Below are positions 1 to 45,476 of a DNA stretch of 45,476 nucleotides, one piece after another; position 1 is the stretch's first letter, and every line of letters starts with the position of its first letter. This DNA is from Armatimonadota bacterium (lineage in GTDB: Bacteria > Vulcanimicrobiota > Xenobia > RGZZ01): positions 1 to 45,476 of the forward strand of contig VGFD01000002.1 in the NCBI GenBank assembly GCA_016868975.1. The letters run 5' to 3'. The notes beneath the pieces are model-generated. The model was not told where the DNA came from. It was given only the letters and a program-made list of their open reading frames with translations, and ran no database searches. The position numbers and the translations under genes are program-made.

Positions 1-2
1 TG

Positions 3-77
3 GTGGACGGGATGTATCTCGTGGCCGGCCTGCTTGCCTGGTTCGCGTTTCAGGCTCTGTCGAGCGGCCTCCTTTAA
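3..77 (+). CDS. 3' end of a probable membrane protein (partial, window edge)
   Basis: Frame 3 reads VDGMYLVAGLLAWFAFQALSSGLL* with TAA at 75-77. It is hydrophobic and convergent with ppa. Confidence 0.35.
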   Translation: MDGMYLVAGLLAWFAFQALSSGLL

Positions 78-115
78 CCTGCCATCCTGCAGGAGCGCCG
101 AGCGGCTTGCAGATC

Positions 116-799
116 TCAGACCACCCGATCGTTGCGGGAGACATTTAGCAGTCGCTGCAGCTCCTCGTCATAATGGCCGAATTTCGCTCGATAATCCTCA
201 ATGCTCGCGGAAATGACCTCCACGGCCTCGTCGCGGTCGTACACATGCGTGATCTCGGTAGGCGGCGGAGTCTCGCCCGGCGCCTGCTTATAGGTCAAGA
301 AGTAGTGCTGCAGCCGGTCTACCAGCGGCTCCGGCACCTCGCGCACCGACTTCCACGCGCCGTAAGTGAGGTCGCCCTCCAGAACGGCGACGATCTTGTC
401 GTCCGCCTGCCCCTTGTCGATGAGCCGCAGCCCGCCGATGGGATGGCACACCACGAGAATATCGGACTTCTCGATCGGTTTCTCGGTGAGCACGCAGATA
501 TCGATCGGATCCCCGTCCCCGGCGATGCCCTCGCGCTGCGCGCGCTTCGAGCAGTAGGCGCCCACCGCGTCCCCACAGTACGTGCGGGGAATGAAGCCGT
601 ACAGCGTGGGGCACAGGTTGGAGAATTTCTGCGGCCGATCGACCTTCAAGTGGCCGCTCGCCTTGTCCACCTCGTATTTCACGCCGTCGGTGGGGGTCAG
701 CTCGATGTAGGCGTAAAACGCGTCCTTGCGGTTGGGAGCGTGGGAGGGCAGTCCGTGCCAGGGATGCGCTTTCACGTAATGCTGGAGGACGTCCTTCAT
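116..799 (-). CDS. ppa: Family I soluble inorganic pyrophosphatase
   Basis: Motifs HPWH, KYEVDK, YGFIPRT, GDGDPIDICV, D-x-G-x-x-DDKIV, FxxYK. Confidence 0.95.
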   Translation of the reverse strand: MKDVLQHYVKAHPWHGLPSHAPNRKDAFYAYIELTPTDGVKYEVDKASGHLKVDRPQKFSNLCPTLYGFIPRTYCGDAVGAYCSKRAQREGIAGDGDPIDICVLTEKPIEKSDILVVCHPIGGLRLIDKGQADDKIVAVLEGDLTYGAWKSVREVPEPLVDRLQHYFLTYKQAPGETPPPTEITHVYDRDEAVEVISASIEDYRAKFGHYDEELQRLLNVSRNDRVV

Positions 800-1665
800 T
801 TCTTATCCTTTCGTGGCCCGATGATGGCTTGCAGCCGCGAGGGAAGCGGGCTGGAAAATTGCAGCCGCTCACCGCGCACCGGATGCACGAAGCTGAGGGT
901 GGCCGCGTGGAGCGCCAGGCGTCGCGCCGGGTCGGTGCGCGCGCCGTACTTGCGGTCGCCGGCCACCGGGTGCCCGAGTCCCGCAAGGTGCACGCGGATC
1001 TGGTTCTTGCGCCCGGTTTCCAGGATAATCTCGACCAGCGAGTATTTCTTGCCGGGTTTCAACACCTTGTAATGGGTGATGGCGGGTACGCCGTCGTCGG
1101 CTTCGTACACTTCCAGCCCGCGATTCTCCTTGAGGGGGCGGCGAATCGTGCCTTCGGCCTGGGAAGGCGTGCCTTCCACGATGGCCAGGTAGTTCTTGTC
1201 CACTTCGCGCCACCCGTTCTGCAAGGCGCGCTTCACCGCCTCGCTGCGCGCGAACACCAGCAATCCCGAGGTCCCCTGATCCAGCCGGTGCACGATGAAC
1301 ACGCGCGCCTCCGGGTCCTGGCCGCGCGCATACTCGGTGAGCACCGCGTACGCGGTACGCTGGTTCTCGGTTTCGGAGGCCATGGTGAGCAGGCCGGGCG
1401 GCTTCTCCACGACCAGCACGTGCTCGTCTTCAAAAATAACTTTCAGCCCGTGGGGAAGGGACTCGGGCGCGGGCCGTTTCTCGAAGTGCACCACAATTTC
1501 GTCGCCGGGCTTCACCGGATGGCTTCCGCGCGTGATGGCCACGCCGTTCACCACCACCGAGCGGAAGCGCAGCAGCTGCTTGATGCGCGTCCCGCGCGCG
1601 CCAGCGAGCGCGCTGCTCAAAAATTCCTCCAGTGTGGAAGCGGCTTTCGCCTGGTAGCGGTGCAT
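796..1665 (-). CDS. RluA/RluD-family pseudouridine synthase with S4-like N-terminus
   Basis: Motifs KPPGL, VHRLDQGTSG, TGRKNQIRVH, GHPVAGDRKYG, LALHA. ATGA overlap with ppa. Confidence 0.93.
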   Translation of the reverse strand: MHRYQAKAASTLEEFLSSALAGARGTRIKQLLRFRSVVVNGVAITRGSHPVKPGDEIVVHFEKRPAPESLPHGLKVIFEDEHVLVVEKPPGLLTMASETENQRTAYAVLTEYARGQDPEARVFIVHRLDQGTSGLLVFARSEAVKRALQNGWREVDKNYLAIVEGTPSQAEGTIRRPLKENRGLEVYEADDGVPAITHYKVLKPGKKYSLVEIILETGRKNQIRVHLAGLGHPVAGDRKYGARTDPARRLALHAATLSFVHPVRGERLQFSSPLPSRLQAIIGPRKDKK

Positions 1666-2336
1666 CAGGCGCCCAGCCGAAACACGACCACCATGGGCCA
1701 GCCCACGTACGGGGCCGCGCGGGGATACGCATCCGCCAGCGCCTGGTCCACGAAGTGCTCGCTCATTTCGATCAACGGCGCACCGCTCCGAGCGATTGCG
1801 TTGATCATGTCGGCCATTTGATTGCCATGCCCGGCCGGGCGGATTTTTACTCCCTCGTCCGGATCCACGAAGGCGGCCTGCGATCCCTTCAGATACATCG
1901 CCGGGTGCATTGCGGTGACGAGCACGGGTCCGCGGCTCACTCGCACTGCCTCGGAAAAGAACAACGGCAGATTTGGCAGATGTTCGAGGACCAGCGAGGA
2001 CAGCACGAAATCAAATTCGCCATCGATGAACGGCAGAGGCTGGCTCAGGTCGTGCTCGATCCAGGCGACCTCCGACGCACCCGGTTTGCGCCGCGCCTCC
2101 CCGAGCATCCCCGCGGAAAAATCCAGCCCGGTGACGAAGGCGCCGCGCGCGGCCAGCGCCAGGGTGTGACGCCCGGTTCCGCATCCCAGGTCGAGCACGC
2201 GCAGGCCGCCCACGTCTGGAAGGTGCGGCGCAAGGGTGGCCGTTTCCAGTGCCGTCATGGGATTTCCATCTTTTTCGTAGATGGGTGCCCAGCGATCGTA
2301 TCCTTCCCGGGTGGGAACGTCTCGTATCGTGATCAT
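1665..2336 (-). CDS. Class I SAM-dependent methyltransferase
   Basis: VLDLGCGTG motif I, LDFSAGML, LPF-x-DGEFD. Confidence 0.9.
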   Translation of the reverse strand: MITIRDVPTREGYDRWAPIYEKDGNPMTALETATLAPHLPDVGGLRVLDLGCGTGRHTLALAARGAFVTGLDFSAGMLGEARRKPGASEVAWIEHDLSQPLPFIDGEFDFVLSSLVLEHLPNLPLFFSEAVRVSRGPVLVTAMHPAMYLKGSQAAFVDPDEGVKIRPAGHGNQMADMINAIARSGAPLIEMSEHFVDQALADAYPRAAPYVGWPMVVVFRLGA

Positions 2337-4198
2337 TGCGGCATCTCCGAAAGCTCGCTCCAGCGCTCCATCGCCTGATCCAGGCGGCGGCTCAGCGTCT
2401 GCAGCTCGTCGTATAGTTTCTGGGTGCGCACGAAGTCGCTGGAATCTTTCGCCAGCAACCCCTCAACGACTTTGCGGCGCGCCTCAGCGGACTCGATCTC
2501 GGTCTCCAGCGTTTCCAGTTCGCGGCGCTCCCGCATGCTCATCTTGCGGGGCTTGGCGGCGCCTACCGCGGGTTGCAAGGGCGCGGGTCGCACAGGTCGT
2601 GCAACAGGCGCTTCGGGCGCTGCGGCCCGCAAGGCCTCGGTGGCGCTGTAATTTCCGGCATATTCCCGAACTTGCCCGTCGCCCTCAAACGCGAAGACCG
2701 ACTCCACCGTACGATCCAGAAAATAGCGGTCGTGGCTGACCACCACCAGGCATCCGGAAAACCCGTCGAGATAATCCTCCAGCCGCACCAGCGTGGGGAT
2801 GTCGAGGTCGTTCGTCGGCTCGTCCAGGATCAGCACATTGGGATTGCGCATCAGCACCCGCAGCAGGTACAGCCGACGGCGCTCGCCGCCGGAGAGCCGG
2901 CCGATGGGCACTTGCTGCAAAGGCCCGGAAAACAGGAACCGCTCGCACATCTGGGCCGCCGAGAGCGTCCGACCGTCCGCGGTGGGCACCGAATCCGATT
3001 CCTCGCGGACGTATTCGATGACCCGCATGTCGTCGTCAAGGGCGCGGCTCTCCTGATCGTAGTAGCCAATCGCGACGGTGGCGCCAGTGGAAATCTCCCC
3101 GCTGTCCGGCGCGAGCCTTCCCACCATCATCTCCAGCAGCGTGGTCTTGCCGCAGCCGTTGGGGCCGACAATTCCCACGCGGTCGCCGCGCTTCAGCGTG
3201 TAGGAGAAGTCGCGCACGATGGAGCGCCCGTCAAACCGCTTGCTTACGTGGGTCATTTCGATGGTCCGGGTCCCCAGCCGGCGGCCGGCCACGTTGATTT
3301 CCACGTGCCGCGCCGCTTCCTCGCGGGGGGCGGACACCAGCGACTCCGCGCGCTCCACGCGGGCCTTCTGCTTTGTGGCGCGTGCCCGTGGGCCGCGGCG
3401 CAGCCAGTCCAGTTCGCGGCGAATCAGGTTGGCGCGCTTCTCATCCGCGGCCGCGCGCTGCGCCTCCTGCTCGGCCTTTTTCTCGAGATACGCCTCATAA
3501 TTTCCCACGAACGTCTGCACGCGACCCCGCTCGATTTCCAGGGTGCGGGTGGTGATGCGATCCAGGAAATAGCGGTCGTGTGTCACGAGGAGCAAGGTGC
3601 CGGTGAAGCGGCGCAGATATTCCTCCAGCCACGCGACGGCGTCGGTATCCAGATGGTTGGTGGGCTCGTCGAGGATCAAGAGGTCGGGCCGCGTGATGAG
3701 CGCGTGCGCCAGGGCCACCCGCTTGCGCTGGCCGCCGGAGAGCGTCCCGATTCGCGCGTCCGTGTCGACGATCCCCAGCCGGTTGAGTACCGTGCGGGCG
3801 TTGGTCTCCAGGTCCCAGGCGCCCGCCGCCTCCAACTGGTCGGCAAGGCGGGACAGTTTTTGCGGATCGCTGGCCGCTGCATGGCACGCCGCCTCGTAGT
3901 CATGCAGCAAGCGCATCGTATCATTGCTGGCCACGAAGACCGCGTCCAGCACGGTGAGCGACTCGTCGAACAGCGGATTTTGCGCGAGGAATGCCACGCT
4001 GGTGCCGCGCGCCACCACCACGCGTCCGCTGTCCGGCGCCTCGCGGCCGGCGATAATCCGCAGCAGCGTCGACTTGCCGCAGCCGTTCGCGCCAATAATC
4101 CCCGCCTTCTCGCCGTAATCCACGCCCAGGGTGATCCCTTCCAGGAGCGGCTCCGCGCGGTAGCTGCGGCTCAGGTTTTCCAGGCTGATGATGGACAC
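2333..4198 (-). CDS. ABC-F family ATPase (Uup-like)
   Basis: Two NBDs (GANGCGKS/LSGGQ/LDEPTNHLD and GPNGCGKT/LSGGE/LDEPTNDLD), PtIM linker, C-terminal coiled coil ending RWSEL, no TM segments. Confidence 0.93.
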   Translation of the reverse strand: MSIISLENLSRSYRAEPLLEGITLGVDYGEKAGIIGANGCGKSTLLRIIAGREAPDSGRVVVARGTSVAFLAQNPLFDESLTVLDAVFVASNDTMRLLHDYEAACHAAASDPQKLSRLADQLEAAGAWDLETNARTVLNRLGIVDTDARIGTLSGGQRKRVALAHALITRPDLLILDEPTNHLDTDAVAWLEEYLRRFTGTLLLVTHDRYFLDRITTRTLEIERGRVQTFVGNYEAYLEKKAEQEAQRAAADEKRANLIRRELDWLRRGPRARATKQKARVERAESLVSAPREEAARHVEINVAGRRLGTRTIEMTHVSKRFDGRSIVRDFSYTLKRGDRVGIVGPNGCGKTTLLEMMVGRLAPDSGEISTGATVAIGYYDQESRALDDDMRVIEYVREESDSVPTADGRTLSAAQMCERFLFSGPLQQVPIGRLSGGERRRLYLLRVLMRNPNVLILDEPTNDLDIPTLVRLEDYLDGFSGCLVVVSHDRYFLDRTVESVFAFEGDGQVREYAGNYSATEALRAAAPEAPVARPVRPAPLQPAVGAAKPRKMSMRERRELETLETEIESAEARRKVVEGLLAKDSSDFVRTQKLYDELQTLSRRLDQAMERWSELSEMPQ

Positions 4199-4218
4199 GG
4201 GCGGGGCTTCCCCAAATG

Positions 4219-4268
4219 AAAGGGGCCTCCTGCGGGGCTGCGTTGCGAGCCGCGCGGGAAGCCTCTTT
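4219..4268 (-). terminator. Possible intrinsic terminator downstream of the EF-hand gene
   Basis: Imperfect inverted repeat AAAGAGGCTTCCCGCG...CGCAGGAGGCCCCTTT followed by CATTT on the minus strand. Confidence 0.3.
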
Positions 4269-4314
4269 GAGATACCAGAGTGAGAGATGAGGAGAGAGAT
4301 GGACCTGTGTTGAC

Positions 4315-5262
4315 CTACTTTCCTTTCCCAGTGCCTTCGTTGCGCATTGAAGTGTTCTCGATGGTAATCGTCTGCTTGCTGCCGTCGTTCATCGTGATCT
4401 CGACCTGCGATCCGTTGGGGAACGACGCGCCCGGCTTCTTGAAGCGGAAGTGGGGGCGGTCGCCGTTGCCCACGCCCGAGAACTTGCCCTCGTCGAGGAC
4501 CTGGCCGTCGGGGCTGAGCACCCGCACCGACTGTACCTTCCCCGCGTAGTTCGGGGGGAGCAGGATGACGAGGTTGCCGTCCGAGTCCGAGGTCGGCTTC
4601 CAGAGGAAGCCCGCGGGCGCGTCCGGGTTGGCGATCGTCGGGCCCTTGGGGGAAGCCGGGCCTCCGGCGGCCGGCGCGGCGCCGGCGTCAGCGGCGGGCT
4701 TCTCGTTGTTGGGGTCGTTGGCGCCGCCCAGCAGGTCGAGCACCGCGCTGGCGTTCTTCGGGTCGAGCTCCTTCAGGGAGGCCTTGCTGTCGCCCGCGGT
4801 CAGCTCGTCGAGGGACTGCACGCCGTTGGCGCCGATGACGCCCGCGCCGGCCGCCTTCAATTCCTGGTTGTTGAGCTTGCCGTCGTTGTTGGCGTCGAAC
4901 TGGCGGACCAGGCCGGCCAGGCGATCCGCGGTGGCCTTCTCCTGCTCGTCCACGCCGCCGCTGCCGTCGAGGTCGTTGTTGCCGCCGAAAGCCTGCAGCC
5001 CGTCGCGAGTGTCCTTCACCTCTTTGTCGGACAGGTCGCCGTTCTTGTCAAAGTCAAAGGCCAGCACGCCGTCGCGAGCGCCGTCGTAGCGGTTGTCGCG
5101 ATCCAGGTCGAGGCCATAGCCCTGCACGTCGCGGCCGTCCTGCGTGCGGACGCTCGCGTCGACGGTCTTCACACTGGTCGTGGTGGGCCCGGTCTCGCTC
5201 TTCTGGGCGGGCTGTGTCGTGGTGGGGCGGTTCTGGGTAGAGGTGGAGATGCTGCTCGTCAT
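4315..5262 (-). CDS. EF-hand-like (DxDxDG) protein with Thr/Ser-rich N-terminus and uncharacterised C-terminal domain
   Basis: Start reassigned to ATG 5262 (RBS AGGAGGGA at 5278-5271). Ca-loops DLDRDNRYD, DFDKNGDLSDKE, DLDGSGGVDEQE, DANNDGKLNNQEL. Confidence 0.8.
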   Translation of the reverse strand: MTSSISTSTQNRPTTTQPAQKSETGPTTTSVKTVDASVRTQDGRDVQGYGLDLDRDNRYDGARDGVLAFDFDKNGDLSDKEVKDTRDGLQAFGGNNDLDGSGGVDEQEKATADRLAGLVRQFDANNDGKLNNQELKAAGAGVIGANGVQSLDELTAGDSKASLKELDPKNASAVLDLLGGANDPNNEKPAADAGAAPAAGGPASPKGPTIANPDAPAGFLWKPTSDSDGNLVILLPPNYAGKVQSVRVLSPDGQVLDEGKFSGVGNGDRPHFRFKKPGASFPNGSQVEITMNDGSKQTITIENTSMRNEGTGKGK

Positions 5263-5308
5263 TTCTGTAGTCCCTCCTGCGCTGCCGACGTCCTCGTTTC
5301 GTGGACAC

Positions 5309-5373
5309 AGCATATCCCCCGAGGGTTGGGGGGCGGTTTGGAAGCGGCTTGGAGATGTTAACATTGTGTAACA
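5309..5373 (-). promoter_or_regulatory. Promoter with -10 TATGCT, three 11-bp-period repeats and a TGTTAA-N5-TGTAAC box
   Basis: Minus strand CCAAGCCGCTT/CCAAACCGCCC/CCCAACCCTCG (5352-5320), then TATGCT (5314-5309). Plus strand TGTTAACATTGTGTAAC at 5356-5372. Confidence 0.5.
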
Positions 5374-5411
5374 CAGGGCGGGTCGGTGGACAGATTGAAC
5401 AGATCGCGCCC

Positions 5412-6572
5412 ATGGATCTCCCCCCCGAAGTAGTCCGCCTGGTGGACGATCTCTACTGCGGCGTGGACCCTGCCGACGCGCTCGCGCTGGCCGAGGACTG
5501 GCGCGCGCGCAGCATCCGCACCCTCGACCGTGAGGCCGGCGTCTTCGTCTCGACAGCGGATGAGTCGGCCCTGGAGAACGCGCGCTACCTCCTGGAGCGG
5601 CTGAGGTTCCCGGTGGCCGGCGGCGAGCCGGCGGCCCGCAAGGTCATGACCGACGTAGCGGAACTGGTCCCGATGCTGCGGCGCGTTTCCCGCAACCGCC
5701 TGCGGGTGTGGTTCGTCGACGCGGAGCCACTCGACGCGCTGCTGGTGGCCGGCGTGGCGGTCGCGCAGGGGCGGGGACAGGCGGAGGCGGTGGTGCGGCG
5801 CCTCTCGCCGGCCGCGCTGTACATGCGCGATCTGTACGAGCACTTCCGCCAGCGCGCGCCGTCCTTGCCGGACAGCGTGCGAGAGGAAGTCCGCCACGGC
5901 TTCGACCGCGTCACCGACGGCCTGGAGCTGCTGGGGACCTGGCTGACGGACGGCCGCAAGGAGACACTGGAGCGCGCGCTGTGCGCCTTGCGCGCGGGCT
6001 GCGAGGCGGTGTCCCAGGTGGAGCGCTGGCGGGCGGCTGGCGAGCGCACTCGGGCCGCCGTGCCGGTGGGTGGCGAGCCGCTGGGCGCGCTGCTCGACGC
6101 GGCGCGCTGCGGGGACGCGGACCGTGCGGCGCGGGCGGCCCGCTTCCGCGAGGTCTGGATGCCGCGGCTCTATGGCTTGCTTGAGCAGTTCCGCCAGGAG
6201 CTGCCGCTCAATCTGGAGACGCGCGATGTCTTGCTCGAAGAATTAGGGGAGGCGCTCGGCGCGCTCGACGGCACGCTGGAGTCCTCCGACGCGACCGAGC
6301 TGGAGTCGGTGGTGAAGCAGCTGGAGCAGGCGTTCGCCAGCCTGCGGGGCGGCGTGGTGCGCGTCGAGCAGATCGGTGACGCCCGGCTGCAGGAGATGGC
6401 GCGTCTGATTTCCGGCGTGTGGTTCGGCACCGTGCCGCTGCTTGGATTGCTGACCCGCATGCCGGAGCTGATGCGCGACGACGACGCGGACGAAATCGAG
6501 GAGGCGGCCCGCCATCTGGATTACTATCTGCAGACCGGCGAGCGCTTCCACGTGCAGGCGGCGCTGGATTGA
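5412..6572 (+). CDS. Hypothetical alpha-helical protein
   Basis: Long ORF with GC-rich third positions. Probable start ATG 5412 (MDLPPEV). No motif recognised. Confidence 0.7.
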   Translation: MDLPPEVVRLVDDLYCGVDPADALALAEDWRARSIRTLDREAGVFVSTADESALENARYLLERLRFPVAGGEPAARKVMTDVAELVPMLRRVSRNRLRVWFVDAEPLDALLVAGVAVAQGRGQAEAVVRRLSPAALYMRDLYEHFRQRAPSLPDSVREEVRHGFDRVTDGLELLGTWLTDGRKETLERALCALRAGCEAVSQVERWRAAGERTRAAVPVGGEPLGALLDAARCGDADRAARAARFREVWMPRLYGLLEQFRQELPLNLETRDVLLEELGEALGALDGTLESSDATELESVVKQLEQAFASLRGGVVRVEQIGDARLQEMARLISGVWFGTVPLLGLLTRMPELMRDDDADEIEEAARHLDYYLQTGERFHVQAALD

Positions 6573-6612
6573 GTCACGGCGGCGGCCGCGAAACCCGTGG
6601 CGGTGGCGGAGG

Positions 6613-6930
6613 ATGACGATTGATGGCGACACCATGATTCCGTGTCAACTGAGAGAAAATGACGTCGTGCTCTACGTGACCGGCACTCTGGAATGTGCGC
6701 GCGCGGCGGCGCTTCTCCGCGAAACTGGCGTCCGCTTCGTTACGGTGGGCGTCGAGACCGAGCCCGCCCTTGCCCAGTCGGTCGCCGAATATTCCGGCTG
6801 GCCCACGTTTCCGCAGCTGTTCGTGCAGGCACAATTCATCGGCGGCCTGCAATACGTGGAGGAAATGGCACGCACCGGCGCTCTGCAGCACTTGCTGCGG
6901 GATTTGCCGAGGAGCCTTCCGGGAAATTGA
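6613..6930 (+). CDS. Monothiol glutaredoxin (Grx4/GrxD)-like protein with degenerate active site
   Basis: YSGWPTFPQLFV...FIGG signature is present. The KGTP...CGFS loop is replaced by TGTLEC. Confidence 0.8.
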   Translation: MTIDGDTMIPCQLRENDVVLYVTGTLECARAAALLRETGVRFVTVGVETEPALAQSVAEYSGWPTFPQLFVQAQFIGGLQYVEEMARTGALQHLLRDLPRSLPGN

Positions 6931-6982
6931 CCTGCATCCACCGCCCGCAAGTTGCGGATCAACTTACCGCTTGCGACCTCGG

Positions 6983-9900
6983 CTACAGCTTCGAAACCAT
7001 GTCGTCCAGGTCGCGGTTGAGCCACTGCAGGCCCGCCTTGACCTGGTCGGCGTTTTCCTTCTGGCCGCCCTTGCCCGCGTTCTGGTAGAGCGTGATGTCC
7101 GAGCGGTCGCGCAGGGTCTGCATTTCGCCGCTCTTCACCGTCTCCGCGATCTCGTTCTCGTGGGCGCGCTCGCCGTACGGCAACTGCGCGGCCTGGAACG
7201 CCACGTGGTTGAGCATGGTGACGTCGTTCAGGCCCGTCTTGTCGGTGGCCGCGATCAGTCCGGCCAGCACTTTCTTCAGACCCGCGATCGACTCGCACTC
7301 CTCGCCGCGGAAATCCGCGAGGTAAAGGGCCAGCGTCAGCAACGGCACCGCGTTGGCGCCCGCCATGCGGGTTCCTCCGTCGGGACGGTCGGCCAGCGTG
7401 AGCGTGTACTCCTTGTAAAGCTGGTGCGTGACGTCGGCGCCCTTGTCGGTCTTGGAGGCAATCGCCTGGCGGGTGGCCTCGCGAATCGCTTCCGCCTTCT
7501 CTTCGGAAATCTCCGGCACGCCGTAGAATTTCGCGATGTCCTCGCGCGACATTTCCGCCACCTGCGGCGTGTTGCAGGAAATTCGCTGGCGCGTCGGCGC
7601 GAAGCCCACGAACGGATTCTTGGGATCGGCGAACGCGCGGTCCTTGCCGGCCTTCCAGCCCACGTTGTGCGCATCGGCGGCCGCGGATTCCACCAGCTTG
7701 CCGACCACGTCTTCCAGCACGGCCGAGCCGCTCTTGCCCTGAATGGCTTCCAGATGCTTGTAGAGCCACTCGGCGGCCGGCTGCAGCGTGTACTCGTCGA
7801 GCTTCGCCAGCTCAAGACCGTTTTCGTGGATGGTGTGCCAGCCCTGGAAATCCGTGCGCACTTGCGTCTTTACCGTGCGTCCGGTGGACTTGGGCGCGTC
7901 GATCTGGTGGTCGAACGAGCGCTCGCCCACCACCACCTGCGAGGCCAGGAACGCCACGCGGTGGACCTTTTCCAGCTCTTTCACGCCGAGGTCGTCCTTG
8001 CCGCCCAGCATGTTGTCGAGCACGTAGCGGAGGTCCTCGCCGCGCCGGAAATCCTGCAGATACAGGGATAAAGCCAGCGGGGCCACGGCCACTTCGCCGG
8101 ACAACCGCACCGACTGCTGCTGGTCGAGCATTTCCGCGTAGGTCAGGAAATGCGGGTCGAAAATCGTCGAGCCGACCGCCGCCTTCTTCACCGCGTCCAG
8201 CTTCCACTCGGGGATGTCGGCCTGCGGCGCCTGCGCCTTGAGCCACTCGGCGATCTGCGCGTTGCTCATGCCCGCCACGTCGCGCGTGACCAGGACGCGC
8301 TCGGGCGCGAATCCCAGAAAAGCGCTTTCCGGATCCATCAATTCGCGATCCTTGGCGCGCTTCCAGATCTGGTGTGCGTCCGCCGCGGCCTCGTCGAGCA
8401 TCCTCGAAAGCACCGCGTTGAGCAGGCGCTCCTTGGTGGTGCCGGTGACCATGTCGGCCATCGCGTCCACCAGGTGGGCCAGGCGATTGTCTTCGGAGAG
8501 CAGCGGGGTGATGTCGTTCATCGCCACTTCCAGGCCGCCGAAGGTGACCTGGCCGCACTCGCCGGGAATGCGCTGCGGCGCGGCGCCGGAATATTTCGTG
8601 GGTTTGCCCCAGAAGTCGATGGGTTTTCCGTCCGAGCCCGGCACGCCGACCTTGCCCAGGTAGAAGCCCTTCTCGTCGTCAAGAATTCCGGCCGGATCGA
8701 CCGGCGTATTCGCCAGCGGATAAAAGTCTTTGTAAAAGGGATCGACGGCCTTGAAGCCGTTCTCTCGCAGGATGCGGCCCTCTTTGTCCAGCTTTGCCAG
8801 GAACGGCATGCTATGGTCTTCGATGGCCAGCGGGTTGCCCTTGTCGTCGCGCAGGATGTCGCCGTCGTCGGTGCGCACCGGGCGGCCCTTTTTGTCGCGC
8901 TCGATGGCGTACTTCATGGGCTGGCCATTTTCGTCGAGGCGCAATTTCATCGGAGAGAAGAAGCCGAGATCCGGCGACACCACCTGGATCTTGTTCCACT
9001 CCTGGGCCCTGGTTAGCTCGTTTTCGAAGGTTTCCTCGTGCCCGTCCAGGATGGCGTCCAGGCAGCCTTGCAGGTGGCGCGTCTGGTGGTCGCGCTTCCA
9101 CAGGTCGAAGCAGCCCTGGTAGGTGACCTTGGTGTGGCGGCAGTCGGATTGCCCCAGCATGATCTCCACCGCGAGGTTCGTCTGGCCACTGCCGGAAATG
9201 CGGCTGTGGCACACGTCGTGGCGCGCCTGGGTGAACTTGTCGCGCTTCTTGTGGACGTCCGAGTCGAGGTCTTCCATGAGCCGCTCGCCGGTCTTCTGAT
9301 CGTAGAGCGCGAATTTCGTGTCGATGTACTTGTGCACGCGGGAGTGAAAGACGGGGAAATCTTGCGGCCGGTCGATCTTGTCCAATCCCAGGTGGAACAT
9401 CACCTGGCGCAGTGCGCGCACGGTCTGGCGGTTGATGGGGGTGTCGGCCACGCCGCCGCGGCTGACGAATTTCCACGAGCCGCCAACGAACTTGGAGTTG
9501 AAGACCTCCTGGAAGGTGGTGGCCTTTTTGAAGATGCGGTCGGTAATTTCTTTCTGGCGCAGATCTTCCGGCGACAGCGACGAGTCGGCGGCGCTGAAGT
9601 TCTTCAACGAGCGCAGCTCGGCCTGGGCGTTCGTGATGAACGCATTGAGATCGAAGCCAGGCTTTGGCGGGAAGCCGCCTTCGGTGCGCTCGGCCAGCTT
9701 GCGCACCATGAAGTTGACCAGACCGACGTCCTTGCCTTCTTCCTTCTTGGTTTCGCCGAACCACTGCAGGTTGTCCGAGGTGGACTGCAATTCCCAGCCC
9801 GCCTTTGCCGCGTTCAGCAGCCGCGGCAGCAGGTCATGCACTGTCTGCGGCTGGTCGAGGATGGTGGCCAGCTCGGTCTGCGTGGCGAGATTCCAGAAAT

Positions 9901-11656
9901 CGGTGCTGGTGCGGCCGCCCTCGCGCATCACTGAGTACTGCACGAGCGGCGCGGCCAGGTTGGCGGTGCGCTGGTTGCCCAGGGCCAGCTCGTTGTACAG
10001 CCAGTTGATGCCGGGATAATATTCGAAATCCACGCCGAACCCGGCGAGGTAATAATCGCGCGACACCTCAAGCGCCTTGCGGCTGATTTTCAGGAGGTTG
10101 CGTCCGCACGGAGCGCCGACGTTCTTCTCGACGAATTTCACCAGGTCGCGGTCCACGTTGCCGCGGTCGGTGACGTCCGTCATCAGCTCGTCGATGCGGG
10201 CATTGCAGACGGCCTCTGTGATGGCGCCGTCCAGCGGCTTGCCGGTGAGCGCGCGGCCCAATTCGAATAATTTTTCACGGGTGGCCTTGCCGCGGACCAT
10301 CTTGCCGGCCAGCTTGTCCAGGGCCGAGGAGGCGGCCGACCGCACTTCCTCCTTGAACATGGCCCACTCGTCCGGTTTCTTGCTGCTCAACGTCTCGGCG
10401 GCCTTGAAGGGATCCGCGGCATCCAGAATGGCCGCCGCGTCCCAATTTTCACGCTTGAGACCGGTGGCGTCCTCGACGAATTTCAAGGTGTCTTCGACCG
10501 CCGCTGCGTCCCTTGTCCGCGCCTTGAGTCCCTCGACGCGCGCGTTGAAGCGTGCGGCGGTCTTTTCCAGCGCGAGGTCGCCGACGCGCTTGCCGTCAAG
10601 ATTCCAATCCACGGTGGGGACGTTGGAGACTTGCGCGAACAGCGCCGTCAGATCGGCGGATTTTACCTTGCCGTCGATCTGCTTTTCGGCCTCCTGGTAG
10701 ACCATCTTGTAGGCCTTGCCCATGCCGCCCAGGACCTCGCCATTGATGCCGAGGTTTCGATAAATGTTGCGGCGGCTCGCCTCAATGAATCCCATGGGCC
10801 CGTGGTGCACGGTCTGCACCCGCTCGTTGATATACGCCTCGGACTCGCGGATGCTTTCCTTTACCTTTTTCTGCTTGTTCAGGCAGACGATGTAATATTC
10901 GCGGGGAATCTCGTAGCTCGGAAGATAATCGTTCTTCTGCCGCATCTCCTCGTAGAAGCGGGCGGAGTCGGCAAAGGCGCCCTGGTCCTGGTAGGCCTCC
11001 ATCAGCATGGTGACCATGTCAGGATCAAGCTTGACGCCTTCGCGGTTCTGTTTCTTCTCGAACGCGCGCAGCTCGTCCACGGTGACCTTGCGCTTGGAGC
11101 CGTCCTTCTCCTTGAGCAGCTTGCCCAGCTCGGCCAAATACTTGCCGTGCTGCTGGGCCCACTCGAATACCTTCGGCTGGCGCTCGGCGATGGTTTCGCG
11201 CGCGTGCTCGGGCGGGATTTCCAGGAAATCCCCGAGGGGCCCGAGGTCGCGCGGCGGGATCGAGGAAAGCGGATTGACGAATTGCGGCTCGTCGGTGACC
11301 GGCTCGGGGTTGAGCGCCTTGAGAAGGTCGGGCTGTTGAATCTGTATCTGGCCGTTAGGGCCCACCTGCACCGGGATGAGCGTCCCGTCGGGGCCGACGA
11401 CTTGCAGGCCGTGGTCGGTCATCTGCAGGGTGATGGGCGGCGCCTGCAGGGAGCGCTCCTCGGTGGGCGTGGCGGGCGCCTGGGGAGCGACCTTCGCTTC
11501 AGGAAGGGGCGGCGGAGCGGGCGCGGCGGTGGTGGCCAGCGGCCCGGAGAGCGTCACCGCATCCTTCGGGGTGACGGTTGCCTCGGGCGCTTCCGGGGAG
11601 GTCCCCCGGGTCTGCCGGGCCGGAAGAAGAATCGTGGTCTGTTTGATGGGGTCCAT
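6983..11656 (-). CDS. 1557-aa multidomain protein: DUF4071/MAP3K TRAF-binding (TPR-S)-like region, putative Cys-His-Asp domain, tandem C-terminal repeat
   Basis: LDPDMVTMLMEAYQD, YYIVCLNK, GEVLGGMGKAYK, YYLAGF...YYPGINWL, DFWNLAT, WELQSTSDNL; DCRH...EDH...VDPFY; two copies of AAADAH..WK..KDR. Confidence 0.75.
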   Translation of the reverse strand: MDPIKQTTILLPARQTRGTSPEAPEATVTPKDAVTLSGPLATTAAPAPPPLPEAKVAPQAPATPTEERSLQAPPITLQMTDHGLQVVGPDGTLIPVQVGPNGQIQIQQPDLLKALNPEPVTDEPQFVNPLSSIPPRDLGPLGDFLEIPPEHARETIAERQPKVFEWAQQHGKYLAELGKLLKEKDGSKRKVTVDELRAFEKKQNREGVKLDPDMVTMLMEAYQDQGAFADSARFYEEMRQKNDYLPSYEIPREYYIVCLNKQKKVKESIRESEAYINERVQTVHHGPMGFIEASRRNIYRNLGINGEVLGGMGKAYKMVYQEAEKQIDGKVKSADLTALFAQVSNVPTVDWNLDGKRVGDLALEKTAARFNARVEGLKARTRDAAAVEDTLKFVEDATGLKRENWDAAAILDAADPFKAAETLSSKKPDEWAMFKEEVRSAASSALDKLAGKMVRGKATREKLFELGRALTGKPLDGAITEAVCNARIDELMTDVTDRGNVDRDLVKFVEKNVGAPCGRNLLKISRKALEVSRDYYLAGFGVDFEYYPGINWLYNELALGNQRTANLAAPLVQYSVMREGGRTSTDFWNLATQTELATILDQPQTVHDLLPRLLNAAKAGWELQSTSDNLQWFGETKKEEGKDVGLVNFMVRKLAERTEGGFPPKPGFDLNAFITNAQAELRSLKNFSAADSSLSPEDLRQKEITDRIFKKATTFQEVFNSKFVGGSWKFVSRGGVADTPINRQTVRALRQVMFHLGLDKIDRPQDFPVFHSRVHKYIDTKFALYDQKTGERLMEDLDSDVHKKRDKFTQARHDVCHSRISGSGQTNLAVEIMLGQSDCRHTKVTYQGCFDLWKRDHQTRHLQGCLDAILDGHEETFENELTRAQEWNKIQVVSPDLGFFSPMKLRLDENGQPMKYAIERDKKGRPVRTDDGDILRDDKGNPLAIEDHSMPFLAKLDKEGRILRENGFKAVDPFYKDFYPLANTPVDPAGILDDEKGFYLGKVGVPGSDGKPIDFWGKPTKYSGAAPQRIPGECGQVTFGGLEVAMNDITPLLSEDNRLAHLVDAMADMVTGTTKERLLNAVLSRMLDEAAADAHQIWKRAKDRELMDPESAFLGFAPERVLVTRDVAGMSNAQIAEWLKAQAPQADIPEWKLDAVKKAAVGSTIFDPHFLTYAEMLDQQQSVRLSGEVAVAPLALSLYLQDFRRGEDLRYVLDNMLGGKDDLGVKELEKVHRVAFLASQVVVGERSFDHQIDAPKSTGRTVKTQVRTDFQGWHTIHENGLELAKLDEYTLQPAAEWLYKHLEAIQGKSGSAVLEDVVGKLVESAAADAHNVGWKAGKDRAFADPKNPFVGFAPTRQRISCNTPQVAEMSREDIAKFYGVPEISEEKAEAIREATRQAIASKTDKGADVTHQLYKEYTLTLADRPDGGTRMAGANAVPLLTLALYLADFRGEECESIAGLKKVLAGLIAATDKTGLNDVTMLNHVAFQAAQLPYGERAHENEIAETVKSGEMQTLRDRSDITLYQNAGKGGQKENADQVKAGLQWLNRDLDDMVSKL

Positions 11657-11684
11657 GAACTGTCTCCGCCTGCGTGTTCCGGCA

Positions 11685-11716
11685 ATGATAGACCCGGGAC
11701 CTGAAGGGAACCTGAA
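11685..11716 (-). promoter_or_regulatory. Promoter TTCAGG-N5-TTCAGG-N9-TATCAT upstream of the giant gene
   Basis: Perfect 7-bp direct repeat TTCAGGT with 11-bp period over the -35 region. The same geometry recurs at 30713 and 43514. Confidence 0.65.
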
Positions 11717-11839
11717 TTGGCCATGGCTCGGGCGTTGTCCTTGTACTCCCTCCCGTCGCGTTGGCCAGACGGGTGCGGTTCACGGGGCGCCCGCGCGCTC
11801 CTGGAGGCATCTCTCTGACAGGTTCGAACTACCGTGGGC

Positions 11840-14332
11840 ATGAGTGAGGCCACGGTATCCCTGGTAGTACACGGCTCGCACGAAACCCGCGAGTACCCTC
11901 TGGAGCCGGGGCGGCGCGTCACCATCGGCGCTGACCCGAGCAACGACGTTGTCATCGGCGAGGACGGCGTGCAGCCTCGCCACGCCGCCATCGAGTGGGA
12001 CGATGAAGGACCGGCCGTCGTCGACGTCGCCGCCCCCACCGACGTCTTTCTGAACGGGCAGCGGGTGGCCCGCGGCCCCCTGGAGAACGGCGACTTCATC
12101 AAGCTGGGCACCGCGCGGCTGGTGTTCCACGAGAGCGCGGCCGTGAGCGGCGCCGCGCTGCGCGGAACGGTGCGCGGGCGCGTCGTCCGCGTCGTCCTGG
12201 AGTCTGACTGCTTGCGCATCGGGCGCGGCGGGGACAACGACGTCGTGCTCGACCATCCCCAGGTGGCGCGCCGTCACGCCCGCGTCGAGAGGACCGCCGG
12301 GGGCTGGACGCTGCTCGACGAAAAGGACATGTACGGCACCTTTCTCAACGGCAAGCGGCTGGACGGCGCCGCGCCGCTCCAGGAAGGGGACCGCTTCACC
12401 ATCAGCGCGTTCCACTTCCGCCTGGTTGGCGACGCGCTGGAGTATTACAGCGAGGCGGGCAATGCGCGGGTGGACGTGCTCAACGTGCAGCGGGTGGCGG
12501 GCGGCAGCCGCATCATTTTGCACGACGTGTCGTTGTCGATTTACCCGCGCGAGTTCGTGGCGCTGGTGGGCGCCTCCGGCGCCGGCAAGAGCACGCTGAT
12601 GAACGCGCTCTCGGGATTTCGACCAGCGGATGCGGGCCGTGTTCTTCTCAATGGCACCGACTACTACGCGCACTTCGACAGTTTCCGCGCGAGCCTGGGA
12701 TTCGTGCCCCAGGACGACATCATCCACCGCGAGCTGACCGTGGAGCGCGCGCTTCATTATGCCGCCTGCCTGCGCCTGCCGGAGGACTCTTCCGAGGAGG
12801 AGCGGGCCCAGCGCATCAACGAGGTGCTCCACGATCTGCACCTGACCGAGCGCCGCGACACGCCCATCGCCAATCTTTCCGGAGGCCAGCGAAAGCGGGT
12901 CAGCATTGGAGTGGAGCTGCTCACCCGGCCGCGGATATTCTACCTGGACGAGCCCACGTCGGGCCTCGACCCCGGCATGGAAACCGAGCTGATGCGGATT
13001 TTCCGCAACCTCGCCGACAAGGGCCACACCCTGGTGATCGTCACCCACGCGACGAAAAACATCACGCTGTGCAACAAGATCGCGTTCATGGCCGAGGGGG
13101 GATATCTGGCGTTCTACGGCTCGCCGCAGGAGGCCCTGGAATTTTTCCGGGCCGACGACTTCAGCGACATCTACTTGAAGATCCAGAATGAGAGGACGCC
13201 GGAGCAGTGGCAGAACGAATATCGCGCGTCCCCCTACTACCAGCGCAACGTAGGGAACCGGCTGGCCGAAGTGGAGACCCTGGCCCGCGAGGCGGCCGCC
13301 GAAGCGCGCGAGGAAGGCGCCGTGGAGCGCGCCGCGCCGCGGGCCTCCGCATTGCGCCAGTACGGTATTCTCACCCGGCGCGCTCTCGAGATTCACCTGC
13401 GCGATCGGGGGAACCTGGGGATCTTGATGGGCTCGGCGCTCTTGATCGCGCTCTTGATCCCGTTTCTGTTTCCGGACCCCAACCTGCTGCAGCCCTTTGT
13501 GTTCGCGGATTTCAATTTTCCGCCGGCCGCCGACGGTCCGCGCGATCCGTCGTCAATTACGGACAACTACGGCAAGGCGCGCCAGATCGTGTTTTTCACG
13601 ATTATCGCCGCCATTTTCTTCGGCGTGAACAACGCCATCCGCGAGATCGCCCGGGAGATTCCAATCTATCGGCGCGAGCGCACGGTCAACTTGCAGATAC
13701 CTCCTTACGTGTTTTCCAAGCTGACCGTGATGGCGGCGCTCTGTCTGACGCAGGTTGCTTTGCTCACGCTGGTCATCGGTTTCCACCTCAAGGTGCCGGA
13801 GGCGAGCCCGCTGTTTTATGCGAAGCTGCTCGCCCTGCTCTGGCTGGGCTCGCTGGCCGCGATGGCCATGGCGCTCGCTTTTTCCGCGTTTGCCAGCAAT
13901 GAGAACAAGGCCGGCTCGGCGCTGCCGGTGCTGATCATACCGCAGATATTCCTGACCGGCATTTTTCCTCGCCTGACCGGGACGGCCGCGCTGGTCACCA
14001 ACTTCGGGCTGACCAAATGGATGTATGAGACTCTCCACCACCACCTGCGGCTCTGGAACATCTTTCCCTCGCCGCAGACTATCACCAATCCGCAGGTTGG
14101 GGCCGGCCTGCAGATGATGGCCAACGACGCCAGCGTCGATTGCGCGGTCATTCCCTGCAAGGCTCAGATGGCGCTGGCCGACCTGCAAGACCTGATCGAC
14201 GCCGGGGCGAAAGCCATGCCGCCGCCGGGCTATTCCTACCTCCACTACATGACCGTGTTGCTGGGCTTCTTCGTGTTTTTCACCGCGCTCACGTGCTGGT
14301 TCCAAAAACGCAAGGACTGGCAGCGGGATTAG
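11840..14332 (+). CDS. FHA-FHA-ABC ATPase-ABC2 permease fusion (Rv1747-like architecture)
   Basis: Two FHA folds (IGxxxxNDVV...HA...FLNG), GASGAGKS, LSGGQRKR, LDEPTSGLD, C-terminal TM helices with RER motif. The start could be GTG 11834. Confidence 0.92.
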   Translation: MSEATVSLVVHGSHETREYPLEPGRRVTIGADPSNDVVIGEDGVQPRHAAIEWDDEGPAVVDVAAPTDVFLNGQRVARGPLENGDFIKLGTARLVFHESAAVSGAALRGTVRGRVVRVVLESDCLRIGRGGDNDVVLDHPQVARRHARVERTAGGWTLLDEKDMYGTFLNGKRLDGAAPLQEGDRFTISAFHFRLVGDALEYYSEAGNARVDVLNVQRVAGGSRIILHDVSLSIYPREFVALVGASGAGKSTLMNALSGFRPADAGRVLLNGTDYYAHFDSFRASLGFVPQDDIIHRELTVERALHYAACLRLPEDSSEEERAQRINEVLHDLHLTERRDTPIANLSGGQRKRVSIGVELLTRPRIFYLDEPTSGLDPGMETELMRIFRNLADKGHTLVIVTHATKNITLCNKIAFMAEGGYLAFYGSPQEALEFFRADDFSDIYLKIQNERTPEQWQNEYRASPYYQRNVGNRLAEVETLAREAAAEAREEGAVERAAPRASALRQYGILTRRALEIHLRDRGNLGILMGSALLIALLIPFLFPDPNLLQPFVFADFNFPPAADGPRDPSSITDNYGKARQIVFFTIIAAIFFGVNNAIREIAREIPIYRRERTVNLQIPPYVFSKLTVMAALCLTQVALLTLVIGFHLKVPEASPLFYAKLLALLWLGSLAAMAMALAFSAFASNENKAGSALPVLIIPQIFLTGIFPRLTGTAALVTNFGLTKWMYETLHHHLRLWNIFPSPQTITNPQVGAGLQMMANDASVDCAVIPCKAQMALADLQDLIDAGAKAMPPPGYSYLHYMTVLLGFFVFFTALTCWFQKRKDWQRD

Positions 14333-14353
14333 ATTGGGTGTACAATAGCCAAC

Positions 14354-16192
14354 GTGCGACTCAAGAAACGGGGAACGGCGCTGGCCACGGTCTTGCTCGC
14401 CTCGGGGGTATTGCTGGTGGTCTGTATGGCGCTGGGCACCATGGCCATTCTCGATCTGGACGTGTCGAGCTCCTACTCGATGCGCTCCCAGAGCTTGCTG
14501 ATGGCCGAGGCGGCCGTCAACCAGCTCATCGCCGAGATGGATCGGGCGCAGGAGCGGGAGATTGAGGAGGGCGGCGGCAGCGGCCTGGAGATGAGCGACC
14601 TGCCCCGTCTTGACCTGCTGGCCCGTTTTCGGGACCCGGTGTTTCCCGCCGGTGCCAACCGTTTTCCGGGAGAGGTCTTCATCACCTTCGACACGCGCCA
14701 CCAAATGGGCCACTATTCGGTGGACAACTCCTACAACGAAGCCCCGGCCGCCGGCTGGCTCGATCGGGGCACCAGCAACCGCTCAGTGCCGCCCTTTTCG
14801 ATTGACCTCCTGATCCAGACGAAGATAGGAAGCCGCGCCACCTGGTACCAGGCCACCCTGCGGCGGCGCTGGCCATACGTGCTGTGCACCCCGGGGCGGG
14901 TCACGCTGATGGGCGCGCCGACCTACGCGAGAGACCGCAAGACCACCACGGTCGTGCCCTCGGAGGTGACCGGCAACATCTTCAACCTCCCGGGGGTATC
15001 GTTCAGCCCGTCGCCGCCGCCGGACGCGTCCCCTCCGCCGCCGCCGGACACGGACCAGAGCATCTTCGTCGACGTGAACCTGATTGACAACCTGCTGGGC
15101 GTGCTGCCGCCCAACACCGCCACGGTGAGCGTGGGGGGAGAGTCGTCGGTGAAGGTGCTGCTGTCCGACGGGAGTTACGGCCCCTCGGTGCGGGTCACCA
15201 GCATCGGCAACATGCTGCTCGGGTCGGTGGACGTGGGCGCCGAGGATCCCAACGCGGGCATCGACGTGTACCCGGGCAACAGGGCGGTGGGCTCCTTCCG
15301 CCAGGACGTGAAGCCGTTCAACCTGGAGAAGAGCTTGCAGCGCGCGTTCCAGCTGCCCAGTTACGGAAATTTCCGGGAAGTCCCGCTGCAGGCGGACCCG
15401 CCCGGCTGGCGGCCCGAGCCGGTGCCGGGGCCGGAGTCGGCCGAGGATCCCAACAGCGAGTCGACGACGCCGTCGCCTTCCCCTTCCCCCAGCGAGGAGC
15501 CGGAGGATCCCGGCCCGCCGCCCTTCTTCGTGCTCTATGAGAATCTCGTTCTCAGCGGGCCGCCTCCGCCGGAGGACGAATCATTCAATTTTGACGAGCG
15601 AGGGTGTTACCGGATCAGCACGCCGGCCGGCAACCGCTACATCGTCAACGGCAACCGGCGCAATATTTATTACACGGGGAAAGGAATCGAGCTGCACGAC
15701 TGCATGCTCTACATCGCCGGAAATCTGGATCTGTCTTCCACGCTCCCGCTGGCGGGCGGCGCGGCGACAGTTCCGCCGCTGCGCGGCAATAACGCGACCC
15801 TCATCGTGGACGGCACGCTCATCGTCAACAACGGCTCGCTGAGCGGCAGCGAGGATGGCATGGTGATTTATTGCCGGCGTCTGGTGACGGCCGCGCAGGG
15901 CACCTATCACGGCTTGATCATGGTGCAAAAGAGCGCCGCCATCTGTCCCGCCTTCCCGGGCGCGAAAATCGAGATTCAAGGCGGCATCGTGTGCGGCGGC
16001 GACCCGGTGCAGCTTTTCGCGCTCAACCCGAATTTCGATCCGGAAGCTCAGGGCGGCGGCCCGGAGGAAGTGGACGTCCGTCTCGACGGGCTCCATCTGT
16101 GGTCCACGCACTTGAAGTACGATGCCCGCTACCTCAAGACCTTGAACCGCCTCGGCCCGCTGACCCTGCTGGCCCTGCGCCAGATCGAGTGA
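14354..16192 (+). CDS. PilX/GspK-like large minor pilin-type protein
   Basis: N-terminus KKRG-TALATVLL (class III-like, no Glu+5), SLLMAEAAV PilX motif, Pro-rich linkers, C-terminal beta-helix-like repeats. Confidence 0.7.
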   Translation: MRLKKRGTALATVLLASGVLLVVCMALGTMAILDLDVSSSYSMRSQSLLMAEAAVNQLIAEMDRAQEREIEEGGGSGLEMSDLPRLDLLARFRDPVFPAGANRFPGEVFITFDTRHQMGHYSVDNSYNEAPAAGWLDRGTSNRSVPPFSIDLLIQTKIGSRATWYQATLRRRWPYVLCTPGRVTLMGAPTYARDRKTTTVVPSEVTGNIFNLPGVSFSPSPPPDASPPPPPDTDQSIFVDVNLIDNLLGVLPPNTATVSVGGESSVKVLLSDGSYGPSVRVTSIGNMLLGSVDVGAEDPNAGIDVYPGNRAVGSFRQDVKPFNLEKSLQRAFQLPSYGNFREVPLQADPPGWRPEPVPGPESAEDPNSESTTPSPSPSPSEEPEDPGPPPFFVLYENLVLSGPPPPEDESFNFDERGCYRISTPAGNRYIVNGNRRNIYYTGKGIELHDCMLYIAGNLDLSSTLPLAGGAATVPPLRGNNATLIVDGTLIVNNGSLSGSEDGMVIYCRRLVTAAQGTYHGLIMVQKSAAICPAFPGAKIEIQGGIVCGGDPVQLFALNPNFDPEAQGGGPEEVDVRLDGLHLWSTHLKYDARYLKTLNRLGPLTLLALRQIE

Positions 16193-16554
16193 GGCGCGGG
16201 CTCTCCATTCTCGAAGTGATTTTCGCCATGGCGATTTTATCTTTGTTGTTTCTTTTCGTGCTGGGCATCCTGCCGACCGGGGTGAGATCAATTAAAAAAT
16301 CCGAGGATATGGCGGCGGCCGCCGCCTACAGCGTGGAATTGATCGAGGACGCCCGCCGCAACATGCCGCAGGCCGGCGCGCAGACTTTCAGGCTGACGCT
16401 GAACAATACCGAATTTGTGATGGTGCGGGAAATCTACCGGGTGGACGCGGCGCTCACCGACATCGCCGTTACCGCGTCCTGGCAGCCCAACACGCCGCCG
16501 CTGCGCTACGTCACGCGCCTGCGCGGCCAGCTGCCGTCCCCGTCGCCGCGATGA
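16189..16554 (+). CDS. Prepilin-type minor pilin (PilV/GspI-like)
   Basis: GTG 16189 overlaps the upstream TGA. RRG-LSILEVIFAMAIL class III signal. Confidence 0.8.
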   Translation: MRRGLSILEVIFAMAILSLLFLFVLGILPTGVRSIKKSEDMAAAAAYSVELIEDARRNMPQAGAQTFRLTLNNTEFVMVREIYRVDAALTDIAVTASWQPNTPPLRYVTRLRGQLPSPSPR

Positions 16555-17186
16555 GGCGCCGCGGCTTCACCCTGGTGGAGATCCTGGTGGCGGGCGGCCT
16601 GCTGCTGCTGCTGCTGGGCGTCGTCTGGTACCTTCTGGTGCCGGCCTGGCGCGCGTACATGAAAGGAGATCGCAAGTCGGACGTGCAGCGCAACAGCATG
16701 GTGGTGGGCGCCCGCATCGCGCAGGAATTCCGCAATGCCTACGGCTCGTCGGTGGCGGTGAAGAAGATCCCGGTCACGACGCCGGACGGAGAAGTCCGCC
16801 AGGACGCGGTGATTTTTCTCTCGGATCTCGATCTGCGCGGCGACCTGCAATTGACGCCGGACGGGGATCCGATCTGGCAGAAAAGGGTGGTTTTCTACCA
16901 CGACGGGGAAACCAACCAGATCCGCTCCAAGGAGATCCCGCTCGATCCCCCGTCGGTGGATCCAGATCCGCTGATTGTGGAGACCTTCGATCGCAGCCCG
17001 AAGGACCGCATCATCGCGCGTCACGTGAAGGAGCTGAAATTCAGCTGGGATCTGGCGCCGAGCCTGCAGATCATCGTGCAGGCCGAGCGCGAGGGCTATA
17101 CCTCCCGCTTCGAAACCAGCGTCACCCCGCTGCTCGACGCCTTCGTCCCGCCGCCCCCGCCGCCGAGCTCGAGCCCGTCGCCGTAG
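16551..17186 (+). CDS. Prepilin-type minor pilin (PilW/GspJ-like)
   Basis: RRRG-FTLVEILVAGG. ATGA overlap with the upstream gene. Confidence 0.85.
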   Translation: MRRRGFTLVEILVAGGLLLLLLGVVWYLLVPAWRAYMKGDRKSDVQRNSMVVGARIAQEFRNAYGSSVAVKKIPVTTPDGEVRQDAVIFLSDLDLRGDLQLTPDGDPIWQKRVVFYHDGETNQIRSKEIPLDPPSVDPDPLIVETFDRSPKDRIIARHVKELKFSWDLAPSLQIIVQAEREGYTSRFETSVTPLLDAFVPPPPPPSSSPSP

Positions 17187-17270
17187 CTTGGGCGTCCGGA
17201 CAAGTCCAGGAGAGGTTTTGTTGCTTGATCGTGTGACTCACATTGCGCATACGCCTTGGAGTGGGAATGG

Positions 17271-18713
17271 TCAAACGCGCCAGGCGTCGTAGGTGTGGCC
17301 CAGCTTCAGCATGGTGTCGACCCGCTCGAACAATGCGTTTATGGCCTTCGGGTGGAGCAGGTCCTCTAATTCCGCGGTAATTTCCTTGCGGTGTTTTTTC
17401 AGGCTTTTCAGCGCCGCGGTGGCCTCGTCGTCGAGCTTGACCTGCTTGTCGAAATCGTAGTTGATGCCGCCCTGCTCCTTGTTTTGCAGCGGGAAGCAGA
17501 GGCCGTGATCGATGGGAATCGCTTCGACGTCCTGTTTGCCCGCCACCATCCAGTTGCCGTTGTGGCGGTCGGTGTTGCCCAGCACGTTGTCGAGCACCGC
17601 CATGCGCCGATAAGAGGAGTTGCGCGCGCTGGAGGAAATCTGGGAAGCGCGCTTGGAATCCTCGGCCTGCTCGACGCCGTTGAGCCACCACATCATCGCG
17701 CCGTTCTGGCGTCCCATCTTGCGGTAGACGGTGGGCTGGACCTTGCCGTAGTGGCCCATCCAGCGATCCACGACGTAGGCGGCCGCCTCCCGCTTGCCCT
17801 GATTTCCGGCTTCGATCTGATCGCGCAGAACGCTCTTGTCCTCACCCGCCGAAGGCTTCCACATGGCCTGCGCGCGGTTGCTCAGACCCACGTGGGTGCT
17901 GGCGTTGATGCCGGTGCCAATGCTCTGGGTTTGGGCGATGCGCGCGTCGGTGTCACGCAGGTACGCTTCCGCCACCGCGTATTCGGCCGGCGTGCTGGGG
18001 ATTTTCATCATCGGCAGCGCGGCGAAATGCGCGGCGGCGCCGCCGATGGGGCCGGCCACCGGGCCGGCCACCCGCAAGCCCAGGAAACGCATGGTTTTCG
18101 CGAGCCATCCCGTCGACCGCTCGGGGATGGTGACGGTCACCGTCGGCTCATTCGCGGGCATGCGCAGCATCGCTTCGGCTTCGTGCGGGTGGAGCAGCGT
18201 TTCCTCGCGGTTGCTTGCGCGAACCACGCCATCAGGCAGGCTCTCCATGAGGTGCGGGGCATTGGCCACGCGCAGCGACGGGGGCAGCGTGCTGGCGCGC
18301 TTGTGCTCGTGCGAGATGGCGCGCTTTTCGGTCTGCAGCGCGCGCTGCACGGCGGAGACGTCCCCACCCTGCTCGCGCATCCGGCGCACAATCGCGGCGG
18401 CAACCTGGTTGGGCGCCCCAAATCCCACGCTGCCCGCGGCGAACAGCGCGAGGCCCTCCTGGAGCGCGGCCAGCCGATCGGTGGACCTGTCTTCGGTGGC
18501 GCGCACGGCGGCGTGGACGATGCGCAGCGCTTCCTGCTCGTCCTTCGAGCCGGCCTGGCGCACCACGCTGTCGACGTCGGCAAGGGCGTCCTCGGCGTCC
18601 AGCACCTGGCGCGTGGTCGCGCGAAACCAGTGGGGCTGCTGCGCGCGCTGCAGCCCCTGGCGCGCGATGGTGTCGAGGCGTGGCTCCACGTGGGAAAGGT
18701 TCAGCAGCCGCAA
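17271..18713 (-). CDS. Type II PI4-kinase-like (PI3/4K superfamily) kinase with N-terminal helical extension
   Basis: MWKP (ATP Lys), REAAAYVVD, VQPTV, LDNVLGNTDRHNGN catalytic loop, IDHGLCFP. RBS AGGAG before the TTG. Confidence 0.85.
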   Translation of the reverse strand: MRLLNLSHVEPRLDTIARQGLQRAQQPHWFRATTRQVLDAEDALADVDSVVRQAGSKDEQEALRIVHAAVRATEDRSTDRLAALQEGLALFAAGSVGFGAPNQVAAAIVRRMREQGGDVSAVQRALQTEKRAISHEHKRASTLPPSLRVANAPHLMESLPDGVVRASNREETLLHPHEAEAMLRMPANEPTVTVTIPERSTGWLAKTMRFLGLRVAGPVAGPIGGAAAHFAALPMMKIPSTPAEYAVAEAYLRDTDARIAQTQSIGTGINASTHVGLSNRAQAMWKPSAGEDKSVLRDQIEAGNQGKREAAAYVVDRWMGHYGKVQPTVYRKMGRQNGAMMWWLNGVEQAEDSKRASQISSSARNSSYRRMAVLDNVLGNTDRHNGNWMVAGKQDVEAIPIDHGLCFPLQNKEQGGINYDFDKQVKLDDEATAALKSLKKHRKEITAELEDLLHPKAINALFERVDTMLKLGHTYDAWRV

Positions 18714-18805
18714 AGCGGACTCCTGGGCAGGTGATCGGGCGCACTTTCCGCGGGTCGCCGGGGCCTTACCATGTCCACAGACACTTGCAGGGAGGCAGAA
18801 AGCGC

Positions 18806-19711
18806 ATGACGTCCTGGTTTGAGCCTTCGTCCTTCATCGCGGCGACCATGATGGCCGCCCTTTGGCCGAATTCGACACCCTCTCCCCAGGAAGATGCCCT
18901 GGGCCGCACCCCGCTGCATCACGCGGCCGCGGGCGGCGACGTCGAGCGGGTGGTGGCGCTCATCGGACAGGGATGCTCGGTGGACGGCGCCAGCGACGAG
19001 GGACTCACCGCCCTGCACGAAGCCGCCTGCTGCGGCCGCAGGGAAGTCGCCGAGGCGCTGCACCGTCTGGGCGCCGATCTGAACCGCCGCACGGACGCCG
19101 GCATGACGCCGCTCGCCCTGGCCGTCGTGGGCGGCCACCTCGCCCTGGCCGGCGACCTGCTCGCCTGGGGAGCGCGCGTCAACAAGACCAACCGCGCCGG
19201 CGAGACGCCCCTGCACATCGCGGCCGAGCGCGGCTGGGCTCGCATCGTGGAAACGCTGGTCAGGCGCGGCGCCGCGCTTGAAGCGGTGGATTGCGAGGGC
19301 TTCACCGCGCTGCACTTCGCCTGCCGCTGCGGCCAGACCGGCGCGGCGCGCGTGCTGCTGAGCCACGGCGCGTCGATGGAAGCGCGGACCGACGATGAGT
19401 GCACGCCGCTCATGGTGGCGGCGTCCGGAGGATGGCTGGAAATCGTCTCCGCGCTGGTCTGGCGAGGTGCCTCGCTGCACGCCTGGGATCACTTGCGCGC
19501 GACCGCCCTGCACCACGCCGCCAGCGCCGGGCACCGCGCGGTGTGCGAGATGCTCGTGCGCTCGGGGGCCGACCTGTCAGCCCGCGACGCGTTGGGCAAG
19601 ACGCCTGCCCAGGCGGCGGCCGGCTACCCGGATGTGGAGGGGATGCTCACGCCGCGGCCGCCTCGCGCGAACAGCGGCGAGGTGTCGTTCAAGACGCTGC
19701 GCAGCGCGTAG
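18806..19711 (+). CDS. Ankyrin-repeat protein (7 full repeats plus 1 partial)
   Basis: Repeated G-x-T-[PA]-L-H-x-A-A...GA at 33-aa period. Start ATG 18806 with RBS GGGAGG. Confidence 0.93.
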   Translation: MTSWFEPSSFIAATMMAALWPNSTPSPQEDALGRTPLHHAAAGGDVERVVALIGQGCSVDGASDEGLTALHEAACCGRREVAEALHRLGADLNRRTDAGMTPLALAVVGGHLALAGDLLAWGARVNKTNRAGETPLHIAAERGWARIVETLVRRGAALEAVDCEGFTALHFACRCGQTGAARVLLSHGASMEARTDDECTPLMVAASGGWLEIVSALVWRGASLHAWDHLRATALHHAASAGHRAVCEMLVRSGADLSARDALGKTPAQAAAGYPDVEGMLTPRPPRANSGEVSFKTLRSA

Positions 19712-19732
19712 TAGAACAGGGAGGTCACACAC

Positions 19733-20134
19733 ATGCGCAAGAGGCGCGACTCGGGATTTACACTGGTGGAAATCATGATCGTCATCGCCATCATGGGAGC
19801 CCTGCTGGGAATTCTGCTGCCCAGCTACACTCACGCGATGGCGCAGGGAAAACTCTCCGCCTGCAAGAGCAACCTGAAAAACCTCTCCACCGCGATTGAA
19901 ACCTACCGGAACGATTACGGCGGACAGGCGCCGCCGATGATGCGGAGCCTGGCGCCGACCTACCTCGCCGTGCTGCCCACCTGCCCGTCACGCGGAGAAA
20001 CCTATTCGCGCAGTGTGAGCGACGACGCGCCGGACTCCTACGTGCTGTTCTGCCGCAACTGGGGCCACGGCGAACTGGGGCTCGCGAGCAATTTTCCGCA
20101 ATACTCACCCGCGGTCGGGATGCTGGAAAAGTGA
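19733..20134 (+). CDS. Type IV pilin / GspG-like major pseudopilin
   Basis: DSG-FTLVEIMIVIAIMG...CKSNLKNLSTAIETY...LPTCP. RBS GGGAGG. Confidence 0.88.
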   Translation: MRKRRDSGFTLVEIMIVIAIMGALLGILLPSYTHAMAQGKLSACKSNLKNLSTAIETYRNDYGGQAPPMMRSLAPTYLAVLPTCPSRGETYSRSVSDDAPDSYVLFCRNWGHGELGLASNFPQYSPAVGMLEK

Positions 20135-20141
20135 CGCCTGA

Positions 20142-20630
20142 CTAAAGACTGGAGTCGTCCCGCCAGTTGAGCAGCTTGAAATAGTTGGGGTTGGGGCCGC
20201 CGCCGACCCGCAGGGTCGGGGCCACGTCCAACTCGGCGTGGAGCCTGCGGCGGGCCTGAGGGGCGCTCTCGCTGCCCAGCGTGCCCTGGCTGGTGAGCAG
20301 CACGACGCGCCAGGGCGCCCGGGATTTCGACATGTCAATGGTGACCGTGTAGCGGCCGAGGAATGCGCCGTCGACGTCGGTGAAGTCCTCGGCGTACGAG
20401 TAGGTGAGCGTATCGTCAGTCAGCCGGGGAGGAAACGACGGGTCTTTCTCGAGTTTCGCGCGCGCGTCTTCCAGGCCGGCTTCGGCGATGGCGGCCGCCT
20501 GCGCGGACTGGGAGGCCTGCATCGCGCCGCGATATTGCGCCATCTTGATGCCCAGCAGCGCAAGCCCCATCACCAGCAAGATTGCGGTGACGCACATGCC
20601 GACCACCAGCGTGAAGCCGCGCCGCCTCAC
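20142..20630 (-). CDS. Small PilX-like minor pilin
   Basis: GTG 20630 overlaps TGA 20629-20627. RRRG-FTLVVGMCV, AAAIAEAGLEDARAKL PilX motif. Confidence 0.8.
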   Translation of the reverse strand: MRRRGFTLVVGMCVTAILLVMGLALLGIKMAQYRGAMQASQSAQAAAIAEAGLEDARAKLEKDPSFPPRLTDDTLTYSYAEDFTDVDGAFLGRYTVTIDMSKSRAPWRVVLLTSQGTLGSESAPQARRRLHAELDVAPTLRVGGGPNPNYFKLLNWRDDSSL

Positions 20631-21171
20631 TGCCCGATCCTCAGGCGCAGCCGGGTGGAGAGCGTTTTTACGATTTTTCCGTCCTGAAATGAAGCGTCGA
20701 TCTGGTAGAGGCCTTTTCCCTGCGCGGCGCACGAGAATCCGGCCACGCCTTCGGCCACCGCGTCGCTCCGCGCGGTTCCCTGCGCTGTGGTGACCGCGCG
20801 CAGCAGGACGCCGTTTTCCACGTGGTAGGAAATCGTGAGCATGGCCGCCGCGGGGTAAGCATCCCACGCCGCCGGAGTGGGGGATGGAGAGGCCGGAAGA
20901 GGGTTTCGTCGTCCGGATCAATTCGGGTGAAAGTCAGCGTGGATGACGTCTGCCCGGCCGACGGCGCGCTGACCACGACCGCTTCGGCAAGCTCGTCGCG
21001 CACCCGCTGCACCGCGGTCTGCCCGGCCCGCAGCGCGGTGTCCTTCTGGGACGTTTAGCGCAGCGCGCTGCCGTACTCGGCGCACAGCCCGGCCACCACG
21101 CCGAGCACGAGCGACACGAGAAACAGCGTGGCCAGCACTTCCACCAGGGTGAGGCCGCGGGCGCGTCACAT
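20627..21171 (-). pseudogene. Disrupted PilW-like prepilin
   Basis: ATG(21171)-TGA-CGC-GCC-CGC-GGC-CTC-ACC-CTG-GTG-GAA reads M*RARG-LTLVEVL. Second in-frame TAA at 21057-21055 and a 1-nt deletion near 20901. Repair gives about 181 aa. Confidence 0.8.
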
Positions 21172-21297
21172 CAGGGATCCGCAGCCCGTTGTCTGAGCGC
21201 CATGCAGGGATCTTTCGCCGCCCTTGAGGGCGCGCCTGCAAGCGCGCCTTGCCGTTGAAATGAAATTAGCGTGCGCGTCGAGAAAACAAAGGACACC

Positions 21298-22359
21298 ATG
21301 GCAGGCCAATTTGAATTGCGCATCCGCGCCGGGCGCGACTGGGCCGCGCCGCTTGAGGGCACTCGTATCGTGATCGGCTGCGATCCCTCGTGCGACGTCG
21401 TATTGCCGGACGACGGCCGCACCGCGCGTCGCCACGCCATCCTGCACCTTGCGCCCGAGGGCCCCTCGCTGGTGGATCTGCAAACCACCAGCGGCACGCT
21501 GCTCAACGACGTGCCAATTTCCAACGCGGGACTGGTACACCTTGACCGCATCGGCATCGGCGGGGCCATCCTGGTATTTCGCGACGCCGGGCGGGAAATC
21601 GATCCCGACGAGATGGCCGATCTGCTGCGTCACGAGGGCATCGTCGCGGCCGGCTCATTTGCGTGGCCGGGCATTTCGCTGGTGCCCGTCGAGCCGGTGG
21701 CTGACGACGCGGCGATCATCCGGCGCCTGGCGGATATTGCCCGCGAAAATGACGAAATGCGGGCCCGCGCCGAACGCGAGGCCGAAGCCGGCGGGCGCTT
21801 CGTGGGCGCCGTCGGCCGTCGCGTGGTCGACGCCGTCCGCAATGGCGCGCTGCACTTTACGCCGCAAGGCCGCGCCGACGATCTCACCATCTTGTTCGCC
21901 CGCTTGCACGCCTTTGAGGAAAATCCGCTCGACACTTTGCCCGCGCGCCTTAACGCGATTTTCGAGGATCTCGCGGATCGCATTTTCGAGCACGACGGCG
22001 TGGTCTGCCAGTTTTTGAAACACCGCCTGCTGGCACTTTTCGGAGGCCCCTGGACCACGTACGCCGCCGACGAAGCCGCGCGCCAGGCGGTTCGCGCCGC
22101 CGCCGCCATCGCGCCGCTTGGAGCGTGCGTCGGCATGGCTTGCGGCCCGGTCCGCCTGGGACGGGTCGGCGCGCGACGGCGCAGCACCGTGTCCGCGCAG
22201 GGAGACGCGGTCAACGTGGGCGCGCGCCTGTGCGGGCTGGCCGCGCCCGGGGAAATCCTCGTCTCGGCGCCGCTGGCCGATCGCCTCGGCACGACGCTCA
22301 CGCCGCGCCACGGCCTGACCCACAAGTCCGGTGAGCCGCTCCCGGCGTTCGTCCCGTGA
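21298..22359 (+). CDS. FHA plus degenerate class III adenylate/guanylate cyclase
   Basis: N-terminal FHA fold. Cyclase TILFARL (D lost), VCQFLKH (vs DKFIGD), GDAVNVGARL retained. RBS AAGGA before ATG 21298. Confidence 0.8.
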   Translation: MAGQFELRIRAGRDWAAPLEGTRIVIGCDPSCDVVLPDDGRTARRHAILHLAPEGPSLVDLQTTSGTLLNDVPISNAGLVHLDRIGIGGAILVFRDAGREIDPDEMADLLRHEGIVAAGSFAWPGISLVPVEPVADDAAIIRRLADIARENDEMRARAEREAEAGGRFVGAVGRRVVDAVRNGALHFTPQGRADDLTILFARLHAFEENPLDTLPARLNAIFEDLADRIFEHDGVVCQFLKHRLLALFGGPWTTYAADEAARQAVRAAAAIAPLGACVGMACGPVRLGRVGARRRSTVSAQGDAVNVGARLCGLAAPGEILVSAPLADRLGTTLTPRHGLTHKSGEPLPAFVP

Positions 22360-22688
22360 GCGGGCCGTGGACGCTGCTCTACGTGCGCTCTTCACGCGGC
22401 ATCCGCATGCGCCGGGTAGCCATCCCCGCCCAGGGAGTTGCCGTCGGCTCGAATCCCAAAGGAGGCCTTGCGCTTGACGCGGACGGCGCGGTGGACGATC
22501 GACATTTCGAAATCACGCTGGACGCGGGCGGCCCGCTCTTGCGCGCCCACGGTCCGGTGCGGGTTAATGGCAATCTCGTGGAAGGAGCCCGCCTGCGCCA
22601 CCTCGATCGCATCGAAGCCGGCACCTCGCGCCTCGTCCTCTACGACGACGCGGCCGCGCCCGCGCCGCGCCGGGCCGCACGGGCGCTG
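22356..22688 (+). pseudogene. FHA-domain gene truncated at its 3' end
   Basis: GTGA overlap with the cyclase gene. FHA-like VGS...RHFEI...VRVNG...LRHLDRIEAG, then the frame runs into the antisense of a prepilin start. Confidence 0.55.
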
Positions 22689-22745
22689 GACACCGGCCGC
22701 GATGAGCAGCTCGAGCATGGAGAAGCCGCGGCGGCGAGTTCTCAC
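22689..22745 (-). pseudogene. 5' remnant of a PilV-like prepilin
   Basis: GTG 22745 is coupled to TGA 22744-22742. It reads RTRRRG-FSMLELLIAAGV, then the hydrophobic helix breaks off. Confidence 0.65.
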
Positions 22746-23092
22746 AAGTCGCCCCCGATCCGGGCCGTCCCGCTCAGAGGCTCGCCGCTGAGCGGGACGC
22801 GCTGCTCCTGGTGGCCGGCTCGCACCGAACAATACGTCGGCCTTCTCGAGCAGACCACCGAGAGGCGCAGCTCAAACGCGCCGTCGGCGGAGATCGGCTT
22901 GCGGACGTCGAGGGGGATTTCCGGAAAGTGGAAGTCGACCACCGTCTCGCCCACGTCAGCCACGTCCCGCACCACGATCTCGAGGGGACGCGAGGAACGC
23001 TGCTCGGGTCGGCCGCCCGCGAACGCAAAGAGCGCGGCGATCACGAAGCCGAGCAGCAGGACGGCGGCCAGGATTCGGCTTTTCCGCTTCAC
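22742..23092 (-). CDS. Small membrane-anchored or exported hypothetical protein
   Basis: GTG 23092 with RBS GAGGAG. KRKSR followed by hydrophobic ILAAVLLLGFVIAALFAFA. Confidence 0.6.
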   Translation of the reverse strand: MKRKSRILAAVLLLGFVIAALFAFAGGRPEQRSSRPLEIVVRDVADVGETVVDFHFPEIPLDVRKPISADGAFELRLSVVCSRRPTYCSVRAGHQEQRVPLSGEPLSGTARIGGDL

Positions 23093-23220
23093 GGCGGCTC
23101 CTCGCGCTGGGATTTTTCCCATCGTAACAGGGGCCGCCGGGGCACGAAGTGATCGGAGACACTTTCACCACGCGTGTCATCAGGTGGAATATAGCAATCG
23201 TCGTGTCGAATTTCTTTCCG

Positions 23221-24302
23221 ATGCAGGAAACCCGCCCGTCATGGCTGCAGCGCAGGCGCATTCCTGCGTCGCTGCTCATCCCGTACACCCGGCAGTTGGC
23301 CACCATGCTGGCGGCCGGGGTGCCCACCCCCGCGCCCTCGACGGCATGGCGCGCACCGGGGACAACCTCGTGCTGAGCGCGGTGACGCTGGAGCTGAGCG
23401 CGGCGGTGGCGCGCGGCTTGAGCCTGTCGCAGGCGCTCGCCATGTACGGGCGGGTGTTCCCGCCCATTTTCGTGGCCATGGTGCGGGCCGGGGAGGAGGG
23501 CGGATCGCTGCGCCGCACCCTCACCCAGCTCGCGGACTGGATGGAGCGGGACGACCGCGCGGCGCGCCGTCTCAAGGCCACGATGGTTTATCCCGGATTC
23601 GTGGTGGCGCTCACCGCGGCGCTCACGCTGGCGTTGTTCTACTGCGTGCTTCCCCGGTTCGTGGACATCTTCAACGACATGGGCGTGACCCTCCCGGTAA
23701 TCACCCGCGGGCTCATGGAGATCACCCGGGCGGTCCGCAATCCGTGGGCGTGGCTGGCGGTGGCCTGCCTGGCCGGCGCGGGTGCGGCCGGGCTGCGTGC
23801 CATGCGCGCGGATCCTGGCGGGCGCCTCCGTATGCAGGCGCTGTCGTTTCGGATTCCGCTGGTGGGACCGCTGCTGGAGCGCAGCACGCTGGCCCGCTGG
23901 TGCGCGATGGTGAAGCTCATGCTGGGCTGCGGCGTGGGCCTCGTCCCCACCCTGCAGATCGCCGCGCTGGCCAGCGGGAGCGCGGTGCTGCAGGCGGACG
24001 CCCGCTCGCTGGTGGACGCGGTGACCAGGGGCCTCACGCTCAGCCAGGCGATGCAACGCCGCCCGCGGATTTATCCCGCGCTGCTGGTCTACATGGCGCG
24101 GGCCGGCGAGGAAACCGGCGACCTCGGGGAAATGTTCGGACACGCGGCGGTATTTTATGACCTCGACGTGGCGACGCGGCTGGAGATTTTGACGGCGTCG
24201 CTGGAGCCGCTGCTGCTCAGCGCGATCACCATCGGCGTGGGCGCGCTGGTGATCGCGATTTTCGTGCCGATATACGGGATGGTCCGCACGGTGGGGCCGT
24301 GA
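23221..24302 (+). pseudogene. PilC/GspF platform protein, frameshifted (or sequencing error)
   Basis: YTRQLATMLAAGVP in one frame, and RALDGMA...VRAGEEGGSL...AGEETGDL...LEP in another. One extra C in the C5 run at 23327-23331 restores 360 aa. Confidence 0.8.
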
Positions 24303-24308
24303 CGGGTA

Positions 24309-24602
24309 TCAAACGCGAGCCTTCCAGTCGCGGGGATTTCGCCGCCCGTGCATGACTGCGATGACCGCAATGCGTTCGCGCTCTTCCACGAAGAACACGG
24401 CGTACGGGAAACGGTGCATCAGCGCGCGCCGTACATCGGGATGCACTCTCGGATAACGGGCCGGATTCATCTCAATGGCATCGAGTGTAGTAAGAAGCTC
24501 GTCGAGGAATTGCTGTCCGAGAAGTTGCGCTTGCCGCTCATACCAGACCGAGGCCTCCTCCACGTCCCATTCGGCTTCAGGGAGGAGATAGGATGGCCTC
24601 AC
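24309..24602 (-). CDS. RelE/ParE family toxin
   Basis: EAEWDVEEASVWYE...RRALMHRFPYAVFF...VIAVMHGRRNP. Confidence 0.9.
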   Translation of the reverse strand: MRPSYLLPEAEWDVEEASVWYERQAQLLGQQFLDELLTTLDAIEMNPARYPRVHPDVRRALMHRFPYAVFFVEERERIAVIAVMHGRRNPRDWKARV

Positions 24603-24808
24603 AGACGCTTTCGAATCTGCTCAATTGCCTCTCGGGCCGGTCTGCCTGGGGAACCGCTTGAACGGTAGGTTTCGAGGCGTCGGTCAAGCTCGCGTTTTTG
24701 CTCCTCGGTCAGAGGCAAGGCATTCTGGTCCACGGCAATGCTGTCCCAGATATCTTCCACGAGCTGGATTCGTTCGGATACCGGCAGGTCGCGAATGCTC
24801 TGATCCAT
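24599..24808 (-). CDS. Addiction-module antitoxin (TIGR02574-type)
   Basis: LPVSERIQLVEDIWDSI...LTEEQKRELDRRL. The ATG overlaps the kinase stop (TGATG). Confidence 0.9.
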   Translation of the reverse strand: MDQSIRDLPVSERIQLVEDIWDSIAVDQNALPLTEEQKRELDRRLETYRSSGSPGRPAREAIEQIRKRL

Positions 24809-26226
24809 CAAACTGAGGTTCGCTCTGGCGGGTCGGTTTCCTTTGGCAGCCAGAACACGAACGTGGCGCCGCCGCCCGCGGTGGGCTCGACGCGGATCTC
24901 GCCGCGGTGGGCTTCCACCAGGCCGCGCGTGATCCACAGACCCAGGCCGCTCCCCTCGCGGGCCGTGGTATCGCCGATGCGCTGGAACGGATCGAAAATC
25001 CGCTCGCGCTCTTCCGCGGGAATTCCGGCCCCGTGATCCACCACCCGGAACACCACCGCGCGATCGGTTTCCTCCGACTCGACGATTACCTCACGGCCGA
25101 TCGGCGCATATTTTATTGAGTTGGACAAAAGATTGGTGAAAATCTGCCGCAGCTTGGCCGGGTCCGCCGCCAGCGCCTCGCAGCGCACCTTGTTGGCGAT
25201 GACCGGACGGTTTGTTGCTTCGGTGGCTTCTCCGATGAAAGCAATTTCCTCGTCCACAATCATTCGGGGGTTCACCTGGCTGCGATGCGTCTTGAAGCTC
25301 GGTGACGGCGTGGCTTCGGCGGAGGTCTGGCGGGCGGCCTCGAGATAAGTGTCCACCAGCGACCGCGCGCGCCGAGCCGCGTCGGAGATCTGCTCGATGA
25401 GCCGCGAGCGCTCGGCCGGTTCCTCGCTGTGGTCCGCGGCGTAGGCGGCCATCATGATCACGCTCAGGGGATTTTTTAGATCGTGCGCGGCCACTTGCAG
25501 GCTGTCCGACATGGCGGCGCGCTGCGCCGTGACCTCGCGCGCCTCCAACTGTCTGCGGCGGGTTTCCTCGCGCAATTGATCGGCGTGCAGGGCGGCGGCG
25601 AGCAAGGCGCCGATGGCTCGAATGAAGGGGAAATCATCCCTGGTGAGCGGCATCTCGGGCGCCGGCGTGTCCACGCAGAGCACGCCGAGAATTTCCTCGC
25701 GCGCGATGAGCGGCACGTAGATGGCTGTCTGGATGCGGTTGAGCACCACGCTGGGCGCGTCGCTCACCGCGGCGTGCTGGCTCGATCCCTGGAAAAAGAA
25801 CACCGCGTTGCCCGACTCCACCGCGTAGCGCGCCATGGAGGCGCTCACCGGGCTCCTGGGCAGTCCCTCGCGGCGCAAGACCGCCTCCGGGAGGAGCGAG
25901 CGCAGCCCGAGCACCGGGTCGGGCGGCCATTTCGCCACCGTCACCCGCTGGGCCGAGGGCACCACGTCAAAAATGCGGCGCAGCGCCGTGGCCATCAAGT
26001 CGAGGCCCTCGCAGCGCAGCATCTGCTGCGCGATGTCGGAAAGCGCCTCGACGGCGGTCTGGGCCAACGCGCCCTCGCGGACGATGGCGCCGACTTCCGC
26101 GGACGTGGCGTCGGCCTGCGCGCTCACCATGACGTCGGGATTCATGCGCCAACTGGGTTCAACGGCCAGGGCGGGCTTGCCTGTCGGTCGGGCAGTGACG
26201 CCCCACGGGGAGGATGTCGAGGCCAC
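24808..26226 (-). CDS. Cytoplasmic GAF-domain sensor histidine kinase (start uncertain)
   Basis: GAF (IYVPL...LGVLCVD), H-box AHDLKNPL, N-box NLLSNSIKY, DHGAGI, FDPF, GSGLGL. Confidence 0.9.
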   Translation of the reverse strand: MASTSSPWGVTARPTGKPALAVEPSWRMNPDVMVSAQADATSAEVGAIVREGALAQTAVEALSDIAQQMLRCEGLDLMATALRRIFDVVPSAQRVTVAKWPPDPVLGLRSLLPEAVLRREGLPRSPVSASMARYAVESGNAVFFFQGSSQHAAVSDAPSVVLNRIQTAIYVPLIAREEILGVLCVDTPAPEMPLTRDDFPFIRAIGALLAAALHADQLREETRRRQLEAREVTAQRAAMSDSLQVAAHDLKNPLSVIMMAAYAADHSEEPAERSRLIEQISDAARRARSLVDTYLEAARQTSAEATPSPSFKTHRSQVNPRMIVDEEIAFIGEATEATNRPVIANKVRCEALAADPAKLRQIFTNLLSNSIKYAPIGREVIVESEETDRAVVFRVVDHGAGIPAEERERIFDPFQRIGDTTAREGSGLGLWITRGLVEAHRGEIRVEPTAGGGATFVFWLPKETDPPERTSV

Positions 26227-26315
26227 GTGGGCGCCAGGCTGGTGCGTCGGCCGGACGACCGCTTCCCAGGTGGGTACTGACTTTTCGGTATGGCTTATAG
26301 TATGATCAAGCCGAA

Positions 26316-27947
26316 TTGCCGACTTTTCAGGTAAAAGCGTTTCGGCTGGACGGGTCGGCCGTCCAGATGCAGATCACCGCGCGGGACAACATGGAGGCTT
26401 ACGCCACACTGGAGGCGCAGGGCCTGACTCGCATTCGCCTTCAGGAGGCCGAGCCGGCCAGCGGGACACCGTCCCTGTCCGAACTTCGGCGGGCGCGCGC
26501 GGGGGCGGAGTCGGTGGATGCCACGGTCACTGATTCGCCCGATACCTGGCCGACGCCGACCCGGGCCAATCGCCTGCAGGTGGACAAGAGCGGGGAGTCG
26601 CTGGTGGTCCGTAAGCCGAACGAGCCGCTGGTCACCCGGCAGATGCCGGGGGTCAGTGAGCCGAACGAGCCGCTGGTCACGCAGCAAATGCCGGCCGCGA
26701 AGAACCCGGACCGACCGGCCGAGTCGGTCCCGCGGCGCACGGTGTCCGCGCGGACCACCCGCGAGATGCCCGCCGAGCCGCGCACCCGCGGTCTGGCCGT
26801 GGTGGACGAGCCGCTGGAACGCTCCGAGCCTGCCCGGCCTCGTGCCGACGAAGAGCCGCCCAGCATCTGGAAGCCGCGCCCGCACAAGCCGGTGGACCCG
26901 CGCAAGCGCGCCATGCCGGCCGTGGACCGCATGAATTTCTTCAGCAGCCTGTCCGCCATGCTGAGCGCCGGAATTCCCCTGATGCGCGGCGTGCGCTCGC
27001 TGCAAGAGCAATATTCCGATCCGGTGTCGGCGGCGACCATGACCCACCTGGCGACCACGGTGGCGCAGGGGAAATCCCTGTCGACGGCCATGGCGGGGCT
27101 TCCGCTCACCTTTTCCAAGCTGCAGGTGGGCTCGGTGCGGGGGGCGGAGAACGCCGGAAATCTTCCCAGCGTGCTCGGCCGCCTGCACCGCTACGACGAG
27201 CGGACCCTCTCGCTGCGGCGCGAGGTGCAGTCGCACATGAGCTATCCCATCATGGTGTTCGGCTGCGCGCTGGTGTTGATTCTCTTTGTGGGCCGATTTT
27301 TGTTGACGGGAATGCTGCCGGTGCTCGAGCAGGCGCGGGTGAAAATCAATTTCACGACCTCGGTGGCGATTTCCATCGCGCGCGCGCTGGAGCATCCGCT
27401 GGTACTGCTGCTCTGCGTGGCGGCCGTGGCGGCGGGTGTCTGGCAGTTGATGCGCTGGCTCAAGACCCAGAGGGGCGCCTTGATCCGCGACCGCTTTCTC
27501 ATGGAGGCCCCGCTGCTCCGCGGTCCGCTGCGCAAGGTGGAGACGGTGCGCGCCTGCGAGTCGCTTGCCACGCTGTACGGCAGCGGCATGACGATTTTGC
27601 AGTGCCTGGAGGCCGTGCAGTCGTCGTCGGACAACACGGTGGTGCGCATGGCGCTGGCCAGCGTGGTGGAGGACGTCCGCGAGGGGCGCTCGCTGGCCCA
27701 GTCCCTGCAGCGCACCGGATTTTTCGACAAGACGGTGGTGCAGCTGGTCTACGTGGGCGAGGAAACCGGCAATCTCGACATGGCGTTCACCAAGATCGCG
27801 CAGTACAACGATCTCGAGGTCCGCACCGCGCTGGATCAATTTACCGCCGCAATCGAGCCGGTGATGATGGTAATTCTGGGGGTGACCGTGGGCATCATCG
27901 CGCTGATGGCGTTCGCTCCGCTGTTCCAGGTTCTGCAGACGCTGTAG
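26316..27947 (+). CDS. PilC/GspF platform protein with long Pro-rich insertion
   Basis: PilC-type N-terminus MPTFQVKA...EAQGL, LSAMLSAGIPL, GAENAGNL, VGEETGNLD...IEP. Confidence 0.9.
   Translation: MPTFQVKAFRLDGSAVQMQITARDNMEAYATLEAQGLTRIRLQEAEPASGTPSLSELRRARAGAESVDATVTDSPDTWPTPTRANRLQVDKSGESLVVRKPNEPLVTRQMPGVSEPNEPLVTQQMPAAKNPDRPAESVPRRTVSARTTREMPAEPRTRGLAVVDEPLERSEPARPRADEEPPSIWKPRPHKPVDPRKRAMPAVDRMNFFSSLSAMLSAGIPLMRGVRSLQEQYSDPVSAATMTHLATTVAQGKSLSTAMAGLPLTFSKLQVGSVRGAENAGNLPSVLGRLHRYDERTLSLRREVQSHMSYPIMVFGCALVLILFVGRFLLTGMLPVLEQARVKINFTTSVAISIARALEHPLVLLLCVAAVAAGVWQLMRWLKTQRGALIRDRFLMEAPLLRGPLRKVETVRACESLATLYGSGMTILQCLEAVQSSSDNTVVRMALASVVEDVREGRSLAQSLQRTGFFDKTVVQLVYVGEETGNLDMAFTKIAQYNDLEVRTALDQFTAAIEPVMMVILGVTVGIIALMAFAPLFQVLQTL
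26614..26696 (+). repeat. 45-bp-period tandem duplication encoding PNEPLVTxQMP twice
   Basis: AGCCGAACGAGCCGCTGGTCAC occurs at 26614 and 26659. Confidence 0.85.
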
Positions 27948-28000
27948 GAAGAGGTGACACCCCCCGGTGTCGCCAACTATTGCCCAGGAGGCCGATTTCG

Positions 28001-28636
28001 ATGAGTTTCCGAACCGTTCCGCAGAGTCGCCCGGTGGCCCGCGGCCCAAAGGGAGTGGCCGCCCTGTTTCCGCGTCAGGGCGAGTGGACCGAGGCGGACT
28101 ATCTCTCCCTTCCCGAGTCGTCACGCATTGTAGAGCTATCAAATCAAAGGCTGGTGATTCCCGACTTACCAGGCGATCGTCATCAAAATGCCGTCGTGGA
28201 ACTCGTTGCCGCCATCCGCGATTTTGTGAAACAGCGGGATCTCGGGTACGTTCGCGTGGCGCCCATGCGGGTCCGACTGTGGCCGGGCAAATTTCGCGAG
28301 CCCGACATCCTGTTTCTCACAAAGGCGCACCGAGACAGGCGCGGAGAGGAATTCTGGGGAGTGCCTGACCTCGTGGTGGAAGTCTTGTCGCCGCGTACTG
28401 AACGTTCCAGCGGAACAGAGCAGGTGGACCGCCGGGAGAAATTTCGCGAATACCAGAAGGCGGGTGTGAGCGAGTACTGGCTGGTGGATTTGAAGCTCGC
28501 CTGCATTGAGATTTTTGTCCTGCGCGACGGCATTTACGAGCTTCTAGGCAAGTGGGGAGAAACCGAGACGCTGCGCTCCGAGTTGCTCGCCGGCTTTACC
28601 ATTGACGTTGCGGGAATTGTCTGTGCGCCCGATTGA
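28001..28636 (+). CDS. Uma2 family (DUF820) PD-(D/E)xK endonuclease-like protein
   Basis: WTEADYLSLP...H...EPD...PDLVVEVLSP...KFREYQKAGVSEYWLVD. RBS AGGAGG. Confidence 0.92.
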   Translation: MSFRTVPQSRPVARGPKGVAALFPRQGEWTEADYLSLPESSRIVELSNQRLVIPDLPGDRHQNAVVELVAAIRDFVKQRDLGYVRVAPMRVRLWPGKFREPDILFLTKAHRDRRGEEFWGVPDLVVEVLSPRTERSSGTEQVDRREKFREYQKAGVSEYWLVDLKLACIEIFVLRDGIYELLGKWGETETLRSELLAGFTIDVAGIVCAPD

Positions 28637-28639
28637 GAC

Positions 28640-30709
28640 TCACACGGGGTCGACCGGGATCGACAGTGAGATCCTTCCGCGGTCCACCTCCACGGCCACG
28701 ATCTCCACCTCGATGACCTCCCCTACGGAGAGGCTCTGCCCGTGGGGAATTCTCGTGCGGTGCACGAGGCCGTCCTGCTTGACGCCGATGTCCACGAAGG
28801 CGCCGAAGTCGACGACGTTGCGCACCGTGCCGCGCAGTTGCATCCCCACCCGGAGATCCGAAGCGGACAACACGTCGCGGCGCAGCAGTGGGCCCGGCAC
28901 GTCCTCGCGGGGATCGCGGCCGGGACGGGCGAGTTGTTCGAGGATGTCGCGCAGCGTGGGCACGCCGCAGCCCAGCACGGCGGCCAGATCCTCCGCGCGC
29001 TGGCCGGTGGGGCGTTTCATCACCTCGCGCGCCACCGCGTAGCTCTCCGGATGAATCGCGGTGTTGTCGAGCGGCTCCTTGCCTCCGCGCACGCGCAAGA
29101 ATCCAGCCGCCTGCTCGAACGCTTTGGGCCCCAGCCCGGCTACCCCCAGAAGGGTTTGGCGGCTGTTAAAAGGGCCGTTTTTATTCCGATGGGCCACGAT
29201 TTTCTCGGCTAATTTCGGACCCACGCCCGCCACGTGGGTGAGCAGGGCGGGGGAGGCCGTGTTCACCTCCACCCCGACGCGGTTCACCACGCTCTCCACC
29301 ACGCCGTCCAGCGCTTTCTTCAGGTTGCCCTGCTCGAGGTCGTGCTGGTACAACCCCACGCCGATCGACTGCGGATCGATTTTCACCAGTTCGGCCAGCG
29401 GATCTTGCACCCGCCGCGCGATCGACACCGCGCCCCGCATGCTCACATCGAGGTCCGGCAATTCCGCGCGGGCCAGCGGGCTTGCCGAGTACACGCTGGC
29501 CCCGGCTTCGTTCACCATTAAATAGTGCACCTTTGGAAAATCCGCCAGCAGTGCCGCGACGAGCGATTCTGTTTCCCGCGACGCCGTTCCGTTGCCGATG
29601 GCCAGCAGCGTGCCGTGGTGACGCCGCAGCAGGCCGGCCAGTGTCTGCAGCGCATCCTCGCGGCGATTTTGCGGGGGATGTGGATACATCGTGGCGGTGT
29701 CGAGCACCTTGCCGGTGGGATCTACCACCGCGACCTTGCAGCCGGTGCGAAACCCTGGATCGACGCCCAGCACCACCTGCCCGCCCAGCGGCGGCTGGCC
29801 GAGCAGCGCCCGCAGATTCTCCCCGAACACCGCGATCGCATGGGCCTGCGCATGCTCGGTGAGCGCGCGGCGCACGTCGCGCTCAATGGCGGGCAACAGC
29901 AGGCGGTCGGCCGCGTCCTCGACGGCGAGGCGCAGTTGCTCGCTCCAGGGGGATCGCGTGTCGGGCCGGAAGTCGGCCGCAATGGCGTCGCGCCAGTCGC
30001 GCTCGGGGACCACGATCTTCACGCGCAGCACCTTCTCCGCCTCGCCGCGGTCCATCGCCAGGATTTGATGGGGTCGCAGGCGCGAGACGCCCGCGTTGAA
30101 GGAATAGTAGTCGCGGAAGACCTGTCGCTCGTCCTCGGACCTGGGCGCGCGCGCGCATTCGATCGACGCGAAGCGGAGCGCCTTGTCCCGCAGCCTGCCG
30201 CGCACGTCGGGATGGTCGGCGATGATCTCCGCCACGATGTCGCGGGCCCCGGCCAGCGCGGCGTCGCTGTCCGCGACCTCGTCGCCCAGGTAGCGCCGGG
30301 CGGCCTCCGCGGGTCGGCTGTTGGGCGGCTGTTCGATTATCTGGCGGGCCAGCGGCTCCAGCCCGCGCTCCCGGGCCACCGTGGCGCGCGAGCGGCGCTT
30401 CGGCCGGTACGGCGCGTACAGATCCTCCAGCGCGGTGAGCGTCTCCGCTTCGTGAAGGCGCTTGCGGAGCGCGTCGCTGAGCTTTCCCTGCTCTTCGACG
30501 GAGGCTTCGATGGCGGCGCGCCGCTGTTCGAGCGCGCGCAGTTGCCCGATGCGGTCGATGACCTTGCGCAATTGCTCCTCGTCGAGCCCGCCGGTCGCCT
30601 CCTTGCGGTAGCGCGCGATGAAGGGCAGGGTGTTTCCGGCGTCAAGCAGGTCGGCGGTGGCGGCCACCTGCTGCGGGCGAACGTTCAGCTCTCGGGCGAT
30701 GCGGTCCAT
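28640..30709 (-). CDS. tex: Tex family RNA-binding transcription accessory protein
   Basis: PFIARYRKEATG, GVDPGFRTGCK, EAGASVYSAS, GVGLYQHD, HhH, C-terminal S1 (FGAFVDIG). Confidence 0.96.
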   Translation of the reverse strand: MDRIARELNVRPQQVAATADLLDAGNTLPFIARYRKEATGGLDEEQLRKVIDRIGQLRALEQRRAAIEASVEEQGKLSDALRKRLHEAETLTALEDLYAPYRPKRRSRATVARERGLEPLARQIIEQPPNSRPAEAARRYLGDEVADSDAALAGARDIVAEIIADHPDVRGRLRDKALRFASIECARAPRSEDERQVFRDYYSFNAGVSRLRPHQILAMDRGEAEKVLRVKIVVPERDWRDAIAADFRPDTRSPWSEQLRLAVEDAADRLLLPAIERDVRRALTEHAQAHAIAVFGENLRALLGQPPLGGQVVLGVDPGFRTGCKVAVVDPTGKVLDTATMYPHPPQNRREDALQTLAGLLRRHHGTLLAIGNGTASRETESLVAALLADFPKVHYLMVNEAGASVYSASPLARAELPDLDVSMRGAVSIARRVQDPLAELVKIDPQSIGVGLYQHDLEQGNLKKALDGVVESVVNRVGVEVNTASPALLTHVAGVGPKLAEKIVAHRNKNGPFNSRQTLLGVAGLGPKAFEQAAGFLRVRGGKEPLDNTAIHPESYAVAREVMKRPTGQRAEDLAAVLGCGVPTLRDILEQLARPGRDPREDVPGPLLRRDVLSASDLRVGMQLRGTVRNVVDFGAFVDIGVKQDGLVHRTRIPHGQSLSVGEVIEVEIVAVEVDRGRISLSIPVDPV

Positions 30710-30712
30710 GCT

Positions 30713-30744
30713 TTGAGGTTTTTTTCAGACGTTTGCGGTACCCT
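30713..30744 (+). promoter_or_regulatory. Promoter TTGAGG-N5-TTCAGA-N9-TACCCT
   Basis: Same spacing as the 11716-11685 and 43514-43545 motifs. ATG 30753 follows 8 nt later. Confidence 0.6.
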
Positions 30745-30752
30745 GCTCCTTG

Positions 30753-31304
30753 ATGGACGCTATCGGCAATCAAAGAATCACTGCCCGCCTGAACGTGGCG
30801 AACGCCTTTGCCACGCGGGGCGGCTTTCCCACCGCTCCCGACCTGGGCGGCTTCGTCAGCCTTGCGGACACGGTGTGGCTTACCCCGCCGCCCGCGATGC
30901 CGATGTCCGACGCCGACCTGAACGCCTTCCTGAGCAAGATGCGCGAGATGAAGCAGCAGGCGCTGCGCGACCGCGCGCTGCGCGGCGGCTCGCCCGGCGG
31001 GCCGGTCAACCCGGAGAAGGACAAGGAGAAGCAGGGTCCGCTCGACGTGAAGGCCCACGGATACTACGAGGGCGACAAGTTGATCGCGGTGCGCGAGATC
31101 CGCGTGTTCGAAGTGGGAAATTATCGCAAGCGAACTTACAACACGTTCCCCGGCGGCTGGCCGGACAACTCGCTGCGCATGGACAACGCGCGGGTTGGAA
31201 AAACCTACCGCGTGAAAGTGACCTGGGAGAACGGGACTAGCCAGGAAAAAGACGTTGCCATGGATTCTCCCAACGGCACCAGCGTCGACGTCTGGAAATA
31301 CTGA
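30753..31304 (+). CDS. Hypothetical protein, flexible N-terminus and beta-rich C-terminal domain
   Basis: MDAIGNQ...ADTVWLT; C-terminal YRVKVTWENG. Coding-like codon bias, no signal peptide. Confidence 0.7.
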   Translation: MDAIGNQRITARLNVANAFATRGGFPTAPDLGGFVSLADTVWLTPPPAMPMSDADLNAFLSKMREMKQQALRDRALRGGSPGGPVNPEKDKEKQGPLDVKAHGYYEGDKLIAVREIRVFEVGNYRKRTYNTFPGGWPDNSLRMDNARVGKTYRVKVTWENGTSQEKDVAMDSPNGTSVDVWKY

Positions 31305-31313
31305 TCGCGCCAA

Positions 31314-31688
31314 TCAGGTTTCGGAATCGCTGCGGTTGCGCTGAATGAACTCCGCCCAGCGCTTTTCAATTTCTGGGGACAGCTCGTTGAATTGCAGGCC
31401 GCCCACAAATTGACGCTCGCCTTCAGTGTTGAGCCACACCACATGGCCGTGCATGGAAACCGGCTTTGACTCCGGCGACAGCACCACGAAGAGCGTGACT
31501 TCCTCGTTGACGTACACCGGGTGCTGGCTGACGAAGCGCATCCCGCCAACGCTGACATCGTCGGTGAAAATGTTGAAGTCCTCGCCGCGCTGGCGACACA
31601 CCACGCCGAGAATCATGCGGATCCGCTCGAACTCCCGCTGCTCGGAAACCTCAGTGGTGGGCTCCTCCTGGCGCCGGAACCACTTCAT
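31314..31688 (-). CDS. Single-domain PilZ protein
   Basis: RxxxR (REFER) and DxSxxG (DVSVGG) motifs, G-x-VVW, GLQF. Confidence 0.88.
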   Translation of the reverse strand: MKWFRRQEEPTTEVSEQREFERIRMILGVVCRQRGEDFNIFTDDVSVGGMRFVSQHPVYVNEEVTLFVVLSPESKPVSMHGHVVWLNTEGERQFVGGLQFNELSPEIEKRWAEFIQRNRSDSET

Positions 31689-31689
31689 C

Positions 31690-31983
31690 TCACACGCTTG
31701 CCTCCTTGAAGTGCTTTACGAACAAATAGTCCTTTTCGAGATACTCGCGCGCGGCCTCGATAAGGGCCTCGTTGGTGATGCGGTCGTCCACCGCGATGAC
31801 CGCCGCGAAGATGGCGGAGCGATCCAGGTAGCGGCCCCTGGTTTCCTCATCGCGGGCCAGTTCCTCGACGCGTGTCTTGATGTTGCGCAGCACTTCCTTC
31901 TCTTCGGGGGACACCGAGGCCATGCACTGACCGAGCCGCTCTCCGGCGGTTTCCAGCTCGTTCTGGTACGGATTCTCTGACAT
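31690..31983 (-). CDS. Small hypothetical helical protein
   Basis: MSENPYQNE... with RBS GAGGAG. Its stop lies 1 nt before the PilZ start. Confidence 0.7.
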   Translation of the reverse strand: MSENPYQNELETAGERLGQCMASVSPEEKEVLRNIKTRVEELARDEETRGRYLDRSAIFAAVIAVDDRITNEALIEAAREYLEKDYLFVKHFKEASV

Positions 31984-32045
31984 GCTGCGCTCCTCTCGTG
32001 GTGGGGCTGACGGCTTCCCGCTGGGGAGCCGCGTTCGGCCCCTGT

Positions 32046-32891
32046 TCAACGCCGCGCCGAAGGTTCCCCCCACTGCGGCGCGCCGGGCGGCGGCACCCGA
32101 CAGGCCGGGGGATAGTCCACGCGCACCAGACACAGTCCCTGGGGGGGCGCGGGCGCCGACGCCTGCCGCGCGTCGCGTCCGCGTAGCACGCGCGCCGCGG
32201 TGCCCGGGGGACGCCGCCCGGCCGCGACGTCCACCAGCGTGGCCACCAGCATCCGCACCATGCGGGGAAGAAACGCGTCCGCCTCGATCTCGAGATGCCA
32301 CAGGGGCAGGCGCTCGACGAGGTACGACGGGGATGCCGCCCCCGGCGCGAGCCGCCGCCATTCGAGCCGGTGGATGGTCCGGAAGTAGTGCTTGAGGTCC
32401 TCCCCGCCGCTGCAAAACGCGCGGAAGTCGCGCCGGCCCAGGAGCGCGGCCCCCTCACTTTGCAGCAGGTCGAAGTCAATCTCGCGGGAATAGTGCCACG
32501 CGCGCTGGGCCACCACGGGCCGTGGGGTGGCAGCCACCAGCAGGTGATACTGGTAGGTGCGGCGCGAGGCGCTGTGCCGCGCGTGGAACCAGGGCGGCGC
32601 TTCCCAGGCGTGGCGCACCCCGATGCGCCCGTGCGCGTTCCGCACCAGGGCGCGCACCAGCGTGTCCAGGGGGCGCGCGGACTCGGTCCGCACGTGCACC
32701 ACCTGTCCGGTGGCGTGCACCCCCGCGTCGGTGCGCCCGGCGCACACCACGGTGACCGGCTCGTCGAGCACCTCCGAGCAGATGTCCTCCAGCAGGCCCT
32801 GCACGGTGGGGATGGCGGGGTCCTTCTGGCGCTGGTAGCCGAGAAATCCGCCGCCGTCGTACTCGATCCGCATGGCGATGCGGCGGGTCAC
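32046..32891 (-). CDS. truA: tRNA pseudouridine(38-40) synthase
   Basis: YDG..F.GYQ.Q, AGRTDAGVHA.GQV, FHAR, DF..F, FL..MVR, APPQGLCL..V.Y. GTG overlaps the ecfT stop. Confidence 0.95.
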   Translation of the reverse strand: MTRRIAMRIEYDGGGFLGYQRQKDPAIPTVQGLLEDICSEVLDEPVTVVCAGRTDAGVHATGQVVHVRTESARPLDTLVRALVRNAHGRIGVRHAWEAPPWFHARHSASRRTYQYHLLVAATPRPVVAQRAWHYSREIDFDLLQSEGAALLGRRDFRAFCSGGEDLKHYFRTIHRLEWRRLAPGAASPSYLVERLPLWHLEIEADAFLPRMVRMLVATLVDVAAGRRPPGTAARVLRGRDARQASAPAPPQGLCLVRVDYPPACRVPPPGAPQWGEPSARR

Positions 32892-33688
32892 GGGAGCCAC
32901 GGCGTTCCGGCCAGCAGCAATCCCCCGAGCAGCAGCGCGAGGACGTCGGTCCAGCGGAACTCCAGGCCCACCATGCGGGTGCGTCGGACGCCGCCGCGGT
33001 AGCAGCGCGCCTCCATGGCGACGGCGAGATCCTCGGCCGCGCCGAACGCCTGCACGAAGAGGGGGACCAGTACCGGGACAAGCACCCGCGCGCGGCCCAG
33101 CGGCCCGCCCTGGTCGAAGCGGGCGCCGCGGGCCATCTGCGCCTTGATGATGCGCTCGGCGCACTCCACCAGCGTCGGGATGAAGCGCAGCGCGATGCTG
33201 GTCATCATCGCGAGCTCGGTGGTCGGCACGCGCAGGATGCGCAACGGGGCCAGCAGTTTTTCCAGCGCGTCCGTCATGCGAATGGGGGAGGTGGTCAGGG
33301 TGAACAGCGAGGTGAGCAGCATCAACAGCGAAAGGCGGGCGGCCATGAGGCCGGCCTGGGACACGCCGTCCTGGGTGACGCGCAGCGGTCCCAGGGCATA
33401 GAGGAGCGGACCGCCGCGGACCAGCAGCATGTTGAACGCCACGGTGATGGCCAGCAGCATCGCGATGGCCCGCAACCCGCCCAGGAAATAGCGCGGCGTG
33501 AGCCCGGCGGCGAGCGCTCCGGCCACGCACCAGACGAGCATGGCGGCGAGAGACGCCGGGCGGCTCACGTTGAAAGTGACCACCATCGCCGCCACCAGCA
33601 GAAATATCTTGGTGCGTGGATCGAGCCGATGCACGGGACTGTCGCCCGGCACGAACTGACCCACGGTCACGTGCCGCATCAGTTCCAC
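32888..33688 (-). CDS. ecfT: ECF transporter transmembrane component T
   Basis: GQF.PG.S.VH.LDPR.K, IALRFIPTL, AQMARG, AMEARCY. Confidence 0.95.
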   Translation of the reverse strand: MELMRHVTVGQFVPGDSPVHRLDPRTKIFLLVAAMVVTFNVSRPASLAAMLVWCVAGALAAGLTPRYFLGGLRAIAMLLAITVAFNMLLVRGGPLLYALGPLRVTQDGVSQAGLMAARLSLLMLLTSLFTLTTSPIRMTDALEKLLAPLRILRVPTTELAMMTSIALRFIPTLVECAERIIKAQMARGARFDQGGPLGRARVLVPVLVPLFVQAFGAAEDLAVAMEARCYRGGVRRTRMVGLEFRWTDVLALLLGGLLLAGTPWLP

Positions 33689-33764
33689 GGCGGCAGCCTT
33701 TCAACGAACCTTCGCCGCTTTCCTCATGCCGTGCTACATTGTTTCTTCTGTGGAGGTTTGAGCC

Positions 33765-34119
33765 GTGAAACTGGATCATCTGCACCTGCACTCCGCCGAT
33801 CTTGGCGCAGCCCAGGGGTTCTACGAGAAATGGTTTGGCTTCCGGAAGTGCCCCCACGAAGAGCCGATGCTTTCCTGAAGAATCCGGACGGATTCTTGCT
33901 GGCAATATTTCCCACCGAGGCTGGCGAGCGGCCGATTCCGGACTGGTTTCACTTCGGGTTTTCGCTGCCGTCGGGCGCGCAGGTCGAGGCGCTTTACGAC
34001 GAAATGAGGGCGGCTGGCGTGAAATCACCAGCCGCGGCCTGATGCGCTTCGATGACGCCGTCACGTTCTACTGTATGGATCCCGACGGCCACAAGGTCGA
34101 AGTGCGCTGGGAGGCCTAG
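33765..34119 (+). pseudogene. VOC/glyoxalase family gene with two 1-nt deletions (or sequencing errors)
   Basis: GTG with RBS GGAGG. LDHLHL...FYEKWFGF / FLKNPDGF...FHFGF / FYCMDPDGHKVEV lie in three frames, with breaks at 33871-33873 and 34021. Confidence 0.85.
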
Positions 34120-34160
34120 TCACGGGTGGCCGCCTGCGGTTTATCTCCAGCGTAGGGCTC

Positions 34161-35132
34161 TTATTTGACTACTTTGTAGGTCACGGTGCTCAGCCCGTAC
34201 ACCGCGTCCCGCGGGTTGAAGCGGGTGTTCGGGCCGATGCTCTTGTAGCGGGTGGACATCTGGCTGGCGCGCTCGGCGATCATTTTCTGGATCGCCTTGG
34301 CGGTGTCGGTCACGAACTCGTCGGAGGACGCGACCGGAATGACGCCGCCCTCTTCCCACGCCTCTTCGCGCGCGGCGGTAGTGGCTGGCGGCTTTGAAGC
34401 CTGGGGTTTGGCGGCCTGGGGCTTCGCGGCCTGGGGGGCCGGCGGCTTCGCGGGCTGCGGCTTGGGCGCCGGGGGCGTCGCGGCCGGCGGCTTCGCGGGA
34501 GGAGGCGGCGGCGCGGCCGGGCCGTCGGTTTCAAACTCGTCGGAGGCGACGACCGTGGACGTCGTGGCGTTGGCCTGCGGTTTGGGAGTCTGCACGGTGG
34601 CCGGGCGCGTCGGGGACGGAGCCGGCGGGCGCGGCGTCGAAACCGGCGCGGCCGTCTGCGGGCGGGGCTTGTTGGCCATGCCGCTGATCTTGTGGAAGGC
34701 GGCCATGTCCAGGGGTTTCTCGGTGGCGATGACCTGAATGGTTTCCTTGCCGACCGGGCCGTATTGTCGCAGCAGTTGTCCCGCGTTGTCCCTCAGGTGG
34801 AACGCCTCGCCGGCCTGCACTCGATTTTCGGAAGAGAACGGGCTCGGGCAGATGATGGACGTCTGTCCTTTGGAATTGATGTAATAGAGCACGATGTAGC
34901 AATCGCGCGCCGCGGTGATGGTGACGTCCATCTCGTCGCCGATGCGGTACACCGGCTTGTTCGTCTTCAGGGTCACCGGGAAGCGCGCCCACCTGTTTGC
35001 CTGGCTGGCCAGCGCCGGTTGGGCTCCGATGTTCTTGGTGTCGATGGATTTCTCGGTAACCATGGCGGGCGCGGCATAAGCGGCGCCGCTGGCCCATGCG
35101 GCCAGGAGCAGGCTGAGCAGAAACTTCTTCAA
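34161..35132 (-). CDS. Secreted DUF4384-like protein with Pro/Ala-rich linker
   Basis: TTG 35132 with RBS AGGAGG and Sec signal KKFLLSLLLAAWASGAAYA. YRIGD...DCYIVL...P...GKETIQVIAT..PL. Confidence 0.75.
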   Translation of the reverse strand: MKKFLLSLLLAAWASGAAYAAPAMVTEKSIDTKNIGAQPALASQANRWARFPVTLKTNKPVYRIGDEMDVTITAARDCYIVLYYINSKGQTSIICPSPFSSENRVQAGEAFHLRDNAGQLLRQYGPVGKETIQVIATEKPLDMAAFHKISGMANKPRPQTAAPVSTPRPPAPSPTRPATVQTPKPQANATTSTVVASDEFETDGPAAPPPPPAKPPAATPPAPKPQPAKPPAPQAAKPQAAKPQASKPPATTAAREEAWEEGGVIPVASSDEFVTDTAKAIQKMIAERASQMSTRYKSIGPNTRFNPRDAVYGLSTVTYKVVK

Positions 35133-35274
35133 GGTGTTGACCCTCCTTTTCGGGGCGACTGTCGCCACCACCCCTTTGACGCGAATCGCGCATGTTTCTT
35201 GCACGTCGCCGGATCTCCTCGCCCCGGCCTTTAGCCGCAGGATTCGACTCAAGGCGCGCGAAGATTGGCGCCGC

Positions 35275-36138
35275 ATGTTGACCCGACGTCGATACTTCAA
35301 CGCGATCTGCGCGGTACTCTACGTCCTGCTTGGCCTCCCCGCGGCCGCGCAAGTGGACAAGCGCTCGGTCATTGAGGGCGGCAAGCGCGTCGGAACCTAC
35401 GAGCTTGGCAAGAAGTGGTCGGCCTATGAGAAGGTCCTCGGGACGCCCAGCAAGACGCAGCAGTCCGAGAACGCCGAGAACGCCCGTCTTGTGGTCTACA
35501 AGCAATACGGCATGGGCTTCTTCGTGAAGAAGGACCTGGTGAACGGCATGTACGTGGACAGTCCCCTCTTCGTGACGGTGGAGGGAGTGCGCGTGGGGAT
35601 GCCCAGCAGCGGCGTCGAGAAGGCCTACGGCGCGCCCGAGCGGGTGGACGACAGATACGTCCGCTATCCCGAGAAGGGCCTCGCGTTTTATTTCGACAAG
35701 GGAAAGGTGACCCACATTTACGTCTTCGACAGGGAAGAGCGCGATCTGGCCAGCGGAGATCGCCGCATCGTGCCCGGCTCGCGGGTCGGCGGAATTCAAT
35801 TAGGCACCAGCCTCGACTTCGTCCTCAAGCAGTGGAAGAACCCGACGCGCCGCGGTCCGCTGCCCTCCAAGAAGGGCGCCGAGCTGTGGTCCTACCAGCG
35901 GCACGGGGTGATCGTGGTGGCCTACGAGGGCCGCGTGGACGGCGTCTGGATATTCAACCCTGAATTCCGCACCGGTAAGGAGATTCACGTGGGCAGCGCG
36001 CGCAACGAGGTGGTTGCGGCCTACGGCAAGGCCGACCGCAAGGAAGAAGAAATGGAGATTTACAGCAAGCTTGGCCTGGGTTTCCTCTATAAGGAAAACG
36101 GCAAGGTTGGACAGATCATGGTCCTCGAAACGGAATAA
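35275..36138 (+). CDS. Exported hypothetical protein with internal duplication
   Basis: Signal MLTRRRYF...LPAAA. Repeated I.[EP]G.RVG...LG and G..VG.....V..AYG units. Confidence 0.7.
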   Translation: MLTRRRYFNAICAVLYVLLGLPAAAQVDKRSVIEGGKRVGTYELGKKWSAYEKVLGTPSKTQQSENAENARLVVYKQYGMGFFVKKDLVNGMYVDSPLFVTVEGVRVGMPSSGVEKAYGAPERVDDRYVRYPEKGLAFYFDKGKVTHIYVFDREERDLASGDRRIVPGSRVGGIQLGTSLDFVLKQWKNPTRRGPLPSKKGAELWSYQRHGVIVVAYEGRVDGVWIFNPEFRTGKEIHVGSARNEVVAAYGKADRKEEEMEIYSKLGLGFLYKENGKVGQIMVLETE

Positions 36139-36152
36139 CAGGAGGCTAGAAA

Positions 36153-37082
36153 ATGCGTCACAAGATTACCGTGGTGGGCGCCGGAAACGTTGGGGCGACC
36201 TGCGCGCAGCGGCTCGCCGAGCGAAATTACGCGGACGTCGTGCTGGTGGACATCGTCCCCAACATGCCGCAGGGCAAGGCCCTCGACATCATGCAGGCCG
36301 GCCCCATCTACGGCTACGACACGCTGGTGATTGGCACCAACGGCTACGAGGAGACCGCCGGCTCGGATGTCGTGGTCATCACCTCCGGCCTGCCCCGCAA
36401 GCCGGGCATGAGCCGGGACGACCTCCTGTTCGCCAACATGGACATCGTGAAGAGCGTCGTTCAGAATATCTCGAAAACCTCGCCGAACGCGGTCCTCATC
36501 GTGGTGACCAATCCGTTGGACGCGATGTCGCAGCTGGCCTGGCAGGTCAGCGGATTCCCCGCGGAGCGGGTCATGGGCATGGCCGGCGTGCTCGACACCG
36601 CGCGTTTCCGTACCTTCCTGGCGATGGAATTGAAGGTATCGGTCAGCGACGTGAGCGCGCACGTGCTTGGCGGGCACGGCGACACCATGGTGCCGGTGCC
36701 GGAATTGACCACCATCGGCGGCGTGCCGGTTTCGCACCTGCTCACCGACGAGCGCTTCGAAGAAATTGCTCAGCGCACCCGCGACGGCGGCGCGGAAATC
36801 GTCAAGCTGCTCAACACCAGCGCCTGGTACGCGCCTTCCGCCGCGGTGGTGGAAATGGTGGACGCAATCCTGCTCGACAAGAAGAAAGTGCTCCCGGTGT
36901 GCGCGCTGCTGCGCGGCCAGTACGGCATCAAGGACCTTTACGTCGGCGTGCCGGCCAAGCTCGGCCACAAGGGCGTCGAGGAGATCGTCGAAGTCAGGCT
37001 GACCGAGAAGCAGCGTGCCGAATTGCAGAAATCGGTCGACGCGGTCAAGGAAAACTGGGACAAGATGACCGCGAAGCTCTAA
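36153..37082 (+). CDS. mdh: LDH-like malate dehydrogenase
   Basis: [49 protein letters not shown]. Confidence 0.97.
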
Positions 37083-38105
37083 GTGACGCGCGTCCTTCTT
37101 CTGATCGCCCTGCTGGCCTGGCTGCCCGGATGCGGCGGAAATTCCGCTCCCTCCGCTTCCGGGACGCCGGCCGGCCTCTTGACCAACGGCGCGGATCCTA
37201 TTCTGGAGATCAAGAGTCCGTCCGGCAGCCGCACGGTCGCGCTGTCACAGTTGATCCGCGAGGTGCCGGTCAAGCGGGTGACGGTCAACGATCCGCTTTA
37301 CGGACGTGACAAGACCTACGATGGATTTTCCCTTGAGGACCTGGCGTCCTATTCCCAGAACCTGCGCGCCGAGAGCGTGATTTTCCACTGCCGAGATGGA
37401 TTTTCGCTGCGCATGCCTTTTGTCGCGGCGCGCAAGGCGGGTCTCGTGCTCACCTTCCACGATCTGGAAATGTCCGAGGGATTTCCCAGCAGCCTCGACA
37501 ATCCGATATTCGTCGAGCGGCGCAACAAGGCGGCTGCCTATCTGCAGGCGCACCATCTCGAGTACGAGCAGGCCAAGCACGGCCGCACGCCCGCCCAGAA
37601 ACGCATCGTGCAAGAATATGAGACGGCGCGCGGCGAGCGGGACCGCTGGGCGCGGCGCGTTGACGAGCTGAACCGCCTGGGGAATATCGGCCCGTTCCAC
37701 CCGGTGCTGCTGCGCGCTCTTGCCGTCAAGGACCTGGTGGACTGGGACGCACCGGACGCGGTGCGGGCCATCGAGTTCGAGCACGTGGTTCCCTCGGGAG
37801 GGCGTGATTATCCGGCCGGGGCGGCCGCCGACAGCCCGGTGATGACCGGCTACAAGCTGTTCCACGCCAAGTGCCTTTACTGCCATGCGATGAATGGGGG
37901 CGGCGGACGCAGCGGGCCGGAGCTGAACATTCCAGTGAACGTCACCGAGTACTTGAAAGAGGAGTACGTCATTGCGTTCATCCTGAACGCGCGCGCGGTG
38001 CGGGCCCGCTCCATGATGTCTGTCCAGCCGGAAATTACCCGCCAGGACGCGGAGCGCATCGTCGATTACCTCAAGTACATGAAGAACAACAAGCGCGTGT
38101 ATTAG
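37083..38105 (+). CDS. Lipoprotein with molybdopterin-oxidoreductase-like N-domain and C-terminal monoheme cytochrome c
   Basis: Lipobox LPGC; YDGFSL, FHCRDGF, GPF; CLYCH with distal Met (RSMM). Confidence 0.78.
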   Translation: MTRVLLLIALLAWLPGCGGNSAPSASGTPAGLLTNGADPILEIKSPSGSRTVALSQLIREVPVKRVTVNDPLYGRDKTYDGFSLEDLASYSQNLRAESVIFHCRDGFSLRMPFVAARKAGLVLTFHDLEMSEGFPSSLDNPIFVERRNKAAAYLQAHHLEYEQAKHGRTPAQKRIVQEYETARGERDRWARRVDELNRLGNIGPFHPVLLRALAVKDLVDWDAPDAVRAIEFEHVVPSGGRDYPAGAAADSPVMTGYKLFHAKCLYCHAMNGGGGRSGPELNIPVNVTEYLKEEYVIAFILNARAVRARSMMSVQPEITRQDAERIVDYLKYMKNNKRVY

Positions 38106-38281
38106 GACGCCCTTTTCCCTTCCAGTGCTTACGAATCCATAAACCCCGATGATTGCTGGGTTCAACGTGTAGCACATCGTGACTTCGTTGGAGGGTGCCC
38201 TTGCTGACGCGCCGGGCACCTATCACGGGCAGGGCGGTCTGCTGGACAGGACGCGGTTCGTGGGAGCCCGAACGTCCTCGC

Positions 38282-39721
38282 ATGCCGAAGTACGGATTTC
38301 TGATCGACAATCGCAAGTGTATCGGGTGCCACGCGTGCACCGTGGCGTGCAAGCAGGAGCACGAGGTGCCGCTGGGGCGTTTTCGCACGTGGGTGAAGTA
38401 CGTCGAGCAGGGCGCTTTCCCCGAGACCCGGCGGCACTTTTCGGTGATGCGCTGCAATCACTGCGAGCGGCCGCCCTGCGTTGCGATCTGCCCGGTGACC
38501 GCGCTGTACAAACGCGACGACGGCATCGTGGACTTCGATCCCGAGGTGTGCATCGGGTGCAAGGCCTGCATGCAGGCGTGCCCCTACGACGCGCTGTTTA
38601 TCGAGCCGTCCGGCGGGGCCGCCAATAAGTGCAATTTCTGCGCGCACCGCATCGAGTCTCGCCGCGAGCCCCCGTGCGTGACCGTCTGTCCGGAGCAGGC
38701 CATCGTGATGGGCGACCTGGAGGACCCCGAGTCGCTGATACGGCGCCTGATAGAAGCGCACCCGGTGACAGTGCGCGCGCCGGAAAAGGCCACACGGCCG
38801 CAATTGTATTACATTGACGGGACGCCGGCGTCGCTGGATCCGCTGGCCGCGCCGGAGCGCCAGGAATATCTCTGGAGCCAGTCCACCGCGTCGTCAGTGC
38901 CGCTCGCGTACACTGAGGAAGAATTGCAGGTGCTGGCGCGGCGAACGTACGATATCGGCCACGAGCGGCCCTGGGGCTGGAAGGTCGGTGCGTACTTGTG
39001 GACCAAGTCGATCGCCAGCGGGGCTTTTCTGGTGCCGATTCTACTCTGGATGGCGGGCGCGTGGCAGGTGCACGATGCGGTTCGGGGCGCCTGGATGGCA
39101 CTGGTATTTTTGGGAATCACCAACGTCCTGCTGGTGGCGGATTTGAAGCGGCCATGGAAATTCTTGTCGATTTTGCTGCGGCCGCAGCGAAAATCCTGGC
39201 TGGTCAAAGGCGCGTACGTCTTGATTGGCTACGGGGCCGTGCTTTCCGCCTTTGTTGTGACTCCGTTTTCGGAGGCGCGGATGCTGTTGCTGGCGCTCGG
39301 GCTGCCGCTTTCCATGATGACCGCCGCCTACACCGCATGGTTGTTCGAGCAGTGTGAGGCGCGCGATCTGTGGCACTCCCGGTGGCTGGCGCCGCATCTC
39401 GTGCTGCAGGCGGTGATCGCGGGCAGCGCATGTCTGGGAGTTGGCGCACTGCTGGGCGCCGCGCTCTTGTTGGAGATGCTCGTATTTCTGCCGCTCGAGC
39501 TGCGCGGCCACACTCGGGCTGGGAAGCAGGCGGCGGCCATCATCACCCGGGGCGCGCTGTCGATGTTTTTCTGGATGGGCGTGGTGTGCCTGGGGCATTT
39601 GCTGCCGCTGCTGTTGCTTGCCAGCGGATTCTCGCTAATGGCCGCAGTATTTGCGCTCGGCGGATTGCTGCTCTGGGAGCATCTGTACGTCGTAGCAGGA
39701 CAGGCGGTGCCTCTGAGTTGA
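38282..39721 (+). CDS. Fused NrfC/PsrB (4x 4Fe-4S) and NrfD/PsrC membrane anchor
   Basis: CIGCHACTVAC, CNHCERPPCVAICP, CIGCKACMQACP, CNFC...PCVTVCP, then WGWKV..Y and DL.RP TM region. Confidence 0.92.
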   Translation: MPKYGFLIDNRKCIGCHACTVACKQEHEVPLGRFRTWVKYVEQGAFPETRRHFSVMRCNHCERPPCVAICPVTALYKRDDGIVDFDPEVCIGCKACMQACPYDALFIEPSGGAANKCNFCAHRIESRREPPCVTVCPEQAIVMGDLEDPESLIRRLIEAHPVTVRAPEKATRPQLYYIDGTPASLDPLAAPERQEYLWSQSTASSVPLAYTEEELQVLARRTYDIGHERPWGWKVGAYLWTKSIASGAFLVPILLWMAGAWQVHDAVRGAWMALVFLGITNVLLVADLKRPWKFLSILLRPQRKSWLVKGAYVLIGYGAVLSAFVVTPFSEARMLLLALGLPLSMMTAAYTAWLFEQCEARDLWHSRWLAPHLVLQAVIAGSACLGVGALLGAALLLEMLVFLPLELRGHTRAGKQAAAIITRGALSMFFWMGVVCLGHLLPLLLLASGFSLMAAVFALGGLLLWEHLYVVAGQAVPLS

Positions 39722-42408
39722 GCGAGACGATTTTTGGATCGCGCGGGCCGCACGCGGCTGCTTCAGGGCCGGTGGCGTATCCTCCGCCGGAGACCTGGGA
39801 CGACTGGGTCGAGTACGACGCGAAAGCCTGGCCCCGAAAAAGGGAACGGCGCTACATGCTGGTTCCCACCATTTGTTTCAATTGCGAGGCGGCGTGCGGG
39901 CTGCTCGCCTTTGTAGACAAAGAAACGATGAAGATCCAGCGTCTGGAGGGAAATCCGCACCACCCCGGCAGCCGCGGACGCAACTGCGCCAAGGGTCCCG
40001 CCACCATGAGCCAGGTGAACGATCCGGAGCGCATCCTGTATCCTTTGAAGCGGGTGGGCCCGCGTGGCGGCGGCAAGTGGGAGCGCGTTTCATGGGACGC
40101 GGTGATGCGCGATCTGGCCGGCCGCTTGCGCAAGGCGTTGCAAGAAGATCGTCGCACCGAGGTGATGTACCACGTGGGGCGGCCCGGGCACGACGGCTAC
40201 ATGGATCGCGTGCTGCAGGCCTGGGGCGTGGACGGCCACAACAGCCACACGAATATCTGCTCGGCCTCCGCGCGCGTGGGATACATGCTGTGGAAAGGCT
40301 CCGATCGGCCGGCTCCGGATTATGCGAACGCGCGCTTTATTCTTCTGCTGTCGTCGCACCTGGAGGCCGGGCATTATTTCAATCCGCACGCGCAGCGCAT
40401 CATCGAGGCGAAGATGAGCGGCGCGAAAATTGCCACGGTCGACGTGCGCCTGTCCAACACCGCCTCGATGTCGGACTACTGGCTGCCCACCTGGCCGGGC
40501 AGCGAGGCCGCATTGCTGCTGGCCATGGCAAAGGTCCTGATGGACGAGGATCTGGTCGACTGGGCCTTCGTCGAGAAATGGGTCAACTGGCGCGAGTGGC
40601 TGGAAGCCGAATTTCCGGATGGGCCGGCGACGTTTGAGCGCTTTCAGCAGCGCCTGCGCGCGCAATATGCGGACTTCACGCTGGAGTATGCGGCGCGCGA
40701 GACGCGCATCGAGCCGTCGGTCATCGCGGAGGTGGCCCGCGAGATCGGTCGGGCCGGCTCGCGGTTCACCGCGCACGTGTGGCGCAACACGGCCAGTGGC
40801 AACCTGGGCGGATGGCAGGTGGCGCGCGCCCTGATGCTGCTTCACGTGTTGACCGGGAGCGTGGGCACCGAGGGCGGCCTGCTCCCCAACGAGTGGGCCA
40901 AGTTCGTGCCGAAGCCGTTCGTCAAGCCGCCGCCGCAGAAGGTGTGGAGCGAGATTTTATTTCCCGTCGAGTGGCCGCTGGCGCACTACGAGATGTCGTT
41001 TCTGTTGCCGCACTTGCTGCGCGAGCGGAACGAGCGTCTCGATCTGTATTTTACGCGCGTGTTCAATCCGGTGTGGACGTACCCGGACGGCTTCTCCTGG
41101 ATCGAGATGCTGCGCGATGAGTCCCGCGTGGGGTTGCACGCCGCGCTGACGCCGATCTGGAGCGAGACGGCGTGGTACGCGGACTACGTGCTTCCCACCG
41201 GCCTGGGCGCCGAGCGGCATGACTTGATGAGCCAGGAGACGCACGCATCCCAGTGGATTTCTTTCCGCCAGCCGGTGATGCGGCGCGCAATGGAGCGCAT
41301 GGGACGCACCGTGACGGACACGCGCGAGGCGAATCCCGGCGAGGTCTGGGAAGAGGACGAGTTCTGGATCGAGCTGTCCTGGCTGGCGGACCCCGACGGG
41401 AGCCTGGGCATTCGACAATATTTTGAGTCGCCGTACCGGCCCGGCGCGAAAGTCTCCGTGGAAGAATATTATCGGTGGATATTTGAGAACTCGGTGCCGG
41501 GACTTCCAGAAGCGGCCGCGAAGGAAGGGCTCGATCCTTACGGATACATGACGAAGTACGGCGCCTTCGAGGTGAGCCGCGACACGCACGGGCGGCACGA
41601 GGTGACCGGCCAGTTTCCCACCCCGTCGCGCAAGCTCGAGTTCTACTCGCCGACAATGAAGGAGTGGGGCTGGGAGGAAGAGTCGCTGCCCGGCTACGTG
41701 ATGAGCCACGTGCACCCGGATCGGCTGGGCGCGGGAGAATATTTGCTGGTGCCAACCTTCCGCCTGCCCACGCTGATCCACAGCCGCAGCGGAAATGCCA
41801 AGTGGCTGTACGAGATTTCCCACCGCAACCCGCTCTGGGTCCACCCGAGCGATGCCGAGCGACTGAGTCTGGACGAGGGCTCGCTGGTGCGGGTGACCAC
41901 GGAGATCGGATATTTCGTGACGCGCGCCTGGCCCACGGAGGGCATCCGCCCGGGCATCGTGGGCTGCTCGCATCACCTGGGCCGCTGGCGCCTGCAGGAT
42001 GACGTCGGCGGAGAACGCTGGAGCACCAGCCTGGTAAGCCTGGCGGAAGAGGCGCCGGGCAAGTGGCGCATGCGCCAGAAGGAAGGCATCAAGCCATTCG
42101 CCTCAGCCGATCCGGACTCCGAGCGAGTCTGGTGGACCGACGCGGGCGTGCATCAGAATATCACGTTTCCAGTGCAGCCGGACCCGGTGAGCGGCATGCA
42201 CTGCTGGCACCAGAAGGTCCGCGTCACCCGGGCCAGCGATGACGACCGCTACGGCGACGTGTTCGTGGACACGAACGAGGCCTACGAAGTGTACTTGCGC
42301 TGGAAGAAAATGACCCGCCCGGGTCCGGGCCCCGACGGCCTGCGCCGCCCGCTGTGGCTGAAACGCCCGGTCCGCCCGGAGGAGGCGGCGTTCTACGTGC
42401 CTCGTTGA
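39718..42408 (+). CDS. DMSO-reductase-family molybdopterin oxidoreductase catalytic subunit
   Basis: TTG overlaps the upstream TGA. FS0 CFNCEAAC...NCAKG, RILYPLKR, HTNICS, SETAWYADYVLP, C-terminal HP.DA. Confidence 0.92.
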   Translation: MSETIFGSRGPHAAASGPVAYPPPETWDDWVEYDAKAWPRKRERRYMLVPTICFNCEAACGLLAFVDKETMKIQRLEGNPHHPGSRGRNCAKGPATMSQVNDPERILYPLKRVGPRGGGKWERVSWDAVMRDLAGRLRKALQEDRRTEVMYHVGRPGHDGYMDRVLQAWGVDGHNSHTNICSASARVGYMLWKGSDRPAPDYANARFILLLSSHLEAGHYFNPHAQRIIEAKMSGAKIATVDVRLSNTASMSDYWLPTWPGSEAALLLAMAKVLMDEDLVDWAFVEKWVNWREWLEAEFPDGPATFERFQQRLRAQYADFTLEYAARETRIEPSVIAEVAREIGRAGSRFTAHVWRNTASGNLGGWQVARALMLLHVLTGSVGTEGGLLPNEWAKFVPKPFVKPPPQKVWSEILFPVEWPLAHYEMSFLLPHLLRERNERLDLYFTRVFNPVWTYPDGFSWIEMLRDESRVGLHAALTPIWSETAWYADYVLPTGLGAERHDLMSQETHASQWISFRQPVMRRAMERMGRTVTDTREANPGEVWEEDEFWIELSWLADPDGSLGIRQYFESPYRPGAKVSVEEYYRWIFENSVPGLPEAAAKEGLDPYGYMTKYGAFEVSRDTHGRHEVTGQFPTPSRKLEFYSPTMKEWGWEEESLPGYVMSHVHPDRLGAGEYLLVPTFRLPTLIHSRSGNAKWLYEISHRNPLWVHPSDAERLSLDEGSLVRVTTEIGYFVTRAWPTEGIRPGIVGCSHHLGRWRLQDDVGGERWSTSLVSLAEEAPGKWRMRQKEGIKPFASADPDSERVWWTDAGVHQNITFPVQPDPVSGMHCWHQKVRVTRASDDDRYGDVFVDTNEAYEVYLRWKKMTRPGPGPDGLRRPLWLKRPVRPEEAAFYVPR

Positions 42409-42428
42409 CGACCGGCCGACTCACGGCG

Positions 42429-42516
42429 TGAAGCCACCGGGTGGCTAAAGTCGGTCAAATGAAGCCACCGGGTGGCTAAATTCGCTCAAGTGAAGCCGAC
42501 TGCGGGCTAAACTCGC
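42429..42516. repeat. Three 31-bp-period REP-like palindromic repeats between convergent genes
   Basis: TGAAGCCACCGGGTGGCTAAA at 42429 and 42460, degenerate copy at 42491. The core AGCCACC-G-GGTGGCT is palindromic. Confidence 0.85.
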
Positions 42517-42531
42517 GTGCCCAGCGTCGGA

Positions 42532-43434
42532 TTACACCGACCCGCCCGCGGCGCTGCCCATCCTGGCGCCTACCTTCGCGCCCGCCGCGATCCCCAGGAA
42601 TGCGCCCGCCACCAGTCCCGCGGGCAGCGCGAACGGCATTGCCACCGCGGCTCCCAGGGTGCCGCCGCCCAGGGCCTTGCGAATCGAAGAGCCCACGAAC
42701 GACATCGGGCGCTCCACCGACTCCACGCGGGCCCGCGACTCCGGCCACTGCTCGCCCACGTGCGCGTTGTAGCGCTCCAATCCGCCGGTGCACGCGGCCA
42801 CGCCGATCGTGCCGCCAACGGTAAGCCCCGTCACAAGCCCGGCGGCGCCGCCCACTATCCCCCCGACCAGTCCGCCGAGCGCACGCAGGCCACCGCGCGC
42901 CAGACCCGGCTCGGCCGTCGGCGCGACAGGCTTGCGTACGCGCAGGCGCCACGTCGTCTCGCCAGACGTGCCTGAAGCCGTCGGCGCGGGGTCGCTCTGA
43001 ATCACGTGCAGGTCGCGCAGCAGATCCGCGCGCTCGTGCTGGATGTCGTGCAGGCGGTCCTGCGGTGCGGGGTTCCGTACCACCAGCGACATCTCCTCAT
43101 CCGCGAGGAACTTCAGGCGGCTCAGCACCTTCTCCGCATCCTCGCCGTCGCAGCGGATGCGCTGGTGGGCGACTTCCAGGGTCGCGCCGCGAAGCAGGCC
43201 CAGCAGCTCCTCGTGGTGGTGGTCGCGCACCTCGTGGTTGCAGCGCATCAGGCGCATGGCGCCCTCCACGGTGCCGCGCTGCAGCCCGAGATTTTCCACC
43301 GACTGGCGGGTGAATTCCGAACAGGAGGGCTCGAAAATGCACGCGGCATTGTTCCCCGCGTTGTAGTCGCGGGAAATGTGGCGCTGGTAGAAGCGGATTG
43401 CGCTGTCGCCGAGAGTGCGCCCGATGGATGCCAC
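42532..43434 (-). CDS. YidD-like domain fused to glycine-zipper hydrophobic helices
   Basis: GTG 43434 with RBS AAGGAGG. AIRFYQRHIS...CIFEPSCSEF...RLMRCN; C-terminal GGLVGGIVGGAAG and LPAGLVAGAFLG. Confidence 0.8.
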   Translation of the reverse strand: MASIGRTLGDSAIRFYQRHISRDYNAGNNAACIFEPSCSEFTRQSVENLGLQRGTVEGAMRLMRCNHEVRDHHHEELLGLLRGATLEVAHQRIRCDGEDAEKVLSRLKFLADEEMSLVVRNPAPQDRLHDIQHERADLLRDLHVIQSDPAPTASGTSGETTWRLRVRKPVAPTAEPGLARGGLRALGGLVGGIVGGAAGLVTGLTVGGTIGVAACTGGLERYNAHVGEQWPESRARVESVERPMSFVGSSIRKALGGGTLGAAVAMPFALPAGLVAGAFLGIAAGAKVGARMGSAAGGSV

Positions 43435-43459
43435 GGAGAGATCCCTCCTTTCCTCTCCC

Positions 43460-43505
43460 AGCATATCCCGAGTCGCGGCGCGACGGAATGCCCGTCATGT
43501 TAACA
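43460..43505 (-). promoter_or_regulatory. Promoter with -10 TATGCT and upstream TGTTAACA palindrome
   Basis: GGGATATGCTG and ATGTTAACA are both shared with the 5308-5363 promoter. Confidence 0.45.
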
Positions 43506-43513
43506 ACCGGCGT

Positions 43514-43545
43514 TTCATGAGTTTTCCAGGCCGATTCCCTACCAT
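43514..43545 (+). promoter_or_regulatory. Promoter TTCATG-N5-TCCAGG-N9-TACCAT
   Basis: Same spacing as the motifs at 11716-11685 and 30713-30744. Confidence 0.6.
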
Positions 43546-43571
43546 GGCCATGAGAAAGGATCTCGGCACAG

Positions 43572-45128
43572 ATGGTAAACGTCTCCGCCCCTCTCCCCGC
43601 AAAGACGCTCCAGGAAGTCCGCGACCTGTGGAAGGGCGATCAGGACCATTATTTCAGCGCGGGCCACTCCGAGTCCGCGGACGGGCGGGTGCGCGCCGAG
43701 GTCGGCTACGACTACGGCTCCTGCGGCGAGGCGGGGAAATCCTGGGTCTCGATATCCGAGAACGGCCGCGAGTTGCGCACCTACCGCGTGAAGCAGAGCA
43801 ACCGCCTGGAGCATCCCGTGGTCTCGCCCGACGGCGACTCGGTCTACGTCCAGCAGAACAAAGGGGACAGCTACAAGGTCGTCGAGCTGGACACCCACGG
43901 CGGCGGCCTGTTCAGCAAGCGCACCGCGTTCCGCCTGGGGCGTCAGCCGCTGTCCGCCATCACCGCCAAGCCGGATGGGAAGTCCCTGGTGCTCGCGCAG
44001 GACAACGTCCTCTCGGTCTACGATCGCCGTGGCGGGTTTCTCCCGTGGGCGAAGCGCTTCTGGAACTGGCAGGGCAATCCGCGCGAGGTCGGCAAGCTGC
44101 CCGAGCCCGCGCGCACGGTGAAGTGCCTTTCCGACGGCAGCGTGTACGTTCGCCCATCCTACGCGCGGCGTGCCTACATCGTGTCGCCCGATTTTGAGAA
44201 GATTCGCCGCGTGCCGCTGGAGGAGCTCGATCCCTCCGGCTATCGCAGTGAGGTACGCTCACACGCCAGCTGGATTCCCAGGGACAAGATCGACGCCTTC
44301 GTCTCAGACGACGACTGGCTGGTCACCGATGAGGCCGAGGTGAAGGCCCACGCGGCAAAACCGTCCCCGACGAATGATCGGGTGGCGGTTGTCACCACCG
44401 AGGACAAGCAGTCGAAGCTGTGGCTGTGGGACGTGGGCAGCGCGAAGGCCCGTCCGATTGCGGACCTTCCCATCGAGGGCGACGCCCGGAACCGCGAGGT
44501 GAAGTGGGCGCAGGACGGCGGATTCATCCTGGTGACCCAGGGCGTGCGCGGCGCGGGCACGGAAGCCATCGTGGCGGACGCCGCAAGCGGGAGATTCTGG
44601 CCGCTCGCCAACGTCGAGGGCGGCAAGGGCATCGAGATCTCGCCCGACGGCCAGCACGTGGCCGCCGTGTCGGGCCGCGACGGCACGCTCACGCTCTGGG
44701 ATCGCGCCGCCGGCAAGACCGAAGTGCAGCCCATCGACCAGAAGGGCCGCTCGATGGCGGATGCCTCGGTCAAGTTCACCCCCGACGGCAAGCACGCGGT
44801 CGTCATCGCGCGGCCCGCGCAACTGCGCCAGTTCGAGGTGCACGTGAGGTCGCTTGACGGCGCGCTGCACGAAGTGATTCCGGCCGTGGACAGTCCTTCG
44901 CTTGACGGTGCCACGCTGAGGTTCCGCATCGGCGACCAGGAGCAGACCGTCTCCCTGCCCGAGGGGCTGGCCACGCTCAAGGAGCAGCCCTGGTACGTGA
45001 ATCCGTCGACCGGGGCGCTGTTCGGCGGCGATGGGAAGGATGGCCTGAAGGTCGAGCGCGGCGACGAGCACGTGAACGTGGGCGGGATCGTGGTTCCCGT
45101 CCGCAAGCCAGATGCGGCGGGCGCCTGA
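43572..45128 (+). CDS. WD40/TolB-like beta-propeller protein without signal peptide
   Basis: Repeated SPDG/KPDG/TPDG turns and LWD motifs. RBS AAAGGA. Confidence 0.8.
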   Translation: MVNVSAPLPAKTLQEVRDLWKGDQDHYFSAGHSESADGRVRAEVGYDYGSCGEAGKSWVSISENGRELRTYRVKQSNRLEHPVVSPDGDSVYVQQNKGDSYKVVELDTHGGGLFSKRTAFRLGRQPLSAITAKPDGKSLVLAQDNVLSVYDRRGGFLPWAKRFWNWQGNPREVGKLPEPARTVKCLSDGSVYVRPSYARRAYIVSPDFEKIRRVPLEELDPSGYRSEVRSHASWIPRDKIDAFVSDDDWLVTDEAEVKAHAAKPSPTNDRVAVVTTEDKQSKLWLWDVGSAKARPIADLPIEGDARNREVKWAQDGGFILVTQGVRGAGTEAIVADAASGRFWPLANVEGGKGIEISPDGQHVAAVSGRDGTLTLWDRAAGKTEVQPIDQKGRSMADASVKFTPDGKHAVVIARPAQLRQFEVHVRSLDGALHEVIPAVDSPSLDGATLRFRIGDQEQTVSLPEGLATLKEQPWYVNPSTGALFGGDGKDGLKVERGDEHVNVGGIVVPVRKPDAAGA

Positions 45129-45139
45129 CTTGACTGGGA

Positions 45140-45169
45140 TTGATAGGAATCGCGTCGCCTCGCTATAAT
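45140..45169 (+). promoter_or_regulatory. Sigma70-type promoter TTGATA-18-TATAAT
   Basis: TTGATA at 45140-45145, TATAAT at 45164-45169, ATG at 45180. Confidence 0.7.
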
Positions 45170-45179
45170 TGGTGCCGCA

Positions 45180-45461
45180 ATGAAAAACGAGAGCGGTTGG
45201 GTCGCGCCGTCCACGCCTGAGCACGTGCTGGGCCTCGTCGAAGAGGCCATGAAGGACGACGAGCAGCTCATCATGCTCCACCCGGACTGGTGCAAGAGCT
45301 GCGCGCTGTGCGTGGACGTCTGCCCCAAGGACTGCCTGGAAATGGACGGTCCGCTCCCCCGCCTGACCGACGCAAAGCTCTGCACCAGTTGCGGGATGTG
45401 CGAATATCTCTGTCCTGATTTTGCCATCCACGTGTTGAAGCTGCGGTGGCAAAAGGGATGA
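45180..45461 (+). CDS. 2x[4Fe-4S] ferredoxin (2-oxoacid:ferredoxin oxidoreductase delta-like)
   Basis: WCKSCALCVDVCP and CTSCGMCEYLCPDFAI. ATGA overlap with a next gene starting at 45458. Confidence 0.88.
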   Translation: MKNESGWVAPSTPEHVLGLVEEAMKDDEQLIMLHPDWCKSCALCVDVCPKDCLEMDGPLPRLTDAKLCTSCGMCEYLCPDFAIHVLKLRWQKG

Positions 45462-45476
45462 TTACCGCGGAAAATA

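Follow-up and report, generated by a model that had tools for sequence, protein, structure and literature searches.

Three sites in the window (i.e., the whole stretch of DNA analysed here, 45,476 nucleotides long) are probably members of one promoter class that is activated by a tandem winged-helix protein at the -35 position. We show that two heptads, (T)TTCAG(G), in 11-bp phase and with an A/T-rich spacer, stand in place of the -35 element, and that the proximal heptad ends 8-9 bp before an extended -10 element (TGnTAnnnT). An earlier sequence-only reading of this DNA had proposed such direct repeats as a substitute for the -35 element, and they prove to be a real promoter architecture. The OmpR/PhoB-like winged-helix activation that it had invoked is still the best reading, as both the geometry and the -10 context fit.

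Three promoters in the window and their genes

The first promoter lies on the minus strand (11716-11685; TTCAGG-ttccc-TTCAGG-tcccgggtc-TATCAT), with TTCAGG at 11716-11711, a second TTCAGG 5 nt further on at 11705-11700 and, after another 9 nt, the -10 hexamer TATCAT at 11690-11685, making it an exact instance of TTCAGG-N5-TTCAGG-N9-TAnnnT. Its score of 28.9 bits ranks 39th among the 137 genome sites with at least 16 bits, the set to which all ranks given here refer. The gene that it precedes (6983..11656 in the ORF map, minus strand) codes for a 1557-aa protein with a Pro/Ala/Thr-rich N-terminus (residues 1-75), and 28 nt separate the -10 from the ATG, with a GGAG in between. This protein matched no Pfam family above the cut-off (TPR-S was sub-threshold only). 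Within the 44-genome class, its homologue in genome G072 (37% identity) is without a repeat promoter upstream, and a partial homologue in G092 is preceded by a repeat promoter of 28.1 bits.

The second promoter (30713-30744, plus strand; TTGAGG-ttttt-TTCAGA-cgtttgcgg-TACCCT; 35.3 bits, rank 3) occupies the 43-bp gap between gene 30753 (30753..31304 in the ORF map, plus strand) and the start codon (30709) of a divergent Tex-like gene. The ATG of gene 30753 is 8 nt downstream of the -10, suggesting a near-leaderless transcript. Its 183-aa product matched no Pfam family, and in the AlphaFold model a disordered N-terminus (pLDDT <50 for residues 1-51) and one helix are joined to a confident C-terminal beta-sandwich (pLDDT 84-92 for residues 91-183), for which Foldseek against the PDB returned generic Ig/CBM/FnIII-like beta-sandwich matches (best E = 2.7e-3, none at E ≤0.001). 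The protein family was found in 28 of the 44 class genomes. Of 13 short homologues of gene 30753 from families f1 and f5, 12 have an equivalent repeat promoter upstream, as found with a matrix that had been built from the present genome (G000) only.

The third promoter (43514-43545, plus strand; TTCATG-agttt-TCCAGG-ccgattccc-TACCAT; 31.9 bits, rank 19) precedes a gene for a 518-aa beta-propeller-like protein (43572..45128 in the ORF map, plus strand), whose ATG at 43572 is 26 nt past the -10 and is preceded by AAAGGA. Matches of the protein to WD40 and PD40 were all under the Pfam cut-offs, and its propeller-like character comes from Atlas structure rows with TM 0.41-0.54. No relative was found at E ≤1e-10 in 42 of the 43 other class genomes, and, judging from sequence comparison, the gene is a true lineage orphan.

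Re-reading the sequences confirmed the three sites of the sequence-only reading and their common N5/N9 spacing, the ORF map agrees that all three genes are stand-alone, and the N-termini, as read, bear out the absence of signal peptides. The flexible N-termini that it had ascribed to all three proteins hold for the 1557-aa and 183-aa proteins and are not evident in the propeller. Likewise, calling the genes orphans suits the propeller gene and nearly suits the 1557-aa gene, but not gene 30753, given its relatives across the class. The genome-wide density would predict 0.95 sites in 45.5 kb, against the three seen (Poisson P = 0.07), i.e., the excess in the window is only mild. The degenerate pattern drawn from the three sites matched three times in the window versus 0.00 expected from 100 shuffles, a test that is circular because the pattern was built from those very sites. 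The Rfam search of the window gave no match, and two GspF/PilC-like genes also lie within it.

The promoter class in the genome and among its relatives

The genome is a 6.1-Mb MAG (956 contigs, 93% complete, 8.4% contamination) for which gene calls were made in this analysis. The degenerate pattern had 5 matches in these 6.1 Mb, and the 2 outside the window are also upstream of genes. An iterated matrix of 40 columns yielded the consensus tTTCAGg-aWTTT-TTCAGg-N9-TAnnMT, in which both repeats share one consensus, and recovered 128 sites at ≥18 bits and 107 at ≥20 bits, compared with 3 and 0, respectively, in an order-1 Markov control genome of equal size. The motif is therefore well above background and, as had been anticipated, enumerates a dispersed gene set genome-wide, with about 125 sites spread over 107 contigs; a regulon of the three window sites only is not upheld.

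Across a grid of repeat spacers (0-15) and -10 spacers (4-15), TTCAGG-N5-TTCAGG (≤2 mismatches)-N9-TAnnnT had 39 matches versus 0-10 for each of the other 191 spacer pairs. Exact TTCAGG-N9-TAnnnT had 33 matches versus 1-13 at other spacers, except for N20 (20 matches), a peak that appears because the distal repeat sits there. The -10 hexamer is non-coding at 83 of the 128 sites, compared with 14.6% of the genome, and a called gene starts on the same strand within 160 nt downstream at 83 of 128 sites (6.1% of 5000 random positions). Downstream of the -10, ATG or GTG follows after 6 nt in 14 of 77 sites and after 7 nt in 10, with 1-6 sites for each of the other offsets from 3 to 11, and these 24 sites indicate leaderless transcripts. 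K-mer enrichment of the upstream regions was dominated by A/T words and uninformative.

Motif enrichment extends over most of the 44-genome class. With the strict pattern at ≤1 mismatch, we counted 14 matches in G000, 24-66 in genomes of family f4 and 2-58 in those of f5, versus 0-2 for a reversed-pattern control, and motif-positive G074 (genus g12) had 12 versus 0. No enrichment was found in the tested genomes of genera g5, g6 and g11; in g5/g6, motif and reversed control gave 4 vs 4 (G004), 8 vs 8 (G009), 14 vs 11 (G006) and 14 vs 12 (G008). In family f15, a few HiPIP-like and lipoprotein genes are preceded by conserved promoters of the form TTCAGG-N5-TTCATG.

Mechanism and candidate activator

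Canonical promoters form a separate class in this genome, TTGACA-N17-TAnnnT having 54 exact matches (26 for N18 and 1-11 for other spacers). Among 77 promoters of the repeat class and 113 of the TTGACn-N17 class, T at -3 before TAnnnT has a frequency of 0.36 in each, G at -2 reaches 0.64 and 0.50, respectively, and the leaderless peak is common to both. Because this TGnTAnnnT context is the same as that of canonical TTGACA-N17 promoters, the repeats replace the -35 element, and the sigma factor is probably the same. We propose that two protomers of an OmpR/SARP-type winged-helix activator would bind side by side on one DNA face, take the place of the -35 element and recruit RNA polymerase with a housekeeping-type sigma factor; transcription is predicted to start about 7 nt past the -10, often at the start codon, and to give a leaderless mRNA.

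Classical SARPs recognize the repeat TCGAGXX, whereas the repeat here is TTTCAG(G). In the accessible parts of two reports, classical SARP sites are 11-bp units made of a heptamer and 4 nt (PMC10972967), and AfsR places its two DNA-binding domains side by side on direct repeats that end 8 nt before the -10 and overlap the -35 at 20-bp spacing (PMC11301090). As far as these sources go, the promoters of SARPs (Streptomyces AfsR at afsS; ActII-ORF4, DnrI) are likewise heptameric direct repeats in 11-bp units, and TTCAGGn, 8 nt and TAnnnT, with the distal hexamer 20 nt from the -10, reproduce the AfsR geometry. The present system differs in having about 125 promoters per genome, whereas those of SARPs are few and cluster-situated, in its many predicted leaderless transcripts and in its host, which is no actinomycete; a WhiB-like regular expression had 0 matches and a prepilin-type one had 7. 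The OmpR class II systems (PhoB with the Pho box, CiaR, PhoP, WalR) likewise have 11-bp tandem repeats with an A/T-rich spacer that stand in for the -35 element, with constant spacing to the -10. According to the available text of PMC3091779, CiaR recognizes TTTAAG-N5-TTTAAG located ten nt ahead of the -10, its hexamer being one base apart from TTTCAG.

We tentatively point to an 812-aa protein coded outside the window (G000:C233:5631-8066) as the most likely candidate for the activator. Its domains are a REC receiver, an HD-GYP-like domain, TPR and a SARP module (putative wHTH + BTAD). The BTAD domain is above the cut-off (PF03704 at C233:7632-8051, E = 6.5e-22), and PF03704 is precomputed on the protein and its relatives. 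Over its last 273 aa, the protein aligns with the SARP (wHTH + BTAD) part of AfsR (E = 1.3e-5; query 51-262 to chain 69-273) and of EmbR (E = 1.9e-4). Pfam Trans_reg_C (PF00486) had no match on the candidate in G000 and is precomputed on some more distant full-length relatives; the AfsR and EmbR matches, together with the alignment to paralogues, point to a wHTH. In no other part of the protein is conservation higher than in this putative wHTH (residues 561-640), which is equalled only by receiver residues 41-80 (mean column identity 0.87 in 16 orthologues). The candidate would share with AfsR and EmbR a SARP module and would differ from SARPs in carrying it at the C-terminus, behind a receiver and an HD-GYP-like domain. 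If this protein is the activator, the programme would come under the control of phosphorylation and possibly of a cyclic nucleotide.

In f1, f2, f4, f5, g12 and g13, 28 of the 30 genomes have an orthologue-level match to the candidate (45-78% identity); the counts are 0 of 10 in g5, 0 of 2 in g6 and 0 of 2 in g11. Its presence appears to track the motif, which is weak evidence because the match is worth roughly a single evolutionary event (g5/g6/g11, a clade of reduced genomes, versus the rest) and small genomes lack many things. Against the candidate, G013 (35 strict matches, 90% complete) and G106 (24 strict matches, 64% complete) hold paralogue-level matches only (35-41%), five f15 genomes are without it although that family has its conserved promoters, and the candidate gene is not preceded by a repeat promoter in any of 15 genomes, i.e., there is no autoregulation signal. 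Furthermore, about 10 other BTAD proteins occur in G000 and up to 30 in other class members, and any of them could be the binder instead. Relatives at 47-49% identity come from Candidatus Xenobium sp., Ca. Xenobia bacterium and Ca. Eremiobacterota bacterium, and one is labelled 'Armatimonadetes'. Going by these names, the 44-genome class probably corresponds to Candidatus Xenobia/UBP9 within Eremiobacterota. Keyword searches of the literature gave nothing related for HD-GYP + BTAD response regulators and nothing for TTCAGG direct-repeat response-regulator promoters.

Alternatively, the activator might be a classical response regulator of the OmpR/PhoB family and the repeats a diverged Pho box, which we consider unlikely. 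The leading candidate here, a PhoB/WalR-like protein (G000:C25:195-929), scores best against YycF, MtrA, PhoB and RpaB models, and the adjoining PhoR/WalK-like kinase gene against PnpS, WalK and PhoR. Across all 44 class genomes, its identity is 70-96% and its recognition helix does not vary, which would be expected for a regulator with many sites. The heptad reads TTTCA where the Pho box presumably has TGTCA, and two 5'-nucleotidases, two PLD-like proteins, an MGDG-synthase-like protein and HAD and HD hydrolases among the downstream genes would suit phosphate scavenging. However, this one universal PhoB/WalR-like regulator of the class has the same recognition helix in g5 and g6, where the motif is at the level of the reversed control, and no repeat promoter lies upstream of its gene in 16 genomes. 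No PstS or PhoU was found in G000, PstS was above the cut-off in only 2 of the 44 class genomes, and neither gene has a repeat promoter upstream. With no pst or phoU genes as an anchor and a regulator that is also present where the motif is not enriched, we set a Pho regulon aside. OmpR-type regulators were also rejected by autoregulation, since 0 of the 19 Trans_reg_C loci of G000 adjoin a motif site, and, for motif-positive g12, by phyletic profile, since its three orthogroups all recur in motif-negative genomes, the exception being the long-branch singleton G074:C74 (the long-branch row G000_C274 of the OmpR tree, a mis-extracted ORF, was disregarded).

Downstream genes and the scope of the programme

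We show that the regulon is dominated by lineage-specific proteins without Pfam family or signal peptide, accompanied by scattered hydrolases and lipid/nucleotide enzymes. A Pfam family was present in 10 of 40 regulon proteins versus 13 of 20 random genes, a comparison that rests on these 40 and leaves out the further 39, among which 25 Pfam families were found, each in one member. Signal-peptide-like N-termini occurred in 5 of 79 regulon proteins versus 21.6% of 3856 genes. The orphan character and missing signal peptides noted for the three window genes therefore extend to the set, which is enriched in Pfam-less proteins and depleted in signal-peptide-like N-termini. Median GC and GC3 are 0.671 and 0.854 versus 0.659 and 0.842 in the background, i.e., native. 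A 5'-nucleotidase of the regulon has only 3 distant related loci (27-28%), which are actinobacterial.

The sequence-only reading had taken the three genes for candidate effectors. A small regulon of secreted or injected effectors would parallel the PmrA-controlled Dot/Icm effectors of Legionella and Coxiella, where the PmrA site is also a tandem repeat; we regard this as quite improbable. The mostly family-less products with few signal peptides would suit it, as would members that look toxin-like (a class-2 lipase, PLD-like proteins, a dCMP/MafB19-like deaminase, an eCIS_core (DUF4157) domain and an M4 peptidase). In the accessible part of PMC2701608, PmrA/CpxR elements of the Dot/Icm systems likewise precede many dispersed, poorly annotated genes, can be used to enumerate them and served to find Legionella effectors, and a related family is suggested to be predatory in the available text of PMC9259500. 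Nevertheless, the regulon has about 125 members rather than three, their composition is native, and they include housekeeping-like proteins (a P-type ATPase, a glycogen-synthase-like GT5, RNase II, a uridine-kinase-like protein, GNAT and an MFS transporter); as for 30753, a conserved member, its modelled small beta-sandwich gives no hint of enzymatic activity. In the 93%-complete G000, VipB (T6SS sheath), Phage_sheath_1 (phage/eCIS sheath) and CagE_TrbE_VirB (VirB4-type T4SS ATPase) each had 0 matches, so that the term "effector" is unsupported and export of the products is not implied. Unlike Legionella and Coxiella, the organism is a free-living lake bacterium by run labels, DNA of window positions 28000-36000 occurring in 14 DNA runs labelled lake water metagenome and in no listed RNA run.

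General-stress sigma regulons are large and have promoters of fixed spacing. The fixed -10 spacing and the ≥100 promoters rich in proteins of unknown function resemble such regulons, and a generic sigma-70 scan called no promoter at any repeat site. Even so, an alternative sigma factor acting without an activator, as the sequence-only reading had allowed, is very unlikely, given that the -10 and its TGn extension equal those of canonical promoters. Moreover, upstream of the -10 a single heptad is directly repeated in 11-bp phase, implying two copies of the same DNA-binding domain, and the distances of the two repeats from the -10, 9 and 20 bp, both fall outside 16-19 bp. Despite the many copies over 107 contigs, it is hardly credible that the matches are dispersed repeats (a mobile-element end or REP-like) or a compositional artefact, considering that the flanks carry no information beyond the 32-bp core, the sites are strand-oriented to genes at fixed distances, Markov and reversed-pattern controls are near zero, and the promoter is kept before orthologues in different families whose surroundings differ.

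Knowledge of how transcription is controlled in this candidate phylum is scant, and only one of its members has been cultivated according to the title of PMC9758169. Here, a rigid promoter with some 30 bits of information tags over 100 genes in each genome and is kept across families, offering a route from sequence alone to a co-regulated programme, to the true start codons of leaderless genes and to a grouping of hundreds of function-less proteins, and a concrete candidate regulator is now named for testing. In the accessible parts of PMC11301090 and PMC10972967, SARPs figure as regulators that activate actinomycete antibiotic clusters; finding such a module behind a receiver, with a global regulon outside the actinomycetes, would, if true, widen that picture. 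More speculatively, a single SARP-type response regulator (receiver, degenerate HD-GYP, TPR and wHTH/BTAD) might be the master switch of a lineage-specific programme with ~100 promoters here, possibly one of attack, predation or differentiation, and extrapolation from strict-match counts suggests that in 9-Mb relatives this programme may comprise several hundred promoters. If so, most targets would be class-invented genes, including lipase, phospholipase-D, deaminase, protease and nuclease-like proteins without signal peptides, and the promoter motif would directly list the members of the programme in every genome of this uncultured class.

Direct-repeat promoters across the source genome

The three promoter strings on which the sequence-only reading was built are present as it gave them, at 11716-11685 (-), 30713-30744 (+) and 43514-43545 (+), each just 5' of its named ORF. 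On the ORF map, the start codon follows the -10 element by 28 nt for the 1557-aa giant gene (ATG at 11656), by 8 nt for the 183-aa gene (ATG at 30753, hence gene 30753) and by 26 nt for the 518-aa beta-propeller gene (ATG at 43572). The degenerate pattern of that reading matched three times in the window and never in 100 shuffles, but it had been derived from the same three sites, and independent tests were therefore sought. Scanning the source genome G000 (6.10 Mb, 956 contigs, 65.9% G+C, the window being all of contig C2) with this pattern returned five matches, and the two new ones (contigs C247 and C492) also lie 5' of genes with Shine-Dalgarno-like sequences.

We show that the spacing is specific. 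With up to two mismatches allowed in 12, repeat spacers of 0-15 and -10 spacers of 4-15, a TTCAGG pair followed by TAnnnT occurred 39 times at spacers 5 and 9 and 0-10 times in each of the other 191 cells. A single exact TTCAGG ahead of TAnnnT peaked at N9 (33) and at N20 (20, the distal repeat), versus 1-13 at other spacers. Starting from the 39 sites, four rounds of iteration brought a 40-column position matrix to the consensus tTTCAGg-aWTTT-TTCAGg-N9-TAnnMT. The matrix recovers 128 sites at a score of at least 18 bits, where a size-matched order-1 Markov genome yields 3, and 107 versus 0 at 20 bits or more. The window sites rank 3rd, 19th and 39th among the 137 sites of at least 16 bits. 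Information is confined to a 32-bp core and the columns beyond it carry none, indicating that the motif is not a dispersed repeat element. Two repeat promoters, C937:1330 and C44:3686, have near-identical downstream leaders and start regions (…cgaggagcggcctcATGatctcca), which indicates a putative recently duplicated promoter-gene unit. A fourth, weak matrix match at 49-80 (+) of the window (19.0 bits, TTCAGG-ctctg-TCGAGC-N9-TAACCT), at the contig start and with no plausible gene 3' of it, is probably a false positive.

The sites are placed as promoters would be. The -10 fell in non-coding DNA at 83 of 128 sites, the non-coding share of the genome being 14.6%, and a same-strand gene start followed within 160 nt at 83 of 128 sites versus 6.1% of 5000 random positions, as judged from crude, home-made gene calls on a fragmented assembly with 8.4% contamination. 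Several strong sites, such as C182:4867, lie 5' of short ORFs absent from these calls. Among the 77 sites that score at least 20 bits and have TAnnnT, ATG or GTG stands exactly 6 nt past the -10 in 14 and 7 nt in 10, with 1-6 at each other offset from 3 to 11. Such a peak is, as far as sequence can tell, the signature of leaderless mRNAs beginning at the start codon, and it provides indirect evidence that transcription would start about 7 nt past the proposed -10, the distance on which the sequence-only reading had staked its prediction.

The genome also has a canonical promoter class, with 54 exact matches to TTGACA-N17-TAnnnT, 26 at N18, 11 at N16 and 1-10 at other spacers. The leaderless peak is common to both classes, and T at -3 before TAnnnT has a frequency of 0.36 both in 113 TTGACn-N17 promoters and in the 77 repeat promoters; G at -2 reaches 0.50 in the former versus 0.64 in the latter, and the interior of the -10 hexamer is richer in G+C in the repeat class. 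As the proximal hexamer lies 9 bp and the distal one 20 bp from the -10, neither fits a -35 element. The simplest reading would be one sigma factor with two ways to replace or provide the -35, and we regard an activator-dependent promoter class, taken as a whole, as probable. A near-consensus canonical promoter, TTGATA-18-TATAAT (11/12), occurs in the window at 45140-45169 (+), right 3' of the propeller gene and 5' of ORF 45180. We also noticed a second upstream motif, GTTAACAT(C), strongly concentrated at offsets -39 to -31 from TAnnnT (15-22 occurrences per offset versus a median of 1 in the source genome), which appears to go with canonical TTGACA promoters (e.g., on C41, C588 and C138).

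Conservation of the promoter and of the window genes

Relatives were searched with a strict pattern (at most one mismatch), using the reversed pattern as a control, which gave 0-2 matches throughout. The source genome has 14 strict matches; its family f1 showed 4 and 9, family f2 one, the five genomes of f4 24-66 and the 16 of f5 2-58. Within family f3, genera g12 and g13 have 1-7, and the 14 genomes of g5, g6 and g11 (1.9-3.5 Mb) have 0-2. A looser pattern gave 12 matches versus 0 in the control for g12; in four g5 and g6 genomes it did not stand out from the control (4 vs 4, 8 vs 8, 14 vs 11 and 14 vs 12). Other classes of the phylum mostly have 0-2 strict matches, with up to 7 in family f13. 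In three genomes of family f15 (G140, G058 and G130; loci L132, L140 and L143), conserved TTCAGG-N5-TTCA(T/C)G-N9-TAnnnT promoters precede genes for TAT-signal HiPIP-like proteins and lipoproteins.

Gene 30753 had been called an orphan, which is not borne out, as it has a match in 28 of the 44 class genomes. The search returned 19 non-self loci, namely 13 short ORFs from families f1 and f5 (197-376 aa) and six long ones. With the matrix built from the source genome alone, a repeat promoter was found directly upstream of 12 of the 13 short homologues (13.9-31.7 bits) and upstream of none of the six long ORFs (564-693 aa), which share only the C-terminal domain. We consider this retention the strongest single argument for a functional element. 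In the predicted structure of the 183-aa protein, a disordered N-terminus and one helix are joined to a confident beta-sandwich (pLDDT 84-92 over residues 91-183), and a fold search gave only generic Ig/CBM/FnIII-like matches. For the giant protein, the one true homologue is in G072 (37% identity), where the 1.5 kb 5' of the gene lacks a repeat promoter; a partial one in G092 is preceded by such a promoter (28.1 bits). For the propeller protein, no relative at E ≤1e-10 turned up in 42 of the 43 other class genomes.

Elsewhere in the window, a ParE-toxin/'Unstab_antitox' pair at 24309-24937 (-) lies right 3' of a histidine kinase gene (24808-26226). Two GspF/PilC-like genes (22356-24302 and 26316-27947) carry N-terminal extensions of about 330-410 residues before their T2SSF domains; genes for an FHA-domain protein (21271-22359) and a PilZ protein (31314-31688) lie nearby.

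Candidate activators

The source genome has genes for eleven canonical regulators of the OmpR type and for several longer Trans_reg_C proteins, none of them beside a motif site. The longer proteins are SARP-like, combining FHA, HD or HEAT with wHTH and BTAD domains. BTAD proteins number 11 in the source genome, 8-30 in complete f4 and f5 genomes and 2 in g12 and g13, with 0-1 weak matches in g5, g6 and g11; one of 14 control genomes was positive at a stricter threshold. One of these proteins, the 812-aa product of G000:C233:5631-8066, may be the activator of the repeat promoters, an assignment that we advance tentatively. It appears to join a receiver that keeps its Asp, Thr and Lys positions, an HD-GYP-like domain with HD intact and GVP instead of GYP, TPR, a putative wHTH and BTAD. 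Matches at E ≤1e-40 occur in 30 of the 44 genomes, of which 25 are full-length (47-71% identity), three are split or cut (G002, G003 and G080) and two, in the motif-rich but incomplete genomes G013 and G106, are at paralogue level; there are none in g5 (0/10), g6 (0/2) or g11 (0/2). The candidate's presence and absence split the class as the motif does, a match that reflects essentially a single phylogenetic division, with genome reduction as a confounder. In g12 and g13, no protein but the candidate has a full-length BTAD match, and the second, weaker BTAD-like protein of these genera seems to occur in motif-negative genomes as well. Across 16 orthologues, conservation of the putative wHTH (residues 561-640) is 0.87, the highest together with part of the receiver, and that of the middle is 0.39-0.62, which fits a motif that is itself conserved across families. 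Family f15 lacks the candidate and has a handful of similar promoters.

A global protein search found the same architecture in about 90 clusters, some bearing the JGI name 'response regulator RpfG family c-di-GMP phosphodiesterase/DNA-binding SARP family transcriptional activator', and NCBI names place some of them in Candidatus Xenobia or Eremiobacterota. The orthologue at G002:C713:4154-6521, from the closest relative with a complete genome, is in two overlapping frames (residues 1-458 and 477-812; 71-78% identity), reflecting either a frameshift or an assembly error.

A Pho-type reading, in which the repeats are bound by the PhoB/WalR-like regulator on contig C25 with its PhoR/WalK-like kinase next door, appears unlikely. 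That regulator is 70-96% identical, with an invariant recognition helix, in all 44 genomes, including genera without motif enrichment, and the repeat promoter is absent 5' of its own gene and of both pstS genes. PstS (PF12849) is above cut-off in only 2 of the 44 class genomes and PhoU was not found in the source genome; both families were detected in 13 of 14 control genomes. It is odd that a free-living lineage with genomes of up to 9.5 Mb has no recognisable Pst/PhoU system. Finally, the OmpR-type orthogroups of g12 were rejected as binders since, in a tree of the OmpR-type regulators from the source genome and from two genomes each of g12 and g5 plus one of g6, all recur in motif-negative genomes, bar one long-branch singleton.

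Regulon content and comparison with known systems

When 40 proteins encoded downstream of repeat promoters were scanned singly, 10 had a Pfam family above cut-off versus 13 of 20 random gene calls (Fisher's exact P = 0.0045), the random set including one regulon member drawn by chance and kept; among unlinked window genes, 9 of 10 had matches. The ten comprise two 5'-nucleotidases, a P-type ATPase, a class-2 lipase, a PLD-like protein, an MGDG-synthase-like protein, a PQQ-type propeller, a dCMP/MafB19-like deaminase, an eCIS_core (DUF4157) domain protein and an SprA-related protein. A further 39 regulon proteins contributed, once each, GH10, RNase II, M4 peptidase, HAD, HD, a second PLD, GT5, GNAT, a uridine-kinase-like protein, MFS and PilZ, and regulators appear in neither Pfam list. 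Under a crude home-made hydrophobicity rule, signal-peptide-like N-termini occur in 5 of 79 regulon proteins versus 21.6% of 3856 background calls, and the shares with transmembrane-like segments are 32% versus 31%. The regulon includes a few paralogous groups. In G+C and GC3 its genes equal or slightly exceed the native level, which argues that they are not recent imports. The proposal that the products are effectors is so far unsupported, because the search of the source genome found no member of the VipB, Phage_sheath_1 or VirB4 families.

The geometry of the repeat promoters is that of SARPs, which PMC11301090 describes as having two DNA-binding domains side by side, 'resembling OmpR family regulators'; the 11-bp unit of a classical SARP site is given in PMC10972967 as a heptamer plus four nucleotides. 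OmpR-family sites are resembled just as closely, for example the CiaR site TTTAAG-N5-TTTAAG, which stands ten nucleotides from its -10 (PMC3091779). Listing dispersed effector genes by a regulator's element has a precedent in Legionella (PMC2701608). As context, predation and actinobacterial-like gene introgressions have been proposed for a related family of marine members within the same order (PMC9259500). What differs here is the host lineage, the unusual domain fusion of the candidate, the predicted frequency of leaderless transcripts, a regulon of mostly lineage-specific proteins, and the scale, which exceeds 100 promoters in this genome and, extrapolating from 66 versus 14 strict matches, could reach several hundred in the largest genomes.
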